Below the pieces are notes generated by a model. The model had not been told where the DNA came from and made no database searches. It worked only from the letters and a program-made list of their open reading frames with translations. From assembly GCA_001643675.2 (NCBI GenBank), contig LSRY02000014.1, positions 434,001 through 498,000 on the forward strand: a stretch of DNA of 64,000 bases, given 5' to 3'. Numbering within the stretch: the stretch's first letter is position 1; every line of letters begins with the position of its first letter. Source of the DNA: Monocercomonoides exilis PA203. Taxonomy: Eukaryota > Protista > Preaxostyla. Position numbers and translations under genes: made by a program. Positions 1-64,000 of this stretch are shown here, one piece after another.

Positions 1-2
1 AA

Positions 3-2246
3 AAATCCCTGAGCACCCCAAAAGCGCCATCAACTGTTTCGTTCAGCACTCCCTCCAACTCCTCCAATCCATTCGGCAGTCTGAATTTCCCGTCTCCTCC
101 GCCAAACGCCTCACAATCATCCAATTTCCTCGTCTCCAACCCATTCGACTCTCTTTCCAAAGCCTCGCCATTCCAGTTTGGTGCTTCTGCTAAGCCAGCT
201 GTTGCTCCAAATACGTCCACATCTTCTGTCTTTCCTTCTCCCTTTGCGAATAAAAACGATGCTTCGTCGATCTTTTCAGCAGGCGCGAATTCTTCTGCTT
301 CTGTTTTCAATACAACCGCTGGAGCTAATTTGTCTGCCTCCATTGAAGAACTGAAGATGAGAGAGAAAGAAAAGGAAAAACAGAAAGAAGAAGAAGAGAA
401 AGCACAAAGAGAGAAAGAAGAGAAGGAAAGGAAAGAGAAAGAGGAGGAAGAGAAGAGGAGGAAAGAAGCTGAAGAAAAGAAGAAAGCTGAAGAAGAAGCT
501 GAAAGGAGAAGAATAGAAGAAGAATCGAAGAAGAAAGAGGAAGAAGAGCGAAGAAGAATTGAAGAAGAAGAAAAGAAAAGAAAAATGGAGGAAGAAGAGA
601 GAAAGAGAAAAGAAGTAGAAGAAGAAGCGAAAAGAAAAGAAGCAGAAGAAAAGAAAAGGAAAGAAGAAGAAGCAGCAGCAAAAAGAGCAGAGGAAGAAAG
701 GAAGAAGAAAGAAGAAGAAGAAAAGAAAGCAAAAGCAGCATCCAATCAAGGACTGCTGCCAACTCCATCAGCAGGAACAGCCAGCAATCCATTTTCAATG
801 CTATCAAACTCGTCTAATCCATTCATGACTCTTTCGACTCTCCAACAGCCTCAGCCATCGAATCAGACACAAAAGACAGAAGGAAATGCTGCTCAGCCTG
901 CACAGAATGCTCTTACTGGAGCAGCCCCTGCTGCTTCATCTGCAACTACAAGTGCTTCTTCTGCTCCTGCTCCTGCTCATTCTCCTTCTTCTACATCTTC
1001 TTCTACTTCTGCACCTTCTTTGGGTGCAAAAACAGCAGCACCAACAACAGCTGCGCCACCTGCTCCTTTCCCACCAATGCCTACACAAAACACAAAACCT
1101 GCTGAAAACAAGCAAAATGCTAATCCTTTCGGAACGCCAAGCTTCCTTTCGCCTTCGACTGTTAATCCTCCGCCCTCAAACATCTTTGGATCACTCTCAA
1201 CCACTCAGCCTTCAGCTCCGTCCTCGTCTGCCCCTGCAAACAGCACTAATCCTCCTCCTCCTGCTGCTGCTGCTTCTGCCCCAGCTGCTCCTGCTGCAGG
1301 TCCATTTGCTGCTCTGTCTTCTGATCCTTTCGGGATCCGCTCGCAGCCTTCTGCCGGAACAAGCACCATGCAAAACATCTTTGCATCAGCAATGAACACA
1401 AACACTGCAGCCGGAACAGCCGCAAAGCCTATGGCTGATTTGAGGCCTGGTGCAACAACAGCAGTTTCAGCAGCAGCGCCTCAAGCTACTGGAACATCAT
1501 CACTGTTCAGCAGCAGCATATCAGCACACCCGACTTCTGCTGCATCTGCCCAGCCTTCTGCAATGCAGCTGGGCGGAATGGCTGCAGCCACAGGCGCATC
1601 TTTCAACCCTTCCTCGATCTTCTCTGCATCGGGCGTGAAGCCTGCCACCTCCAGCATCTTTGCCCCTCAGACAACAGCTCCTGCTGCTCAGCCGTCTGCT
1701 GCTGGCACAAACATATTTGGCGGGTTCGGTTCCAGCTCTTCAACCTCCGCCCCCACTTCATTCGCATCCGTTGCCCAGTCAGCCAACCCGCAGCAGTCGA
1801 TTTTCTCTTCTGTGATGTCCAGCATCCCTTCACAGCCTAATGCTGCTCCTTCAGCAGCAGCACCCAACACCTCATCCATCTTCGGAACATCAATGGCCCC
1901 ACCAGCCGCACCTGCTTCGTCAACAGCATTTGGCGCCATTTCGTCTGCTTTCGGGCAAAGTGCAGCAGGATCCAATCCATTCTCTTCTCCATTTTCGAGC
2001 AATGCACAGGCTGCCCCGGGTGCAGGAGGTGCTTTTGGATTCCCTTCAGCAGTTGGTGCTGCAGCACCGTCTGCGCCAATGCCCGGTGGATTTAACTTTG
2101 GCAGTGCTGCTCCTGGTGCCAATGGTGCGATCAACTCTGGCATGTCAATATTTGGGCGTCCTGCTTCAGGCTCAAGTGGGCTGTTTGCTTCGGGCATTGG
2201 CCGAGGTGTCGCAGGAAACCCAGCATTTACTGCGATGAGAAAGTGA
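3..2246 (+). CDS. NUP214: 3' part of an FG-repeat nucleoporin, Nup214/Nup159-like (5' end lies before the window)
   Basis: The frame of ORF 330..2246 stays open back to position 3 (KSLSTPKAPSTVSFSTPSNSSNPFGSLNF...). It has an E/K/R-rich helical block (~355-735) followed by a Ser/Ala/Pro-rich region with FG-type motifs (NIFG, SIFG, AFG, FNFG, NPF). The C-terminus NPAFTAMRK resembles the ...FTQMRK end of plant Nup214. Confidence 0.65.
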   Translation, partial: KSLSTPKAPSTVSFSTPSNSSNPFGSLNFPSPPPNASQSSNFLVSNPFDSLSKASPFQFGASAKPAVAPNTSTSSVFPSPFANKNDASSIFSAGANSSASVFNTTAGANLSASIEELKMREKEKEKQKEEEEKAQREKEEKERKEKEEEEKRRKEAEEKKKAEEEAERRRIEEESKKKEEEERRRIEEEEKKRKMEEEERKRKEVEEEAKRKEAEEKKRKEEEAAAKRAEEERKKKEEEEKKAKAASNQGLLPTPSAGTASNPFSMLSNSSNPFMTLSTLQQPQPSNQTQKTEGNAAQPAQNALTGAAPAASSATTSASSAPAPAHSPSSTSSSTSAPSLGAKTAAPTTAAPPAPFPPMPTQNTKPAENKQNANPFGTPSFLSPSTVNPPPSNIFGSLSTTQPSAPSSSAPANSTNPPPPAAAASAPAAPAAGPFAALSSDPFGIRSQPSAGTSTMQNIFASAMNTNTAAGTAAKPMADLRPGATTAVSAAAPQATGTSSLFSSSISAHPTSAASAQPSAMQLGGMAAATGASFNPSSIFSASGVKPATSSIFAPQTTAPAAQPSAAGTNIFGGFGSSSSTSAPTSFASVAQSANPQQSIFSSVMSSIPSQPNAAPSAAAPNTSSIFGTSMAPPAAPASSTAFGAISSAFGQSAAGSNPFSSPFSSNAQAAPGAGGAFGFPSAVGAAAPSAPMPGGFNFGSAAPGANGAINSGMSIFGRPASGSSGLFASGIGRGVAGNPAFTAMRK

Positions 2247-3181
2247 GCTGTTCCTTATTTAATTGAATGATATCAGTTTATTTATTTATTGTGTTTTTCA
2301 TTTTTCATTTCAAAAAAAAAAAAAAAATAAGGAAAAGATTTATTCCTTCATTTTTTTAACAAGAAATATCAAATATAATTGAAATATTGATTCCTTTTTT
2401 TTTTTTTTATTTTAGCTTCTCTTACAAAAGCTCAATTTTTGATGAAAATTAATTTTGATGATTCTGTGAATGAATTATTCATTTTAAATCATAATCATCA
2501 TTATTATTTTCCACAAACGAATTCAATCATAATGAAAATTGATGGGTATAAAAAAAGTGAAAATGTTTTTGGATTGAAACAATATTATGTTTTGAAAAGA
2601 ATATTTTCTGGTTTATTTTTCGATTCAAGAAATAAAGAAGATGTGGCACATTGAAGAGATATGGGACGATATTTTTTGATTTATGAATTTTGTTCCACAC
2701 AGAATTTTCGAACAAATCTCTCAATATTTTTTTTTCCAAGTGTATTTGCATAATAATGTTTGACTTGTTATGACATGAAAGTGGAAAAAGTTTGGAACAA
2801 ATTGTTCTTTTTTTCATAAAAGCAAGAATTTTATCCCATTTAATGGATGAATATTTCTGTTCAAATTATTCTTGACGATCATTGAATCCATAACAAATAA
2901 ATACAAGTTATTTTTCATTGTTTATCTTTGTAATCCTTAGTTGAAAAATGTCAACAAAAGAAAATACAGCTTGAGTGCCTATTCTTTTATTTCTTTTTTG
3001 AGTTTTTTTTATATTTCATTTGTCACTTCTATCCAAACAAATGCGAATTCAATGTGAATTGTTAAAATTGTGTTATTTGATGGATGTAATGCATTTACAA
3101 AAATGCAGACAACGAGTGTTACTGAAGGGTTCACTGATGTGCATTCATTGTTGCATTTGAATCATGTTGATCACGTTTCTT

Positions 3182-3960
3182 TTTATTTCAGAGTTATTTT
3201 CTGAATAAGAGCATTTCAATGAGGATGAACAAAAAGCAAAATTCGAAAAGATGAATGAAATGATTAATGAAATGGATAAAGAAGAATTGAATTTCGTTAT
3301 AACAAAAGAACTGTACAATAAAATCGATAAAATGATTGAAGAAAAGAAAACATCTTGAGAAAACATGATATAGTTGTTGAAGAGCATGGGATATTATGGT
3401 AAATCGAAGGATTTGGAAAGTAATTATTCATCTTTTCCTTCTCTGGGAAATAGATTTGAAAATATGATTTTTAAAGAAGAGAAGAAGAAAGAAGAAAAGA
3501 ACGAAAATCTTCTTGTTGATATTTGTGAATGCTATCTTCTGTTTATCCATTTTCATGAACTCTTTCAATGTGAATAATATCCAACTATCTCGCCTTGTCT
3601 TTAAAAAGTTGATTTGAGCAAAACGGAAAACGGAGAAGCACAAAAAGAAGTGGAATTGGTATTATTGGCTTTGAGCAATGTAAACGAGAAATATGAATGA
3701 AAATTTATGATTCTTTTTTCATGTCATTGATTCACAATTATAGTTTTTTCAAAAGCAAATTGAAAACGTTCATTATTTGAGTGATATCAAAAAGATAATC
3801 CAACATCATTAGACACATCGAAATTTGACACAACTTGCATATCAATCGGCTTGGGAGTTTCTAATTCAACGAATAACAAATTCTAATAGAGTTTGATTTA
3901 TAATCAATTAATGATCAATAATTGTGATTTCGAATTGGATGCGCGAAATAATATTTATTA
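3182..3960 (+). pseudogene. Decayed copy of a lineage-expanded hypothetical alpha-helical protein family (Monocercomonoides-type)
   Basis: Manual translation gives FISELFSE*EHFNEDEQKAKFEKMNEMINEMDKEELNFVITKELYNKIDKMIEEKKTS*ENMI*LLKSMGY...EEKKKEEKNENLLVDICECYLL...PCL*KVDLSKTENGEAQKEVELVLLALSNV...LFLSDIKKIIQHH*THRNLTQLAYQSAWEFLI. These match motifs I recall for a highly repeated oxymonad family. There are several stops and frame breaks. The 3' end is approximate. Confidence 0.75.
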
Positions 3961-4199
3961 AAGAATGTTTTTGCAAAACGAATCCTTTGGATTGTGGAGG
4001 AAAAGATTCCCTTTGGTATAAACTTGAATTCTTTTTTTATTCATAGATGTCAAACAACCTTATGTTTCAACATGTTTTTGAATCTGTGAAAACATAATTA
4101 TGATAATACTCATAGAAAAAAGAGATCCCATATTTATATTAAAAAGGAGATTCTAAGTTATTTGAGTTTCATTTTTATTTTTCGGACGCTTCAATATAA

Positions 4200-7100
4200 A
4201 TGGTAAGAAGCTTCACCAATGTGAAAATTTCATTCAATTTTATTTCATTGTTGTTGCTAGTTGTTTACAGCAGCAATGGCAGAGACATTGCAGAAAGGCA
4301 AATTCAACAAATATGTGATGAGGAGATACAAAAAGGAGTGTTCGGTGCTTCAAATGGAAATGAAAGGGGCAAAGGAAAATTTGGTATCGAAATGGTCAAT
4401 GCCAATTATGCACCTGGCAATTGTATCTGCTATATCCAAACAAGTCTAAATGTAATCAATGCCTCCTTGTGCGAAAGCTATCTCAATATCATCCCTCACA
4501 CTGGTTTCCCACTCCTCATTGCCCAACGCCACTCAGCTGCCTTTATCTTCTCCTCCACTTTCCAAGTCAACCCAGCAACAAAATTTCCACTTTTCTTCTC
4601 TGCCCATGCCTCCCTCGTCCTCACAAACCTCTCCCTCATCATCCACCAACCTGCCATCTTCTCCTTCTCCCTCTTCTCCACCCCAAATAATCTCCTCCCA
4701 GATGCCCACTCCCCAATCCCAGCCTCCTTCTCCATCTCTCACTCCTCCTTCTCCTCGTTCGTCTCACTCGCACAGCCTTTCCTTTTTTCTCCTTCTTCCC
4801 TCTCTTCCCCTTCCCCTCTCCACAACTATCATCAATTCCATCTCCACCACCAAATCCTCCTCAATCTCCATCTCTCAGATACACTCTTTTCCAACATCTC
4901 CTCACCCAAATACCATCCATCTCTTCCATCCCATCTCTTACACTCACAAAATCCATTCACTACTACCACAACTGCAACCACAAACGCCAACATCAAAATC
5001 AATACAATCCCCTCTTTATCTCTTCGCTCAGCCCTCTCCATCTACTCATCCGTCTTCATTCACACTCACAATCCCATCGATGGTGCCATCCTTCCAAACC
5101 TCAACAGCCCATTCACTTCTCTCTCTGCTTTCAACACCTCTTTCCTTCATCAAACACGCTCTTCTGAAAATGCTGCAGAGGTTCATATTGGAACTGAAAC
5201 TCAAAGAAAAGCACCTGGAAGATTGGATTTTTTTGATGCAAACAGCCATCGCTTTGAATGGTGTGAATGGGAAAATTCAAATAGTGGAGGTAGTAATGGT
5301 GGAGCGCTTTTGGTTTCTTGCAAAACTGCAAATCTATCAATAAGTTCTTGCTTATTTATAAATTGTTCAAATACTGATCATGGTGGAGCCGTATGTTGTG
5401 GAAGTTTGAAAGATGTTGGCATATTAAAATCAAATTTCACAAGTTGTTCAGCTGATCATGGAGGAGCTGTTTATGTTGGATATCCTGAACCACATTCTGT
5501 TTGGATATTCTCGGGTAACAGAGTTGAATATTGTTCAATTATAAATTGGTGTGGAACAGGTTGGTATTTTTTCATGGGAAGCTTTCCACAAAATGGTGAG
5601 TTTTTGTTTTCAAAATGCAAGTGCATTGCAAATACTGGCGGAGATTCAGCTGGAGCTGTGACTTTTCATAATCCTCCAGAAAGTGAACCAAGTCAGTTTT
5701 CAATAAAAGAGTGCCAGTTTATTGGCAATACATTGACTGCATCATCAATTTATGGTGGAGCTGGTATGTATTTTCATTTGTTAAATGAGTGGATAAATGG
5801 AACAAATATCATCATATTCTGTTTCTTCGATGGAAACTCTGCGACAAATGGAAGGGGGAATGATATATTTTTCAGCATTAGTAATATTACTCAATCCCCA
5901 TTCCAACAATGTGGTTCAACAACCGAAGTTAAAAGAGTCTGGAATCAGGGAACAGCTGATAACTCCGAATACAACAGCTGGCTTCCAATCATCAACCAGA
6001 ACAAAATCGTTGCAAATTTCGGAACTGATGCTGATGCTTGTGGCAAAACGCAGCAAAGCCCATGTGCCACTGTGGAGTATGCTCTCGGATGGATTGCTCC
6101 TTTCAGCGATGCCTCCCTCTCTCTTCTTGTCTCCACTTTCACTCCCACAGAGACTCTCACATTTCGTGCCCCAAATACAAAAATTACAGGAAATGGAATT
6201 GCTTCCACCATCATCGCCTCCAGTGGTATTCCCCAACCACAAAATTCACATTCACACTCATCACAATCATCACAATCAACATCATCATTTTCATTATTTT
6301 CATCTTCTTCTTCACCAGATCCATCTGCCTCTTCTGCCCTCTTCCAACAAATACAGGGCTCCCTCACAGTCTCTGCCCTCACCATCGCCCACAACTCCAC
6401 AAATCAAATCACCCCCATCCTCTTCCACCTCTCCGATAACTCCCCTTCCCTCAACCTAAACACAACCACCATCACAGGAACAACATCCATAACAATAAAA
6501 ACTCCCCTCTTCTTCCTCACTGCTGGCTCCCTCGCCCTCAACCACACATCAATCACCCAACTCGCCCTCAACAGCCAAAGCATCTTCCACCTCACCTCCC
6601 TCACAGCTCCCTTCACTCTCAACTCCTCCAGCATCACCGATATCACCTCCACTGCCTCCCCCGCCAGCTGTGTCCTCTCCTCTGCCACCTCCCCTGCCCT
6701 CTCCCTCTCCCTCGCCAACTGCACCATCACCAACATCAACTCAGCTCCACAACACCAACAAACTTCCACCAATGGCGGATGCATCTCATTCGCCTCATCT
6801 GCCTCTGCCAACACATTTTCTGTGAGCGACACAACCTTCTCCAGCTGCTCTGTGAGCGAGGATACAAGTTCTGGAGGAAGAGGCGGTGCTCTCATGATCG
6901 AGTTCAACCATGGCTCACAAGTGTCAGAATCCTCCTTTTCCATCACCAATATCGTGTTTTCAGCCAACAAGGCCAGTGTCGGAAGAGAAATGTATTTTGT
7001 GTGTAATTCACTTGTTGCTTCTGTGAAAGAGCCCTTGTTCGCCTTCATGGGAAACATCACTCAGAAAGATAACTCAATTGTTGGGCATGACAAAACAGAG

Positions 7101-10100
7101 GCTTTTGGAGATTGGAACGTTGACTTGTTCATATTTTTTGATGGATTCTTTGATGATACAATATATGTTGATGGAACATCTGGAGTGGAGAAGGAATATT
7201 GTGGGTTGGAGAAAGCGCCTTGTTTGAGTGTGAATTATGGAATGGAACATTTGAAGAAAACTCAGAACACAAAACAGGAGATTGTTGTGTGTGAAAAATC
7301 GAATATTGCTGGGTGTGTGGATGTTGGTGGAATGCATGTGAAAGCCAAGGCAGAGACAATTGTGGAGATAGAATGCCAAAGGGAAGTGAGTGGATCTGAA
7401 GCGTGTGTTCTTAAATCATTATCACTCACAGAATTGGAGTTCATTGGGATTGTTGTCCCCTCGAGCTTTAACAGAACAATCACATCAGTGATTGAATCGA
7501 GCACTCAAAATGGCGAGTTGCACATGAAGAACTGTGAGATGAGTGTTGTTGGAGGAAAGGAAAACACGATTGGATTATTCTTGATCAAATCGACAGGGAA
7601 GATAGTTGAACTGGACTCTGTCACGATTTCAGATGTGAAATCGTCAGTTTCGTTATTTTCATTTTCTCTTTCCTCAGCAAATATGAATGAACAGGAATAC
7701 AAAGTGAAGCTATTGAATTGCACAATGGAAGGATTTGTAATTGATAGCGGAGAAGCAGTTGAAGGAAAGGCAGCAGTTTTTGGAGGGAGTTTGGGAGTTG
7801 GAATGATGATAAATGGAAGTACAATTGACGGAGCATTGTCAAAGAAGAGCAAAGAAGGAGGAGCATTAAAAATTGAATTAAATGAAGGAGGATATGTGAC
7901 AATTCAAAAGAGCTCGTTTGTTGGATGCGTTTGTGAGAATGAGAACAACAGAGGAAAGGGGGGAGGGATATATATGGATTGTCAAAGCTGTTTGAATGAA
8001 AGGCCATTTCTTTTTGAAAGCGTCACTTTTGAGAGCAACAATGCAGCCTTTGGAAAGAATGTGTTCATTTTAGGAAAGGATTTTAATTCTTCTGTGACAA
8101 ATGAGTCATTCAAGTTTGATTATTCCTCAATGAAGGATGATAAAACTCTGTTTGTTGGGAATGATGATTTTCATCAAGAAAAGGATTTATTCATGTTCCT
8201 CATTCCATACAAATCATTTGAGATATTTATATCATCAGAAGGATTTGATGTTGCACGTTGCGGAAGTGAGGAAGAGCCATGCTTCACAATGTGGAAAGGG
8301 ATGGAAAACATGAAAGAGGGAGATGAAATGAAAACAATTCTGATTGAAGGATCAACAATTATTCAAGATTCATTCAATGTATCCAATTATCAGATCAAAA
8401 AGAGTGTGAAGATGGGAGAAGAAGATATAAAAGCGATATTGAATTTTGAAAAGGCAACTGATAGTCAGCTAGAATATTTCATGGAAAATGATATTCATCT
8501 TGAATTGTCCAACATCCAACTGCAACTGGCATCTGGATTTGACAATTCAGCCAAAACGATAATTTCCAACAAAAATAGAGAATTGGTGATAATTGGATGT
8601 TCATTCCATTCAGAAGCTGGAGCGAGCAATGGATTTGATTGTGTATTTGTGGATGTGATTGGAGGCAGTGTGGAAGTGAATGATTTGTCGATGGAATCAT
8701 CCAATTCTGGAAACAGCATTTTTGTCATTCACAATGCTGGAATTGTTTGTCATTTTGTGAATGTTCGAGTGGAATCGTTGAATGAGAGTGGAGGATGCAT
8801 ATTATCAATCAAGAAATCTGAATCAGGATTGAAGATAAATGAAGGAGGTGAAGACTGTGCAAATATCGAGATTGATAATTCATCATTTTCAGGAGTGAAG
8901 AGAAGTGGCAATGGAGCAAGCATTTTGGAATCAACAAGTGGGAAAAAGATTTGTTTGATTGTGAATGAGAGCAACATCACAGAAGACAAATCAGAAGATA
9001 GTGAAAAAGGAGGGGCAATATTCTTCACATTGTGTGTGTCTGGTTCGATGAAGATGATTGATTCAACAATCAGCCATTGTAGCTGCAGTGAAAGCACAGG
9101 AAAAGGAGGAGGGGTGTATTTGGCAACAAAGGAAAGAGGAGAATTGAATTTCACATTTGTGGTGATGAAGTTCAGTGACAACGGGGCAAGTGTTGGAAAA
9201 GATATTTTCATTGAATGCTTCAACATCACATCGCAGATCAATGAAAGCCAATTTCAGTTTGATCTTCGAGAAGGCCATTATTCACGAATAAATGCAATAT
9301 ATGGAAGAGATGAATGTGATTATCCAAGCGATACAGATCTGATTGGATTTGTAACTATTCATCAGAGTGATACAATTGTTGTGAGCAGTGTGGATGGATC
9401 GAATGAGAGGCAATGTGGAACAAACACACTTCCATGTTATTCAATTGATTATGGATTAATGCATCTGACTTCAGATTTCATAAGTCTGATGTTCATTGTT
9501 GAAGAAAGTGTGATTGGTGGAGAGATGAATCTGAAGGAAATGAGTCTGAGTTCGAAGAGCAGAGGCTTGTGTGAAGTTGAAGTGAAATCAAATATTGGAA
9601 AAACAAGAGAGACATTGATGGGAACAATCGGAACAGTCTCATTGGCGAGAGTGAATTTTGTGTTTGATTCGAATTTCATCTCTTCTCATGAATCACTGAT
9701 ATCACCAGAAGGAGGGATTCTTGAAATAATAAATTGCTCTTTTTCATCAAAACAATCTGCTGGAGAAGGAAATATAGAATTAGCATACATTCCACTTTAC
9801 ATCATCAATACGGCAGAGGGAGAATTACAACTTGATGGATGCACAATATCAAATCTCGTACTTCATGAAGCAGTTTTATATCTCTCGTCAGCTCTTCCAT
9901 CAACAATTGATTCATTAATGATTTGCAATTCAACAGTTTCTCATTCGCTTGTTGAAATTATTGAATGTGGACAATTAAATATGGAAAAGTTTCATTTAGA
10001 AAATATCACAGTTGAAGGAAATGAAGAATCATTGATATCTTGCTTGTCAATGAAAAAGACGATGCAATTGACAAATTGCACAATAGGCGATGTCAGCTCA

Positions 10101-12242
10101 AAGACTGTAAAAGGGAAATTGATGAAAGTGGAGAATAGTTTGGATGTAAAAATGGACAGCTGCATTTTCGATGGGAGTTCAAAAGAAATAAATGAAAAGA
10201 ATTTGAATGAAGGAAAAGAGATGTGCAGATGGGAAGGATCTCTTGTGGATGTTGTGAAGAGTTCTGTGATGATGAAAGATACAACTATTTCGAATTCACA
10301 TGATGGTGGACTTGCAATTAGTGGAGGAAATGTGATAATTGAGAAAGGAGAGTTCATTGACAACAATCCCTTGATATCAAATTATCCATCACTGAGAAGA
10401 AATATCGTCTGTTCAGATTCCGGAGTGATGAATGTGATGAGTTTGAAAGGAGGAGATGGATGGGAAAGAAACACATCATTGTGGGTTCTGGATGAAGGAT
10501 GCGAATTGGGTGGGATAGTTTCTGAGAGAGCATCATCATTCTTCATCCCAATTGTGGAAGAGGCGAGGAATGAGACGGCATCTGAAGGAAGAACAATCAT
10601 CACGCTGAGTGGGAGACTTCTTCTGCCATGTGATGTTTCGTTGAAGTTGAGCTTCAGGAATGGAAGGGAAGAGGTGGTTGAGAGCTATGGGATTGGAGAA
10701 AAGGAAAGTGTGTCAGAGAACGAAATTGTTGCAGTTGTTTCATCGGTTCAGATGGGAGCAGAGGGAGCAGAGACAGAAGTGAGTGCGAGTCTTCTGTTTG
10801 GAAAAGGTGATTCGCCTTCATCGACTGGTTCGTTTATCCTGAAGAACAGAAGCGAAACCGAAGGAAAAGGAGATGACAGAATTGTTGAAGAAGGGAAAGA
10901 AGGAAAATCATTTTGGCCAATAATTGTTGTTGTTATGGCAATAATCCTTTTAATTGTTCTCATTGTGTCAGTTGTTCTGGCCATTCGATGGAGAAAACAA
11001 AAGAGAAGGACAGAGGAACTTGAAGTGATTGTGGAAGACACAGTGAAGAAGGATCCAAAAGCATTTGAGATGGTGACGATGGAGATGTCACCAGAAGAGC
11101 AATGGCGAAGGGAAGAGAGGGAGACAGAGAAGAAGAATGAAGAGAGGATAAAGAAGAGAGTTTATGAGAAAAGCTTGGGACACTCCGAGTCATCAGAGCA
11201 TTTGCTGAGTGAGAGCGGCTCCACTGAATACATTTTGGGAAAGGATTCAGACAAGATTCCAGAATGGATGCTGGAGAAGGTGGATGAGAAAGAAGTTGAG
11301 GAAGAGACAAGGAAGCGAACACCATCACCTTCCATTTCATCCACTTCAACCACAGACACTTCAGACACAGAATCCACATTTGTTCGATCGGAGAGTCTGT
11401 GTCCAACCACTTCATCGATGTCGAATCTGGTGGATGCAATGGCCTGTTCATCGCCTCATGAGAAATTGATTGTGGATCTGAGAGATTCGCTGTTCATGCT
11501 GTTGCACGGAAGGAATGAGAAAAAAGAGATGGCAATTGGGAGTCTTCAGGAAAGAGAACAGACAGCTGCACAGATCCTATTCTGGGTGGCCAACCTTGCC
11601 CTCCATTCCTTTGACGAAATGGAGAATCCTCTCTCATCTCTCACCAATCTCAGTCCCCATATTGTTCTCTTCTCTGAGCACATGGTGATCTGCATTGTCA
11701 TGCACTCTGACTTCTCATCTTCAGACTCAGATTCATCATCGACCTCATCATCAACTGTTGTGACATCTGCAAGTGATGATGATGATGATGATGATAGAGA
11801 CTCTCTGCCTTCATCAGCTTTTGAGGATGAGGATGATTTCAGGAAGGAGTGCTTGAGGTGGAAGGCGCCAGAGCTGCTGGTGAACAGGAAAATGGGGGCG
11901 ACAAAGGAGTCGGTGGCATTTTCAATTGGGATGATGCTTTGGGAGTGTCTGACGCTGGAGATTCCGTTTGGAGAGTGTGGAGCAGAGGTGGTGGGGCAGA
12001 AGATTGTGAATGGGGAGAAGCCGGATGTGAGGAAGGTGGGCGGGAGCAGCTTGGCGGGTGTGGTGAAGGGGTGCCTGTCGCAAGACTGGGGGCAGCGGCC
12101 GAGTGTGAACGAGCTGAAGCGGGAGTTTATTGTGCGGTTTCCGAAAGGGGCAGCAATCATGACGATGACAGACGCGATCTGTGTTCGGGAAGAGTCCATG
12201 GCTGGGCTGAACAGAAGCATGATGAGCGAGTCGGAGGAGTGA
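4200..12242 (+). CDS. Giant intronless receptor-like protein, copy A (2680 aa): signal peptide, 4 Cys-capped beta-helix/Pmp-like modules, TM, tyrosine-kinase-like pseudokinase
   Basis: The N-terminus is hydrophobic (FNFISLLLLVVYS). It has repeated GGA(L/V/I)/GGG(I/V)Y and FxxNxAxxGxD motifs and four G-x-x-x-x-x-CG-x(4-5)-PC caps. The TM segment FWPIIVVVMAIILLIVLIVSVVLAI (~10911-10986) is followed by RWRKQKRR. The tail has CLRWKAPE and FSIGMMLWECLTLEIPFG (kinase subdomains VIII-IX) but no HRD. Confidence 0.9.
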   Translation: MVRSFTNVKISFNFISLLLLVVYSSNGRDIAERQIQQICDEEIQKGVFGASNGNERGKGKFGIEMVNANYAPGNCICYIQTSLNVINASLCESYLNIIPHTGFPLLIAQRHSAAFIFSSTFQVNPATKFPLFFSAHASLVLTNLSLIIHQPAIFSFSLFSTPNNLLPDAHSPIPASFSISHSSFSSFVSLAQPFLFSPSSLSSPSPLHNYHQFHLHHQILLNLHLSDTLFSNISSPKYHPSLPSHLLHSQNPFTTTTTATTNANIKINTIPSLSLRSALSIYSSVFIHTHNPIDGAILPNLNSPFTSLSAFNTSFLHQTRSSENAAEVHIGTETQRKAPGRLDFFDANSHRFEWCEWENSNSGGSNGGALLVSCKTANLSISSCLFINCSNTDHGGAVCCGSLKDVGILKSNFTSCSADHGGAVYVGYPEPHSVWIFSGNRVEYCSIINWCGTGWYFFMGSFPQNGEFLFSKCKCIANTGGDSAGAVTFHNPPESEPSQFSIKECQFIGNTLTASSIYGGAGMYFHLLNEWINGTNIIIFCFFDGNSATNGRGNDIFFSISNITQSPFQQCGSTTEVKRVWNQGTADNSEYNSWLPIINQNKIVANFGTDADACGKTQQSPCATVEYALGWIAPFSDASLSLLVSTFTPTETLTFRAPNTKITGNGIASTIIASSGIPQPQNSHSHSSQSSQSTSSFSLFSSSSSPDPSASSALFQQIQGSLTVSALTIAHNSTNQITPILFHLSDNSPSLNLNTTTITGTTSITIKTPLFFLTAGSLALNHTSITQLALNSQSIFHLTSLTAPFTLNSSSITDITSTASPASCVLSSATSPALSLSLANCTITNINSAPQHQQTSTNGGCISFASSASANTFSVSDTTFSSCSVSEDTSSGGRGGALMIEFNHGSQVSESSFSITNIVFSANKASVGREMYFVCNSLVASVKEPLFAFMGNITQKDNSIVGHDKTEAFGDWNVDLFIFFDGFFDDTIYVDGTSGVEKEYCGLEKAPCLSVNYGMEHLKKTQNTKQEIVVCEKSNIAGCVDVGGMHVKAKAETIVEIECQREVSGSEACVLKSLSLTELEFIGIVVPSSFNRTITSVIESSTQNGELHMKNCEMSVVGGKENTIGLFLIKSTGKIVELDSVTISDVKSSVSLFSFSLSSANMNEQEYKVKLLNCTMEGFVIDSGEAVEGKAAVFGGSLGVGMMINGSTIDGALSKKSKEGGALKIELNEGGYVTIQKSSFVGCVCENENNRGKGGGIYMDCQSCLNERPFLFESVTFESNNAAFGKNVFILGKDFNSSVTNESFKFDYSSMKDDKTLFVGNDDFHQEKDLFMFLIPYKSFEIFISSEGFDVARCGSEEEPCFTMWKGMENMKEGDEMKTILIEGSTIIQDSFNVSNYQIKKSVKMGEEDIKAILNFEKATDSQLEYFMENDIHLELSNIQLQLASGFDNSAKTIISNKNRELVIIGCSFHSEAGASNGFDCVFVDVIGGSVEVNDLSMESSNSGNSIFVIHNAGIVCHFVNVRVESLNESGGCILSIKKSESGLKINEGGEDCANIEIDNSSFSGVKRSGNGASILESTSGKKICLIVNESNITEDKSEDSEKGGAIFFTLCVSGSMKMIDSTISHCSCSESTGKGGGVYLATKERGELNFTFVVMKFSDNGASVGKDIFIECFNITSQINESQFQFDLREGHYSRINAIYGRDECDYPSDTDLIGFVTIHQSDTIVVSSVDGSNERQCGTNTLPCYSIDYGLMHLTSDFISLMFIVEESVIGGEMNLKEMSLSSKSRGLCEVEVKSNIGKTRETLMGTIGTVSLARVNFVFDSNFISSHESLISPEGGILEIINCSFSSKQSAGEGNIELAYIPLYIINTAEGELQLDGCTISNLVLHEAVLYLSSALPSTIDSLMICNSTVSHSLVEIIECGQLNMEKFHLENITVEGNEESLISCLSMKKTMQLTNCTIGDVSSKTVKGKLMKVENSLDVKMDSCIFDGSSKEINEKNLNEGKEMCRWEGSLVDVVKSSVMMKDTTISNSHDGGLAISGGNVIIEKGEFIDNNPLISNYPSLRRNIVCSDSGVMNVMSLKGGDGWERNTSLWVLDEGCELGGIVSERASSFFIPIVEEARNETASEGRTIITLSGRLLLPCDVSLKLSFRNGREEVVESYGIGEKESVSENEIVAVVSSVQMGAEGAETEVSASLLFGKGDSPSSTGSFILKNRSETEGKGDDRIVEEGKEGKSFWPIIVVVMAIILLIVLIVSVVLAIRWRKQKRRTEELEVIVEDTVKKDPKAFEMVTMEMSPEEQWRREERETEKKNEERIKKRVYEKSLGHSESSEHLLSESGSTEYILGKDSDKIPEWMLEKVDEKEVEEETRKRTPSPSISSTSTTDTSDTESTFVRSESLCPTTSSMSNLVDAMACSSPHEKLIVDLRDSLFMLLHGRNEKKEMAIGSLQEREQTAAQILFWVANLALHSFDEMENPLSSLTNLSPHIVLFSEHMVICIVMHSDFSSSDSDSSSTSSSTVVTSASDDDDDDDRDSLPSSAFEDEDDFRKECLRWKAPELLVNRKMGATKESVAFSIGMMLWECLTLEIPFGECGAEVVGQKIVNGEKPDVRKVGGSSLAGVVKGCLSQDWGQRPSVNELKREFIVRFPKGAAIMTMTDAICVREESMAGLNRSMMSESEE

Positions 12243-13033
12243 GAAGATGTGGATTGGAAGTTGGCAAGCAGGAGAGCAGAGGAGCAGAAGAGCAATGAAA
12301 ATGAGACAATGAAGGCAACGTGAGGTGTTCTTGCCATTCACAACAACATCCTCTCCAAAAATAAAGCATGTTTGTGCATTGGAGAAGAGGAATGCAAAAG
12401 GAGGATGATTGAAAGGGAAATGGCTGTTGGAGCAGAAGCCTTTGAGAGGAATGGGCATGGTGAAAGGAGGAGAGATGAAGTGATGCACCCCTTCAAAAAA
12501 AGAGTCAGAATGAAAAGACGAGCTGGATTTGTTTGAAAGAAGTGAGCCAACTTTGTGGAATGGAGTTGAGGAACGGGGCTGAGGAGAGTTTTATTTTTCT
12601 GTCAGATTTTCAACACAAATTATTTTATTGTTTTTTTATTTTTCGTTTTTGTTTGCTTTTCAATGTTTGTTGTGGAGCGGCATGATTTGCGAGTTGTGCT
12701 GCCTGTTTGAGTTCTGATGCGATGTGGATTTGAGACAATTAATCTTTGAATATTTCTTTCCACTTTCCTTCCACTTTTCTTCTTTCTCTTCTTTGTTGTT
12801 GTTGTTGTTGTTGTTGTTGTGTTTGAATGGAGTTTGTCACGAAGTGATTTGTGAACACAAATTGTCAATCATTGTTCGTTAAGGGATGCTTTTTCCTCAA
12901 CAAGTTTCACCTTGTCAGTTTTTGAATGCACATAGATTTTTCGATGGATCTCACAATCCACTTGGCTGATGAGAGTCAAAAAATATCCTATCCCATGTCA
13001 TTTAATCCATCATCGAAAACAAAAGAAAAATCG
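12243..13033 (+). repeat. ~790-bp non-coding 3' block shared, inverted, with copy B (27411-28197)
   Basis: The sequence after the copy A stop (gaagatgtggattggaagttggcaagca...catcgaaaacaaaagaaaa) matches the reverse complement of 27411-28197 at high identity. It contains a (TTG)n microsatellite at ~12793-12819 that is degenerate in the other copy. Confidence 0.9.
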
Positions 13034-13304
13034 GAGCTCATCAGTTTCTGGTTAACTGAAAAATATCGTATTTGTTTATGGAAATCAGTTCAAAACAAAT
13101 AAATTTGGCATTATAATCATGGAAAAGTTGTTGATAAAAAGTTCTGAAACATTTTGATGTAAGTTCGGGGAAATGCTGAGAATCAAAGATTCAATTTATC
13201 AAAAGTGGTTCAAGAAAAACGAACAGATACCAGAAATTTTTAACTTCATGAGTTTCTAATTGCTTTGATCTGCAATATATGAATTTTCTGAACATGCTTC
13301 AACA

Positions 13305-15438
13305 TTATACTATTGGTTGTGACAAAAATGCTTTTGTTAATTCCTTCTTCACATCCCTTTTATCATCGTCCTTCATGTGTTGTTGCAGAGCAATGTGCAG
13401 ATAGTCTATGCAATCAGACAAACTATCATTAATAGCATGAATTTTTTAAAAAAGGGAAATTTTTAAAAATTAAATCGAAAGCAATGAAGTACAGTTCAAA
13501 CAATTTTTGTGCAGATTTTTTTTGTTGAGTATTTATTGAACTAATCTGTCTTTGCATTGTTTCGGTTATAATTTCAAGTGCTCGAATGGAGGATTTATGC
13601 ATTATGCTCTGATAAATAATAGCATTGGAAAGAAACAGTATAAAGAAGAGGTTTTGAAAAATTAATGATTTGAAAATTTTTAAAAAAAAGAAAAGAAAAG
13701 AAAAGAAAGAAACAGTTAAAAATTCTGAAATCAAAGAATGTTGTTTGCTGTTTCGTCAATACCTTTTTCAGATCTTTTGGCAATATCACATTCAACGAGC
13801 GGGATAAATCAGTCAGTCGCTGAACGGCAATCACCATTGATTCTGGTGGAGCAACAGGATATGTTGTTCCATTCGCAGATGATGCAGCGGAAGAAGAAGA
13901 GGATGGAGCAATAGAAATCGGAAGCAAACGATTAGAAGAGGCAGGAAATAAAGACGATAGCTGTTTAGTCGATTAAACATATCGATAAATAACAATACAA
14001 ATCAATAGAGACAATTAGAATCAAAAGCACAGCAAAAGTTGAATAATAAACAAAAGCAAAAATAAAATAAAAAAATATTCAATCGTTCAATTCATCACAT
14101 TATCGTCTTTGCAAACATTCAGTTGAACGATTTGCTGTCTCACAGCCTCTCCAGCGATGAATATGATTTTTTCCTCCAATTCATTTGCATGGCTTGTCAA
14201 CTGCTCCTCCAGTGAATCAAATGATTTGAACAACAACTTTTCTTTCTCTTTCTCTTTCTCTTTCCTCCATTCTCCCCTTCTCCATCCCTTCCATCTTCAG
14301 CATCTCCTCATTGGCCAGCCGCAGCTCCTCTTTCTCTTCTCTCTCCTTCCGCTCTCTCTCCATCTTCTCTTCTTCTTCTTCTCTGATCTCTTTCCTTCTC
14401 TTCTCATACGCAATCAGCAGCCGCCGGATCACTTCTTCTTCTGCTGCTGCCTTCACAAGCTTCCCGAAGAAGACAAGCAAAGTCATCCGATTGATAAAAA
14501 TGCGACTCACTTTCGACAGAAACTGCTGGAATTCTGACGACGTCATCGCAGAAATCATCTTCTTCACATCGTTGTTTGAAGGAGGAGACGAAGAAGGAGA
14601 CGAAGAAGAAGACGAAGAAGAGGTTGAATAAGGCAAAGAGGAAGAGGAAGAAGAAGAGGAGGAGGAAGAAGATAAAGATGACGAAAGAGAAGCAGGTGAA
14701 GAAGGTGTGGCTGTGTTTGAGTGGTTGCGAAGAGAAGGAGACGAAGAACGCTCTCTGTTGATGACTCTGTCTGTCGAGACAGTCGAAGCAGAAACAGCTG
14801 CAAAAGGAGAAGAAGAGGGAAGAGAAGAAGAAGATGATGATGATGACGACGAAAAAGCAGAAGAATTGGCTCTTCCTCTCTGAGATGAATGCTGCGAAGA
14901 AGCCAAGCTGTTAGCAGCTGCTGAAGAGGAAGTGGAGGAGGATGAAGAAGAGGAAAGAGATGATTGTGCTGAGTGACGTGGCAATGAAGTGGAAGAAATC
15001 GATCCGTAGCGATCGGAAGAAGACGAAGCATCAGACGAAAAAGAAGGAGAAGGAGAAGGAGCAGCAGAAGGCGAAGTGGCAGCAAAAGAAGAGGATGTTG
15101 GAGAAGAGGCATTCAGAATGGAGTTTGCAGAAAGCGATGTTTGTGAGGCAGAAGGTGTTCCAGACGGAGAAGCAGTTCCCAACGCAGCCAGCATCCGCGC
15201 CTGGTCTGCCTCGATCTTCTTCTTCATCTCCATTTCTTCTTTGAAGTGTGGGTGTGCCTGAAGAAAGGAGCTGTATTCCTCAATCAGCAGCATCGTCATG
15301 TCCTGTTTGACGACTTGCGAGGCTGACTTGTGGAACGCTGCAGAAAAATCTGTGTTTGGAAGAAGGCGAATGAATGAAGTGAGGAAAAGACGAAGAGCAT
15401 CCATCGAAAACAACTGAGAAATGAAGACTGGCAGAGGA

Positions 15439-15473
<35 letters not shown>

Positions 15474-16997
15474 AGAAGAAGAAGAAGAAGAAGAAGAAGA
15501 AGGAGCAAACTGAACAAGAAGAGAAATGATGGAAGACAAAGTGTCATCGGTGACAATCTGCTGCGAAGACAATGCCAGCTGAGCTGAAGCAGATGACGAA
15601 AGAGCATCTGCCTGTTGGAACGAAGAAGAAGAGGAGGACGAGAATGAGGAAGAAGAAGGCAAAGACGATGGCAGATGAAGCGAAGAAATGGAAAGAGGCG
15701 AAAGAAGAGAAGAAGAAGAAGAAGAGGCGTTTGGTGGGGTAGTCGCAGAAGCAGCGCCTGTGCTCGCGCTTCCGACACCTCTTGCCCTCAGTTCGGCGAC
15801 AGAAGCAAAAAACATTTCAGAAGAAAAGAAGAAAGTTGGAAGATTCACAAAAGAAATCCGGAAATCGGAGGGAATAAACAGAGGTAATGATGCTGAGATA
15901 ACTTTCTGCTTAAGATTTGAACTGATTTCATCCAAAATTTTGTCGATTTTTGTTGTTATTGAACGAAGTTGATTGCACGAAAACAGTTCAGCTTGAATCA
16001 TATCTCGCGTTGATTCTGCAAGATGAATAACTCTAAACAGAATGTTGTTAGTAATCACGTACACTGCTTGAAAAAAAACACAAATAAAAATGCCAATCAA
16101 CAAACGATATGTAATCTCCCTCTTGTCTTTTTTTCTCGATTTGATAAACCGAATTCTTAACTATCAGCATATGAGACATCTATTTCAATCGAAAAAAAAG
16201 AGACGAACAAAGAAAAAAAGAAAGAAATTTTGTAAAAGTTGGAAAGAAATATCAAATAGTATGTCAAACCACTTCGGTTAGTTGTTGCATGTGTGCCTTT
16301 CTCTTGTGCAACTTTGCAATGTCAATCCCGCCCTGAAAAAGTTCAGCATCTGCTTTTTTCAAAGTTTGTCTTTTCATAAAATTAACAAACAAAACAAAAT
16401 GGAAAAAGCGTGTTTTAATCGTTTATTAATCATAGGCAACCTAAATGTTGAGAGAGAATTGATTGTCGAGGCAATTTCCGCTTCTAACACAGAAAAATTG
16501 TCCATTGTTGATAAATAAAACTCTTTCCGCTTTGAAAGAGTTTTCACAATACTCACTTCAATCTGATCAATATAATTCAAAAGCTTATTACACGTAATTA
16601 AACGAACGGACAAAGTTATTTGGAAACAAAATTAAAACCTAAAATAAATAATACACAAACACTGCACACCTTTTCTAAAACAATTGAGCTCCCCTCTAAA
16701 GAATATGATGGTGACAATGATAAAACAGAGGCAAAATCTCTTTCTTTCGTCAGGTCAAAATCACTCTGAAAAAAGCCTGAACACATTTGTTCAGCATTTT
16801 AAAATTAGTCCATGCAAATTATAGAAGATGCGTAAATAATGCATTAGTTGACGTGCATACAGAAGGAATGTGAAGTTGATCATCTTCTGCTTCTGAATCA
16901 GCTAAAGAAAAAATGAAAAAAAATATTATATAATTCTTTTCCTAAAAAAAAACCCAACATAACCGGTGATTTTTTCTCCAATATGAATGTTTGCCAT
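13305..16997 (-). CDS. VPS54: Vps54-like GARP tethering complex subunit, multi-exon, with poly-Ser insertions
   Basis: The spliced N-terminal exons give KLLNYIDQIEVSIVKTLSKRKEFYLSTMDNFSVLEAEIASTINSLSTFR...LKKADAELFQGGIDIAKLHKRKAHMQQL. This resembles the Vps54 N-terminal coiled coil (KLSHYLDxVEVxIxxQISxRSxxFFxAM). The putative ATG is at 16997, GT-AG introns follow, the large exon lies within ORF 14217..16103, and the last exon ends ...AFLSQPIV* at 13305. Vps50 is the alternative call. Confidence 0.6.
15436..15501 (+). repeat. (GAA)n trinucleotide tract encoding poly-Ser on the minus strand
   Basis: A nearly pure gaagaagaa run is directly visible. Confidence 0.9.
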
Positions 16998-19059
16998 TCC
17001 AAATTTTTTTCACTTCATCAAATTTTGAGAATAAAACAGTAATTAATTTTTCAGTTAAAATGAAAAGGAATTTGTTGTTGTTTGTTTCAGATTTTTGAAA
17101 AATTGTTTCATTTTTCTTAAGAAAAACACTTTTCAGTGATATTTCGGGATTTTAAAATTATTGATATTTTTCAAAAAATGAGAGAAATGGAAGAAACACT
17201 TTCCATTTGAAAAGATCCAGTTGAATAAACTGTAATTTATTTTTCTTATTTCTTTTTACTTTTGAATTCAAAAGAATAATGATGGAACGAAAAAAAGAAT
17301 AAGAAGAAAAATGTTCAAAAAATTTGATATGAATTCGAGCACTCCAAAAAAGATTCAAAATTTTTCAAAAAGATTGTGAAAAATTATTGCGTTTGAATCA
17401 AAACGAAACTAATGAATGAAAACATCATTGATGAAATGTCAATAAACTTGGTGGATTTGAATTTGTTTTCAAAGACTTTTGATTTTTTATTTGTTTTGTC
17501 TATATGAAATGTTGTTTGTTAAAAAGTAACATAATTCAGAGTCGTTAAATTATCAACACTTTTCATGAAAGAAAAATTCAGTTTCATGCTCATTCGTTCA
17601 AATTCTTAAAAGGTGACGTATAACAAAAGATGCGGTTTTCTTCGATTTTCTTTTGAAAATAATGTTATTGAATCCTTGAAAAAATTCAGAATTCAAAACA
17701 GAAACAAAAATACTTTCTTTAAATATGATGATTTTGATAACAGCAACAAAGCACATTTCATTTTGATATATAAATGTTGTTAATTTGAATATTTAATAAT
17801 TTGTCATGCCTTTATTTTTTTGATAAGTTCATTTTGTTCAATTTTCAGGGAAAAATGAAAATAAAACATAAATGACTTTTCGGAAAATAATTATCATAAA
17901 TGCATTTTTCTTTTTGAAAAAAACGAAATAAGTTAATTTTCTGTTTCAACTGAACATCTCATTTTTTTTATCAGTTTTTTCAATGAACACTCTCCATATC
18001 TTCACTGAACTCACACTAATTCATGGGAACAACGATGACATGTTTTTATTTATTCCATGGAATAATTTGAAGAGTTGTCTATTAAAACTGATCAATAAAT
18101 GAGAAATTCAGAAAAAACTGTTATTTCAACATTTTCGACTTTCAAAAAAAATGGATGGGTGATAATTTTGAAATCAAATAATTATTCAGCATTTGGGTGG
18201 TTTTATAATTCACTGTTATTTGCAAAAGAAATTTGATGAAAAGAGTCACGTGCTTTTAAATTATTGTCTGTTAAAAGCATGCTGTTGTTGAAATATAGAA
18301 AAGGAAATTTTTGATTTTAATAAAAAAGATTCGATATATTTCTCAGAATTTGAGGCAAATTGTTGATTCGAAATTTTTGACAGAAAAATTTTGAAATCAC
18401 AAAGAATCACCCTGTTCATAAACAATTTTGTATTTCTAATAATTATGGACAGCAAATTAGCCATTGGCAAACATATTTTGATTCAAATTTCCATGATCAA
18501 CAAATTCGACCAAAAACTTTTCAAATTAATTTTCACAAAAAAAAAAAAAAAAAAAAAATCACAATTTAAAAAGTGAGTGCAATTCTTGAGCAACACAAGC
18601 ATTTAAAATTCGATTATTATACTTTGTTTTGACAAATTTTTGAAGTTCAAAATTTTCTTAGAAATTTTTCATAATAACGAAATATCATTTTTGTAAATAT
18701 AGTGGGTTTTTTTTCTTTTCACTGAAATTTTCTGTTCATAAATTCAAAAACCTATTTTGTATGAACGGAAAAAACATGATTTTTCATTTTGAAATATTAA
18801 ATTATAACTTGAAAAAAGGATTTTTTAGTAAAATTTTCGTTCACAGAAACAAAATTCAAATTTTAAACGAACTTGACAATTATTTCTCCTCTTTTTAACA
18901 TCCATTTGAAAAACACACATATTTCTACTCATAAAATCACAAAAATGATACATAAAAGGTGATGAGCAAAGATTTGAAAAACGAGCACCAAATAAATAAA
19001 TTGCATATTAGATCACTATGTTAATTTTTTATTAAAGGATAAACAGCAAATATCGAAAA

Positions 19060-22000
19060 ATGGAAATTTATGGATGTGCGTATTTTGTTAATATTTTATA
19101 ATCCAGATTTTTGAGTAACATGTGTTGAAAATTTTTTTATCCCTTTAGACACAAATATCAAATTTTTATGTTCCACTGAAGAATGTGCTTTCTTTAAAGC
19201 TTTTACAAAAAAGAACCAGAAATTGCGGATTCTAAAGTATTATTCCATGGAAAATGCACTCTTTTTCCAAAATACCCTTGTTAGAAGGAAACTTTCCGAA
19301 GCCAAGCGAATAAGAAGCCCACGTATTTTGAAAATATATGATTCATTTTTTGTTAACGACGATGAATTGTACATTGCTATGGAATACTGCAACGGAGCTA
19401 GCCTTTACAATGATGTGAAACAGAGAAAAAAAGAAAAGCGTTTTTACACAAACGAGGTTGGAGCTTTGAAAGTCATTACAAATTTTCAATTTGGTGTTCA
19501 ATGACTTATTTTTGTAATTTCCCTTGCTTAGGAGCTTTGGATAATTATAACCGATCTCATACTTGCACTTTTTGAATATTTTAAGGTAGATTTAAAACAC
19601 CAAAACATAAATTTGAAGAATATAGTGATGATGCCTGACGGGCACGTTAAGCTAGGTGTGCAACCAGTAAATATTGACATCATTTTATCTGATTTTTCCT
19701 GTTATTTCATACACATTTTCTTTGATCAAACAATGAAAAAGGCGAATTTCAAATCAAGAAATCAATAACTAATTCAGATTTTGATTTTGGATCAACTCCG
19801 TGCTTTTATTCGAATAAGGCATCAGAAGAACTTTCTAATTTTTCATCTGCCTCTTCATCTTCAGAATCTTCCGTTTCATTGTTGGCTCATGAAACCGATC
19901 TTAGGCAGCTGGGAAAAGTCTTGTTTGAGCTGTGTTCATTGAATTCTTCATCACCACAAGAATTGGGCATATTTTCTGAAGAGATTACCGAAGCATCATT
20001 GGAGAAAGCATTCCCACCGTCTGTTGACAAAAACATCATCACAATTGTCAAAATGCTTCTTTCCTCTTCTTTAGGAGACTCAACAGATTTAGTTGATATT
20101 CTTGCTCTTCCTTGTGTGATGGATAGATTGGCAACAGGAAGAAAATTGGAAACAGAAGGATTTAATCGTGCTCAGGATTTTGCAGAAAAAAGCTCAAAAA
20201 GCGATGAAGAAAATGGAGAAACAACAGAGGGAAAAAATCAAAAAGAAGAAAAATGTGATGACCTCTTAAACGAAACACTTCGTGATGTTTGTGAAATTAA
20301 AAATGTTGTTGAGGTTCTGCTGATGCGGAAGAACAAAGCAGACAGAGAAGCATTCAAACTTCGACAGATCAACAACGAATTGCGTGAGAGACTTGCTGAG
20401 CAAGAAAGGTTGGAGAATAAACTGAAATATGCTTACGAAATGATTGAAGAGTATGAAGAGCTTTACGATTCCATCAGAGAAAGAAACAAAGAACTGGAAA
20501 TATTACTTGAAGAAAGCATGCTTAAAGGTTCTAATGGTTTGAGTGGCATGTTGAAATTAGCTCGCTCCAATGAAATGGGAATAGCATCAGCATCTGCTTC
20601 TTCTCTGCTTTCTGCCTCTGCAACAACCGCATCGCATTCACGGAACAAACAACTGCCCAATCAGGAAAAATCTCCAATGAATAATTCGAATGCTTCCGTT
20701 AAAGAGATGACAAATCAGCCAAAAAAGTCCAAGAAACAGCAAACTGGAGACTTGACATCTTCTCTCAAAAAATCAACAGAAAAATTGTCTCTTGCAGGTG
20801 ACGATGAATCATCTGCAAAACAGACAATAGAAAAGGCAAAAGAAAGTGAAAAGACAGAAGAAGCTAAAAGCAAAGACAATCAAATACAAACATCTTCAAC
20901 AAATCAATCAGAATCGAAATCAGCTACAATGACTGCAACTCAATCTTCATCTCCATCTTCAGCTTCTTCCTCGTCTTCAGCTTCTGCTCTGAATCAAACA
21001 GCTGAACAGATGTCAGCTGCATCCTATTCAATTTCAACTGACAAGAGCTTGTCTTCGAAATCTCTCAACAAAACAGAAAGCCAAAAGTTGAAAGAGAAGC
21101 CAAAAAAGGATTCAAAAAATGAAAAAACGCAAAAACAGACAGCAGCCAAACAGAAATCTGAAGAAACATCGACAGTTGAAGTTGAGTGGGCTTCATGTTC
21201 ATTCTTTGATAATTCTGCGATTCATCAACCTTCTTCTTGTTCTTCTGCCTCGTCTTCTGCTTCTTCTGCTTCTGCTTCTGCTTCTACATCGTCTTTGTCG
21301 TCGTCATCTTCTTCTTTTTCTTTATGGGAAGAGGAATTATCTTTTTCTTCTCCTTCTCTTTTTCTTTCTCCTCCTCTTTCTCCTCCACCTTCTCCTCCAC
21401 CTTCTTCTCCTCTTCCTCCTCTTCCTCCTCTTCCTCATTCTCCTCATTCTCCTCATTCTCCTCCTCATTCTTCTTCTTCTTCTTCATTTTCTTTTTCTTT
21501 TTCTTCTTCTTCTCCTCCTCTTCCTCCTTTTTCTTCCTCTTCATCATCAAAATCATCATCTATTTCTTTATGGGATAACTCATTAAGATTAGATGACGAT
21601 GAATGGCCTGCGCTTCCATCTTGCAACAATTCAACAAGCAAGCATTCACATTCACGGACTTCTTCTTCTTCTTCTTCTTCAAATGCTTCAACTACTAAAA
21701 CTTCAAAGCCAACAGTTGCAAATACAATTTCATCGTCCTCTCCACAGTTTGCTCCTTCATCTGCTTTAGTCAGAATGACTGCTCCTTCTCCTTTGTCACA
21801 TGTTCAGACTGACCAAAAAACAAACAAAAAATCAGACAATTCGCCAAAGACATTGAAGTCAACAGCAAAAGAGCCTAATGATTCAAATGGTTCAAAGGAA
21901 ACAAAGGAAACAAAGGAAACAAAGGAATTAAAAGAATCAGAAGATCCAAAAGCAGAAAAAGAACAAAAAGAACCAAAAGAACGAAAAGAACCAAAAGGAT

Positions 22001-25000
22001 CAAAAGGATCTAAAGGATCAAAAGAAGTGAAAGATTCGAATGGATCAATAGAATCAAAAGAGGAAAATTTTGAGAAAGGGTTAAAAGATTCAAAAGAACA
22101 GAAATATTTGAAAGAAACAAAGAAATTAGAGGAATCAAAAGCAGAAAAAGCAGAAAAAGATTCGAAAGGATCAAAAAAACCAAAACAAGCCTCGAAATCA
22201 ATAATTGCGAAAATTACTTCAAAAAAAGCTCCTCAATCGCAATGCTCTGAAAACACAGAAAATTCTATCTCTTTGTTGGCATCACAACACACTCTCTCAC
22301 TGCCATCAACAGCTGCAACACAATCTTTGTCTGTTAAAGATGCATCAGCTTCTCCTTTTGATAAGTTCAATCTGACAAAAAGCAAGAAGCCAGACGAATC
22401 ATCTCAGAATAACAAAAATCAGAAAAAGGCAAAAACCAAACAGAAATCTGAAGAAATATTGACTGTAAATATCGGATGGGATTCATGTTTATTGTTTGAT
22501 AATTCTGCGATTCGTCGAACTTCTTGTTCTTCTTCTGCTTCGTCTTCTGCTTCTGCTTCTGCTTCAACATCGCCGACTTCGTCATCATCATCATCTTTTT
22601 CTTCATGGGAAGAGGAATTATCTTTTTTGGAAAAGAAATTTAGTTCAGTTGATGTTGAAGAGTCTGCTCTTCCTGATTTAGAAAATTCTGCGAACAAGCA
22701 TTCATATTCACTAACTTCTGCTTCTGCTTCATCATCTTCTTCATCATCAATTGTTACGTCATCTTTGCATGCAAAAGATGCATTAGCTTCTCTTTGTGAT
22801 AACACCAAACTGTCAAAAAGCAAGATGTCAAACAAATCATCTCTGAATGAAAAAAATCAAAAGAAAGCGACGTCCAAACAGAAATCTGAAGAAATATCGA
22901 ATGGAAAAGTTAAACGGGCTTCGCCTTCATATCGTAAACGCTCCGCAAAGAAACGTTCGCATCCACGGACTTCTTCTTCTGCTTCTGCATCGCCGTTTTC
23001 GCCAACATATTCTTCTGTATCTTCATGGGAAAAGGAATTATCTTACTGGGAAAAGAAATTAAGCCCAGTTGTTGATGATTGGTCTGCATTTTCAATTTGT
23101 GTTAATTTCTCACGCAAACAGCCGCATTCACTGGTTTTTTCTTCTCCTTCTCCTTCTTTTCATCCGCGTCCTTCTTATATTTGTACTTCAACTTCAACTT
23201 CTTCTTCTTCAAAAGCTTTAGCCAGCAAAACTTCAAAGCAAACAGTTGCAAATAGAACTTTGCCATCCTCTCCACAGTCTGCTCCTTCATCTGCTTTAAG
23301 CAGATTGACTGCGCCTTCTCCTTTGTCACATGTTCAGTCTGACCAAAAAACAAACAAAAAATCAGACAATTCGCCAAAGACATCGGCATCTGCTGCGAAA
23401 GACTCGAAAAAGTCAAAGGAATCAAAAGAATCGAATGATTTGAAAGGAACAAAAGCAAAAAAAGCAGAGAAAGCAGAAAAAGAACAAAAAGAACCAAAAC
23501 GATCAAAAGATTCGAAAGGATCAAAATTGGAAAAATCTGAGAAAGGATCAAAGGAATTAAAGGAATCAAAAGGATCTAAAGAACAAAAAGATCCAAAATC
23601 AGAAAAATCAGAAAAAGAACAAAAAGAACGAAAAGAGCTGAAAGACTCGAAAGGATCAAGTGATACAAAAGTTGCAAAGGCTGAGAAAGGGTTGAAAGAA
23701 TCAAAAGAGTCAAAGGAATCAAAAGTTTCAAAAGCAGAAAAAGAACCAAAAGGATCTAAAGGATCAAAAGAAGTGAAAGATTCGAATGGATCAATAGAAT
23801 CAAAAGAGGAAAAAGCAGAAAAAGCAGAAAAAGCAGAAAAAGAGACAAAAGATTTAAAAGGATCAAAAGGATCAAAAGTGGAAAAATCTGAGAAAGGTTC
23901 AAAGGAATTAAAGGATTCAAACGAATTTATAGAACAAAGAGAACAAAAAAAGCTGAAAGACTCGAAAGGATCAAAAGAATCAGAACAGAAAGAGTCAAAG
24001 GAACCAAAAGTTTCAAAAGCAGAAAAAGAACAAAAAGAACCAAAAGAACCAAAAGGATCAAAAGATTCGAAAGATTCGAAAAAACCGAAACTATCCACCA
24101 GTTCAACAACTGCGAAAACAATATCAAACAAATCTTCTCAACCTGATCACTCAAAAAGCATAGAAAATCCTTCCTCCCCTTTGCTATCTCTGCCGCATCA
24201 GCCTTATTTATGGCCTTCTTCTTCTTCCTCTTCCTCTTCTTCTTCCTCTTCCTCTTCTTCTTCTTCTTCGTGGGAAGATTTAAGTTCAGTTGATGTTGAA
24301 TGGGCTTCTCCGTCATTTTGTGATAACTCTGCAACAAAGCAGCCATATTCATGGCCTTCTTCTGCTGCTCCAGCTTCTTCATCTGCTTCATCTTCTTCAA
24401 CATCTTCTTCAAATGCTTTAGCCAGCAAAACTTCAAGAAAGACAGTTGCAAATACAATTTCATCATCATCTCCACAGTCTGCTCCTTCTTCAACTATAAA
24501 CAGATTGACTGCACCTTCTCCTTTGTCACATGTTCAGTCTGACAAACAAACAAACAGAAAATCAGACAATTCACAAAAGACAGTAATGTCTACAGCAAAA
24601 GAGCCTAATGATTCGAATGGTTCAAAGGAATCAAAGGAATCAAAAGATCCAAAAGCAGAAAAAGAACAAAAAGAACGAAAAGAACGAAAAGAGCTGAAAG
24701 ACTCGAAAGGATCAAAAGAATCAGAACAGAAAGATTCGAAAGAATCAAAGAAATTAAAAGAATCAAAAGAATCAAAAGCAGAAAAAGATCCAAAAGATCC
24801 AAAAGTGTCAAAAGATTCGAAAGATACAAAAAATCTAAAAGATTCTAAAAATCCAAAAGATTCAGAAGGTTCGAAAAAATCGAAACAATCCGCAAGCTCA
24901 GCAACTGCAAAAACATCTTCAAAAGCAACATCAAAAGCAACTACAAAAAAAGCTCCTCAATTGCAACGCTCAAAATTCACAGAAAATCCTTTCTCTTTAT

Positions 25001-26954
25001 TGGCATCGCGTCTAGCACTATCATCATCATCATCATCATCATCATCATCTTTGAAAGTCAAAGATTCGTCAGTTTCTCATTGTGATAAGTCCAATCTGCC
25101 AAAAAGCAAGAAGTCCAGCAAATCCTCTCAGAATGAAAAAAATCAGAAGCAAGCGATATCCAAACAGAAATCTGAAGAAACATCTACAGTTGAAGTTGAG
25201 TGGGCTTTGCCTTCATTTCGCGATAACTCCGCTACTCATCAGCCTTATTCATGGCCTTCTTCGTCTTCTTCTTCATGGGAAGACTCTTCAAGTTCAGTTG
25301 ATGTTGAATGGGCTTCACCATCATTTTGTGATGACTCTGCAACCAAGCAGCCATATTCATGGCCTTCTTCTGCTGCTTCATCAACTTCATCTTCTTCCTC
25401 TTCATCATCATCATCATCATCATCATCTTCCTCTTCTTCCTCATCTTCCTCATCTTTTTCTTCCTCATCTTCTTCTTCCTCATCTTCTTCTTCCTCATCT
25501 TCTTCTTCCTCTTCCTCTTCTTCTTCTTCACCAGATCCATCTTTTTCTTCTGCTTCTTTGTCTCCTCCACCACCTCCACCATCAGAATCTTTCAGACATT
25601 CAATAAAAAAGAACTCAAACACAGCAAATTCTTCTGATTCATCATCTTCAAACACTATTCCCGAAAATACACAAAAGGCACACGAAAGTCTGCAAACACG
25701 ATCCACAAAAAATGAAAACGATTCCTCCCAGTTTATTTATTGCCCATCCTCTCAATCAGTTTCTACTCCGACATTTTATTCCTCTTTTTCTTCTTCATCA
25801 TCGTCTTCTTCATCAGTTAACTTTTTGAGAAACGAAGAGAAAATTAAGGAGCCATCTGAATCAAAAGATAGCGAAGAGAATCAACAAAATTTGTTATCTT
25901 CAGAATTCAAGTTAATGTCTCATCCAAATTGTTCATCTTTGACTCTTTTGGATAAAAACAGAGTGACTTGCTTGTCAAATTACAATAACGTTTTGGCTAT
26001 CATTGATGTTCCATTAAAAGTGGTGTGAAAAAAGAAAGAAATACATTTCCAAAATTTGATTGAAGCTTTCATTTATTAATTTCTTTTTTTCGGTAATTTT
26101 ATTTTTATGCGGAAAAACATTTTTATGATATTTGTTTTTTCATCTACGTTATTCAACACATTATTTCCATTCTGAATGATACTCTGATTTAGGGCTGCTG
26201 GAAGTGGTATGAATACGCCTTTTCTCTTTTCTGTTTCATTAAAATTTTGTTTGTTTATTTTTATAATTATATTATTATAATCGTTATGGCACATAATCTG
26301 TCTTCTTGGGATTCATTCTTTTGCAAGTTCTGTACGTTTTGAAAAGAAACCACAAATTATTGTTGGCTTTGGATTAATGAGAAGGAGTTCTCTGCTCGAA
26401 AAACGTTTTCGGCTTGGCGAGGATAATAATTCATTTGGATATCAAAGCAGGTACGCGCAAACTTTGATTATTATTACGTCGATCAAATTTTTTACACTTT
26501 TTTCTTCAAAAAATTTCAATTAACGCTATTTTTGTTTTGCACTTCCAACTTCAAATTTTCTTAAATATCACAATTTCTCAAAATTTTCTTTGCAGCGGAT
26601 GCATTGCACATCAAGGTCTTATTATGCCTGGAATGAAAAGATACGAAGCAGGAGACATAATCACTATTGAAGTCGATATTCGCTCCAACTGCAATAAAAC
26701 AGTATCGCAGGCACATTTTTATGTTAATGGAAGTCTTCAGAATCTATATCTACATAATGTTCCGAAGGAAACCGTTTTTGGGGTTTGTTTTTTCAATGAG
26801 AATTATTGTTAGACAATCATTTGGTTATTATATCGAAAATCATTTGTAGTTTCATCTGTTCGGAAGAGATTCAAAGTGTTCAGTTGTTTCGTTTGGAAAA
26901 ATATCAGGTCTCACTCAACCCGATCGAAAATTGCTTGAGCCAGTAAGTTGGTAG
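19060..26954 (+). CDS. NEK-like pseudokinase + coiled coil + very long Ser-rich/K-E-S repeat region + C-terminal SPRY-like domain, multi-exon
   Basis: Inferred exons: 19060-19075, 19149-19456, 19532-19655, 19742 (or 19778)-26022, 26193-26206, 26328-26450, 26596-26782 and 26850-26954. Kinase motifs: LKIYDSFFVNDDELYIAMEYCNGASL, HQNINLKNIVMMPDGHVKL, TDLRQLGKVLFELCSL. SPRY-like motifs: IVGFGL, LGEDNNSFGY, YEAGDIITIEVD, FYVNG. Confidence 0.75.
21100..25400 (+). repeat. Nested internal coding repeats: kb-scale duplicated modules plus 9-nt K-[E/D/G]-[S/P/T] tandem units
   Basis: TAPSPLSHVQ(T/S)D..TN.KSDNS.KT recurs at ~21778, ~23308 and ~24508. QKSEE recurs at ~21151, 22441, 22879 and 25165. aaaggatca/aaagaatca/aaagaacca arrays lie at ~21870-22190, 23400-24090 and 24600-24890. 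Confidence 0.9.
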
Positions 26955-26971
26955 TTCAAAGACATTTGGCA

Positions 26972-27169
26972 GTTCCTTTTTGAAACATTCTTTCGTTCGA
27001 GTTTTGATCAAAAAAAAATTTATTTCTCAATGGGATTAATGGGAAAAAGTGCTGAAATCCCACGAACACGAATCTCAAAATAGTCTTCAGAGAAAAACAA
27101 AAATACGTGTTTCCATTGAGAAAAAATTTTGATCAAAACTCGAATGAAAGAATAATTTCAAAACGGAAC
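26972..27169. repeat. Imperfect inverted repeat (~60-bp arms, ~80-bp spacer), MITE-like or 3'-UTR hairpin
   Basis: Left arm gttcctttttgaaacattctttcgttcgagttttgatcaaaa...ttctcaatgg (26972-27033). The reverse complement of 27113-27169 is gttccgttttgaaattattctttcattcgagttttgatcaaaattttttctcaatgg. Confidence 0.8.
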
Positions 27170-27410
27170 AACCACATTATTTGGCTTTTGATTGTGAGAA
27201 AACTCATATTTTTTTATCTTTTTTGAAAATGGATTTTGTTTATCAATAAAAAATGAAACTATTGTTTTCCTTAATCATTTGATTATTTTTCTTGAACGTG
27301 AGGGAAAAGTCATTCAAAAAAACAGTTGAGATATTTTCACCTTTTAAGCAGTGAAACTTCTTTCTTTTGCGTTTTGAATTGAGAAAAAAAAATTATTGGA
27401 AGTCTCTGTT

Positions 27411-28197
27411 CCGAGTATTTTCTTTTGTTTTCGATGATGGATTAAATGACATGTGATAGGATATTTATTGAGTCTCATCAGCCAAGTTGATTGTGAAATC
27501 CATCGAAAAATCTATGTGCATTCGAAAACTGACAAGGAGAAACTGATTGAGGAAAAAGCATCCCATAACGAACAATGCTTGACAATTTGTGTTCACAAAT
27601 CACTTCGTGACAAACTCCATTCAAACACAACAACAGCAATAACAATAATAAAGAAGAGAAAGAAGAATAGGAAGAAAAGTGAAATGAAATATTCAAAGAT
27701 TAATTGTCTCAAATCAACATCGCATCAGAACTCAAACAGGCAGCACAACTCGCAAATCATGCTGCTCCACAACAAACTTTGAAAAACAAACAAATTAAGA
27801 AAAACGAAAAAAGAAATAAATTGGTGTTGAAAATCTGACAGAAAAATAAAACTCTCCTCAGCCCCGTTCCACAACTCCATTCCACAAAGTTGGCTCACTT
27901 CCTTCAAGCAAATCCAGCTCATCTTTTCATTCTGACTCTTTTTTTGAAGAGGTGCATCACTTCATCTCTCCTCCTTTCACCATGCCCATTCCTCTCATAG
28001 GCTTCTGCCCCAACAGCCATTTCCCTTTCAATCATCCTCCTTTTGCATTCCTCTTCTCCAATGCACAAACATGCTTTATTTTTGGAGAGGATGTTGTTGT
28101 GAATGGCAAAAACACCTCACATCGTCTTCATTGTCTCATTTTCATTGCTCTCCTGCTCTTTTGCTTTTCTGCTTGCCAACTTCCAATCCACATCTTC
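27411..28197 (-). repeat. 3' block of copy B, homologous to 12243-13033
   Basis: Reverse-complement match to the 3' flank of copy A. Confidence 0.9.
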
Positions 28198-31100
28198 TCA
28201 CTCCTCCGACTCGCTGATCATGCTTCTGTTCAGCCCAGCCATGGACTCTTCCCCAACACAGATCGCGTCTGTCATCGTCATGATTGCTGCCCCTTTCGGA
28301 AACCGCACAATAAACTCCCGCTTCAGCTCGTTCACACTCAGCCGCTGCCCCCAGTCTTGCGACAGGCACCCCTTCACCACACCCGCCAAGCTGCTCCCTC
28401 CCACCCTCATCACATCCGGCTTCTCCCCATTCACAATCTTCTGCCCCGCCACCTCTGCTCCATACTCTCCAAACGGAATCTCCAGCGTCAGACACTCCCA
28501 CACCATCATCCCAATCGAGAACGATACCGACTCCTTTGTCGCTCCCATCTTCTTGTTCACCAGCAGCTCTGGCGCCTTCCACCTCAAGCACTCTTTTTTG
28601 AAATCATCCTCATCCTCAAACGCTGATGAAGGCAGAGAGTCATCATCATCATTATCATCACTTGCAGATGTCACAACTGTTGTTGATGAGATTGACGATG
28701 ACTCTGAATCATCTGAAGATGAGAAGTCTGAATGCATCACAATGCAGATCACCATGTGCTCGGAAAATAACACAATGTGGGGACTGAGATTGGCAAGAGA
28801 TGAGAGAGGATTCTCCATTTCATCAAATGAGTGGAGTGCCAGATTCGCCACCCAGAATAGGATCTGCGCAGCTGTTTGCTCTCTCTCAGTCAATGTGCCT
28901 ATCGCCATCTCTTTCTTTTCATTCTTTCCATGAAGCAGCATGAACAGAGAATCCCTCAGATCCACAATCAGCTTCTCATGTGGAGACGAGCAGGCCATTG
29001 CATCCACCAAGTTCGACATGGATGAGGTTGTTGGGCACAGATCCTCTCCTCGAACAAAAGTGGATTCTGTGTCTGAAGTGTCTGTGGTTGAAGTGGATGA
29101 GATTGAAGGTGATGGCGTTCGCTTCCTTGTCTCTTCCTCAACTTCCTTTTCATCAACCTTCTCCAGCATCCATTCTGGAATCTTGTCTGAGTCTCTTCCA
29201 AGAATGTATTCAGTGGAGCCACTCTCACTCAGCAAATGCTCTGACGATTCTGAATGCTGAAGGCTTTTCGCATATACCCTCTTCTTTATCCTTTCCTCGT
29301 TCTTCTTCTCAGCCTCCCTCTCGGCTCTCCTCCACTGCGCCTCAGGTGACATCTCCATCGTCACCATCTCAAATGCCTTCGGATCCTTCTTCACTGTGTC
29401 TTCCACAATCACTTCAAGTTCCTCTGTCCTTCTCTTTTGTTTTCTCCATCGAACAACAAACAAAATAAATCCAATAAGAACAATTAAAAGGATTATTGCC
29501 ATAACAACAACAATTATTGGCCAAAATGATTTTCCTTCTTTCCCTCCTTCAACAATTCTGTCATCTCCTTTTCCTTCGGTTTCGCTTCTGTTCTTCAGAA
29601 TGAAAGAATCAGTCGATGAAGGAGATTCTTTCTTTCCAAACAGAAGACTCACAGACACTTCTGTCTCTGCTCCCACTGCTCCCATCTGAACCGATGAAAC
29701 AACTGCAACAATTTCGTTCTCTGACACACTTTCCTTTTCACCAATCCCATAGCTCTCAACCACCTCTTCCCTTCCATTCCCGAAGCTCAACTTCAACGAA
29801 ACATTGCAGGGGAGAAGAAGTCTCCCACTCAGCGTGATGATTGTTTTTCCCTCAGATCCTGTCTCATTTCTCGCCCCTTCCACAACTGGAATGAAGAATG
29901 ATGATGCTCTCTCCTCCATCATCCCGCTCAACTCGCATCCTTCATTCAACATCCAAAGAGATGTGTTTGGCAAAACTCCATCTCCTCCTTTCAAACTCAT
30001 CACATTCAACGACCCCAAATCAGAACAGATGATGTTTCTTCTCAATGATGGATATCCTTCAATTGATGGATTATTGTTTGAGAAATTCCCTGCTTCAATC
30101 ATTATGCTTCCTCCACAAACAGAAATACCACCAATGGAAGAGTTAACAACGCTCGTATCCTTCATCATAACATTTGAATCACTCAGACGAATCATCGACT
30201 CATTCCATTTGCATATTCCATCCAGGTCAGTATTTTCGTCTTTCTCTTTTTCATCTTTGTTTCTCAATCCATCAAACAAACACAAATCCATTGAAGCGCT
30301 TGCGCATTTATTGATATCCATTGCGCAAGAACCATACCCTTTAGTGATGGCGATGCTCACTGAGCAATTTGACAGCTCCAATTGATGAATTAACTCACTG
30401 AATTGCAATGGCACTTTATCACTTTGTTGAGTGATGTTTTCAACCCTCACACTTTGAAGCAGCGATATCCTTTTTTCATCCTTTGATTCCATCAACACTT
30501 TTGATGTTAGTGATATGACAGGCTCTTCAAATGAAACATCTCTGAACACACTCGAAATAATGCTGATTGAATCAGATTCCCCATTGATAGCGCTCACTGT
30601 GAGATGCAATTCAGACACAGAGCATCGTTCCAGCAAGCAACCTCCGTCGACCACTCGAATAATGTGATATCCAACAGAAGCTCTTTCTGAAATCATTGAG
30701 CTGCTTCGAAATGAGCAACTGCCCAATGTTGAAAGACCACTCTTCACACATAGGAATGACGAGTGCGAATCGCTTGAAGTCGAACAATACTCAAAGCACA
30801 CTCGACTTATGGCAACGTTGTTGATTGCCTGAATTATGCAGTCGCTTGTTCCATTGATGGATGCACAAACATTAACAACACATGGATTTCTCAGTCGCGA
30901 TGAGAGTTCCATCTCATTCAGCTCCGCTTCACCTTCGAGATTTGCCTGCTCCACAACATACATTTCACTCACATATTCCCCAGTCAAATGATCCAACGCA
31001 TAATCAATCGTGGCACACGGAAGCAAGGGCGCACCGCACTGACGATCATTCTTCCCTCCGCTTGATCGCTCTGAGCAAACATATATAGTGTCCGAAAGAT

Positions 31101-34100
31101 ATACAGTGATGAAGTCCAGAAGATTCGTGTCTGTCTTGTGCTCTGTGCTGTCTATCCCACAAATCCCTTTTTCTTGATCCGAGATCTTCCTGAGGTCAAA
31201 TCGAAATTGCGTTTCATTGATCTGCGACGATATGCTGAAGCACTGAACAAAAATATCACACCCAACCCCTGCTGTATTCGCCACAAACACCATCGTCCTG
31301 AACTCAAAATCCAGCACTCCCGTCTCATTGCTCCCCACATACACCCCTCCTCCCTTGCCGATGTCTGAACAGCTGCACCGAACAACACTGCTGTTCACCA
31401 TGTTCATCCTTCCACCTCCATTAATCCACAGCTCCATAACTCCTCCTCGCAAGCTTTGCTTTGCTCTACAGTCGCTTGCAACGCTTCCATTCACCTTCAT
31501 CATCACTCCCTTTCCTGTGTCTGTTCGCATGATGCTGCACCAATCGCTCCTTCCCTGAACACCCTCCAGAATGCAATCCTTGAGTTCAACGCTTCCAACA
31601 AGATTTGTTTCGAATCTTCCAAGTGCATGTTCCTCTCCAACAATCTTCACAATCGCATCACAATTCATGTTCACTCCGGAAATAGTTGCTTTCTCAATCA
31701 CACATGTGGTCTCATCCCCAACAGCAAACACACTGTTGCCAATGCTCCTCGACTCCATCCTGAACAACTGCACAATCAGCACCCCTTGTTTTGCAAACAC
31801 AAGCGAGCAGGAAAACTCGCTCCTATCTTTCACAGCTGAGACAAATGAGCAGTCGCTGAGGTTCAACAGACCTCCTTCGTTCCAAATAAGAGCTTTCACA
31901 TGATCTTCAAACCCTTCTGCCTGCTCAAAGCATATATCTTCCACAAGCACTCCACCATGACTCCTGATAAACCATAATTCTCCCACACTTGCTTTCTTTT
32001 CAAATACCACTCTGCTCTTCTTTGACTCGTCTCTCTTCCCATCCGATTTCATTTCAAATTCTTCCAAATCATACTCATCCCGAATAACTGTTTCTCCAGA
32101 AACAAACATGAAACGAGATTCCCCTTCGCTTTTCAGTTGTTCCATCCCTTTCCAAAACGAATTGCATGGCTCTTCTTGCCTTCCACACCTTGCCACATCA
32201 AAACCTTCTTTTCCAACATACACTTCCCATCCCTCATAGGAAATCAGGAACCTCAATAAATCCGTTTCAACAAACTTGCCATCACTCCCCACAAACATGT
32301 TCCCATCTGTGTCTCCTTCTCCACTCCCATAATTGAATTTGAATGCACCCTGATTCACAGACTCGTTGAGATCACAATCAACAATAAACACATTCCTTCC
32401 CAACCATGCTTCATTCTGATCAAACACCAGTCCTTCAAACACAAATCGTGGACTTTCCTCTGTGTTTGTGGTGTTCAAGAAAGCAAATCCCCCCTTTCCG
32501 TCTTCAATACTGCATCCACACTTCATCAGCAGCGATCTGTTCACAACAACATTCCCTTCCCTTCCAACTTCAATCTCAGCCACTCCTCCTTTCTTTCCAC
32601 CATCTGTTCTGATTCCAGTGAAGTTGCATCCTTCAATCACTGTTCTTTCAAGAAGAATGAACGGAACAACTGAGAAACTCGAAGACTCCATCTGACAATT
32701 TATCAATTCCACTCCATTGCCACTTGCTTCAATCACTCCAAACTTCATTTCCGCTTCACACACAATTTGACAGCTTTCAAGAGTTAGCGTTCCTGCTTTT
32801 GAGATGATTGCCATTTTCAATTCGTTTTCCAGCTTGCTTGGCAATTCCAACGAGACCCTTCCAATTGTCAGACTTGCACGTGCTGTCAATACTGCTTCAA
32901 ACACTCCATCTCTCTTTGGATTTCCTTGAATTACCAAAATCACTTTCTCTCGTTCTCCTCCAGTCACTCCAACAACACTTGTTTCCTCCAGAAACTCATA
33001 ACAGTCTTCGATGCTCCCCACATTCACAATCTGCAAGTATCTCTCGGATGAATCGTCAAAGTGCCCCACTCCACTCCAGATCGATTTGCAAGGAAAAGCC
33101 TCGCTTCCACACCCATTCACATCAACTCCCTTTCCTCCATCCACAACCACCACACTCGCTCGACGCTCCACAAGGAACAACATCAAATCAACACTCTCAT
33201 CGAAGTTCACTTCATCCACCCCAGCCATATCTGCAATTCTCACTCCATTTTCATCAAACAAATCAATAGCAATCGATGCCTGTGTGGCAGTGTTGTTCAA
33301 GTCAACACATTCCAAAAACAGATCTTTCCCTTCTTTTCCTTTGTTCTCCTTAAACCACACTTCCCTCAGATTCATCCCTTTTCCATCTGCTCCCTCAACT
33401 TGAACAAATATTCCTCCACCTCTCCATTTCCCCTCATCCACAGAACACATCTCCACTCGCACCCACTTCATTATTAACTCTCCTCCCAATCCCACAACAC
33501 AGCTCCCTCCTCCTCCCCTTCCTTCCACTGACTTGCAACCAGAAATTGTGCTCCCATTCATCATCTTCATTCTCCCCCCTGTTTCAATCTTCCATCCACC
33601 TCCATCATATGTGCACCAGCAGTTATCCACAGTGCATCCATCTGCTGTGCAACTGCTTCCATCACACACAACAACAAACCCACTTCCTTCTCTCCCTGAA
33701 CATCCTGTAATTAGTGTTTTTGCCAGTATGACAGTCCCACTTCTCGCCTGAATGATCCCTCTTTCTCCAAAAAATATCACACTCCTCACTTCGCAATCAT
33801 CAAATCTGACTGTGCCCCCTTTTCCAACAACAATCCACTTCTCACAAGCTCCATTTCCCTCTTCTCCACCACTCCAAAAGATATCACCAACAAATGAACA
33901 CTGTCCAGCACACACTTCCACAACACAATCGAAAGCACTTCCACCTCCATTCACTCCTGAAAGGTCAAACTTCACATCAGAAAACACAAGTTGTGTCAGC
34001 GCCTCACCACCGCTCAGCACAAACTGCGCGTCTCCCCCAATCGCAAGCGATGGTTTGCTTTCGTCTCCTTGGATGGTCAACGAGTCCCCATCTCGATCAA

Positions 34101-37100
34101 TCTGCCCACTCACTGGCGTTGTTGCTTGCAGCTGGATGATGGAATGTGTGGTGTTCATCAGCTGAAATCCCAAATCAACAGATTCACATGGAAGCTCTCG
34201 ATACCCGCACAGTGTCGAATTGCTCCCATTTCCATTCACAAACACAAATCGCGACGAGCTCGGAAACAGATACTCCATCATCGTCACCCCCTCTGTGGTC
34301 TCTGACAATCGATCAAGCACCCACAGCCGATCTTCTGCTGAATCGTTCTGTGCTGATCCATTCCAAAGCAACCCAACAATCATCAGTCGAGGTTGGATGC
34401 ACTCCACAAACACATCTTTCCCCTTCAATGCTCCATTCTCATCAAACACGATCTTCTTCATCGAGTATTCTGATCCAGTTCCCCACAAGTTCATATACAG
34501 CCCTCCTCCAAACCCACTTCCCGATGGAACTGTACTGCGGTTCACAGTGTTTTCATCAAATCCAAAATACCCTCCATCATCCACTTCCACAATCACACTT
34601 CCACCTCGTGACCCTCCAGCATCACATCCATTGTGCTCCAATGTGCAGTTCACAATCTCCACCCTCTCTGCTTCTCCAACTTTTCCATCAATCGCTCCTC
34701 CATTTCCTGCTCCTCGCTTCAACCCTGAAAATGTGCTGTTCCTCATTCCAACGCTGATATCTCCTTCCACTCTGATCACATTTCCATCTGTCTCATTTCT
34801 TTCTCGAAATTCACTGTTTGCAATCTCAACATTTCCTCCTGCCTTTGCCCTCACAACACTCCCTTCTTCACTGACTCCCACATTTCTCATATAAATACCA
34901 TCCAGTACTCCTTCAGCCTCATTTCCATCAAACAATATAACTCCTGCCTTCACAAACACACACCCCTCAATTCTGCAATGTGTCATTTCCATTCTGCCTC
35001 CTGAAACAGCCACAATCCCCATCCCAACAACACCACTTTCATTCACAAAATGGCACTTTTCAATCTTCAGACTCATTGAGTTGCAACACATCATCCATTT
35101 TTCTCTTCCATCTCCTTCTGATCGTGGCAGCTGAAATACCATATCGTGCAATCTGATATCTTGCTGCGTTTCAATCATTCCTTTCCCGATCCCATTTTCA
35201 TCCTCATTCACTTTGATCAGAGTGCAGTTCGCTTCTCCGCAAATATCCATCGGTTGTGCATCCAAAATAATATCTTTCTCAAACACGAATGAGCTCTGCA
35301 GCTTCAACGTCGCATTCTTCTTTCCAAAAAGCGCACTTCCCGCATGCTCTATCGTTTTGCATGCAAAGTCTTTGTATCCACAAACTTCATAATCAATCCC
35401 ACTTCCACCCACACATCCCACAGCTGGCATCCCTCGAAACAGCACTGCCAGCGGGATCACTTGTTCCACTGCGCTCAACTCACACCCTCCAACATCATCA
35501 AGTCTCGCAATCTCAACTGCCTTCTCAAACTCAAATCCAATTGTTGTTCCATTCACAATCTTCTTCAGCTCCTTGCCTTCCACAAACACCCAATTCCCTC
35601 CTCTTGATGCGCTGCATCCATCAAACACCGCATTCTGAATGCAGAATGCTTTCACCTCATCATCCACAGACAAATACATCCCTCCTCCACGCCCTTCACT
35701 ATCCTCCACACTTCCAGCATGGCAATCTGAACACTCAATAGCCTGCACAGATGAAGTGCTTCCCAACTCTGCCAAACCTCCTGCCTTCACTTTCACAAAT
35801 ATTCCTCCTCCATTTCCCCCTGTGCTATCGCAGCTCTCGAAGTTTCCTCCAACTATCTTCAATATTTATTCCTCACCCACAACGCAACATACAGCTGATC
35901 CGTTCTTTCCTCTCACGATTCCTGATTTAAGCACACATTCTTCCAATATAACACCTTTGGCTCCACATGAATTGATAATCCTGCATTCCTTTCCTGACCC
36001 TTCATTATCAAACACAGAATTCTTAACATTCAGTTGAACTTCTGCTCCGCAGACATACACCAATCCCGTTTCGGATGAGGTTGTGGTATTCAGTGATTTC
36101 ATATTCGCAATATCCACAGCTGCTGCTCCCTCTATCCTCACCAGATTACTCCATGAAAAACACATATTGTCAATTATCACAAACACCAGCTCTGTCTTTC
36201 CATTGCTCGCAACAACAATACAAAATGTGTGTATTACACCTTCGCTCAGAGATCGAAATGAGCAGTTCTCGATTCTCATTGTCCCCTTGCTTTCTTGGCT
36301 GAAAAGCGCCTCATGCTCCTGGACAGATCTGGGAACAGAAAATAACAACAGCTTCACACAAGAATTCGATTTCCCATTTTCTTTCATATACAGAAGCCCT
36401 GTTTCACCAGAGGAGTTTCCATGCACAATCACTTCGCTCATTTCACTTTTTCCATGAACAAAGCACCCTTTCTCGTGGCTCAAAGAAACACTCTCGTTCA
36501 GCTCAAATGAACCCACAACCTCCACATCTTTTTCTTGCTCCTGCTGCCTCTGGAACGAATATCCCACTGTTTTGCACGGATACTCAACAAAGCCGCATCC
36601 AGCCACATCCAGTCCATTTGCCGAGGATGCGGAAATCGTGCTTCCCACATCGTGCAGCAAATACACAAGTGGAATGGCATTCAGACGATCAGCCCCATCA
36701 AAGCCTCTCATCCCATCCACTTCAGACAACTGCATGGATTTTCCAAATGGAAATCTTTCTTCGATCACACTCTCTGTCAGATTTGGCGATTCTATAAACA
36801 GATCATTTCCATATTCTGCACTATTCGCTCCGCCTTCGCCGAATGATGGCAAAGAAACCACAAAGTTTGCATCAGCTTCATCCGCCTCAATCAGAATCCC
36901 TCCCCCCAATCCCTTTCCAGGTGCAGCTGTTGCTGTGCACAAGCAAAACGAACACTTGTTCACTTTCACAACATTCGTCTTTGCAATATGCAGGTGCATC
37001 CCTCCTCCTCCCTTTCCATTTTCATTCACTGAGCAAGCATTGAACACGCACTCTTCAATGAGTGCAGAATGCAATCCAATCTCTCCACATGCAGCCACAC

Positions 37101-40100
37101 TCATCCCTCCTCCATCTCCAGTTGCACGAGTGATGCTTGTGAAATTGCTTTTTGTTATATTCATCACATTCACATTGCTCACACTTACAGCACTTCCTCC
37201 GCCCAATTCCACAGAATCAAACAAGCAATTCTCCATCTCCAGCTCTGTTCTAGCTTCGCTCTCAACACCAACAATTGCAGAAACATCTCCAAAGACAACA
37301 TTTCTCATCTTGAAGTTCACAAATTTCAGCAATCCCCCACTTGCCTTTGCAAAAGTGTTCATCAGCTCATCTCCACTCTCTGCTATCTCAGCTTCACAAT
37401 ACGACAATAGCATGCTCCCTGCTTGACACTCCATAAACACCTTCTCACTTGGACCCCGAAATGGAATCAATTGAAATCGAATGTTTGTCATTGACGTTTT
37501 CATTCTGCTCACAATCACTGCTTTCCCACTGAGCATCTCTGGGCACTCCACTCGCACAGCTGTTCTTTCGCTCACACATTTCAATTCCCACTCTTCATTT
37601 CCCATCACCGTTTCTTCCTTCCACACAAACCCTTCTTGCATCACAATCGCTCTCTTTCCATCTCCAAATCGCAAGCGAACTGCTTTTCCAATTGTGCGGC
37701 AGGGATAATTCTTGGTCCCACATCCACTGAAGTCCCTCATCCCACTCCCTCCCACATATCCACTTCCTCCAAACACAGCAAAATATGCCAGCAGTGGCAC
37801 AGCCTCTTCTCCGCATCCATCCTCCATTCCCATCATATCTTTGTCTTCCATCTTTGTTGTGCCAAACAACACACTCGTGCTGCTCACAACCCTCGACAAT
37901 TCCCTCGCCTCCACAAATAGATTCCTTCCCCACCAACCCGAGCATCCGCTGAACTGCACATCCCCAAGAATAATATCCTCTCCTCCATCTTCCACACAAA
38001 TCATCATCCCTCCCCCTTTTCCTTTCTTTGTTTCCTCATCTGCCACACTGCACTGTTTCAAAGCTGTTTTGCTCCAGTTCCCCACCCTCAATGAACCTCC
38101 TCTCTTCACTCGAATACAAAAGCCCCCACCATCTCCTTCTTGGCAGCTGCAATTGTTCAGTGACACATTGCTCAGATCAACCATTTCACCACTTCCAACC
38201 ACCTCACTGACAACACTTCCATTTCCATGAAGCCTTTGGAGGTTCTCAACCAGCACATTCTTCATCTCAATGCCTCCCACCAGCGAATCAAACACAGAGC
38301 AATCATTCAAGAAGAACCCACTTATCTGAAGCTCGTCCACATTCAGTGTTCCATCTCCTGAGCAAATAATCAGCGGGGATGTGAATGGAAGTACAGATCT
38401 ATGATCTTCAGATGCAAACAGCTTCATTCTGTTCAGTTTCATCTTTCCCACTGAGCTCACTGCAAAGAGTGTCATCCCTTGTTTTGCTGCAGAATGCTCC
38501 ACACTGAAATTCGACCCCAACAGCGATCCTCTCGACACTTCAAACAAGAACTGGCCAGGAAGATTTTCAGTCTTGATCACACACTGCTCCTGAGCAACAC
38601 CTCTCACAACGATATCCCTCAAAGGTCTGGATACTCCCCTTTTTGGTGAAAACACACTCTCCAGCAGCTTCAATCGCTGTTCCCCAGAATCTGAAAAGCT
38701 CTCCATTGCATATTCTATCGACCGGCATGCAGAATCCTTATCAATGCCACAAAACTCTTTGTCAACCCCATCTTTTCTCACAAAACGTTCCAGCATCCCA
38801 TTCGGAAGCCAACTGTTTTTTTCTCCAAGTGCTGAGTGATACACTCTGTTGCCTTCTGCTCTTGTTGAAAAAGAAGAAACACACAAAATGAAATTCTCCC
38901 CAATGATAGATGCATTGTCATATATATATATGTCATTCCCTTTTTTATTGAATGCGGAATTATTGTGAAAGAATGAGAAAGCAATCATTTGGTAATTTAT
39001 TGTTGCTGAACTATACAAATAATAATATACGCTTCCTCCAAAATAAGCTGTTGAATTTTTGAAAGTGCATTCATGCGTTTTCATTGTATATGACATTCCA
39101 TAAAATAAAAGTGCTCCACCTCCAACGCTTGTTTCGCATTCGCATGTATCAAAATAACATCTGCAAACAATTGGTCCGTCTTCTTTACAGCCTATTGTCT
39201 TACAAGTTTGAAGTCTTAAACAACCTCCAGTTGCTTTTGCACGAGAATTTTGAAAAATGCAATCTTCGATAAAAGTACATTGGATAATATTATACACAAG
39301 CGCTACTCCCGCTTCTTTTTTCGATTCACATCTTTCAAATACATTTCCTTTCCATTGCACACACTTACCAAAATATATCATGATTGCTCCTCCAAATCTC
39401 TGACAAGTGCATGTGTCAAACAAGCAATCTTCAGCAATCATGGTACATTTATCTCCCCCATAAATTCCGATAGCTCCTCCAGAGTATTTTGTATTGCTGT
39501 CAGAAAATGATTCATTTGTAAAGGCTGATGAAGTGTTGTGCCATTCGCATGCGATGAATTGCAGAGTGTCATTTCTCGCTCCAAGATCTTGCTTCTCCAT
39601 TGTAACGTTTTCTTCAATCTTTAAGTCATTTCCTGTTTTCCTGCAACGAGTGAATGAAGTGTTAAATGCATCCATTGCTGATGGTCCATTTATCGAACTC
39701 ACTATTTCCCCATCCAGAACATCATCCACCTCTGTAAAACTGCAAGAGTGAATTATCGCCGAGCAACAACACTTATCACCAGCTGTTCGAAAATCTCTTG
39801 GCCCTGTTGCAGTCACGTTGGCAAAATCTGAATGAACGATTGAAATAATCGAAGAAGGCGCAGATGACACAAATGGAATCTCAGTCAGCGCAATTGACAT
39901 AAATGACGATTCAAGAATGTTCACATCATTTTCTTGAGTTTCAGCGGGCAACCGATTTCCAGGTCCAACAAGAGAAGAAACACGTACCATTGGTGCTAAT
40001 GAGAGAAGTGTCAAGTTTTTGATGAGAAATGTGCTGGCAGAGCTCCTGAACATATTTGATTCAGAACGGCACGAAATAGCTATCACACATTGATCAACAA

Positions 40101-40521
40101 AAACAAGCGACTGCCTTCCAGCATCAATAATTGAATGAACGCTGCTCTGATCAAAATGAATCTTCTGCGTTGTCAGTGAAGTGTTTGTCAAGCCCAATTG
40201 CGAAGATATCTGACTAGAAGTCAACTTTTGATGATGATTTCCTTTTGTTTTTCCAACCTCTTTTGCAAATGAAGATCCTTCAATCCCCCACTTATGTTTA
40301 ATGCTATTTGATAAAAAAGGCATCACATGACTTTGCTTTTCAAAGCAATCAATGTTTTCAGTCTTTATTGAATTTTGACCTTGACCGTCAGATTTTGGAC
40401 TTTCTGTTGAGCAGCTCATGAGAATAAAATAGAAAAGAACAATAATCATCGATAATTTCTTCTCACTCTGCCTCAGACAGCAGAAAATTCCTTCTCTCCA
40501 AACAATCAATATTTTCTGCAA
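28198..40521 (-). pseudogene. Giant receptor-like pseudokinase, copy B (~4100 codons, 8 ectodomain modules), interrupted by one in-frame TAA at 35866-35868
   Basis: ORFs 35866..40521 and 28198..35862 are in the same frame: ...gtg ggt gag gaa TAA ata ttg aag ata gtt... (VGEE*ILKIV). It has the same module motifs, TM (FWPIIVVVMAIILLIVLIGFILFVV) and pseudokinase tail as copy A. The true start is probably near the hydrophobic IIVLFYFILMSC segment (~40450). The stop could be a real nonsense allele or a base-call error. Confidence 0.8.
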
Positions 40522-41659
40522 AGATCAAAATCATATATTAAGTTTTTGCTCTGATAAAAATTATTTTTCCAAAAAATTTATATCCTGTTTGGTTTTTGCA
40601 GAACAAACATATTGAAGATTTTCACAGAAGATAAGCAGGCAAATATGGTCATTTCTGTGTCAATACAACAATTAATCGCAATTTTCGTGAAATTACTCAA
40701 AAGATGCTCTAAATAACGGTCCAATTATTAACAGAAAAATAAACAACAAAGAAAATTAAATTCAAAAGATAAGTTTGATGATCAAACTTGTTCAAAAATT
40801 CTGCTGCAAATTCTCTGAAGGTCTTTTTCGTTTGTTAATTTCTGATTTTCTTCATCATTTGATGAGTAAATCGTAACCCAAAAGTTAAAATAGGTTGTTG
40901 GATAAAAACAGCATTTTATAAGTTCTGCTTCCGATGAATGGTAACTTTCACATTGATCAATTGTCAACTTTTTGTTCTTTCTTTCTTTTCAATGCTATTC
41001 ATCAATCTCTTTCCTCCTGATACTCTTTCGATGGTGGTGCATTTTCACATTATACTTCAAATTCAACTCAATTCGAAATAGAAAACCTGTTTTTATCAAG
41101 GAATCGTCTTCTTTTTCAGAATCATCTTTTCTTCACTCGCATTTTCCACTTTCGCGAATAAATCGATGGCAATTGTTGTAATAAATTTCATTTATCACTA
41201 TGAATCAATGATTTGCAAAATATCACATTTGGAAACTGAATGTTCTTGCATTGGGCAGTTCGTTTATTTTGAAATCAGTTCTCGAATATGGAAAAATAAA
41301 ATTAAAGTTATGTCTTTCATCCAAAGCACACCATTTGCAAATAGCAACTTCGAACTTATAAATATTGCTGTTGTATTATGATGTGGTTTCATTACGCTGT
41401 GATAATAACACATTCAAACTTTTGAAAATATTGTCAGTTGAAACAACTTATATTTAAATAAATCATGAAATTTGGTGGATCAGTAAATTTTCATACAAAA
41501 TATTGCATCTTTGCTGTCTTGAATCTTTTTTTAGATAAGAAAAATGCGTTTTTTAATATTTAAGTAAAATAATATGGGTATTCTATTTTGGAACAGAAAA
41601 ATGAAATGAAATGAAGCACAAAAGAATGCCTTTGAAAAATAAAAGGTGTAAAACTCTTT

Positions 41660-44394
41660 TCAAGCATCAGCATCTTCACCTTCCTGAAGTGTGATGTCAT
41701 CAGGATTACTGCCATATTCATTGTTCCATTTTTTTAAAACGTCCAACGTTTTTGAGTCAACTGATGGACGAATCTGACGAAATGCTGAGTCGAAGTCGGA
41801 TAGTTTTATTGGTCTGACAGAAGAAGGATCGATGTCAGCGATGTTGCTGATGGTTGACGCCAGCTCTCTAACTGGACCCATCGCAGCATTTGCACACAAA
41901 GCAGCAATATCCGATCCGGAATACCCTTTTGTTCTTGTGACAATGCTATCAACATCGGAATCGTTCAATTCGTGCGAATTCTTTCTCAGCAGCCGATAAA
42001 ACAGCTGCTTGCGAGCTGGGCGATCAGGAAGAGGAATATACAGGCGAGTGGGCATTCGCCGTCGCACAGCCTCGTCTAACTCCTGCGGTCTATTAGTTGC
42101 TCCGATGATAAGAGTTTTCTCCAGTTTTGTTGATCCCACTCCATCCAGTTGCACCAAAAACTCTGTCTTCATCCTTCTGCTGGCTTCCGTTTCGCCCTCG
42201 CTTCTTGACGTGAGCAAGGAGTCTATCTCATCCACAAACACAATTGCATTTTTGTGGCATCCAGCAACAGTAAATAAAGTTCGAACAAGTTTTTCACCTT
42301 CCCCAATCCATTTGGACATAAGAGAAGAAGACGAAATCGAAAAGAACATTGAAGATGTGGTGGATGCTATGGCTTTGCCAATCATCGTCTTTCCTGTTCC
42401 CTATTTAAGTTTGAAAAAAAGAAAGCATTCCAAAAAAGCAACATTTGAGAATTTGGCAAAAAAATAAATAAATAAATAAAATAAAAATAAAAAACACTAA
42501 ATATGAAAAAAAAAAAATATTGATTTTCAATCCACACCGGTGGACCAAACAAGAGCACTCCTCGCGATGGCTCTCTTAATCCAGTGAATAGACCAGGATT
42601 GGTTATGGGCCACAAGACATTCTCCTTAATTCGCTTCTTAGCAAATTCCAGCCCTGCGATGTCGTCCCAGTGGACAGACGGAGAGTGGTCCATAATTTCG
42701 TTGCATATCATTTCAATAAGCTTCGGATCCAATCCCTTCAGCCTTTCGTCATCCGGATCGATCCCTCCAAGCATTTCGGCTGTTATGACTGGCTCATTCT
42801 TTTCTCCACCAATTTTCTCTGTAAAGTTTAAAATGATAATATCAAAAAAAAAAATCAAAAAACATTGAGAAATAAAAATTGTATCGTTATTGTTAAAAAT
42901 GTGAGAATGATTACAAGTCATACGTTTTTTTGCATCGTTTCTTGTTAGCCCTGAAGGTCTTGATCCGCCAATGAGATTACCTCCATATATGTTTGGAGGG
43001 TTTGAAAGGAAATCTGGATAATCTCTCAAAGAGCTCTTGTCGCTGCCCCCACTTCCAACACCTCCTCCGCCACTGCTTGCTCTAACAGGAGGCTGGAAAC
43101 GCGGTGCAGAAAGTGCTCGAAGTTGGCTTTGTTGATCCTTCGTCAAAGCAGAAGATGGGCCAGTTGGAGTTGCCGAGCTTTGCGGTCCTCCGCTACTCGA
43201 TGAACTGAAAGCAGAAAGCCTCGCAGAAGGCGATGATGAATCGGTATCAATATAAGAAGAAGGTGGAGATGGTCGGATCATTCGAGTCACATTTCCTCTT
43301 CTGATTCCAAGTGTTGATTCACCTCTCCGTTTTTTCACGTCAGCTATCAATTTTTCTCTTCCAGAAATAAACTCGCTTTGTAGTACCGGACTCTCTGAAC
43401 GTGGAGGAGAAGAAGATGGAATTCGCGAAATTGAAGATTGTGTGTTTGTGCTTCTTACAAATGATGAAGCTATTTGTTTTTGAGTCGGTAAAGCAGATGG
43501 TGAAATTGATGGAGGAGACGCAGGCAAAGGCTGGACTCTCTTTTGTTCCCATGGTAAATTTTCTTCATTTACTTCTTCGTCGTATTTGCTTTCATAATAA
43601 GGATGCAATTGGGGAGTTACTGGTTTTCTGACGATCGGATTCAGCACAGCTGCTTGAGATGAATTTTGTTGCTGTAAAGGACTCCGAGAAGCAGGTTGAT
43701 TTTGTGGTAATGTTTGCTTCATTTTGCTAAGCAGCGAAATGCGTGAATGCTGCAACTTATCTGTTTCCTGCTGTGGATTCTGATCATGTGAATACGTTGG
43801 TTGGGCAGATTGAACGATTTCAATTTTCGGTTGTTGAGGCTGCAAAGAAGAAGAATGAAGTTGTTGAGTTGAATTAAAGCAAAAACTTGGATGAAATGTC
43901 TGTAGTGAATGCTGAAATGAAGCAGATGAAATGTTTTGAAATTGATTCTGGGTTATCTGAGAATTTTGTAAAATAGCTCCTTTCCCTGAAGCAGAAGATT
44001 GACCAGGCTTATACATTGGTGGATCCTGTGACGAACATATTTTTCCTTTTTCTGAAAGAGGTGCTGCGCGAGGGAGTTCTGAAAGCGAGCTTATTGTTTT
44101 GCGAAGAGAAGAAACAGTTATTGAAACTTTTTTTTCTGATTTCGCAGCTGCCGAAAAGGAACTAGGAGGAGATAAAAAATTTCCTATATTTTCATAGCAT
44201 TGTTGCAACAAATCTATGCTGTCCCAATTATCAAGAGTGCTGAAGCTTTTATCAATTGAGCATGTTCCAACATGGTTCATAAGTTGTAACGTTGATTGAA
44301 TTTCTTGTGTTGGTGTTGTACCGTCATCAAACGTACAATCTTTTCCAATTTTTCCATCTTCTAACAAACTTACAATCCAAGAAACATTTTCCAT
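41660..44394 (-). CDS. FIGNL1: Fidgetin-like protein 1 (AAA+ ATPase), 3 exons
   Basis: Introns at 42819-42923 and 42401-42537 reconstruct VHWDDIAGLEFAKKRIKENVLWP...GVLLFGPP|GTGKTMIGKAIA, SKWIGEGEKLVR, Walker B VFVDEIDSLL, SRRMKTEFLVQLDG and GATNRPQELDEAVRRR. The N-terminal FISGREKL and RFQPP motifs resemble the FIGNL1 RAD51-binding region. Confidence 0.9.
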
Positions 44395-45133
44395 TAAATT
44401 GTGTTTTCATAAAATAAACTTATGGGTTCAGAACTTCGAGAAAAACTTTTCATTATTGGCAAACAAAAAAAATTGTCATCATTAATAAATGTTACATAAA
44501 AAATAAACAGTTAAACAATTTTTAAAATAACGAAAAATGTTTTTCACTCTTGAAAAAAATGAAAGAATAAATAGAAACAAAAAAATATTCTCCAAAAAGT
44601 GAACTCTTCAATCAACGTTTTTATATATGCCTGAATATCATTTTTTGAGGGTTTATTTTGTTATTCTCTTGTTTTTTCGAAAAAGTTTGAAGATTATTTT
44701 ATATCTTTATTTTTAATTTCATTATTGGTTTGGAATTTTGATTGAAAACAAGATAGCATTCAAAAATGATTTTATTCAAGTTATTATCATTATTGGTATT
44801 TTCAGATGCATTAATCTATTAAACTTCATGGTTTTGTGAAAAATATTAAACTTCAGTTTAGACGTTTTTGAAAATTATCGAAAATATTTTTTCAAAAGTT
44901 TTATATTTATTCACAAACTCAACAATATCAGATCAAACACCAAATAAAATAACTCAAATATTTCATAAGTTTATGTGAAATGAAGCCTTTCACCCTTTAT
45001 CCAATAAGTGTAAGAAATACTTCACAAAAATAAAAGCTACTGCTGATGAAGTGAGCATAACTTTCTTTTGATGTGTAATTTCGATTGTTTGTAAAACTTT
45101 TAAATATCAATGAGACTGAGAACTGTCTCTTTC

Positions 45134-46540
45134 TTAAGAATCCTTGTTTCCATCATCATTCTCATTTGCTCTCTCTTCCACCATATCCTCCGATTGCTCG
45201 TCATCTTCTTTTTTTTCTATCATATCATCTTCAGCTTCTTCTCTTTCTTCTTCCCTTCGCTTTTCCACAACACTTTTTCGTGTTGAAGACTCTGTTACTT
45301 CTCTTTCTTTTCCTTCATCTTCTGAGTCACCATCTTTCCTTTCATACGCGTGACTAATTTCTCCTTCTAATCCTTTCTTTTCGTTCGCTTCGTTAAATTC
45401 ATTTTTATTTAAAGTGCTTTGCTTTGTTTCCTTGTTTTCCAAGTGTTTGCCTTCTTCTCTTTGTCTTTGCTTCCAAGTCAATTCGAATTCAATGTCGCGA
45501 GATGTGATTGTTGGTAGTGGTGACGGCTCAAATAACGAGGAAGAACCTGCAGAAGAGTCATCAGCTTCATCTGTTTTCTTCTGAATTCTTTGAAGAATCG
45601 TTTTGCGATTGGGAGAGTAAAGAATATGAGGCTCAGAAACAGTTTCCTTCATTTGTGATCTCATTTCTTGTTTGATCATATCTTGAAGTTTCTAAATCAC
45701 AAAGGAGTGCGTAATATCATAAAAAGAGCAAAAGGTTAAGAGTGGACAAAAATTAGAAGTGCAAATTTTGAATCAAATAAATTCATTTGTGAGCAATCAA
45801 TTTCAAACTTTTTCTTCCTTTTCGTACATGTCAATTCTTTCCATCCATTTAGCTTTTAACTCTTCAATTTCAGAAATTTTATGTCGTAATGATCCTATAT
45901 GCTCATTGTTCTCTTCAAGTATTTGCCTCATTTGCTTCAATTCAGCTTGACGTTCTAACTCTTTTCGTTTGGCTTCCTAAAATATGAAGTTTTTTGGTTA
46001 AATTTTCAAAACAGTTTTAAAAATAAGTATCAAACAATTTCTCTCTCTTTTTCTTGATCGCTCTTTGCTTTTTGTAAATGACCAAGAAGAAACCCAAACA
46101 TATTTCTTCCACGTTTCTGTTCACTTTCAGGTGCAGTAGCAGCAGCATTTGCTCTTTCAGATTTTTGTCGATGAGTTTCTCGAGATTCTTCTGATGATAA
46201 TTGCATTCTTTTTTCTTCAAACTGAGAAAAGTTATAAATAATAAAAACAGCAAAATTCTTCAAACATCTCCTTGTTTTTCATTTAAAATTTCTTTTGAAT
46301 CTTGAAGAGAAGAAGTATTCTCTTCAAGCATTCGTATTTCTTTGAGTTTATTTTCGTGAGTGCTAAAAAAATAAAAAAAATAAAATTGTTTCAAGGATAT
46401 CGAGATTATTTGCAAGTTTCGAGAGTAAAGTCACACTTTATTTCGTGCCTATACTTGACTATCTGAGCATCTGCATCATGAACAGCTCGGACTAACTGTC
46501 GAAGAGAACTTGAAATTCGACTTAGTTCTGATCGAAGCAT
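45134..46540 (-). CDS. PNN: Pinin/SDK/MemA-like splicing-associated protein, multi-exon
   Basis: One exon encodes EQKRGRNMFGFLLGHLQKAKSDQEKER (pinin RNRRMFGxLxGTLQKF-like) and a later exon has EPHILYSP. The tail is acidic. The putative ATG is at 46540 (MLRSELSRISSSLRQL...). Confidence 0.7.
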
Positions 46541-46752
46541 TGATAAAAATGTGGTTAAGATCCTAATTATTTCATAAAACTCTTCAAACTAACAAGCAAT
46601 TATAATTTATTTTATGAGGTGAATCAAAATTTTTTACGCATTGGTTTAGAAAAAACAAAAGAAAGAAAGCGAATTGAACAATGGAGAAATCCTAAACGCA
46701 TCTTTTAACAAAGCCCAAGTACAATAAAGCCAAATACATTTTGCCACTTCTT

Positions 46753-48322
46753 TTATTCGTCGTCATCGTCGTCTTCATCATCGTCATCCTCTTTTCCTTC
46801 CTCTTCTTCTTCTGCCAGCCTGAGTGCCTCCTCCTCTTCTTCTTCTCTATCAATTTCTTCATCATCACTTTCATCCCAGAATCCTTCAACTTCGTAATCA
46901 AGAAGCTCCTCAACCTCATCATAACCTGTGCCTTTGATCTCCTCTCTGTACTGCGGATACCACGTCGTTTTCACAAACGCTTGATACTCTTCAATGCAAT
47001 CTCCAATGAAAATATTATCAAAGATGGTTCCAGTTGTTCCCTGCCACGAATCAATCGCAACATATCTCAGTTTTTTGAATGCAAAGTCTTCTTTTGCTTC
47101 TTCCCAGGCTGGATTCATCTTCCTTGGTGTCTCCCATTTGCCTTTGTACTTCGGATTCGGAATCATCTTTGGCTTCCACAATCCCTTATAGCGAGGATTA
47201 GAGATCTCAGCTGGGATCCATTCACCATCAGCCTCGTCCCAATCTTTCGGCTTCTTTGAGGTTGGGTCGGGAATCGTTGGCGGTTGGTCCCAATCCTGCG
47301 GCTTTGTGTCTGTCTCATCCACAATAAATTCTCGCTCATCCCAATCGTCAGGCTTCTTGGCATTGCCAACTTCATACTAATAATTTATATCAATTAATTG
47401 AGAAGAGCAGAATAATGTTTATCATAATAAATTATTTAATGAAAAATGTAAATAATTATAATTCGTAAAAAAAAAAAAAAAAATAAAATAAATTCAAAAT
47501 ATAACGATGAATGCAGGAATAATTTTGAAAAATGCTGTTCATTTTAAAATTTTCACTTAACATACGTCTCTTGGAAGGAAATAATCCCACATGTCTTCGC
47601 AACGTCCCCTGCTCTCAACGTAATCGTCAATTTGAATTTCATAAGTCCAATCAGGGAACAAAACAAGAGTGTACAGGTGAGTATTTTTGTCATTTTTGCA
47701 TGTAATCACTTGCTTTGTTGGATAAATTTGATTTCCTCTTCTAAATACAAAATGAGTCTGTCCAGCATCGTGTGTAAGTTCAGGTCCGAAACACAAATAG
47801 CAAGTGTCATTTGCGCTCCAAGAGGATTGATTGAACCCCTCGGGGAAGAGCTTCAAAAAGGCTTGAGCGTGACTGTATGTATCCTCCAAAAAGTTTACCG
47901 TAAATGAAATGATCAAAAGCTTTCCATCTGGATTTATTGTGCGACCAATATCGCATGATAGTTGAAATTGTTTATCAACTCCGTGTGTCAGCAATCCGCG
48001 CGACCCCTCTTTATTTGCATAAACAGGAGGACTTTCATAAAGGAAATCGCCTTGCTTTCCTTCTCTTTCGTAGTAATGGGAATAAACCCATCTCTTCTTC
48101 CAGTATACTATAAGTTAAAAATGTAATATAACCCATTTGAGTGGATTACATTGTTTAAACAGAAAAACAAAGATATTAAGAAAGTTTAAATATTTGATGC
48201 AAAAGATTCAAAATCAATTCGTTAACTCGCAAAACAATGAAATAATTAAAAGTAATACAGTCAAATTCTTCGCGGAAGTATATTTCCGAAGAGACAAGGT
48301 CGAGCAAGAAAAGCAAAAACAT
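46753..48322 (-). CDS. CALR: Calreticulin-family ER chaperone (divergent), multi-exon
   Basis: Signal peptide plus EIYFREEFD. Globular-domain motifs FLKLFP, FGPE and THLYTLVLFPDWTYEIQIDD. P-domain repeats KKPDDWDE, IPDPTSKKPKDWDEADGEW and WKPKMIPNPKYKGKW. Then SWQGTTGTIFDNIFIGD and an acidic tail with no TM segment. Confidence 0.9.
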
Positions 48323-48529
48323 TTGATATAATTTAAGGTTTTGATCAATTGTTGCAGAAAATTTATTCATTAAACAAAGAAAAGATAATCAAAATTTTGG
48401 AATATATAAAGATTTACTTTTTCATGCAAAAGATTATGATCTAATCTTGAACATTTGATGAAAAAATTCATCTAAATAACTGTTCAAAAAGCTCTTTAAA
48501 ATTTACTCAGAAAAAAATTATCGTTTGTT

Positions 48530-51500
48530 CTATGTTTGGAGCTTTTTCCATTTAAGTTCAGATAATGGCCATACAACAGAATCGACAGGCTGAGTATAAA
48601 GGAAAGCTTTTTGGAAAAGTTTGGGCTTTGAAGAATAAAAGTCTGAACGCTTTTGATTTAGAAGAGCATTCATTGACAAATTTGGTAAAGGAATGAAAAG
48701 AGAATTTTGTTTATTTTCGCTTCCAAAACTCAGCTGTTTATCTGAAATATTCTATTGAAGAAGAATATTCAAGCAAATATTTGTGAATGAAAATGAAAGA
48801 AAAATGAATAAGATTTTTTTTTTTGAAAAAAAATACAAACCATTTTTGTAAAGCAATTCCATCCAGCAAAAGATAAAGTCGAACAAAATTTTGCAATAAG
48901 CGGCGGACAAACTCTCATTTCTGCGACTTGCTCAATGACTTTTTTCATTTGCTTGTTTGTTTTCTTGCCCCATCGCTTCAGTCTGTTCATAAGGCGAACA
49001 TTCATCACTGGATCATCAAAACAAGGGAGCATCTCAGCAAAGTCGCGAATAACACGAGAAGAAGGATCAATGAATGAAGAAGGGGCATAAATAGAAGATA
49101 ATGAAAGTTCTGTTGGATGCGATGCTTCAAAATTATCTGGGGTGGATATTCTGTCAATGAACTTAACGGAAGATGATGTTGGCATTATTGATGAAGATGA
49201 AGAGGAAGAGGAATAAACAGATGTAGTTGATGAAGAATTGATATCTGTTTGTGGAAAACGTAGTGTTGCTCTTTCATCTGGGTGGATAACAAAATGTGCA
49301 TTGGCTTCTGCATCAGCTATAAAATAATCAAATGAATTCCTTTCTGAAAATGGATTGCTAAGCAAATATTGGATATATCATCCAAATGAAATATTGGAAG
49401 ACGTTGAAGAGCAAAAAAGCATTTTCAAACAAGAAAAGAAAAAGAATACATAAAAATACAGTGGATAATCGAAGAAATGGAACAAACTAAAAATAACTAT
49501 TTTTGGCTGATAATGATTGCTCTTGTGATTTTTGTTGATTGTTCAGAAATTCTGATAAAGAAGACAAAATTGGCTTTTGAACATTTGCAGAATTTGACAG
49601 TTTCTGAGAAGATGCTGATTGAATAAAAGGAGAAAATAGGTTCCTGCTGAAATCCACATTATGCAGATGGGAAATATTGCAAGACAAAAGAAAAGAAGGA
49701 TCTTGTATTACAGAACTATTTCTTGTCATTGACAAAAATAATAATAAAATAGTTAACATATTATGAACAAAATGCATTTAACAAAAATTGAATTCAAAAA
49801 AGAATGGCAAACTGTTCGTCAACGCGCAGTTGCTCAAACACTCTTGTTGATAAAGACAATTGACCAATTGCTTTTTTTGATAATTCGCTTTGCGATTTTT
49901 CATATTTCATTGAGAAAGAAAAACTTTTATTTGAAGTGTTAATAGGCAACTGCTGATCATCTGACGCATCTTTTTCAGATAAATCTGATCTTTCTTGTTC
50001 CAAAACAGCATCATAATTCCGCCCTGTTTGTTCTTCTTCATCGTCCCCTTCAAAGAAAGATGCAAGCCTTCCTCCTTCTCTCCTCTCATGCGACGTTATC
50101 TTCCCTGTCTCCAGCAAATAGCGTTCCATGTCAGTCAGCTGGTTATCAAGCAGCTTCTTCTCCTTTCTTCTTTCTCTCTTTGCCACTAACTTTTGAATCG
50201 CTTTCAGTTCTTCTTCACTCAGCCCTTGCTCTTTTCCATCCTTCATCCTGCTTTTCAGCTCCTCCAGCGTCATTTCTGCAGCTTCTGCTTGCTTCAATTC
50301 TTCGCTTTCTTTCTTCCTCTTCATCGCCATCTTCCTCTCCGCCTCGTCCCACAGCTTTGCCTCTTCATCGCAGATCGCCCAGGGCTTTCTGACCCATTCT
50401 CCGAATATCTTCTTGTGCACTTTCGCTTCTTTGATCTGAGCTTTTATCGCTTCCACCACTTCCCTCTGACGCATCAATTCAGCTTGACCGTAACTGTTAA
50501 CTCCGGAAGAGGATATAAATTTTTCATTCCTAACTTCCTTTTTCATTTCGTCTTCTGCACAATATTCAACTTTTTCCGAGTCATCCTCTATTTCTGCTTC
50601 TTTAATGACATTCCTCGGAAATCGCATTTTTGCACCGACATATGCCTGCATGATTTCTGCGTCCATTTTCTGCCATTTTTCGATCATCTTTGTCTTTTTA
50701 GCTTCAGCCACGTTTGACTGCACAACACCATCGAGCGAATACTCCATGTCGATGCACACTTCTGCCTTGCGCTTTCCTGAAGGGCGCCACTCGACGATGT
50801 TTGACTCCAGCTGAGCGTCCAGACATGAAGATGCAGCGGATGCCAGCGAAGATTGCGACACTGTCTCAACTGAAGAAGAATGAGCGGATGTGTTGGCAGA
50901 AGAATATGACTGCTCGCAGCTGTGGGAAGCACAAACACCTGAAGAAGAATTTAGCAATGAATGATCTGGGGCTATCGCATCTAATGTGGAATGGTTTATT
51001 TTTGCTTGAAACGAACTGTTCAAATTTTCTGCATTCTGCTCCATTGTTTTATGTGAAAAAGTATTTTGCTCTTCATAAGGAGCAGATGTTGGATCGGGAA
51101 ATATAGCGTTAAAATCTCTGCTTTGCTCAGAATGTGACTTGATTACTCCCTTCTGCCTTTTTTCTTCAACAACCTTCGCATATCTCCTGCCAATATCAGC
51201 AAACATCTGAAAAATTGCAATCTCATCTGTAGATGAAGTGCTGTTTGATGCACTTGGATGGGCAAAAGTATTTTCAGTGCAACGGCAATCACCATGAGAG
51301 ATTGTACAAATTTCTCGTTTTTGTGCAGTATCTTTTCCTTTGTAATTTACGAAAGCTTGATTTGATAAATTCGAATCTTGAATTTGATTTTTGTTGGATT
51401 CGCTTGAAACGAAATTTTTCAACGGCGTTTTGTTGCACTGACACACATTTTTAACTTCGCGTGCTGCTTTTGAAGATGTAGGTATTGCATGCTTGCTTTG

Positions 51501-51938
51501 AAGAAACTCTGATTCCGGTTGAGTGATTGTTAAATTATCTCTAGCAATTGTAAAATTGAAACCTTGAGAAGAATTGGATTGTCCATTAAAATCATAATCA
51601 TCGACTTTTCTGTGGGAAAATGATGAAGGAGAGCAAGATCTTTGTTCGCTATGAATGTAAAAAGGAAGAGAAGTGGTTGTGGAAGTAAATTTTTCTGCAT
51701 TTGAAGCTAATGAAGACGAAGGAAATACAGAAAAAGAAGACGAGACAACCGAAAAAGAAGTTGGATTTGAAGCTGACTTTTTGAATTTTCTTTGAAAATC
51801 TGTTCCAATTTGAGTTTTGTGTTGATTATTCAAACTTATCCTTGAATGATTTTCAGACTGCTCAAAAGTTTTATAATACAAAAATAAAATAGAATAAACA
51901 TAAATGTAGTTTTGCTTACACTTAATAAAGATGAACAC
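48530..51938 (-). CDS. Uncharacterised multi-exon protein (Ser-rich plus charged coiled coil); possibly a C-terminal extension of the upstream PTP gene
   Basis: Co-oriented ORFs 49794..51938 (714 aa), 49487..49777 and 48769..49365 are separated by intron-like AT-rich gaps. The last exon ends ...WPLSELKWKKLQT* at 48530. No recognisable domain, and the 5' end is uncertain. Confidence 0.55.
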
Positions 51939-52142
51939 TCAATCATTTAAACTTAATGTTCTTTCAACAATTTCTTTGGTACAAATTTCATTGGAAAATG
52001 TTATGGTCTCATTTCACTCTCATTCGAAAATATTCTAAATAAAGCGTTGAGTTTTCATGTGTAAACCATTTTTGACATTTACGTATATATTCGATAAAAT
52101 AAATCTTTTATTTCAATTTTCAAATATTAATAAAGAAGATGT

Positions 52143-54504
52143 TTACTTGATTGTAAATGCATCAGGACAATTTGTCAGTAGGAAGCTTGATGGGAAAAAA
52201 GATTGACTTTCTTCTGTTCCATCTGAAAGAACACTTGAAGCAGCGGTGTGAGGAGATTGTTTGTCTGAAGATAATTGATTGATAGGAACAATTAAACTTT
52301 CCATAGGAAATATAATCGAATTAATTTCTTCAATCTCCAAAAGATATTTATTATAATGATGAGAATAAGGCAGCCATGAAGGAGCATAACGAGTGAGCCC
52401 AAGATACTAGTTCAAAAAATTCATTATTGCATATGTATAATCAGTGAAAAAATTTTTCATAAATAACAATACAATATTTTTTTAGAAATAAAAAAGCAAA
52501 CTTCTAAAAACTCATAAACAGCCGTATGTGCAAATAAATATTGCGAAAAAGACTGAATCATCTGAGGATTGCGAGCTCTGCGCATTTCTTCAGTTAGCTG
52601 ATATATCGAATCAAGAGAAGATGTTGCCTGACGAAGCAAACGGAGTTGCATTGAGTCTGTTTGAGGCTCAATGGATTGAATGTGAAGTGATTCAAGTTTT
52701 GATGTGGATGCATCCAAAGAAGTGGGATAAACAGATGCGGAAGGAGATGATAAAGGTGCTTCTGATGATAAATGCGCTAAATGAGAAGAACTTGATGAAG
52801 GCTCGTCTAATAAAGATGCAGGTGAAGATGATAAACGTGAAGGTGATGCTTCGTGACTCGTGTCTGAACTGCATGATTTTGTTTCTATTTCTTGGTTTGG
52901 CAAAACGATTAACGGTGCTGTTGGAAGTGAAGATGAATAAGGGGAGATTATTAATTTGTCGCTAAGCTTTGGATGTCGGATCGCAATTCGTGCTGATGTT
53001 CAGTAAATGTTGATTAATGAAACATAATAGCAGCAAATTGTAAATATTATAAAAGAAAAAAATTTCAAGGAAGTTGGAAAAAAAACTGATTCAAAAATAA
53101 ATAAACAAAAAGAAAAGAAAATGGCTAACAACAGAAACTTACAGAATTTTCTAGTAGAGACATCAAAAAAATGAGAGATACATTGGTTATCTACAAATTT
53201 TCAGCATACATGAAAATAGAATGTCAAAAAGTGGTGCGAGACAGAGATGAATAGCAACATATGTTCCTGTTCTGCCCACTCCAGCACTTAATAAAACAAA
53301 AATTTTCGATCACAAGTTACAAAATTGTAACATTTTTTTTTAATAAAATATTTTCAAATACAAATAGTTCATGAAGCAAAAGATATGACAAAGATAAAAA
53401 AAATTCAGAAAAATTAATTCAAAGGATAAAAATTACCTGCAATGAACAACAACAGGAGTTGTGAGCTGTTTGCTTAATTTATGTGTCATTAGCGCAGCAT
53501 GATAAATACTTAAACTTGAGAATGGAACTCCAAAATCGGGCCATCCATTCACATGTAAAAGATATACATTGTGCATTTCTCCGCTCTATTACACATAAGT
53601 TTAAAACGCAGATTCACATGAGAAGCAACGCATCAAATTTGCAGGATAATAATTTTTGTGAAGCATTCGAAAAGAAGTCAATGGAAATAAGGGGCATTTA
53701 AAAATTATCATAAATGTTTCATACGTCCTTATCCAATATTTCAAACTGAGACCAAACAATCCAAGGAATTGCTTCGTTTTTTGTTGCTTTTAAAGTGAGA
53801 ATATATGTTAGATAGCACATGAAAAATAAGAAGGGGAAAAAATAAATTGCATAAATGTTAATGTATATTAATTTAACAACAAACTGTTGTGATAACAACT
53901 GCAACATGGATGAGAGCTGTGAATGTGCCTCACTTTTAATTTTGAAAATTCTTTTGTTTTGTGATAGGCTGGCCAGTAGACATGGCATGTTCTCTCTTCA
54001 TCTTCTGTGCAAATAACTAGCTTAACAATTACACTAACTTTTTGCTGAAATATCATTGCCCAAAAGCGTTCAAATGAATTCGGAAGTGGTCCTTGAGATA
54101 AAATAAAGTGTTTTTTGTTATGCTGTTCAAAAAGTCTTGATTTAATAGGGTATTTTCCATGTTACAAACTAAATAATGACTTGCATTAATATAATCATTG
54201 GAAAATCCAGTTACTTTAACTCTATTTTCATCCCCTTTCAAGAAAAAAAAGTGAAAGATTCTTATTTAAGTTAAATATCAAACATGGAAAGATCGTATAT
54301 CTATTATAACATTCGTTCTCAAATGCAGCGTTTATATGTCCATTGTATTTAAGTGATTTTAGCAACTTTAAATCATTTTTGAAATCCAAAATAATAAAGT
54401 AATTATTTTTGTTACAATTAATAAATGTTTCCTACATCAAATTTTTCCTCTAAAACACTTGAATTTTTCGCAAATTGATGGGAATGACATGAGCGATTGC
54501 TCAT
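52143..54504 (-). CDS. Classical (class I Cys-based) protein tyrosine phosphatase, multi-exon
   Basis: Spliced motifs in canonical order: YNRY (~54310), DYINASH, CHVYWP, WPD loop GWPDFGVP (~53530-53550), active site VVVHC-S|AGVGRTGT split by an intron (~53287-53436), and Q-loop EMRRARNPQMIQSFSQYLF. The putative ATG is at 54504. The 3' end is uncertain (TAA at 52143, or splicing onward). Confidence 0.85.
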
Positions 54505-55308
54505 TTCAGTTTCTTTTGATAACAAAAAAATATTATAACATTTTGATCAAAAAATAACTTAAAAAAACACGTTATATGGAGTGAAATTCTTTCATTTATG
54601 AAAAAATAATAATAAATTCCAGACAGTTACCACATTATTATCAAAAAAAGTCTGACATTCTCATGAAAAAAAAAAAAAAAAGGAAAAGAAAAACACTCAG
54701 AAACATACTCGATGCATGATTTTAATTATTTGTTTCATTCAAAAAGAAATGAGTTTATTATTTTTTTTTTTTAAAAAAAAAAAAAGAATAAAAGAGCCAA
54801 CACAGTATTCATCATTCTTTTCTAAATTGGTTATGAAAACAAAACTTTTCTTTGGCAAATTTTCTGTGAAAAATTGCGCTTTCAATTGAGATAAGTATTA
54901 ATTTTTTCATTATTCCTCTCGAATTTAAACTACACACAATTGTCCAAAACGAAACACAAAAATATATTTGAAAAGAGATGGAAAATCATTAAAATAACAA
55001 GCATCGTTGATATTTCAAAAACAAAAATGTTTTTTGACTTTTATTGATTTTTGTTAACTTTCAGAAAATTTTTAGTTTTTCAAATTTTCGACTTTGGTTG
55101 AAAGTTTTTCGAATATGAATAAAACATGCGTCACACCTTGACAATTGACAGACAGAATTGGTTTCCTGACGGATCGAGAGATAATTTTCACTTTAGAACC
55201 TCAATTATGAAAACAATTAATTTCAACACAAATATTATAAAATATTAATTCAAAAAAGTGAAGAATGAAAATACGTTTTTCAAAAAAAATATTGACAAAT
55301 ACAGTTTG

Positions 55309-55653
55309 CGCAAAAAATACAGGACAAGATCGATTTCTCAATAACTTCAAGAGGAATAATTCTGTTAATTTTCCTCAAAATATATCTTATCAATACAAAC
55401 TCATTTAATACACACGACTTTCAAAACGGCATCATAATGCTCAGATATAAATTATTTTTAAAATCTCGGAGAAACTCAAAATCCTATTTCTCCAAGATTT
55501 TAAAAATAATTTATATTTGAGCATGAATGAAGATATTTTGAAAGTCGTGTGTATTAAATGAGTTTGTATTGATAAGATATATTTTGAGGAAAATTAACAG
55601 AATCATTCCTCTTGCAGTTATTGAGAAATCGATCTTGTCCGGTATTTTGTGCG
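55309..55653. repeat. Long near-perfect palindrome/foldback: ~166-bp arms with a 12-nt loop
   Basis: The left arm 55309-55474 is the reverse complement of 55487-55653, apart from a few substitutions and one short divergent patch (~55427-55436). The loop is ctcaaaatccta (55475-55486). A weaker extension reaches ~55281/55670. Confidence 0.92.
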
Positions 55654-56029
55654 ATGTCACTTATTTTTTGCAATTTCTGCATTTTTATCTATTTGTCTTT
55701 TTATCTTTTTATCTTTTTATCTTTTTTTTTTGTATTTTTAAATTTTTATATTTATATTTATATTTTTTATTTTTATTTTATTTTATTTTTGTGTGTGTGC
55801 GTGTGTGTTAACAATTCTTGAAAATGTTCATTTTTTTGTGAAAAATTTTATTAATTTCTAAACAAAAATTACACCTACGAAAACATGAGGTTTTTTCCTC
55901 TTGATTGCAAAAATTATTGTTTTGTTTTGAAAAATTATCATTTTGAATAACTTTTGGTGCAAAAATTGAAATGAAAAAATGGAAACATTAAAATAAACAA
56001 AAAATCACAAAATCTCAATGTGTAATAGA

Positions 56030-56124
56030 CAAAGCAAAGCAAAGAAAATCAAAGAAAAGAAAAGCAAAGCAAAGGAAAAACAAAAAACAAAAAAACAAAA
56101 AAACAAAAAACAAAAAACAAAAAA
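56030..56124 (+). repeat. A-rich simple repeats (AAAGC)n then (CAAAAAA)n
   Basis: Tandem units are directly visible. (TTTTAT)-like and (GT)n tracts also occur at ~55680-55808. Confidence 0.8.
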
Positions 56125-56851
56125 CTCTGATTATTAATTGTATTATAAAAGCTGAAAAAGCTGAATTAAGGGCTGAAAGACATTCAGAACTTTTAAACAG
56201 TCGACTAATAAAAACAAAAACGTGTCAATAAAAATAAATGCTTCATTTAATATCAAATATACATACAAAAATGATAAAAGTTTTTAGCACGTCACATGGA
56301 AGAAAAAATAAATCATAATGTAAATACATACAAAAAGAAAGCGTTTTTGCACAAAATGCAAACAAAGTCTCAACAATATAATCACATTCAATTAACAATA
56401 CAAAACCACGAAATATATATGTATAAAGCTTCTTTTAAACAATAAACATAAATTTTAATTTTAATCTCAAACTTATTAATAAAAATATTAAAGCAACTTC
56501 TTTTAATATTGAAAACATAGAAATGATCTTTTGATCTAAATAAGAAATAAACATTACAACAAAATAAGTCTCTGTAAAAATTGATGGGTATCTTCCATTG
56601 ACAAATATTAAACCAATTCAAATTTCAAGAAATGCTGTTTTTGCAATTTCTTGTATCTGATTATCAAAAATAATTCTTGCGCTGCTGTCTATTACATTAC
56701 CTTTGTTGCAAACTCCATTTTTAGGATCTCCACCAAATATGGTTGAATTTAACTCTTGCAATAGAATGTCTTTGTGAAGTAATTTTCGAATAGCATCATC
56801 AATTTTGAAATCAGAATACTCCAATAATCAAACATTCTCTCTCTTTTTTTT

Positions 56852-59800
56852 TCACATCCTTTCATTTTGGCTGTTCATTTCGCTGCAGCTTTCTTTTTGT
56901 TTCGCACTTCTTTCTAAATTGATAATTGCATCTGATATTGTTATTACAAGCTTGCTAACTGGTGATAGCCCAACAAGTGCTTTCATCACCTCACAAAGCG
57001 TTGGTCTTTTCGATGACTCCGCTGATAGACATGCATCTTCAACATTCCTCACTCTGCTTTCATCAATCCCCTTCTCACCCAATCTTTCCCCATTAACAAT
57101 CTTCTGCCCCGCCACCTCTGCTCCATACTCTCCAAACGGAATCTCCAGCGTCAGACACTCCCACACCATCATCCCAATCGAAAATGCCACCGACTCCTTT
57201 GTTGCTCCCATGTTTTTGTTCACCAGCAGCTCTGGCGCCTTCCACCTCAAGCACTCTTTTCTGTTGTCATCCTCATCCTCAAAGGCTGATGAAGGAGGTG
57301 GTGATTTTGTGAATCTCTCGCTCTTCACAGAAACATCAGAGGAAGATGTGATCATGGTGGAGGTTGAAGAGATGGAGGAAGTGTCAGAGTCTGAGGAGCA
57401 GTCGGAGTGGAGGGCAATGCAGATCACCATGTGCTCGGAAAATAACACAATGTGTGGGCTGAGATTGGCAAGAGAAGAAAGAGGATTCTCCATTTTATCA
57501 AAGGAGTGGAGAGCGAGATTTGCCACCCAGAACAGGATCTGAGCAGCTGTCTGCTCCCTCTCCCGCAGAGTCCCAATTGCCATCTCCTTTGTCTTATTCC
57601 TCCCGTGAAGCAACATGAACAATGAATCCCTCAGGTCCACAATCAGCTTTTCATGAGGAGAAGAACAGGCCATCGCATCCACCAGATTCGACATGGATGA
57701 GGTTGTTGGGCACAGATCCTCCCCTCGAACAAATGTTGAATCTGAATCAGTTGTTGAAGTGGTTGAAGTGGATGAAATGGAAGGTGATGGCGTTCGCTTC
57801 CTTGTCTCTTCCTCAACTTCTTTCTCATCCACCTTCTCCAGCATCCACTCTGGAATCTTGTCTGAATCTCTTCCCAAGATGTATTCAGTGGAGCCACTCT
57901 CGCTCAGCAAATGCTCTGATGACTCTGAGTGTCCCAAACTTTTTTCATACACTCTCTTCTTGATCCTTTCTTCATTCTTCTTCTCTGCCTCTCTCTCTGC
58001 TCTCCTCCATTGCTCTTCTGGAGACATCTCCATCGTCACCATCTCAAATGCTTTTGGATCCTTCTTCACTGTGTCTTCCACAATCACTTCAAGTTCCTCT
58101 GTCCTTCTCTTTTGTTTTCTCCATCGAACAATGAATATGATGGATACAATTAACAGTATTACTACAATCACAATGCATACAATTAATGCCCATGAGAATT
58201 TTCCTTCTTTCCCACTTTCAGCAATTCTGCCATCTCTTTTTCCTTCGGTTTCGCTTCTGTTCTTCAGGATAAACGAACCAGTCGATGAAGGCGAATCACC
58301 TTTTCCAAACAGAAGACTCGCACTCACTTCTGTCTCTGCTTCCACTCCTCCCATCTGTGCCGATGAAACAACTGCAACAATTTCGTTCTCTGACTCACTT
58401 TCCTTTTCTCCAATCCCATAGCTCTCAACCACCTCTTCCCTTCCATTCCTGAAGCTCAACTTCAACCAAACATCACATGGCAGAAGAAGTCTCCCACTCA
58501 GCGTGATGATTGTCCTTCCCTCAGATGCCGTCTCATTCCTCGCCTCTTCCAAAACTGGGATGAATAGTGGTGATGCTCTCTCCTCAATCATCCCTCCCAA
58601 TTCACATCCTTCATTCAGAATCCACAATGATGAATTTGGCAAAACTCCATCTCCTCCTTTCAAACTCATCACATTCAACACACCAGAATCTGAACAGAGA
58701 ATGTTTCTTCTGATTGAAGGATATTTTTCAATGAATGGATTATTGTCAATGAACTCTCCTTTCTCAATTATCACATTTCCTCCACTAATTGCAAGTCCAC
58801 CATCATGTGAATTCGAGATTGTTGTATCTTTCATCATCACAGAACTCTCCTTCACATCAACAACTGATCCATTCCATTTGCACACATCCACTTCCTCATT
58901 CAAATTCTTCTCATTTCTTTCCTTTGTACTCCCATCAAAAATGCAATTGTCCATTGAAACATCCAAACAATCCTCCAATTTCATCAATTTCCCTTTTGAG
59001 ATTTTTGAACTAACTCCGCCCATTGTGCAATTTGTCAACTGAATTGTCTTTTTCATAGACAAACAAGATATCAGTGAATCTTCAATTCCTTCAACTGTGA
59101 TATTTTCTGTATTTAATCTGTCCAAATTTAATTGTCCACATTCAATAATTTCAACAAGCGAATGAGAAACTGTTGAATTGCAAATCATTAATGAATCAAT
59201 TGTTGATGGAAGAGCTGACGAGAGATATAAAACTGCTTCATGAAGTACGAGATTTGATATTGTGCATCCATCAAGTTGTAATTCTCCTTCTGCCGTATTA
59301 ATAATGTGAAATGGAATGTTTGCATTTTCATTTCCTTTTTCATTAGATTGTTTTGAACCGAATGAACAATTCGTCATTTCAAAAATACCTCCTTCAGGTG
59401 ATATCAATGATTCATGTTGAGAGATGAAATTTGAATTAAACACAAAATTCACCCTCACCAATGAGACTGTATTTGTGGTAATGATTAATGCCTCTCTTGT
59501 TTTTCCAATGCTTGCTTTCACTTCAACTTTGCACATCTCCCTGCTCTTCGAACTCAAACTCATCTCCTCCAGATTCATCTCTTCACATATCACACTCTCT
59601 TCAACAACGAATATCAGACTCAGAATATCTGAGGTTAGATGCATCAGTCCATGCTCAATCGAATTACATGGAAGTGTGTTTGTTCCACATTGTCTGTCAT
59701 TCGATCCATCAACACTGCTCACAACAATCGTGTCACTCTGATGGATCGTTATGAAATTGATCAAGTTTGTGTCTCCAGTGTGCTCAGTCACATCTATTCC

Positions 59801-62800
59801 ATATATCGCATTCAGCTGAACATAATACTTCTCTCTCAGATCGAAATGAAATTGCGTTTCATTGATCTGGCTCGTGATGTTGTAGCACTCAACAAAAATA
59901 TCATTCCCCACACCTGCTATGTTTGCACCCCAATTCATCTTCTCAAACACAAAATTCAACCTTCCTGTTTCCTTTGTTGTCAAAAACACCCCTCCTCCTC
60001 TTCCTGTGCTTTCACTGCAGCTGCATTTTCTGACTTCGGAATAAATCATCTTCATTGATCCAGATGCACACAATGTGAATAATATAGCTCCTCCTTTTTC
60101 ACTCAATTCTGCCTTGTCTTCTGTTATGCTGCTCTCATTCACAACCAAACAAATCTTATTCTCACTTTTTGATTCCAAAATGCTTGGTCCATTGTCGCTT
60201 TTCTTCACACCTGAAAATGATGAATTATCAATCTCGATATTTGTTCCTTCTTTTCTTCCTTCATTTATCTTTGTTGCTAATTCAGGTCCTTTGATCAGAA
60301 GAAGACATCCTCCACTTTCATTCAACGATTCCACTCGAACATTCACAAAATGGCAAGTTATTCCAGAATCATGAATGACAAAAATACTGTTTCCAACATT
60401 GCATGATTCAAACGACAAATCGCTCGCTTCCACACTTCCTCCAATCACATCCACAAATGCACAATCAAATCCATTATTTATTCCTGCTTCTGAATGGAAT
60501 GAACATCCAGTTATTATCAACTCACCTTTTCTGTTTGAAATAATCATATTTACCGAGTTGTCAAAACCATATGTCAGTTGAAGTTGGATATTTATCAATT
60601 CAAGATGAATATCATTTCCCATGAAATATTCCAGCTGACTATCAGTTGCCTTTTCAAAATTCAATATCGCTTTTATATCTTCTTCTCCCATCTTCACACT
60701 CTTTTTGATCTGATAATTGGATACATTGAATGAATCTTGAATAATTGTTGATCCTTCAATCTGAATTGTTTTTCTTCCAATTTCCTTTTTCATGTTTTTC
60801 ATCCCTTTCCACATCGTTTTACACGGTTCTTCTTCACTTCCACATCTTGCAACATCAAATCCACTCGATGAGATAAATATCTCAATTGAGCTAAATGGAA
60901 TGAGGAATATGAATAAATCCTTTTCTTGATGAAAATCATCATTCCCAACAAACAGAGTTTTATCATCCTTCATTGAGGAATAATCAAACTTGAATGACTC
61001 ATTTGTCACAGAAGAATTAAAATCCTTTCCTAAAATGAACACATTCTTTCCAAAGGCTGCATTGTTGCTCTCAAAAGTGACGCTTTCAAAAAGAAATGGC
61101 CTTTCATTCAAACAGCTTTGACAATCCATATATATCCCTCCCCCCTTTCCTCCCTCACTTCTATTCTCTCAAACACATCCAGGAAATGAGCTCTTTTGAA
61201 TTGTCACATATCCTCTTTCATCCAATTCAATTTTTAATGCTCCTCCTTCTTTGCTCTTCTTTGAAATCGCCCCTTCTATCTTGCTATCATTTAACACCAT
61301 CCAAACTCCCAAACTCCCTCCAAACACTTCCGCCTTTCCTTCGACTGCTGATCCTCCATCAATCTCCAATCCTTCCATTGTGCAATTCAACAGCTTCACT
61401 TTGGATTCCTGTTCATTCAAATTTGTTGACGAAAGTGAAAATGAAAATAACGAAACTGACGATTTCACATCTGAAATCGTGACAGAGTCCAGTTCAACTA
61501 TCTTCCCTGTCGATTTGATCAAGAATAATCCAATCGTGTTTTCCTTTCCTCCAACAACACTCATCTCACAGTTCTTCATGTGCAACTCGCCATTTTGAGT
61601 GCTCGATTCAATCACTGATGTGATTGTTCTGTTAAAGCTCGAGGGGACAACAATCCCAATGAACTTCATTTCTGTAAGTGATGCTGATTTCAGAACACAT
61701 TCTTCTTCAGAGCCATTCAATTCACTTTTGCATTCAATGCTTACAACTTTTTCCTCTTTTGATTTCACACTCACCCCGCTCATATCCACACACCCAACGA
61801 CAGACGAGTTAGTGTATAAAATAATCTCTTGTTTTGTGTTCTGTGTTTTCTTCAAATGTTCCATTCCATAATTCACGCTCAAACAAGGCGCCTTTTCCAA
61901 GCCACAATACACCTCTTCGACTCCAGATATTCCATCCACATAAATTGTATCCGCGAAATATCCATCGAGAAATATAAATAAATCGACATTCCAGTTCCCA
62001 AATGCCTCTGTTCTGTCATGTCCAACAATCGAGTTGTCTTTCTGAGCGATGTTTCTCATGAAGGCGAACAAGGGCTCTTTCACAGAAGCGACAAATGATT
62101 CACACACAAAATACATATCTCTTCCGACACTGGCCTTGTTGGCTGAAAACACGATATTGGTGATGGAAAAGGTTGTGGATGACACTTCTGAATCATCCTT
62201 GAACTCGATCATAAGTGCCCCGCCTCTTCCTCCAGAACTTGTATCCTCGCTCACAGAGCAGGTGGAGAAATTTGTGTCACTCACTGAAAAGGAGTTTGCA
62301 GGGGCAGATGATGCGAATGAGATGCATCCGCCATCTGTTGCAGTCTGTTGGCTCAACTGTTCTGAGTTGATACTGGTGATGGTGCAGTTGGTGAGGGAGA
62401 TGGAGAGGGCAGGGGAGGTGGCAGAGGAGAGGACACAGCTGGTGGGGGTGGCTGTGGATGTGATGTGAGTGATGTTGGAGGAGTTGAGAGTGAGAGGTGC
62501 TGTGAGGGAGGAGAGGTGGAAGATGCTTTGGCTGTTGAGGGCGAGACTGGTGATTGCTGTGTGGTTGAGGGCGAGGGAGCCAGCAGTGAGGAAGAAGAGG
62601 GGGGTTGTGATTGATGATGAAGATGAGGTTGTTCCAGTGATGGTGGTTGTGTTGAGGTTGAGGGAAGGGGAGTTTTCGGAGAGGTGGAAGAGGATGGGGG
62701 TGATTTGATTTGAGGAGTTGTGGGCGATGGCGAGGGCAGAGACTGTGAGGGAGCCCTGGGTCTGTTGGAAGAGGGTAGACGAGGCAGATGGATCTGGTGA

Positions 62801-64000
62801 AGAAGAAGAAGATGAATATGACGAATTTGATGATGTTGATTGTAATGAGTGTGAATGTGAATTTTGTGGTTGGGGAATACCACTGGAGGCAATGGTGATG
62901 GCAGTTGAACAGTTTCCTGTGATTTTTGTATCAACAGCGTTGAAGGTGAGTGTTTGAATGGGAGTGAAAGTGGAGCTGAGAAGGGTAATGAAAGCCTCTT
63001 GAACAACATTTAAACCTTCGAGAGCATACTCGATGGTGGCACATGGGATCTGTTGTGGTCTTCCACAGGCATCTGCGTCTGTTCCACTGTTGGAAACTAT
63101 TATTCTCGAAGGAATAAGAGGAATCCAACAGTTGACAGTCTCGTTATCAGCCGCATTATTATTCCACACTCTTTTTGTCGGAGTTGTTGATCCACATTGT
63201 TGGAATGGAGATTGAGTTATGTTGCTTCCATTGAAGAACATATTATTCCCTTTTCCACTAGAAGCGAAGTTACAGTCGAAGAAACAGAATATGATGATAT
63301 TTGTTCCATTTATCCACTCATTTAACAAATGGAAATACATACCAGCTCCACCATAAATTGATGATGCAGTCAATGTATTGCCAATAAACTGGCACTCTTT
63401 TATTGAAAACTGACTTGGTTCACTTTCTGGAGGATTATGAAAAGTCACAGCTCCAGCTGAATCTCCGCCAGTATTTGCAATGCACTTGCATTTTGAAAAC
63501 AAAAACTCACCATTTTGTGGAAAGCTTCCCATGAAAAAATACCAACCTGTTCCACACCAATTTATAATTTAACAATATTCAACTCTGTTACCCGAGAATA
63601 TCCAAACAGAATGTGGTTCAGGATATCCAACATAAACAGCTCCTCCATGATCAGCTGAACAACTTGTGAAATTTGATATTAATATACAAACATCTTTCAA
63701 ACTTCCACAACATACGGCTCCACCATGATCAGTATTTGAACAATTTATAAATAAGCAAGAACTTATTGATAGATTTGCAGTTTTGCAAGAAACCAAAAGC
63801 GCTCCACCATTACTACCTCCACTATTTGAATTTTCCCATTCACACCATTCAAAGCGATGGCTGTTTGCATCAAAAAAATCCAATCTTCCAGGTGCTTTTC
63901 TTTGAGTTTCAGTTCCAATATGAACCTCTGCAGCATTTTCAGAAGAGCGTGTTTGATGAAGGAAAGAGGTGTTGAAAGCAGAGAGAGAAGTGAATGGGCT
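56852..64000 (-). pseudogene. Giant receptor-like pseudokinase, copy C (5' end outside window), with two in-frame point stops (TAA 63569-63571, TGA 61169-61171)
   Basis: ORFs 63569..63883, 61169..63532 and 56852..61129 are all in one frame (gaps of 36 and 39 nt) and colinear with copy A. The stops align to Ser TCA and Cys TGT codons of copy A. The TM (FSWALIVCIVIVVILLIVSIIFIV) and the last ~65 aa differ from those of copies A and B. Confidence 0.85.

Follow-up and report, generated by a model that had tools for sequence, protein, structure and literature searches.

Three paralogous genes in a window of contig 8

The stretch of DNA analyzed here, hereafter the window, comprises 64 kb of Monocercomonoides exilis contig 8. 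Three paralogous genes, designated copies A, B and C, occupy 27.5 kb of it (43%), and the coordinates given for each of them in a preliminary description of the DNA hold. Specifically, the following features are recognized, with positions numbered from the first nucleotide of the window:

4200-12242, plus strand: copy A (public model MONOS_4213), an intact frame of 2,680 codons with no intron
4200-4280, plus strand: copy A, signal-peptide-like N-terminus (aa 1-27) with the hydrophobic run ISFNFISLLLLVVYSS, read from the translation
4281-5996, plus strand: copy A, divergent N-terminal region with weak matches to the beta-helix-module profile at aa 182-438 and 470-565 (i-E 1.5e-5 and 3e-4)
within 5997-10172, plus strand: copy A, three full beta-helix modules by module profile (aa 600-993, 986-1347 and 1341-1731)
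within 5997-10172, plus strand: copy A, truncated fourth beta-helix module by module profile (aa 1728-1991)
10269-10907, plus strand: copy A, membrane-proximal stalk (aa 2024-2236), recognized by its conservation (pN/pS 0.31-0.66)
10908-10985, plus strand: copy A, transmembrane span (aa 2237-2262) read from the sequence, with RWRKQKRR after it (positive inside)
10986-12242, plus strand: copy A, cytoplasmic tail, running from a helical juxtamembrane part through a Ser/Thr-rich disordered linker and a kinase C-lobe remnant to a variable last ~90 aa
landmarks of the copy A tail, plus strand: PTTSS motif from 11403, RWKAPE at 11856, Pfam match at 11841-12125
28198-40521, minus strand: copy B (public model MONOS_4210), 4,107 codons with ~9 modules, stalk, transmembrane span and tail; first ATG at 40449
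29452-29529 and 28198-29451, minus strand: copy B, transmembrane span and tail, respectively, read from the sequence
35866-35868, minus strand: copy B, in-frame TAA inside a module, where the closest paralogue, P0004, reads Gln
56852 to beyond 64000, minus strand: copy C, related to copy A as a mosaic and truncated by the end of the window
58127-58198 and 56852-58126, minus strand: copy C, transmembrane span and tail, respectively, the last ~90 aa differing from those of copy A
63569-63571, minus strand: copy C, in-frame TAA, where copy A reads Ser
61169-61171, minus strand: copy C, in-frame TGA, where copy A reads Cys

Each copy A module between 5997 and 10172 opens with a CG...PC cap. The public protein models depart from these frames: P0001, at 2,269 aa, starts only after the first 411 residues of the copy A frame, and P0005 skips both the in-frame stop of copy B and part of its transmembrane region.

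The nonsense substitutions, one in copy B and two in copy C, were absent from the preliminary description. Because the module profile, when used in a profile search, continues straight through the copy B stop, the stops in both copies are read as point nonsense changes and not as gene ends. A variant genetic code was considered as their source and rejected, given that TAA and TGA occur in mixture, that paralogues read sense codons at these sites, and that no such stop is found in copy A or in most other loci. The three copies had been characterized as intronless; in support of this, the frames are continuous and RNA-library contigs over 6301-12300 of copy A contain no canonical splice joint. 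In four RNA libraries, all from one study, the signal takes the form of short contigs, to which genomic DNA carry-over may contribute, and RNA support for transcription of the family is weak. Another uninterrupted frame, Ser/Lys-rich and 2,049 codons long, lies at 19879-26028 of the window.

Architecture of the ectodomain

Members of the family share a layout in which a predicted signal peptide and four to nine tandem modules of ~350-400 aa each are followed by a conserved stalk, a single membrane span and a tail of 400 aa; their ectodomains measure 2,000-3,700 aa. For the wider family the ectodomain analysis draws upon public protein models, some of them mis-predicted; full-length gene DNA was that of the three window copies, and the 30 tail loci in DNA reach ~500 codons into the ectodomain. 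The module profile reveals a tandem module array across the ectodomain, with one FxxN.A and one GGG motif per module. The motifs singled out in the preliminary description, GGA(I/L/V)- and FxxN-type motifs in the ectodomain and RWxAPE in the tail, are indeed present.

Structure prediction for one copy A module (frame aa 1336-1736; P0001:925-1325) produced a confident model, with a pLDDT of 93.3 and a pTM of 0.91. Comparison of this model with solved right-handed beta-helices by an exhaustive structural aligner returned Z scores of 20-22.7 over ~290-300 residues (rmsd 3.4-3.7 Å), the structural partners being polygalacturonase, PL6 lyases, AlgE4 and phage tailspikes. In a Foldseek search of the PDB, the placeable rows among the 50 matches listed were all beta-helix proteins, with E-values of 2e-3 at best; given the weakness of these E-values, it is the exhaustive aligner that settles the fold. 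Consistent with this assignment, the module reached a TM score of 0.70 to DUF1565/Beta_helix proteins in the ESM Atlas. Taken together, the modeling predicts that each ectodomain module is a right-handed parallel beta-helix of the pectin-lyase-like type, forming a three-sheet coil of ~10 or more turns, and the beta-helix ectodomain anticipated from motifs is borne out by the module model and by Z scores as high as 22.7.

Affiliation with Pmp-type adhesins, likewise anticipated, did not stand. The Pfam Chlam_PMP repeat matches neither the whole proteins nor any of the 112 modules, Pfam Beta_helix gives weak matches in just 5 of the 112, and the C-terminus is a helical transmembrane span with a cytoplasmic tail in place of an autotransporter beta-barrel. 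Because Pfam profile matches are absent or weak, the likeness to Pmps is confined to the level of fold and motif. Across the same 112 modules the mean column identity is 18%, and the sole conserved columns are those of Cys and Gly; for this reason, lyase or hydrolase activity of the modules was considered and judged unlikely.

Membrane topology and the nature of the tail

Several features point to a giant type-I membrane protein, as had been suggested. Firstly, the N-termini of full-length paralogues resemble the signal-peptide-like start of copy A. Secondly, modules carry CG...PC caps and RWRK follows the membrane span. Additionally, it is only in the ectodomain that N-glycosylation sequons outnumber the shuffled expectation, at 1.59 versus 1.11 per 100 aa. 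An ESM Atlas search with the stalk gave no lead to a fold. As predicted from sequence, the succession of signal peptide, ectodomain, single transmembrane span and cytoplasmic kinase-type domain constitutes a receptor-like architecture.

The tail is recognized by Pfam PK_Tyr_Ser-Thr (PF07714) at 31.4 bits, above the curated cut-off of 23.1, and this match covers profile positions 164-257 of 258. Similarly, a PDB sequence profile of the tail finds the C-lobes only of BTK, ZAK, TAK1 and ILK (E ~1e-6), and both sets of matches begin at approximately profile position 160. Within the matched part, the APE motif and helices alpha-F to alpha-I of a kinase C-lobe were found, and RWxAPE is present in 106 of 106 tails. 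Upstream of it, the region of the N-lobe is replaced by a conserved, disordered stretch rich in Ser, Thr and Tyr. None of the 106 tails contains GxGxxG or a VAIK-like motif, and none contains HRD, the aligned place of which reads LS[PS]H in 105 (LSPH in copy A). In 87 tails, M[HR]S[DE] (HSD in copy A) precedes an acidic/Ser-rich insert that occupies the place of DFG and the activation loop; DFG is absent from its proper place in all 106, and DFG-like triplets occur in five tails at unrelated C-terminal positions.

Modeling of the tail agrees with these observations. The AlphaFold model has a mean pLDDT of 51.7, falling to ~30 at tail residues 60-160, and its confidence is limited to a stretch read as helix alpha-E and to the stretch from APE to alpha-I. 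By Foldseek, ~100 residues align with the C-lobes of IRK, RIPK1, BRAF and BTK (rmsd 2.1-3.0 Å), whereas no N-lobe is predicted. Motif content and model together identify the tail as a kinase C-lobe that, having neither N-lobe nor catalytic motifs, cannot phosphorylate. The earlier designation of the tail as a tyrosine-kinase-like pseudokinase is thereby upheld as regards a kinase-like, non-catalytic domain, but amended in that the domain is a C-lobe remnant and not a full two-lobed pseudokinase.

These data bear directly on the possibility, implied by the published annotation, that the proteins are active receptor tyrosine or TKL kinases. The family has been published under the name of protein tyrosine kinases (PMC6759080), and the Pfam score does exceed its cut-off; nevertheless, a profile match restricted to the C-lobe, the lack of a predicted N-lobe, and the loss or misplacement of every catalytic motif sought make active kinases extremely improbable. 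Genuine kinases, with complete kinase domains within long open frames, are encoded elsewhere in the M. exilis genome.

Family size and published identity

A degenerate 27-nt motif specific to the family has 577 matches in the genome and none in a reversed control, indicating at least 577 tails and agreeing with the expectation of many copies genome-wide. All of the 102 tail loci that were scored are at least 77% identical to the copy A tail, and 528 database proteins match at E<=0.001. Frames of at least 2,000 aa (range 2,000-4,200 codons) contain 81 of the 102 sampled loci (~79%), and a further 18 lie in short frames. Multiplying 577 tails by a mean open frame of ~2,560 codons yields an estimate that the family takes up roughly 5% of the M. 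exilis genome.

It had been supposed that the family might already be annotated as hypothetical or kinase-like, and this is the case: in databases, members are named either "putative protein tyrosine and serine/threonine kinase" or, for the most part, "uncharacterized protein". Moreover, two genome studies report that the largest M. exilis gene family is that of "protein tyrosine kinases", with 332 predicted members, 320 of them in the TKL group, and that this family is found on all chromosomes and overlaps "unclassified repeats" defined by RepeatModeler (PMC6759080; PMC8767320). Very probably, the published family and the genes described here are the same genes.

Selection on the tail and diversification of the ectodomain

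As the preliminary description proposed, a variable ectodomain is joined to a conserved membrane-proximal and cytoplasmic part: copies A and B are 22-50% identical over the ectodomain and 85-95% identical over the last ~600 residues. For the core of the tail, dN is 0.07 and dS 0.96 (dN/dS 0.07), and the tails of A and B retain 93% protein identity despite a pS of 0.40. Among loci, tail pS is 0.41-0.60, declining to 0.24-0.43 within the contig-8 cluster and to 0 in only two inverted pairs. Gene conversion was considered as the source of tail identity and rejected, because synonymous sites approach saturation (dS 0.96, pS 0.41-0.60). Judged by these codon comparisons, conservation of the tail is attributable to purifying selection, not to homogenisation.

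In sliding windows, pN/pS is 0.04-0.18 over the tail and 0.72-0.91 over the ectodomain, although the ectodomain values between distant paralogues are unreliable, these sequences aligning poorly and their pS approaching saturation. Between the closely related copies A and C, ectodomain pN/pS is ~0.39, so that positive selection for diversity is unsupported; the A/C ectodomain is best described, on codon evidence, as being under relaxed constraint and not under demonstrated diversifying selection. The contrast in pN/pS between ectodomain and tail substantiates strongly non-uniform divergence along the gene, but not diversifying selection.

The modular diversification of the ectodomain that had been postulated is evident in differing numbers of modules and in the recombination of blocks at module borders. 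Specifically, blocks of the copy A ectodomain are found separately in other loci, with the break falling at a module border, and the A/C comparison is a mosaic in which 100%-identical tracts lie beside tracts of 63-78% identity. In sum, the ectodomains show fast divergence, block shuffling at module borders and conversion-like mosaics.

Three alternative explanations can be weighed against these patterns. According to the first, the family is non-functional repeat DNA, that is, decaying copies of an amplified segment such as those collected by RepeatModeler as unclassified repeats. The overlap with that class (PMC8767320), the stops in copies B and C, and the short frames at 18 of 102 loci would suit such an origin; yet the tail evolves at a dN/dS of 0.07 at a dS of 0.96, 79% of sampled loci retain frames of 2,000-4,200 codons, and beyond the coding region not even the flanks of the close pair A and C can be aligned. 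Tail selection and long frames, as measured from the sequences, already contradict this alternative, which is highly improbable.

The second holds that the proteins form a variant surface coat for antigenic or phase variation, with few copies expressed and switched, as in the VSPs of Giardia, and with a tail that only sorts and anchors. Hundreds of copies including pseudogenes, conversion-like mosaics, a constant membrane-proximal and tail part, and a host-associated lifestyle all accord with a coat of this kind. A 400-aa tail containing a conserved folded domain under a pN/pS of 0.04-0.18, however, far exceeds the needs of a sorting signal, and the ectodomain subfamilies, which have dozens of members at ~80% DNA identity, suit a standing repertoire equally well. 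A variant coat is regarded as unlikely. The third envisages a structural surface layer or glycocalyx scaffold, in which rods coat the cell for protection or adhesion and are anchored by the tail to the cortical cytoskeleton, with no role in sensing. Rod-like tandem beta-helices, high gene dosage and a non-catalytic tail would fit such a scaffold, but it has no need of hundreds of divergent ectodomains with shuffled modules, and the conserved Ser/Thr/Tyr-rich linker appears regulatory; a purely structural role is quite improbable.

A proposed repertoire of beta-helix receptors

The explanation favored here, and considered probable, is that the genes encode beta-helix-rod receptors with a conserved dead-kinase docking tail, constituting a repertoire that duplicates and shuffles. 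As part of the same probable reading, sequence comparison suggests that these giant surface proteins, each crossing the membrane once, make up a very large family specific to oxymonads. The outer part of each is a rod of four to nine tandem beta-helix domains, differing greatly between copies and reshuffled among genes. The tail would be an invariable platform for docking, on which the genuine kinases of the genome probably act by phosphorylation, and could link the ligand of each ectodomain to one common intracellular machinery for uptake (phagocytosis), trafficking or the cytoskeleton. Since polysaccharides are what such beta-helices usually bind, the most likely ligands are, by analogy, glycans of bacterial surfaces or of the gut mucus. 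The repertoire may have grown by local and inverted duplication and diversified as modules were gained and lost, as blocks changed places at module borders and through patchy gene conversion; its turnover would leave behind pseudogenes such as copies B and C. That two of the three window copies are broken counts against the favored explanation. A bolder proposal, in which the family is the protist equivalent of an innate recognition repertoire, with more than 500 tailspike-like receptors for different bacterial surface polysaccharides diversified by module shuffling and gene conversion and feeding one shared pathway of uptake or signalling through a phosphorylatable docking hub, is put forward tentatively and is rather unlikely.

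Should the favored explanation hold, the gene family published as tyrosine kinases, the largest in the best-known eukaryote without mitochondria, would consist of non-enzymes that are giant surface proteins. The kinome count of M. exilis would change, much of its "unclassified repeat" fraction would be accounted for, and a large receptor or adhesin system would be indicated in a bacteria-eating gut commensal. Two features are unusual in themselves: hundreds of paralogues retain, under very strong selection, a kinase C-lobe that has no N-lobe, and beta-helix domains of prokaryotic style are strung together into receptors of a eukaryote. Were bacterial glycans the ligands, the family would offer a tractable model of prey discrimination by a phagotrophic protist.

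Comparison with known systems

The published M. exilis family comprises 332 genes, compared with at least 577 tails here, and the accessible texts describe no ectodomain, membrane topology, loss of catalytic motifs or pattern of selection (Karnkowska et al., 2019, PMC6759080; Treitli et al., 2021, PMC8767320). A literature search combining oxymonad and pseudokinase found no paper. Among relatives, Blattamonas nauphoetae possesses proteins of this layout, one of which, BLNAU_5222, has Beta_helix, a transmembrane span and the same degenerate C-lobe.

With right-handed beta-helix surface proteins (archaeal and bacterial DUF1565/Beta_helix proteins, phage tailspikes, autotransporter passengers and Chlamydia Pmps) the family shares the module fold, the N-terminal cap, GG-rich turns and FxxN; it differs in showing almost no sequence match, no autotransporter barrel and no conserved catalytic residues, and in being a eukaryotic type-I membrane protein. 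The KIND domain of Spir, PTPN13 and very-KIND is likewise a kinase C-lobe that acts without an N-lobe, as a protein-binding module, in cytosolic animal proteins. The likeness is one of concept, functional and probably not of membership, and the M. exilis C-lobe would be the tail of a receptor; no KIND family was listed in a Pfam scan at E<=1, in which HMMER filters drop weak matches.

The plant RLK/Pelle family has undergone lineage-specific expansion to hundreds of members with diverse ectodomains, its dead members serving as scaffolds or co-receptors; plant pseudokinase RLKs retain a bilobal fold, and most members of the family are active. Expansion to hundreds and diverse ectodomains on a related kinase-type tail are held in common, whereas every M. 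exilis tail examined is dead and without an N-lobe, and the ectodomain fold is also different. The VSPs of Giardia, encoded by hundreds of genes, combine a variable CXXC-rich ectodomain with a constant span and a five-residue tail (CRGKA), and recombine among copies. Gene number, constancy of span and tail, and recombination between copies are points of likeness; the M. exilis tail, in contrast, is 400 residues long and includes a folded domain.

Similar in setting are the EhTMKs of Entamoeba histolytica, ~90 members with Cys-rich CXXC ectodomains of a few hundred residues and two-lobed kinase domains. The M. exilis family differs from these in its 2,000-3,700-aa beta-helix arrays, its C-lobe remnant and its copy number of at least 577. 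The two resemble one another as large single-pass, receptor-like families that join a variable ectodomain to a kinase-like tail, each in a gut protist that is anaerobic and feeds on bacteria, and among the EhTMKs there are truncated copies, selectively expressed members and, in PATMK, a participant in phagocytosis (PMC2211552; PMC2880585).

Gene content of the window

The three paralogous genes proposed in the preliminary description were located at the positions claimed, where they occupy 43% of the window (contig 8, 434001-498000, of an 82.3 Mb assembly in 101 contigs). By its protein matches the DNA belongs to the oxymonad Monocercomonoides exilis.

4200-12242, + strand: copy A (MONOS_4213), an uninterrupted frame of 2,680 codons
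28198-40521, - strand: copy B (MONOS_4210), 4,107 codons
56852 to beyond 64000, - strand: copy C, cut by the window end

In-frame stops occur in copy B (one TAA) and copy C (one TAA and one TGA). Because the closest paralogues carry sense codons (Gln, Ser, Cys) at these positions, and because matches to the ectodomain module profile run unbroken over the stop in copy B, the stops appear to be point nonsense changes, such that B and C would be young pseudogenes unless the stops are assembly errors. Public model MONOS_4213 lacks the first 411 residues of the copy A frame, and MONOS_4210 bypasses the stop of copy B as well as some of its membrane span. The C-terminal cassette of copy C (56852-57120, the last ~90 codons) differs from those of A and B, with 37% identity to each; its equivalent in A lies at 11976-12242.

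The suggestion that the other complete genes all carry introns is weakened by a long frame at 19879-26028 (+), unrelated to the receptor family and without an obvious intron: its 2,049 uninterrupted codons (26% Ser, 13% Lys) have a coiled-coil-like start, long poly-Ser runs and no Pfam match. At 41660-44394 (-) lies an AAA ATPase whose C-terminal domain is of the Vps4 type. Its frame at 41660-42385 matches Pfam AAA (2.8e-27), AAA_lid_3 and Vps4_C, and since a 670-codon frame without a Pfam match adjoins it directly upstream in another frame, the two probably belong to a single gene, divided by an intron or a change of frame.

Architecture of the encoded proteins

The copies have a type-I membrane layout. 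The N-terminus of copy A is hydrophobic and resembles a signal peptide. As delineated by an iterative search from one A segment and then by a profile of 112 segments, the ectodomain consists of homologous modules of ~350-400 residues arranged in tandem. In copy A a divergent N-terminal region precedes three complete modules and a fourth that is truncated; copy B has approximately nine modules. The rod varies in length and composition between copies. The modules are followed, in order, by a conserved stalk of ~210 residues, a single membrane span then RWRKQKRR, and a cytoplasmic tail of ~400 residues. Consistent with this outside-inside topology, N-glycosylation sequons are enriched in the ectodomains (1.59 per 100 aa, versus 1.11 in shuffled sequence) and not in the tails.

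Individual modules open with a CG...PC cap and close with a GGG turn plus a single FxxN.A.G.D.F motif. They are highly diverse: across 112 modules column identity averages 18%, and conservation is confined to Cys and Gly columns. Folded with the module alignment, a copy A module yielded a confident model (pLDDT 93.3, pTM 0.91), which exhaustive structural comparison placed among right-handed parallel beta-helices (Z 20-22.7, ~290-300 aligned residues, 3.4-3.7 A), including polygalacturonase, PL6 alginate lyases, AlgE4 epimerase and phage tailspikes. An ESM Atlas search was in accord (TM 0.70 to DUF1565/Beta_helix surface proteins). In sequence, by contrast, only 5 of the 112 modules match Pfam Beta_helix, and those weakly, while the Pmp repeat in Pfam is matched by none. 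The beta-helix proposed earlier is correct; membership of the chlamydial Pmp family is not supported.

The cytoplasmic tail is a kinase remnant

Pfam matches the tail only at positions 164-257 of the 258-position tyrosine-kinase profile, and a profile of 106 tails recovers only C-lobes among solved structures (BTK, ZAK, TAK1, ILK; E ~1e-6). The AlphaFold model of the tail is confident in two stretches only, which from the alignment we read as helix alpha-E and the segment from APE to alpha-I, and falls to pLDDT ~30 where an N-lobe is expected; with Foldseek, ~100 tail residues align to the C-lobes of insulin receptor kinase, RIPK1, BRAF and BTK. GxGxxG, a VAIK-like motif and HRD are each absent from all 106 tails, the catalytic-loop position reads LS[PS]H in 105 of them, DFG and the activation loop have given way to an acidic, Ser-rich insert, and RWxAPE is kept in every one. 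From the C-lobe-only matches, the low N-lobe confidence and the missing motifs, we interpret the tail as having a helical juxtamembrane part, next a linker that is rich in Ser, Thr and Tyr, conserved and disordered, and then a C-lobe without an N-lobe. The tail is thus a remnant of a kinase rather than a kinase, a catalytically dead C-lobe under strong constraint. Of the pseudokinase claimed earlier, the non-catalytic character stands, with a C-lobe alone in place of two lobes; that these proteins are active kinases is scarcely tenable given the motifs missing throughout. Among known concepts the KIND domain, in which a kinase C-lobe serves as a binding module, comes nearest; no KIND profile matched in the Pfam scan at E of 1 or better.

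Family size

The genome holds hundreds of copies, mostly intact. A search with the copy A tail scored 102 places, each with an identity of 77% or more (E <1e-198). A degenerate 27-nt pattern encoding the family-specific peptide FWVANLALH (at most 1 mismatch) occurs 577 times (283 + 294; reversed control 0), a lower bound because even the looser FWV.N form is missing from 5 of 106 annotated tails. Open frames reach at least 2,000 aa at 81 of the 102 sampled loci and fall below 1,500 aa at 18, with size peaks near 2,600, 3,050 and 4,100-4,200 aa. At a mean frame of ~2,560 codons, 577 copies would amount to an estimated 4.4 Mb, or ~5% of the genome. A protein database returned 528 matches, the best 120 of which are all from M. 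exilis.

Many members are arranged tail to tail, as convergent inverted pairs with a spacing of mostly 3-9 kb (12 and 27 kb in two cases), on contigs C6, C7, C8, C9, C22, C26, C36, C47 and C50 (for example C6:727495+/731745-, C7:602890+/610080- and C36:537941+/542523-). Motif DNA and tail scores are identical within pairs, and tail pS is 0 in two sampled pairs (loci L020/L022 and L028/L029). Either palindromic duplication took place recently or the pairs are an artefact of assembly.

Selection and diversification

Copies A and B share 22-50% identity in the ectodomain and 85-95% over the last ~600 residues, and sliding pN/pS likewise bears out the claim of a variable ectodomain joined to a constant tail.

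Sliding pN/pS by region (40-codon windows, 27 loci)
Ectodomain: 0.72-0.91
Stalk: 0.31-0.66
Membrane-span region: 0.36-0.44
Tail core: 0.04-0.18 (pS 0.41-0.60)
Last ~90 residues: 0.5-0.86

A constant tail could stem from homogenisation or from selection, and this is the decisive question. Contig-8 tails are closer to one another (pS 0.24-0.43) than to tails elsewhere (0.55), yet the A and B tails, at pS 0.40, are 93% identical in protein. Low pN/pS at high pS shows that purifying selection holds the tail, and the tail core as a whole (355 codons, 30 loci) has dN 0.07 and dS 0.96. These values, like the predominance of long open frames, contradict the reading of the family as non-functional repeats, which we consider highly improbable. 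The last ~90 residues are the only variable part among 106 tails; even the predicted-disordered parts of the tail are as strongly conserved as the core values show, pointing to linear motifs or modification sites.

Dozens of loci are related to the copy A ectodomain DNA, with 75-86% identity, and its query blocks 600-3782 and 3745-6201 are found apart, in different loci, which shows that exchange has occurred at the border of a module. The A/C pair is a mosaic in which 100%-identical tracts adjoin tracts of 63-78% (window pS 0 to 0.47). In this young pair pN/pS is 0.39 in the ectodomain and 0.20 in the tail core, and no A/C window exceeds 1, so that diversifying selection is not shown by this comparison.

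Transcription

In four RNA libraries from one study, 29-34% of sampled words of the copy A 3' part are present, and short contigs (at least 97% identity) cover 29-30 of 30 bins of 6301-12300, including error-free pieces in copy-specific ectodomain sequence. One contig begins within the tail and extends past the stop codon beyond 12300, and no canonical splice joint was seen on 6301-12300. These data are compatible with transcription of an intronless gene and do not prove it, being contigs from libraries that may contain genomic DNA. At 9583-9657, a gap of 73 bases appears in contigs of three of the four libraries; its ends are non-canonical (GA..AT) and its shorter side has only 21 bases, and it is most likely a paralogue or repeat artefact rather than an intron.

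Relatives outside M. exilis

Among 1.84 billion cluster representatives searched, 97 clusters match at E <1e-30; the 49 of them that also occur among the protein-database matches bear M. exilis names. Next rank two divergent M. exilis genes (54% and 38% identity), then Blattamonas nauphoetae proteins and unnamed metagenome fragments; further matches are ordinary kinases of other eukaryotes. In BLNAU_5222 of B. nauphoetae (1,326 aa) an ectodomain matching Pfam Beta_helix is combined with a membrane span and a kinase match limited to the C-lobe, and this and other Blattamonas proteins align with the copy A tail through the same degenerate features: the PTTSS..VD..C block, LS.H for HRD, the low-complexity insert and RWxAPE. 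The shared layout therefore arose before these two oxymonad genera separated, whereas the expansion, with its nearly frozen tail, is specific to Monocercomonoides.

Possible function and comparison with known systems

We infer that the ectodomains bind diverse ligands, candidates being glycans, since beta-helices usually bind these and since bacteria and mucus surround the organism. The constant tail would recruit one common set of intracellular partners, probably after phosphorylation by genuine kinases encoded in the genome. Complete or near-complete kinase domains lie within open frames of 4,100-6,900 codons, candidate giant active kinases, at C52:244016-244684, C23:935922-936590, C47:332771-333481, C28:950606-951055 and C67:94142-94609. 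That the family instead forms a switching surface coat seems unlikely, and that it builds a structural glycocalyx more doubtful still.

The genome papers report "protein tyrosine kinases" as the largest M. exilis gene family (332 predicted, 320 TKL), overlapping unclassified repeats, and no description of the ectodomain, topology, dead kinase or selection pattern was found in those sections (PMC6759080; PMC8767320). A literature search found no paper joining oxymonad and pseudokinase. The present analysis corrects the published "tyrosine kinase" annotation.

As a functional analogue, the Entamoeba transmembrane-kinase family comes closest; one of its members has a role in phagocytosis (PMC2211552; PMC2880585). 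Part of the logic is also found in plant receptor-like pseudokinases and in Giardia VSPs. Overall, the earlier observation is confirmed and its interpretation upheld in part. In kind, this is a receptor-like pseudokinase or variant surface family whose function we infer, unusual in its scale, its constrained tail without an N-lobe and its prokaryote-style beta-helix chains.
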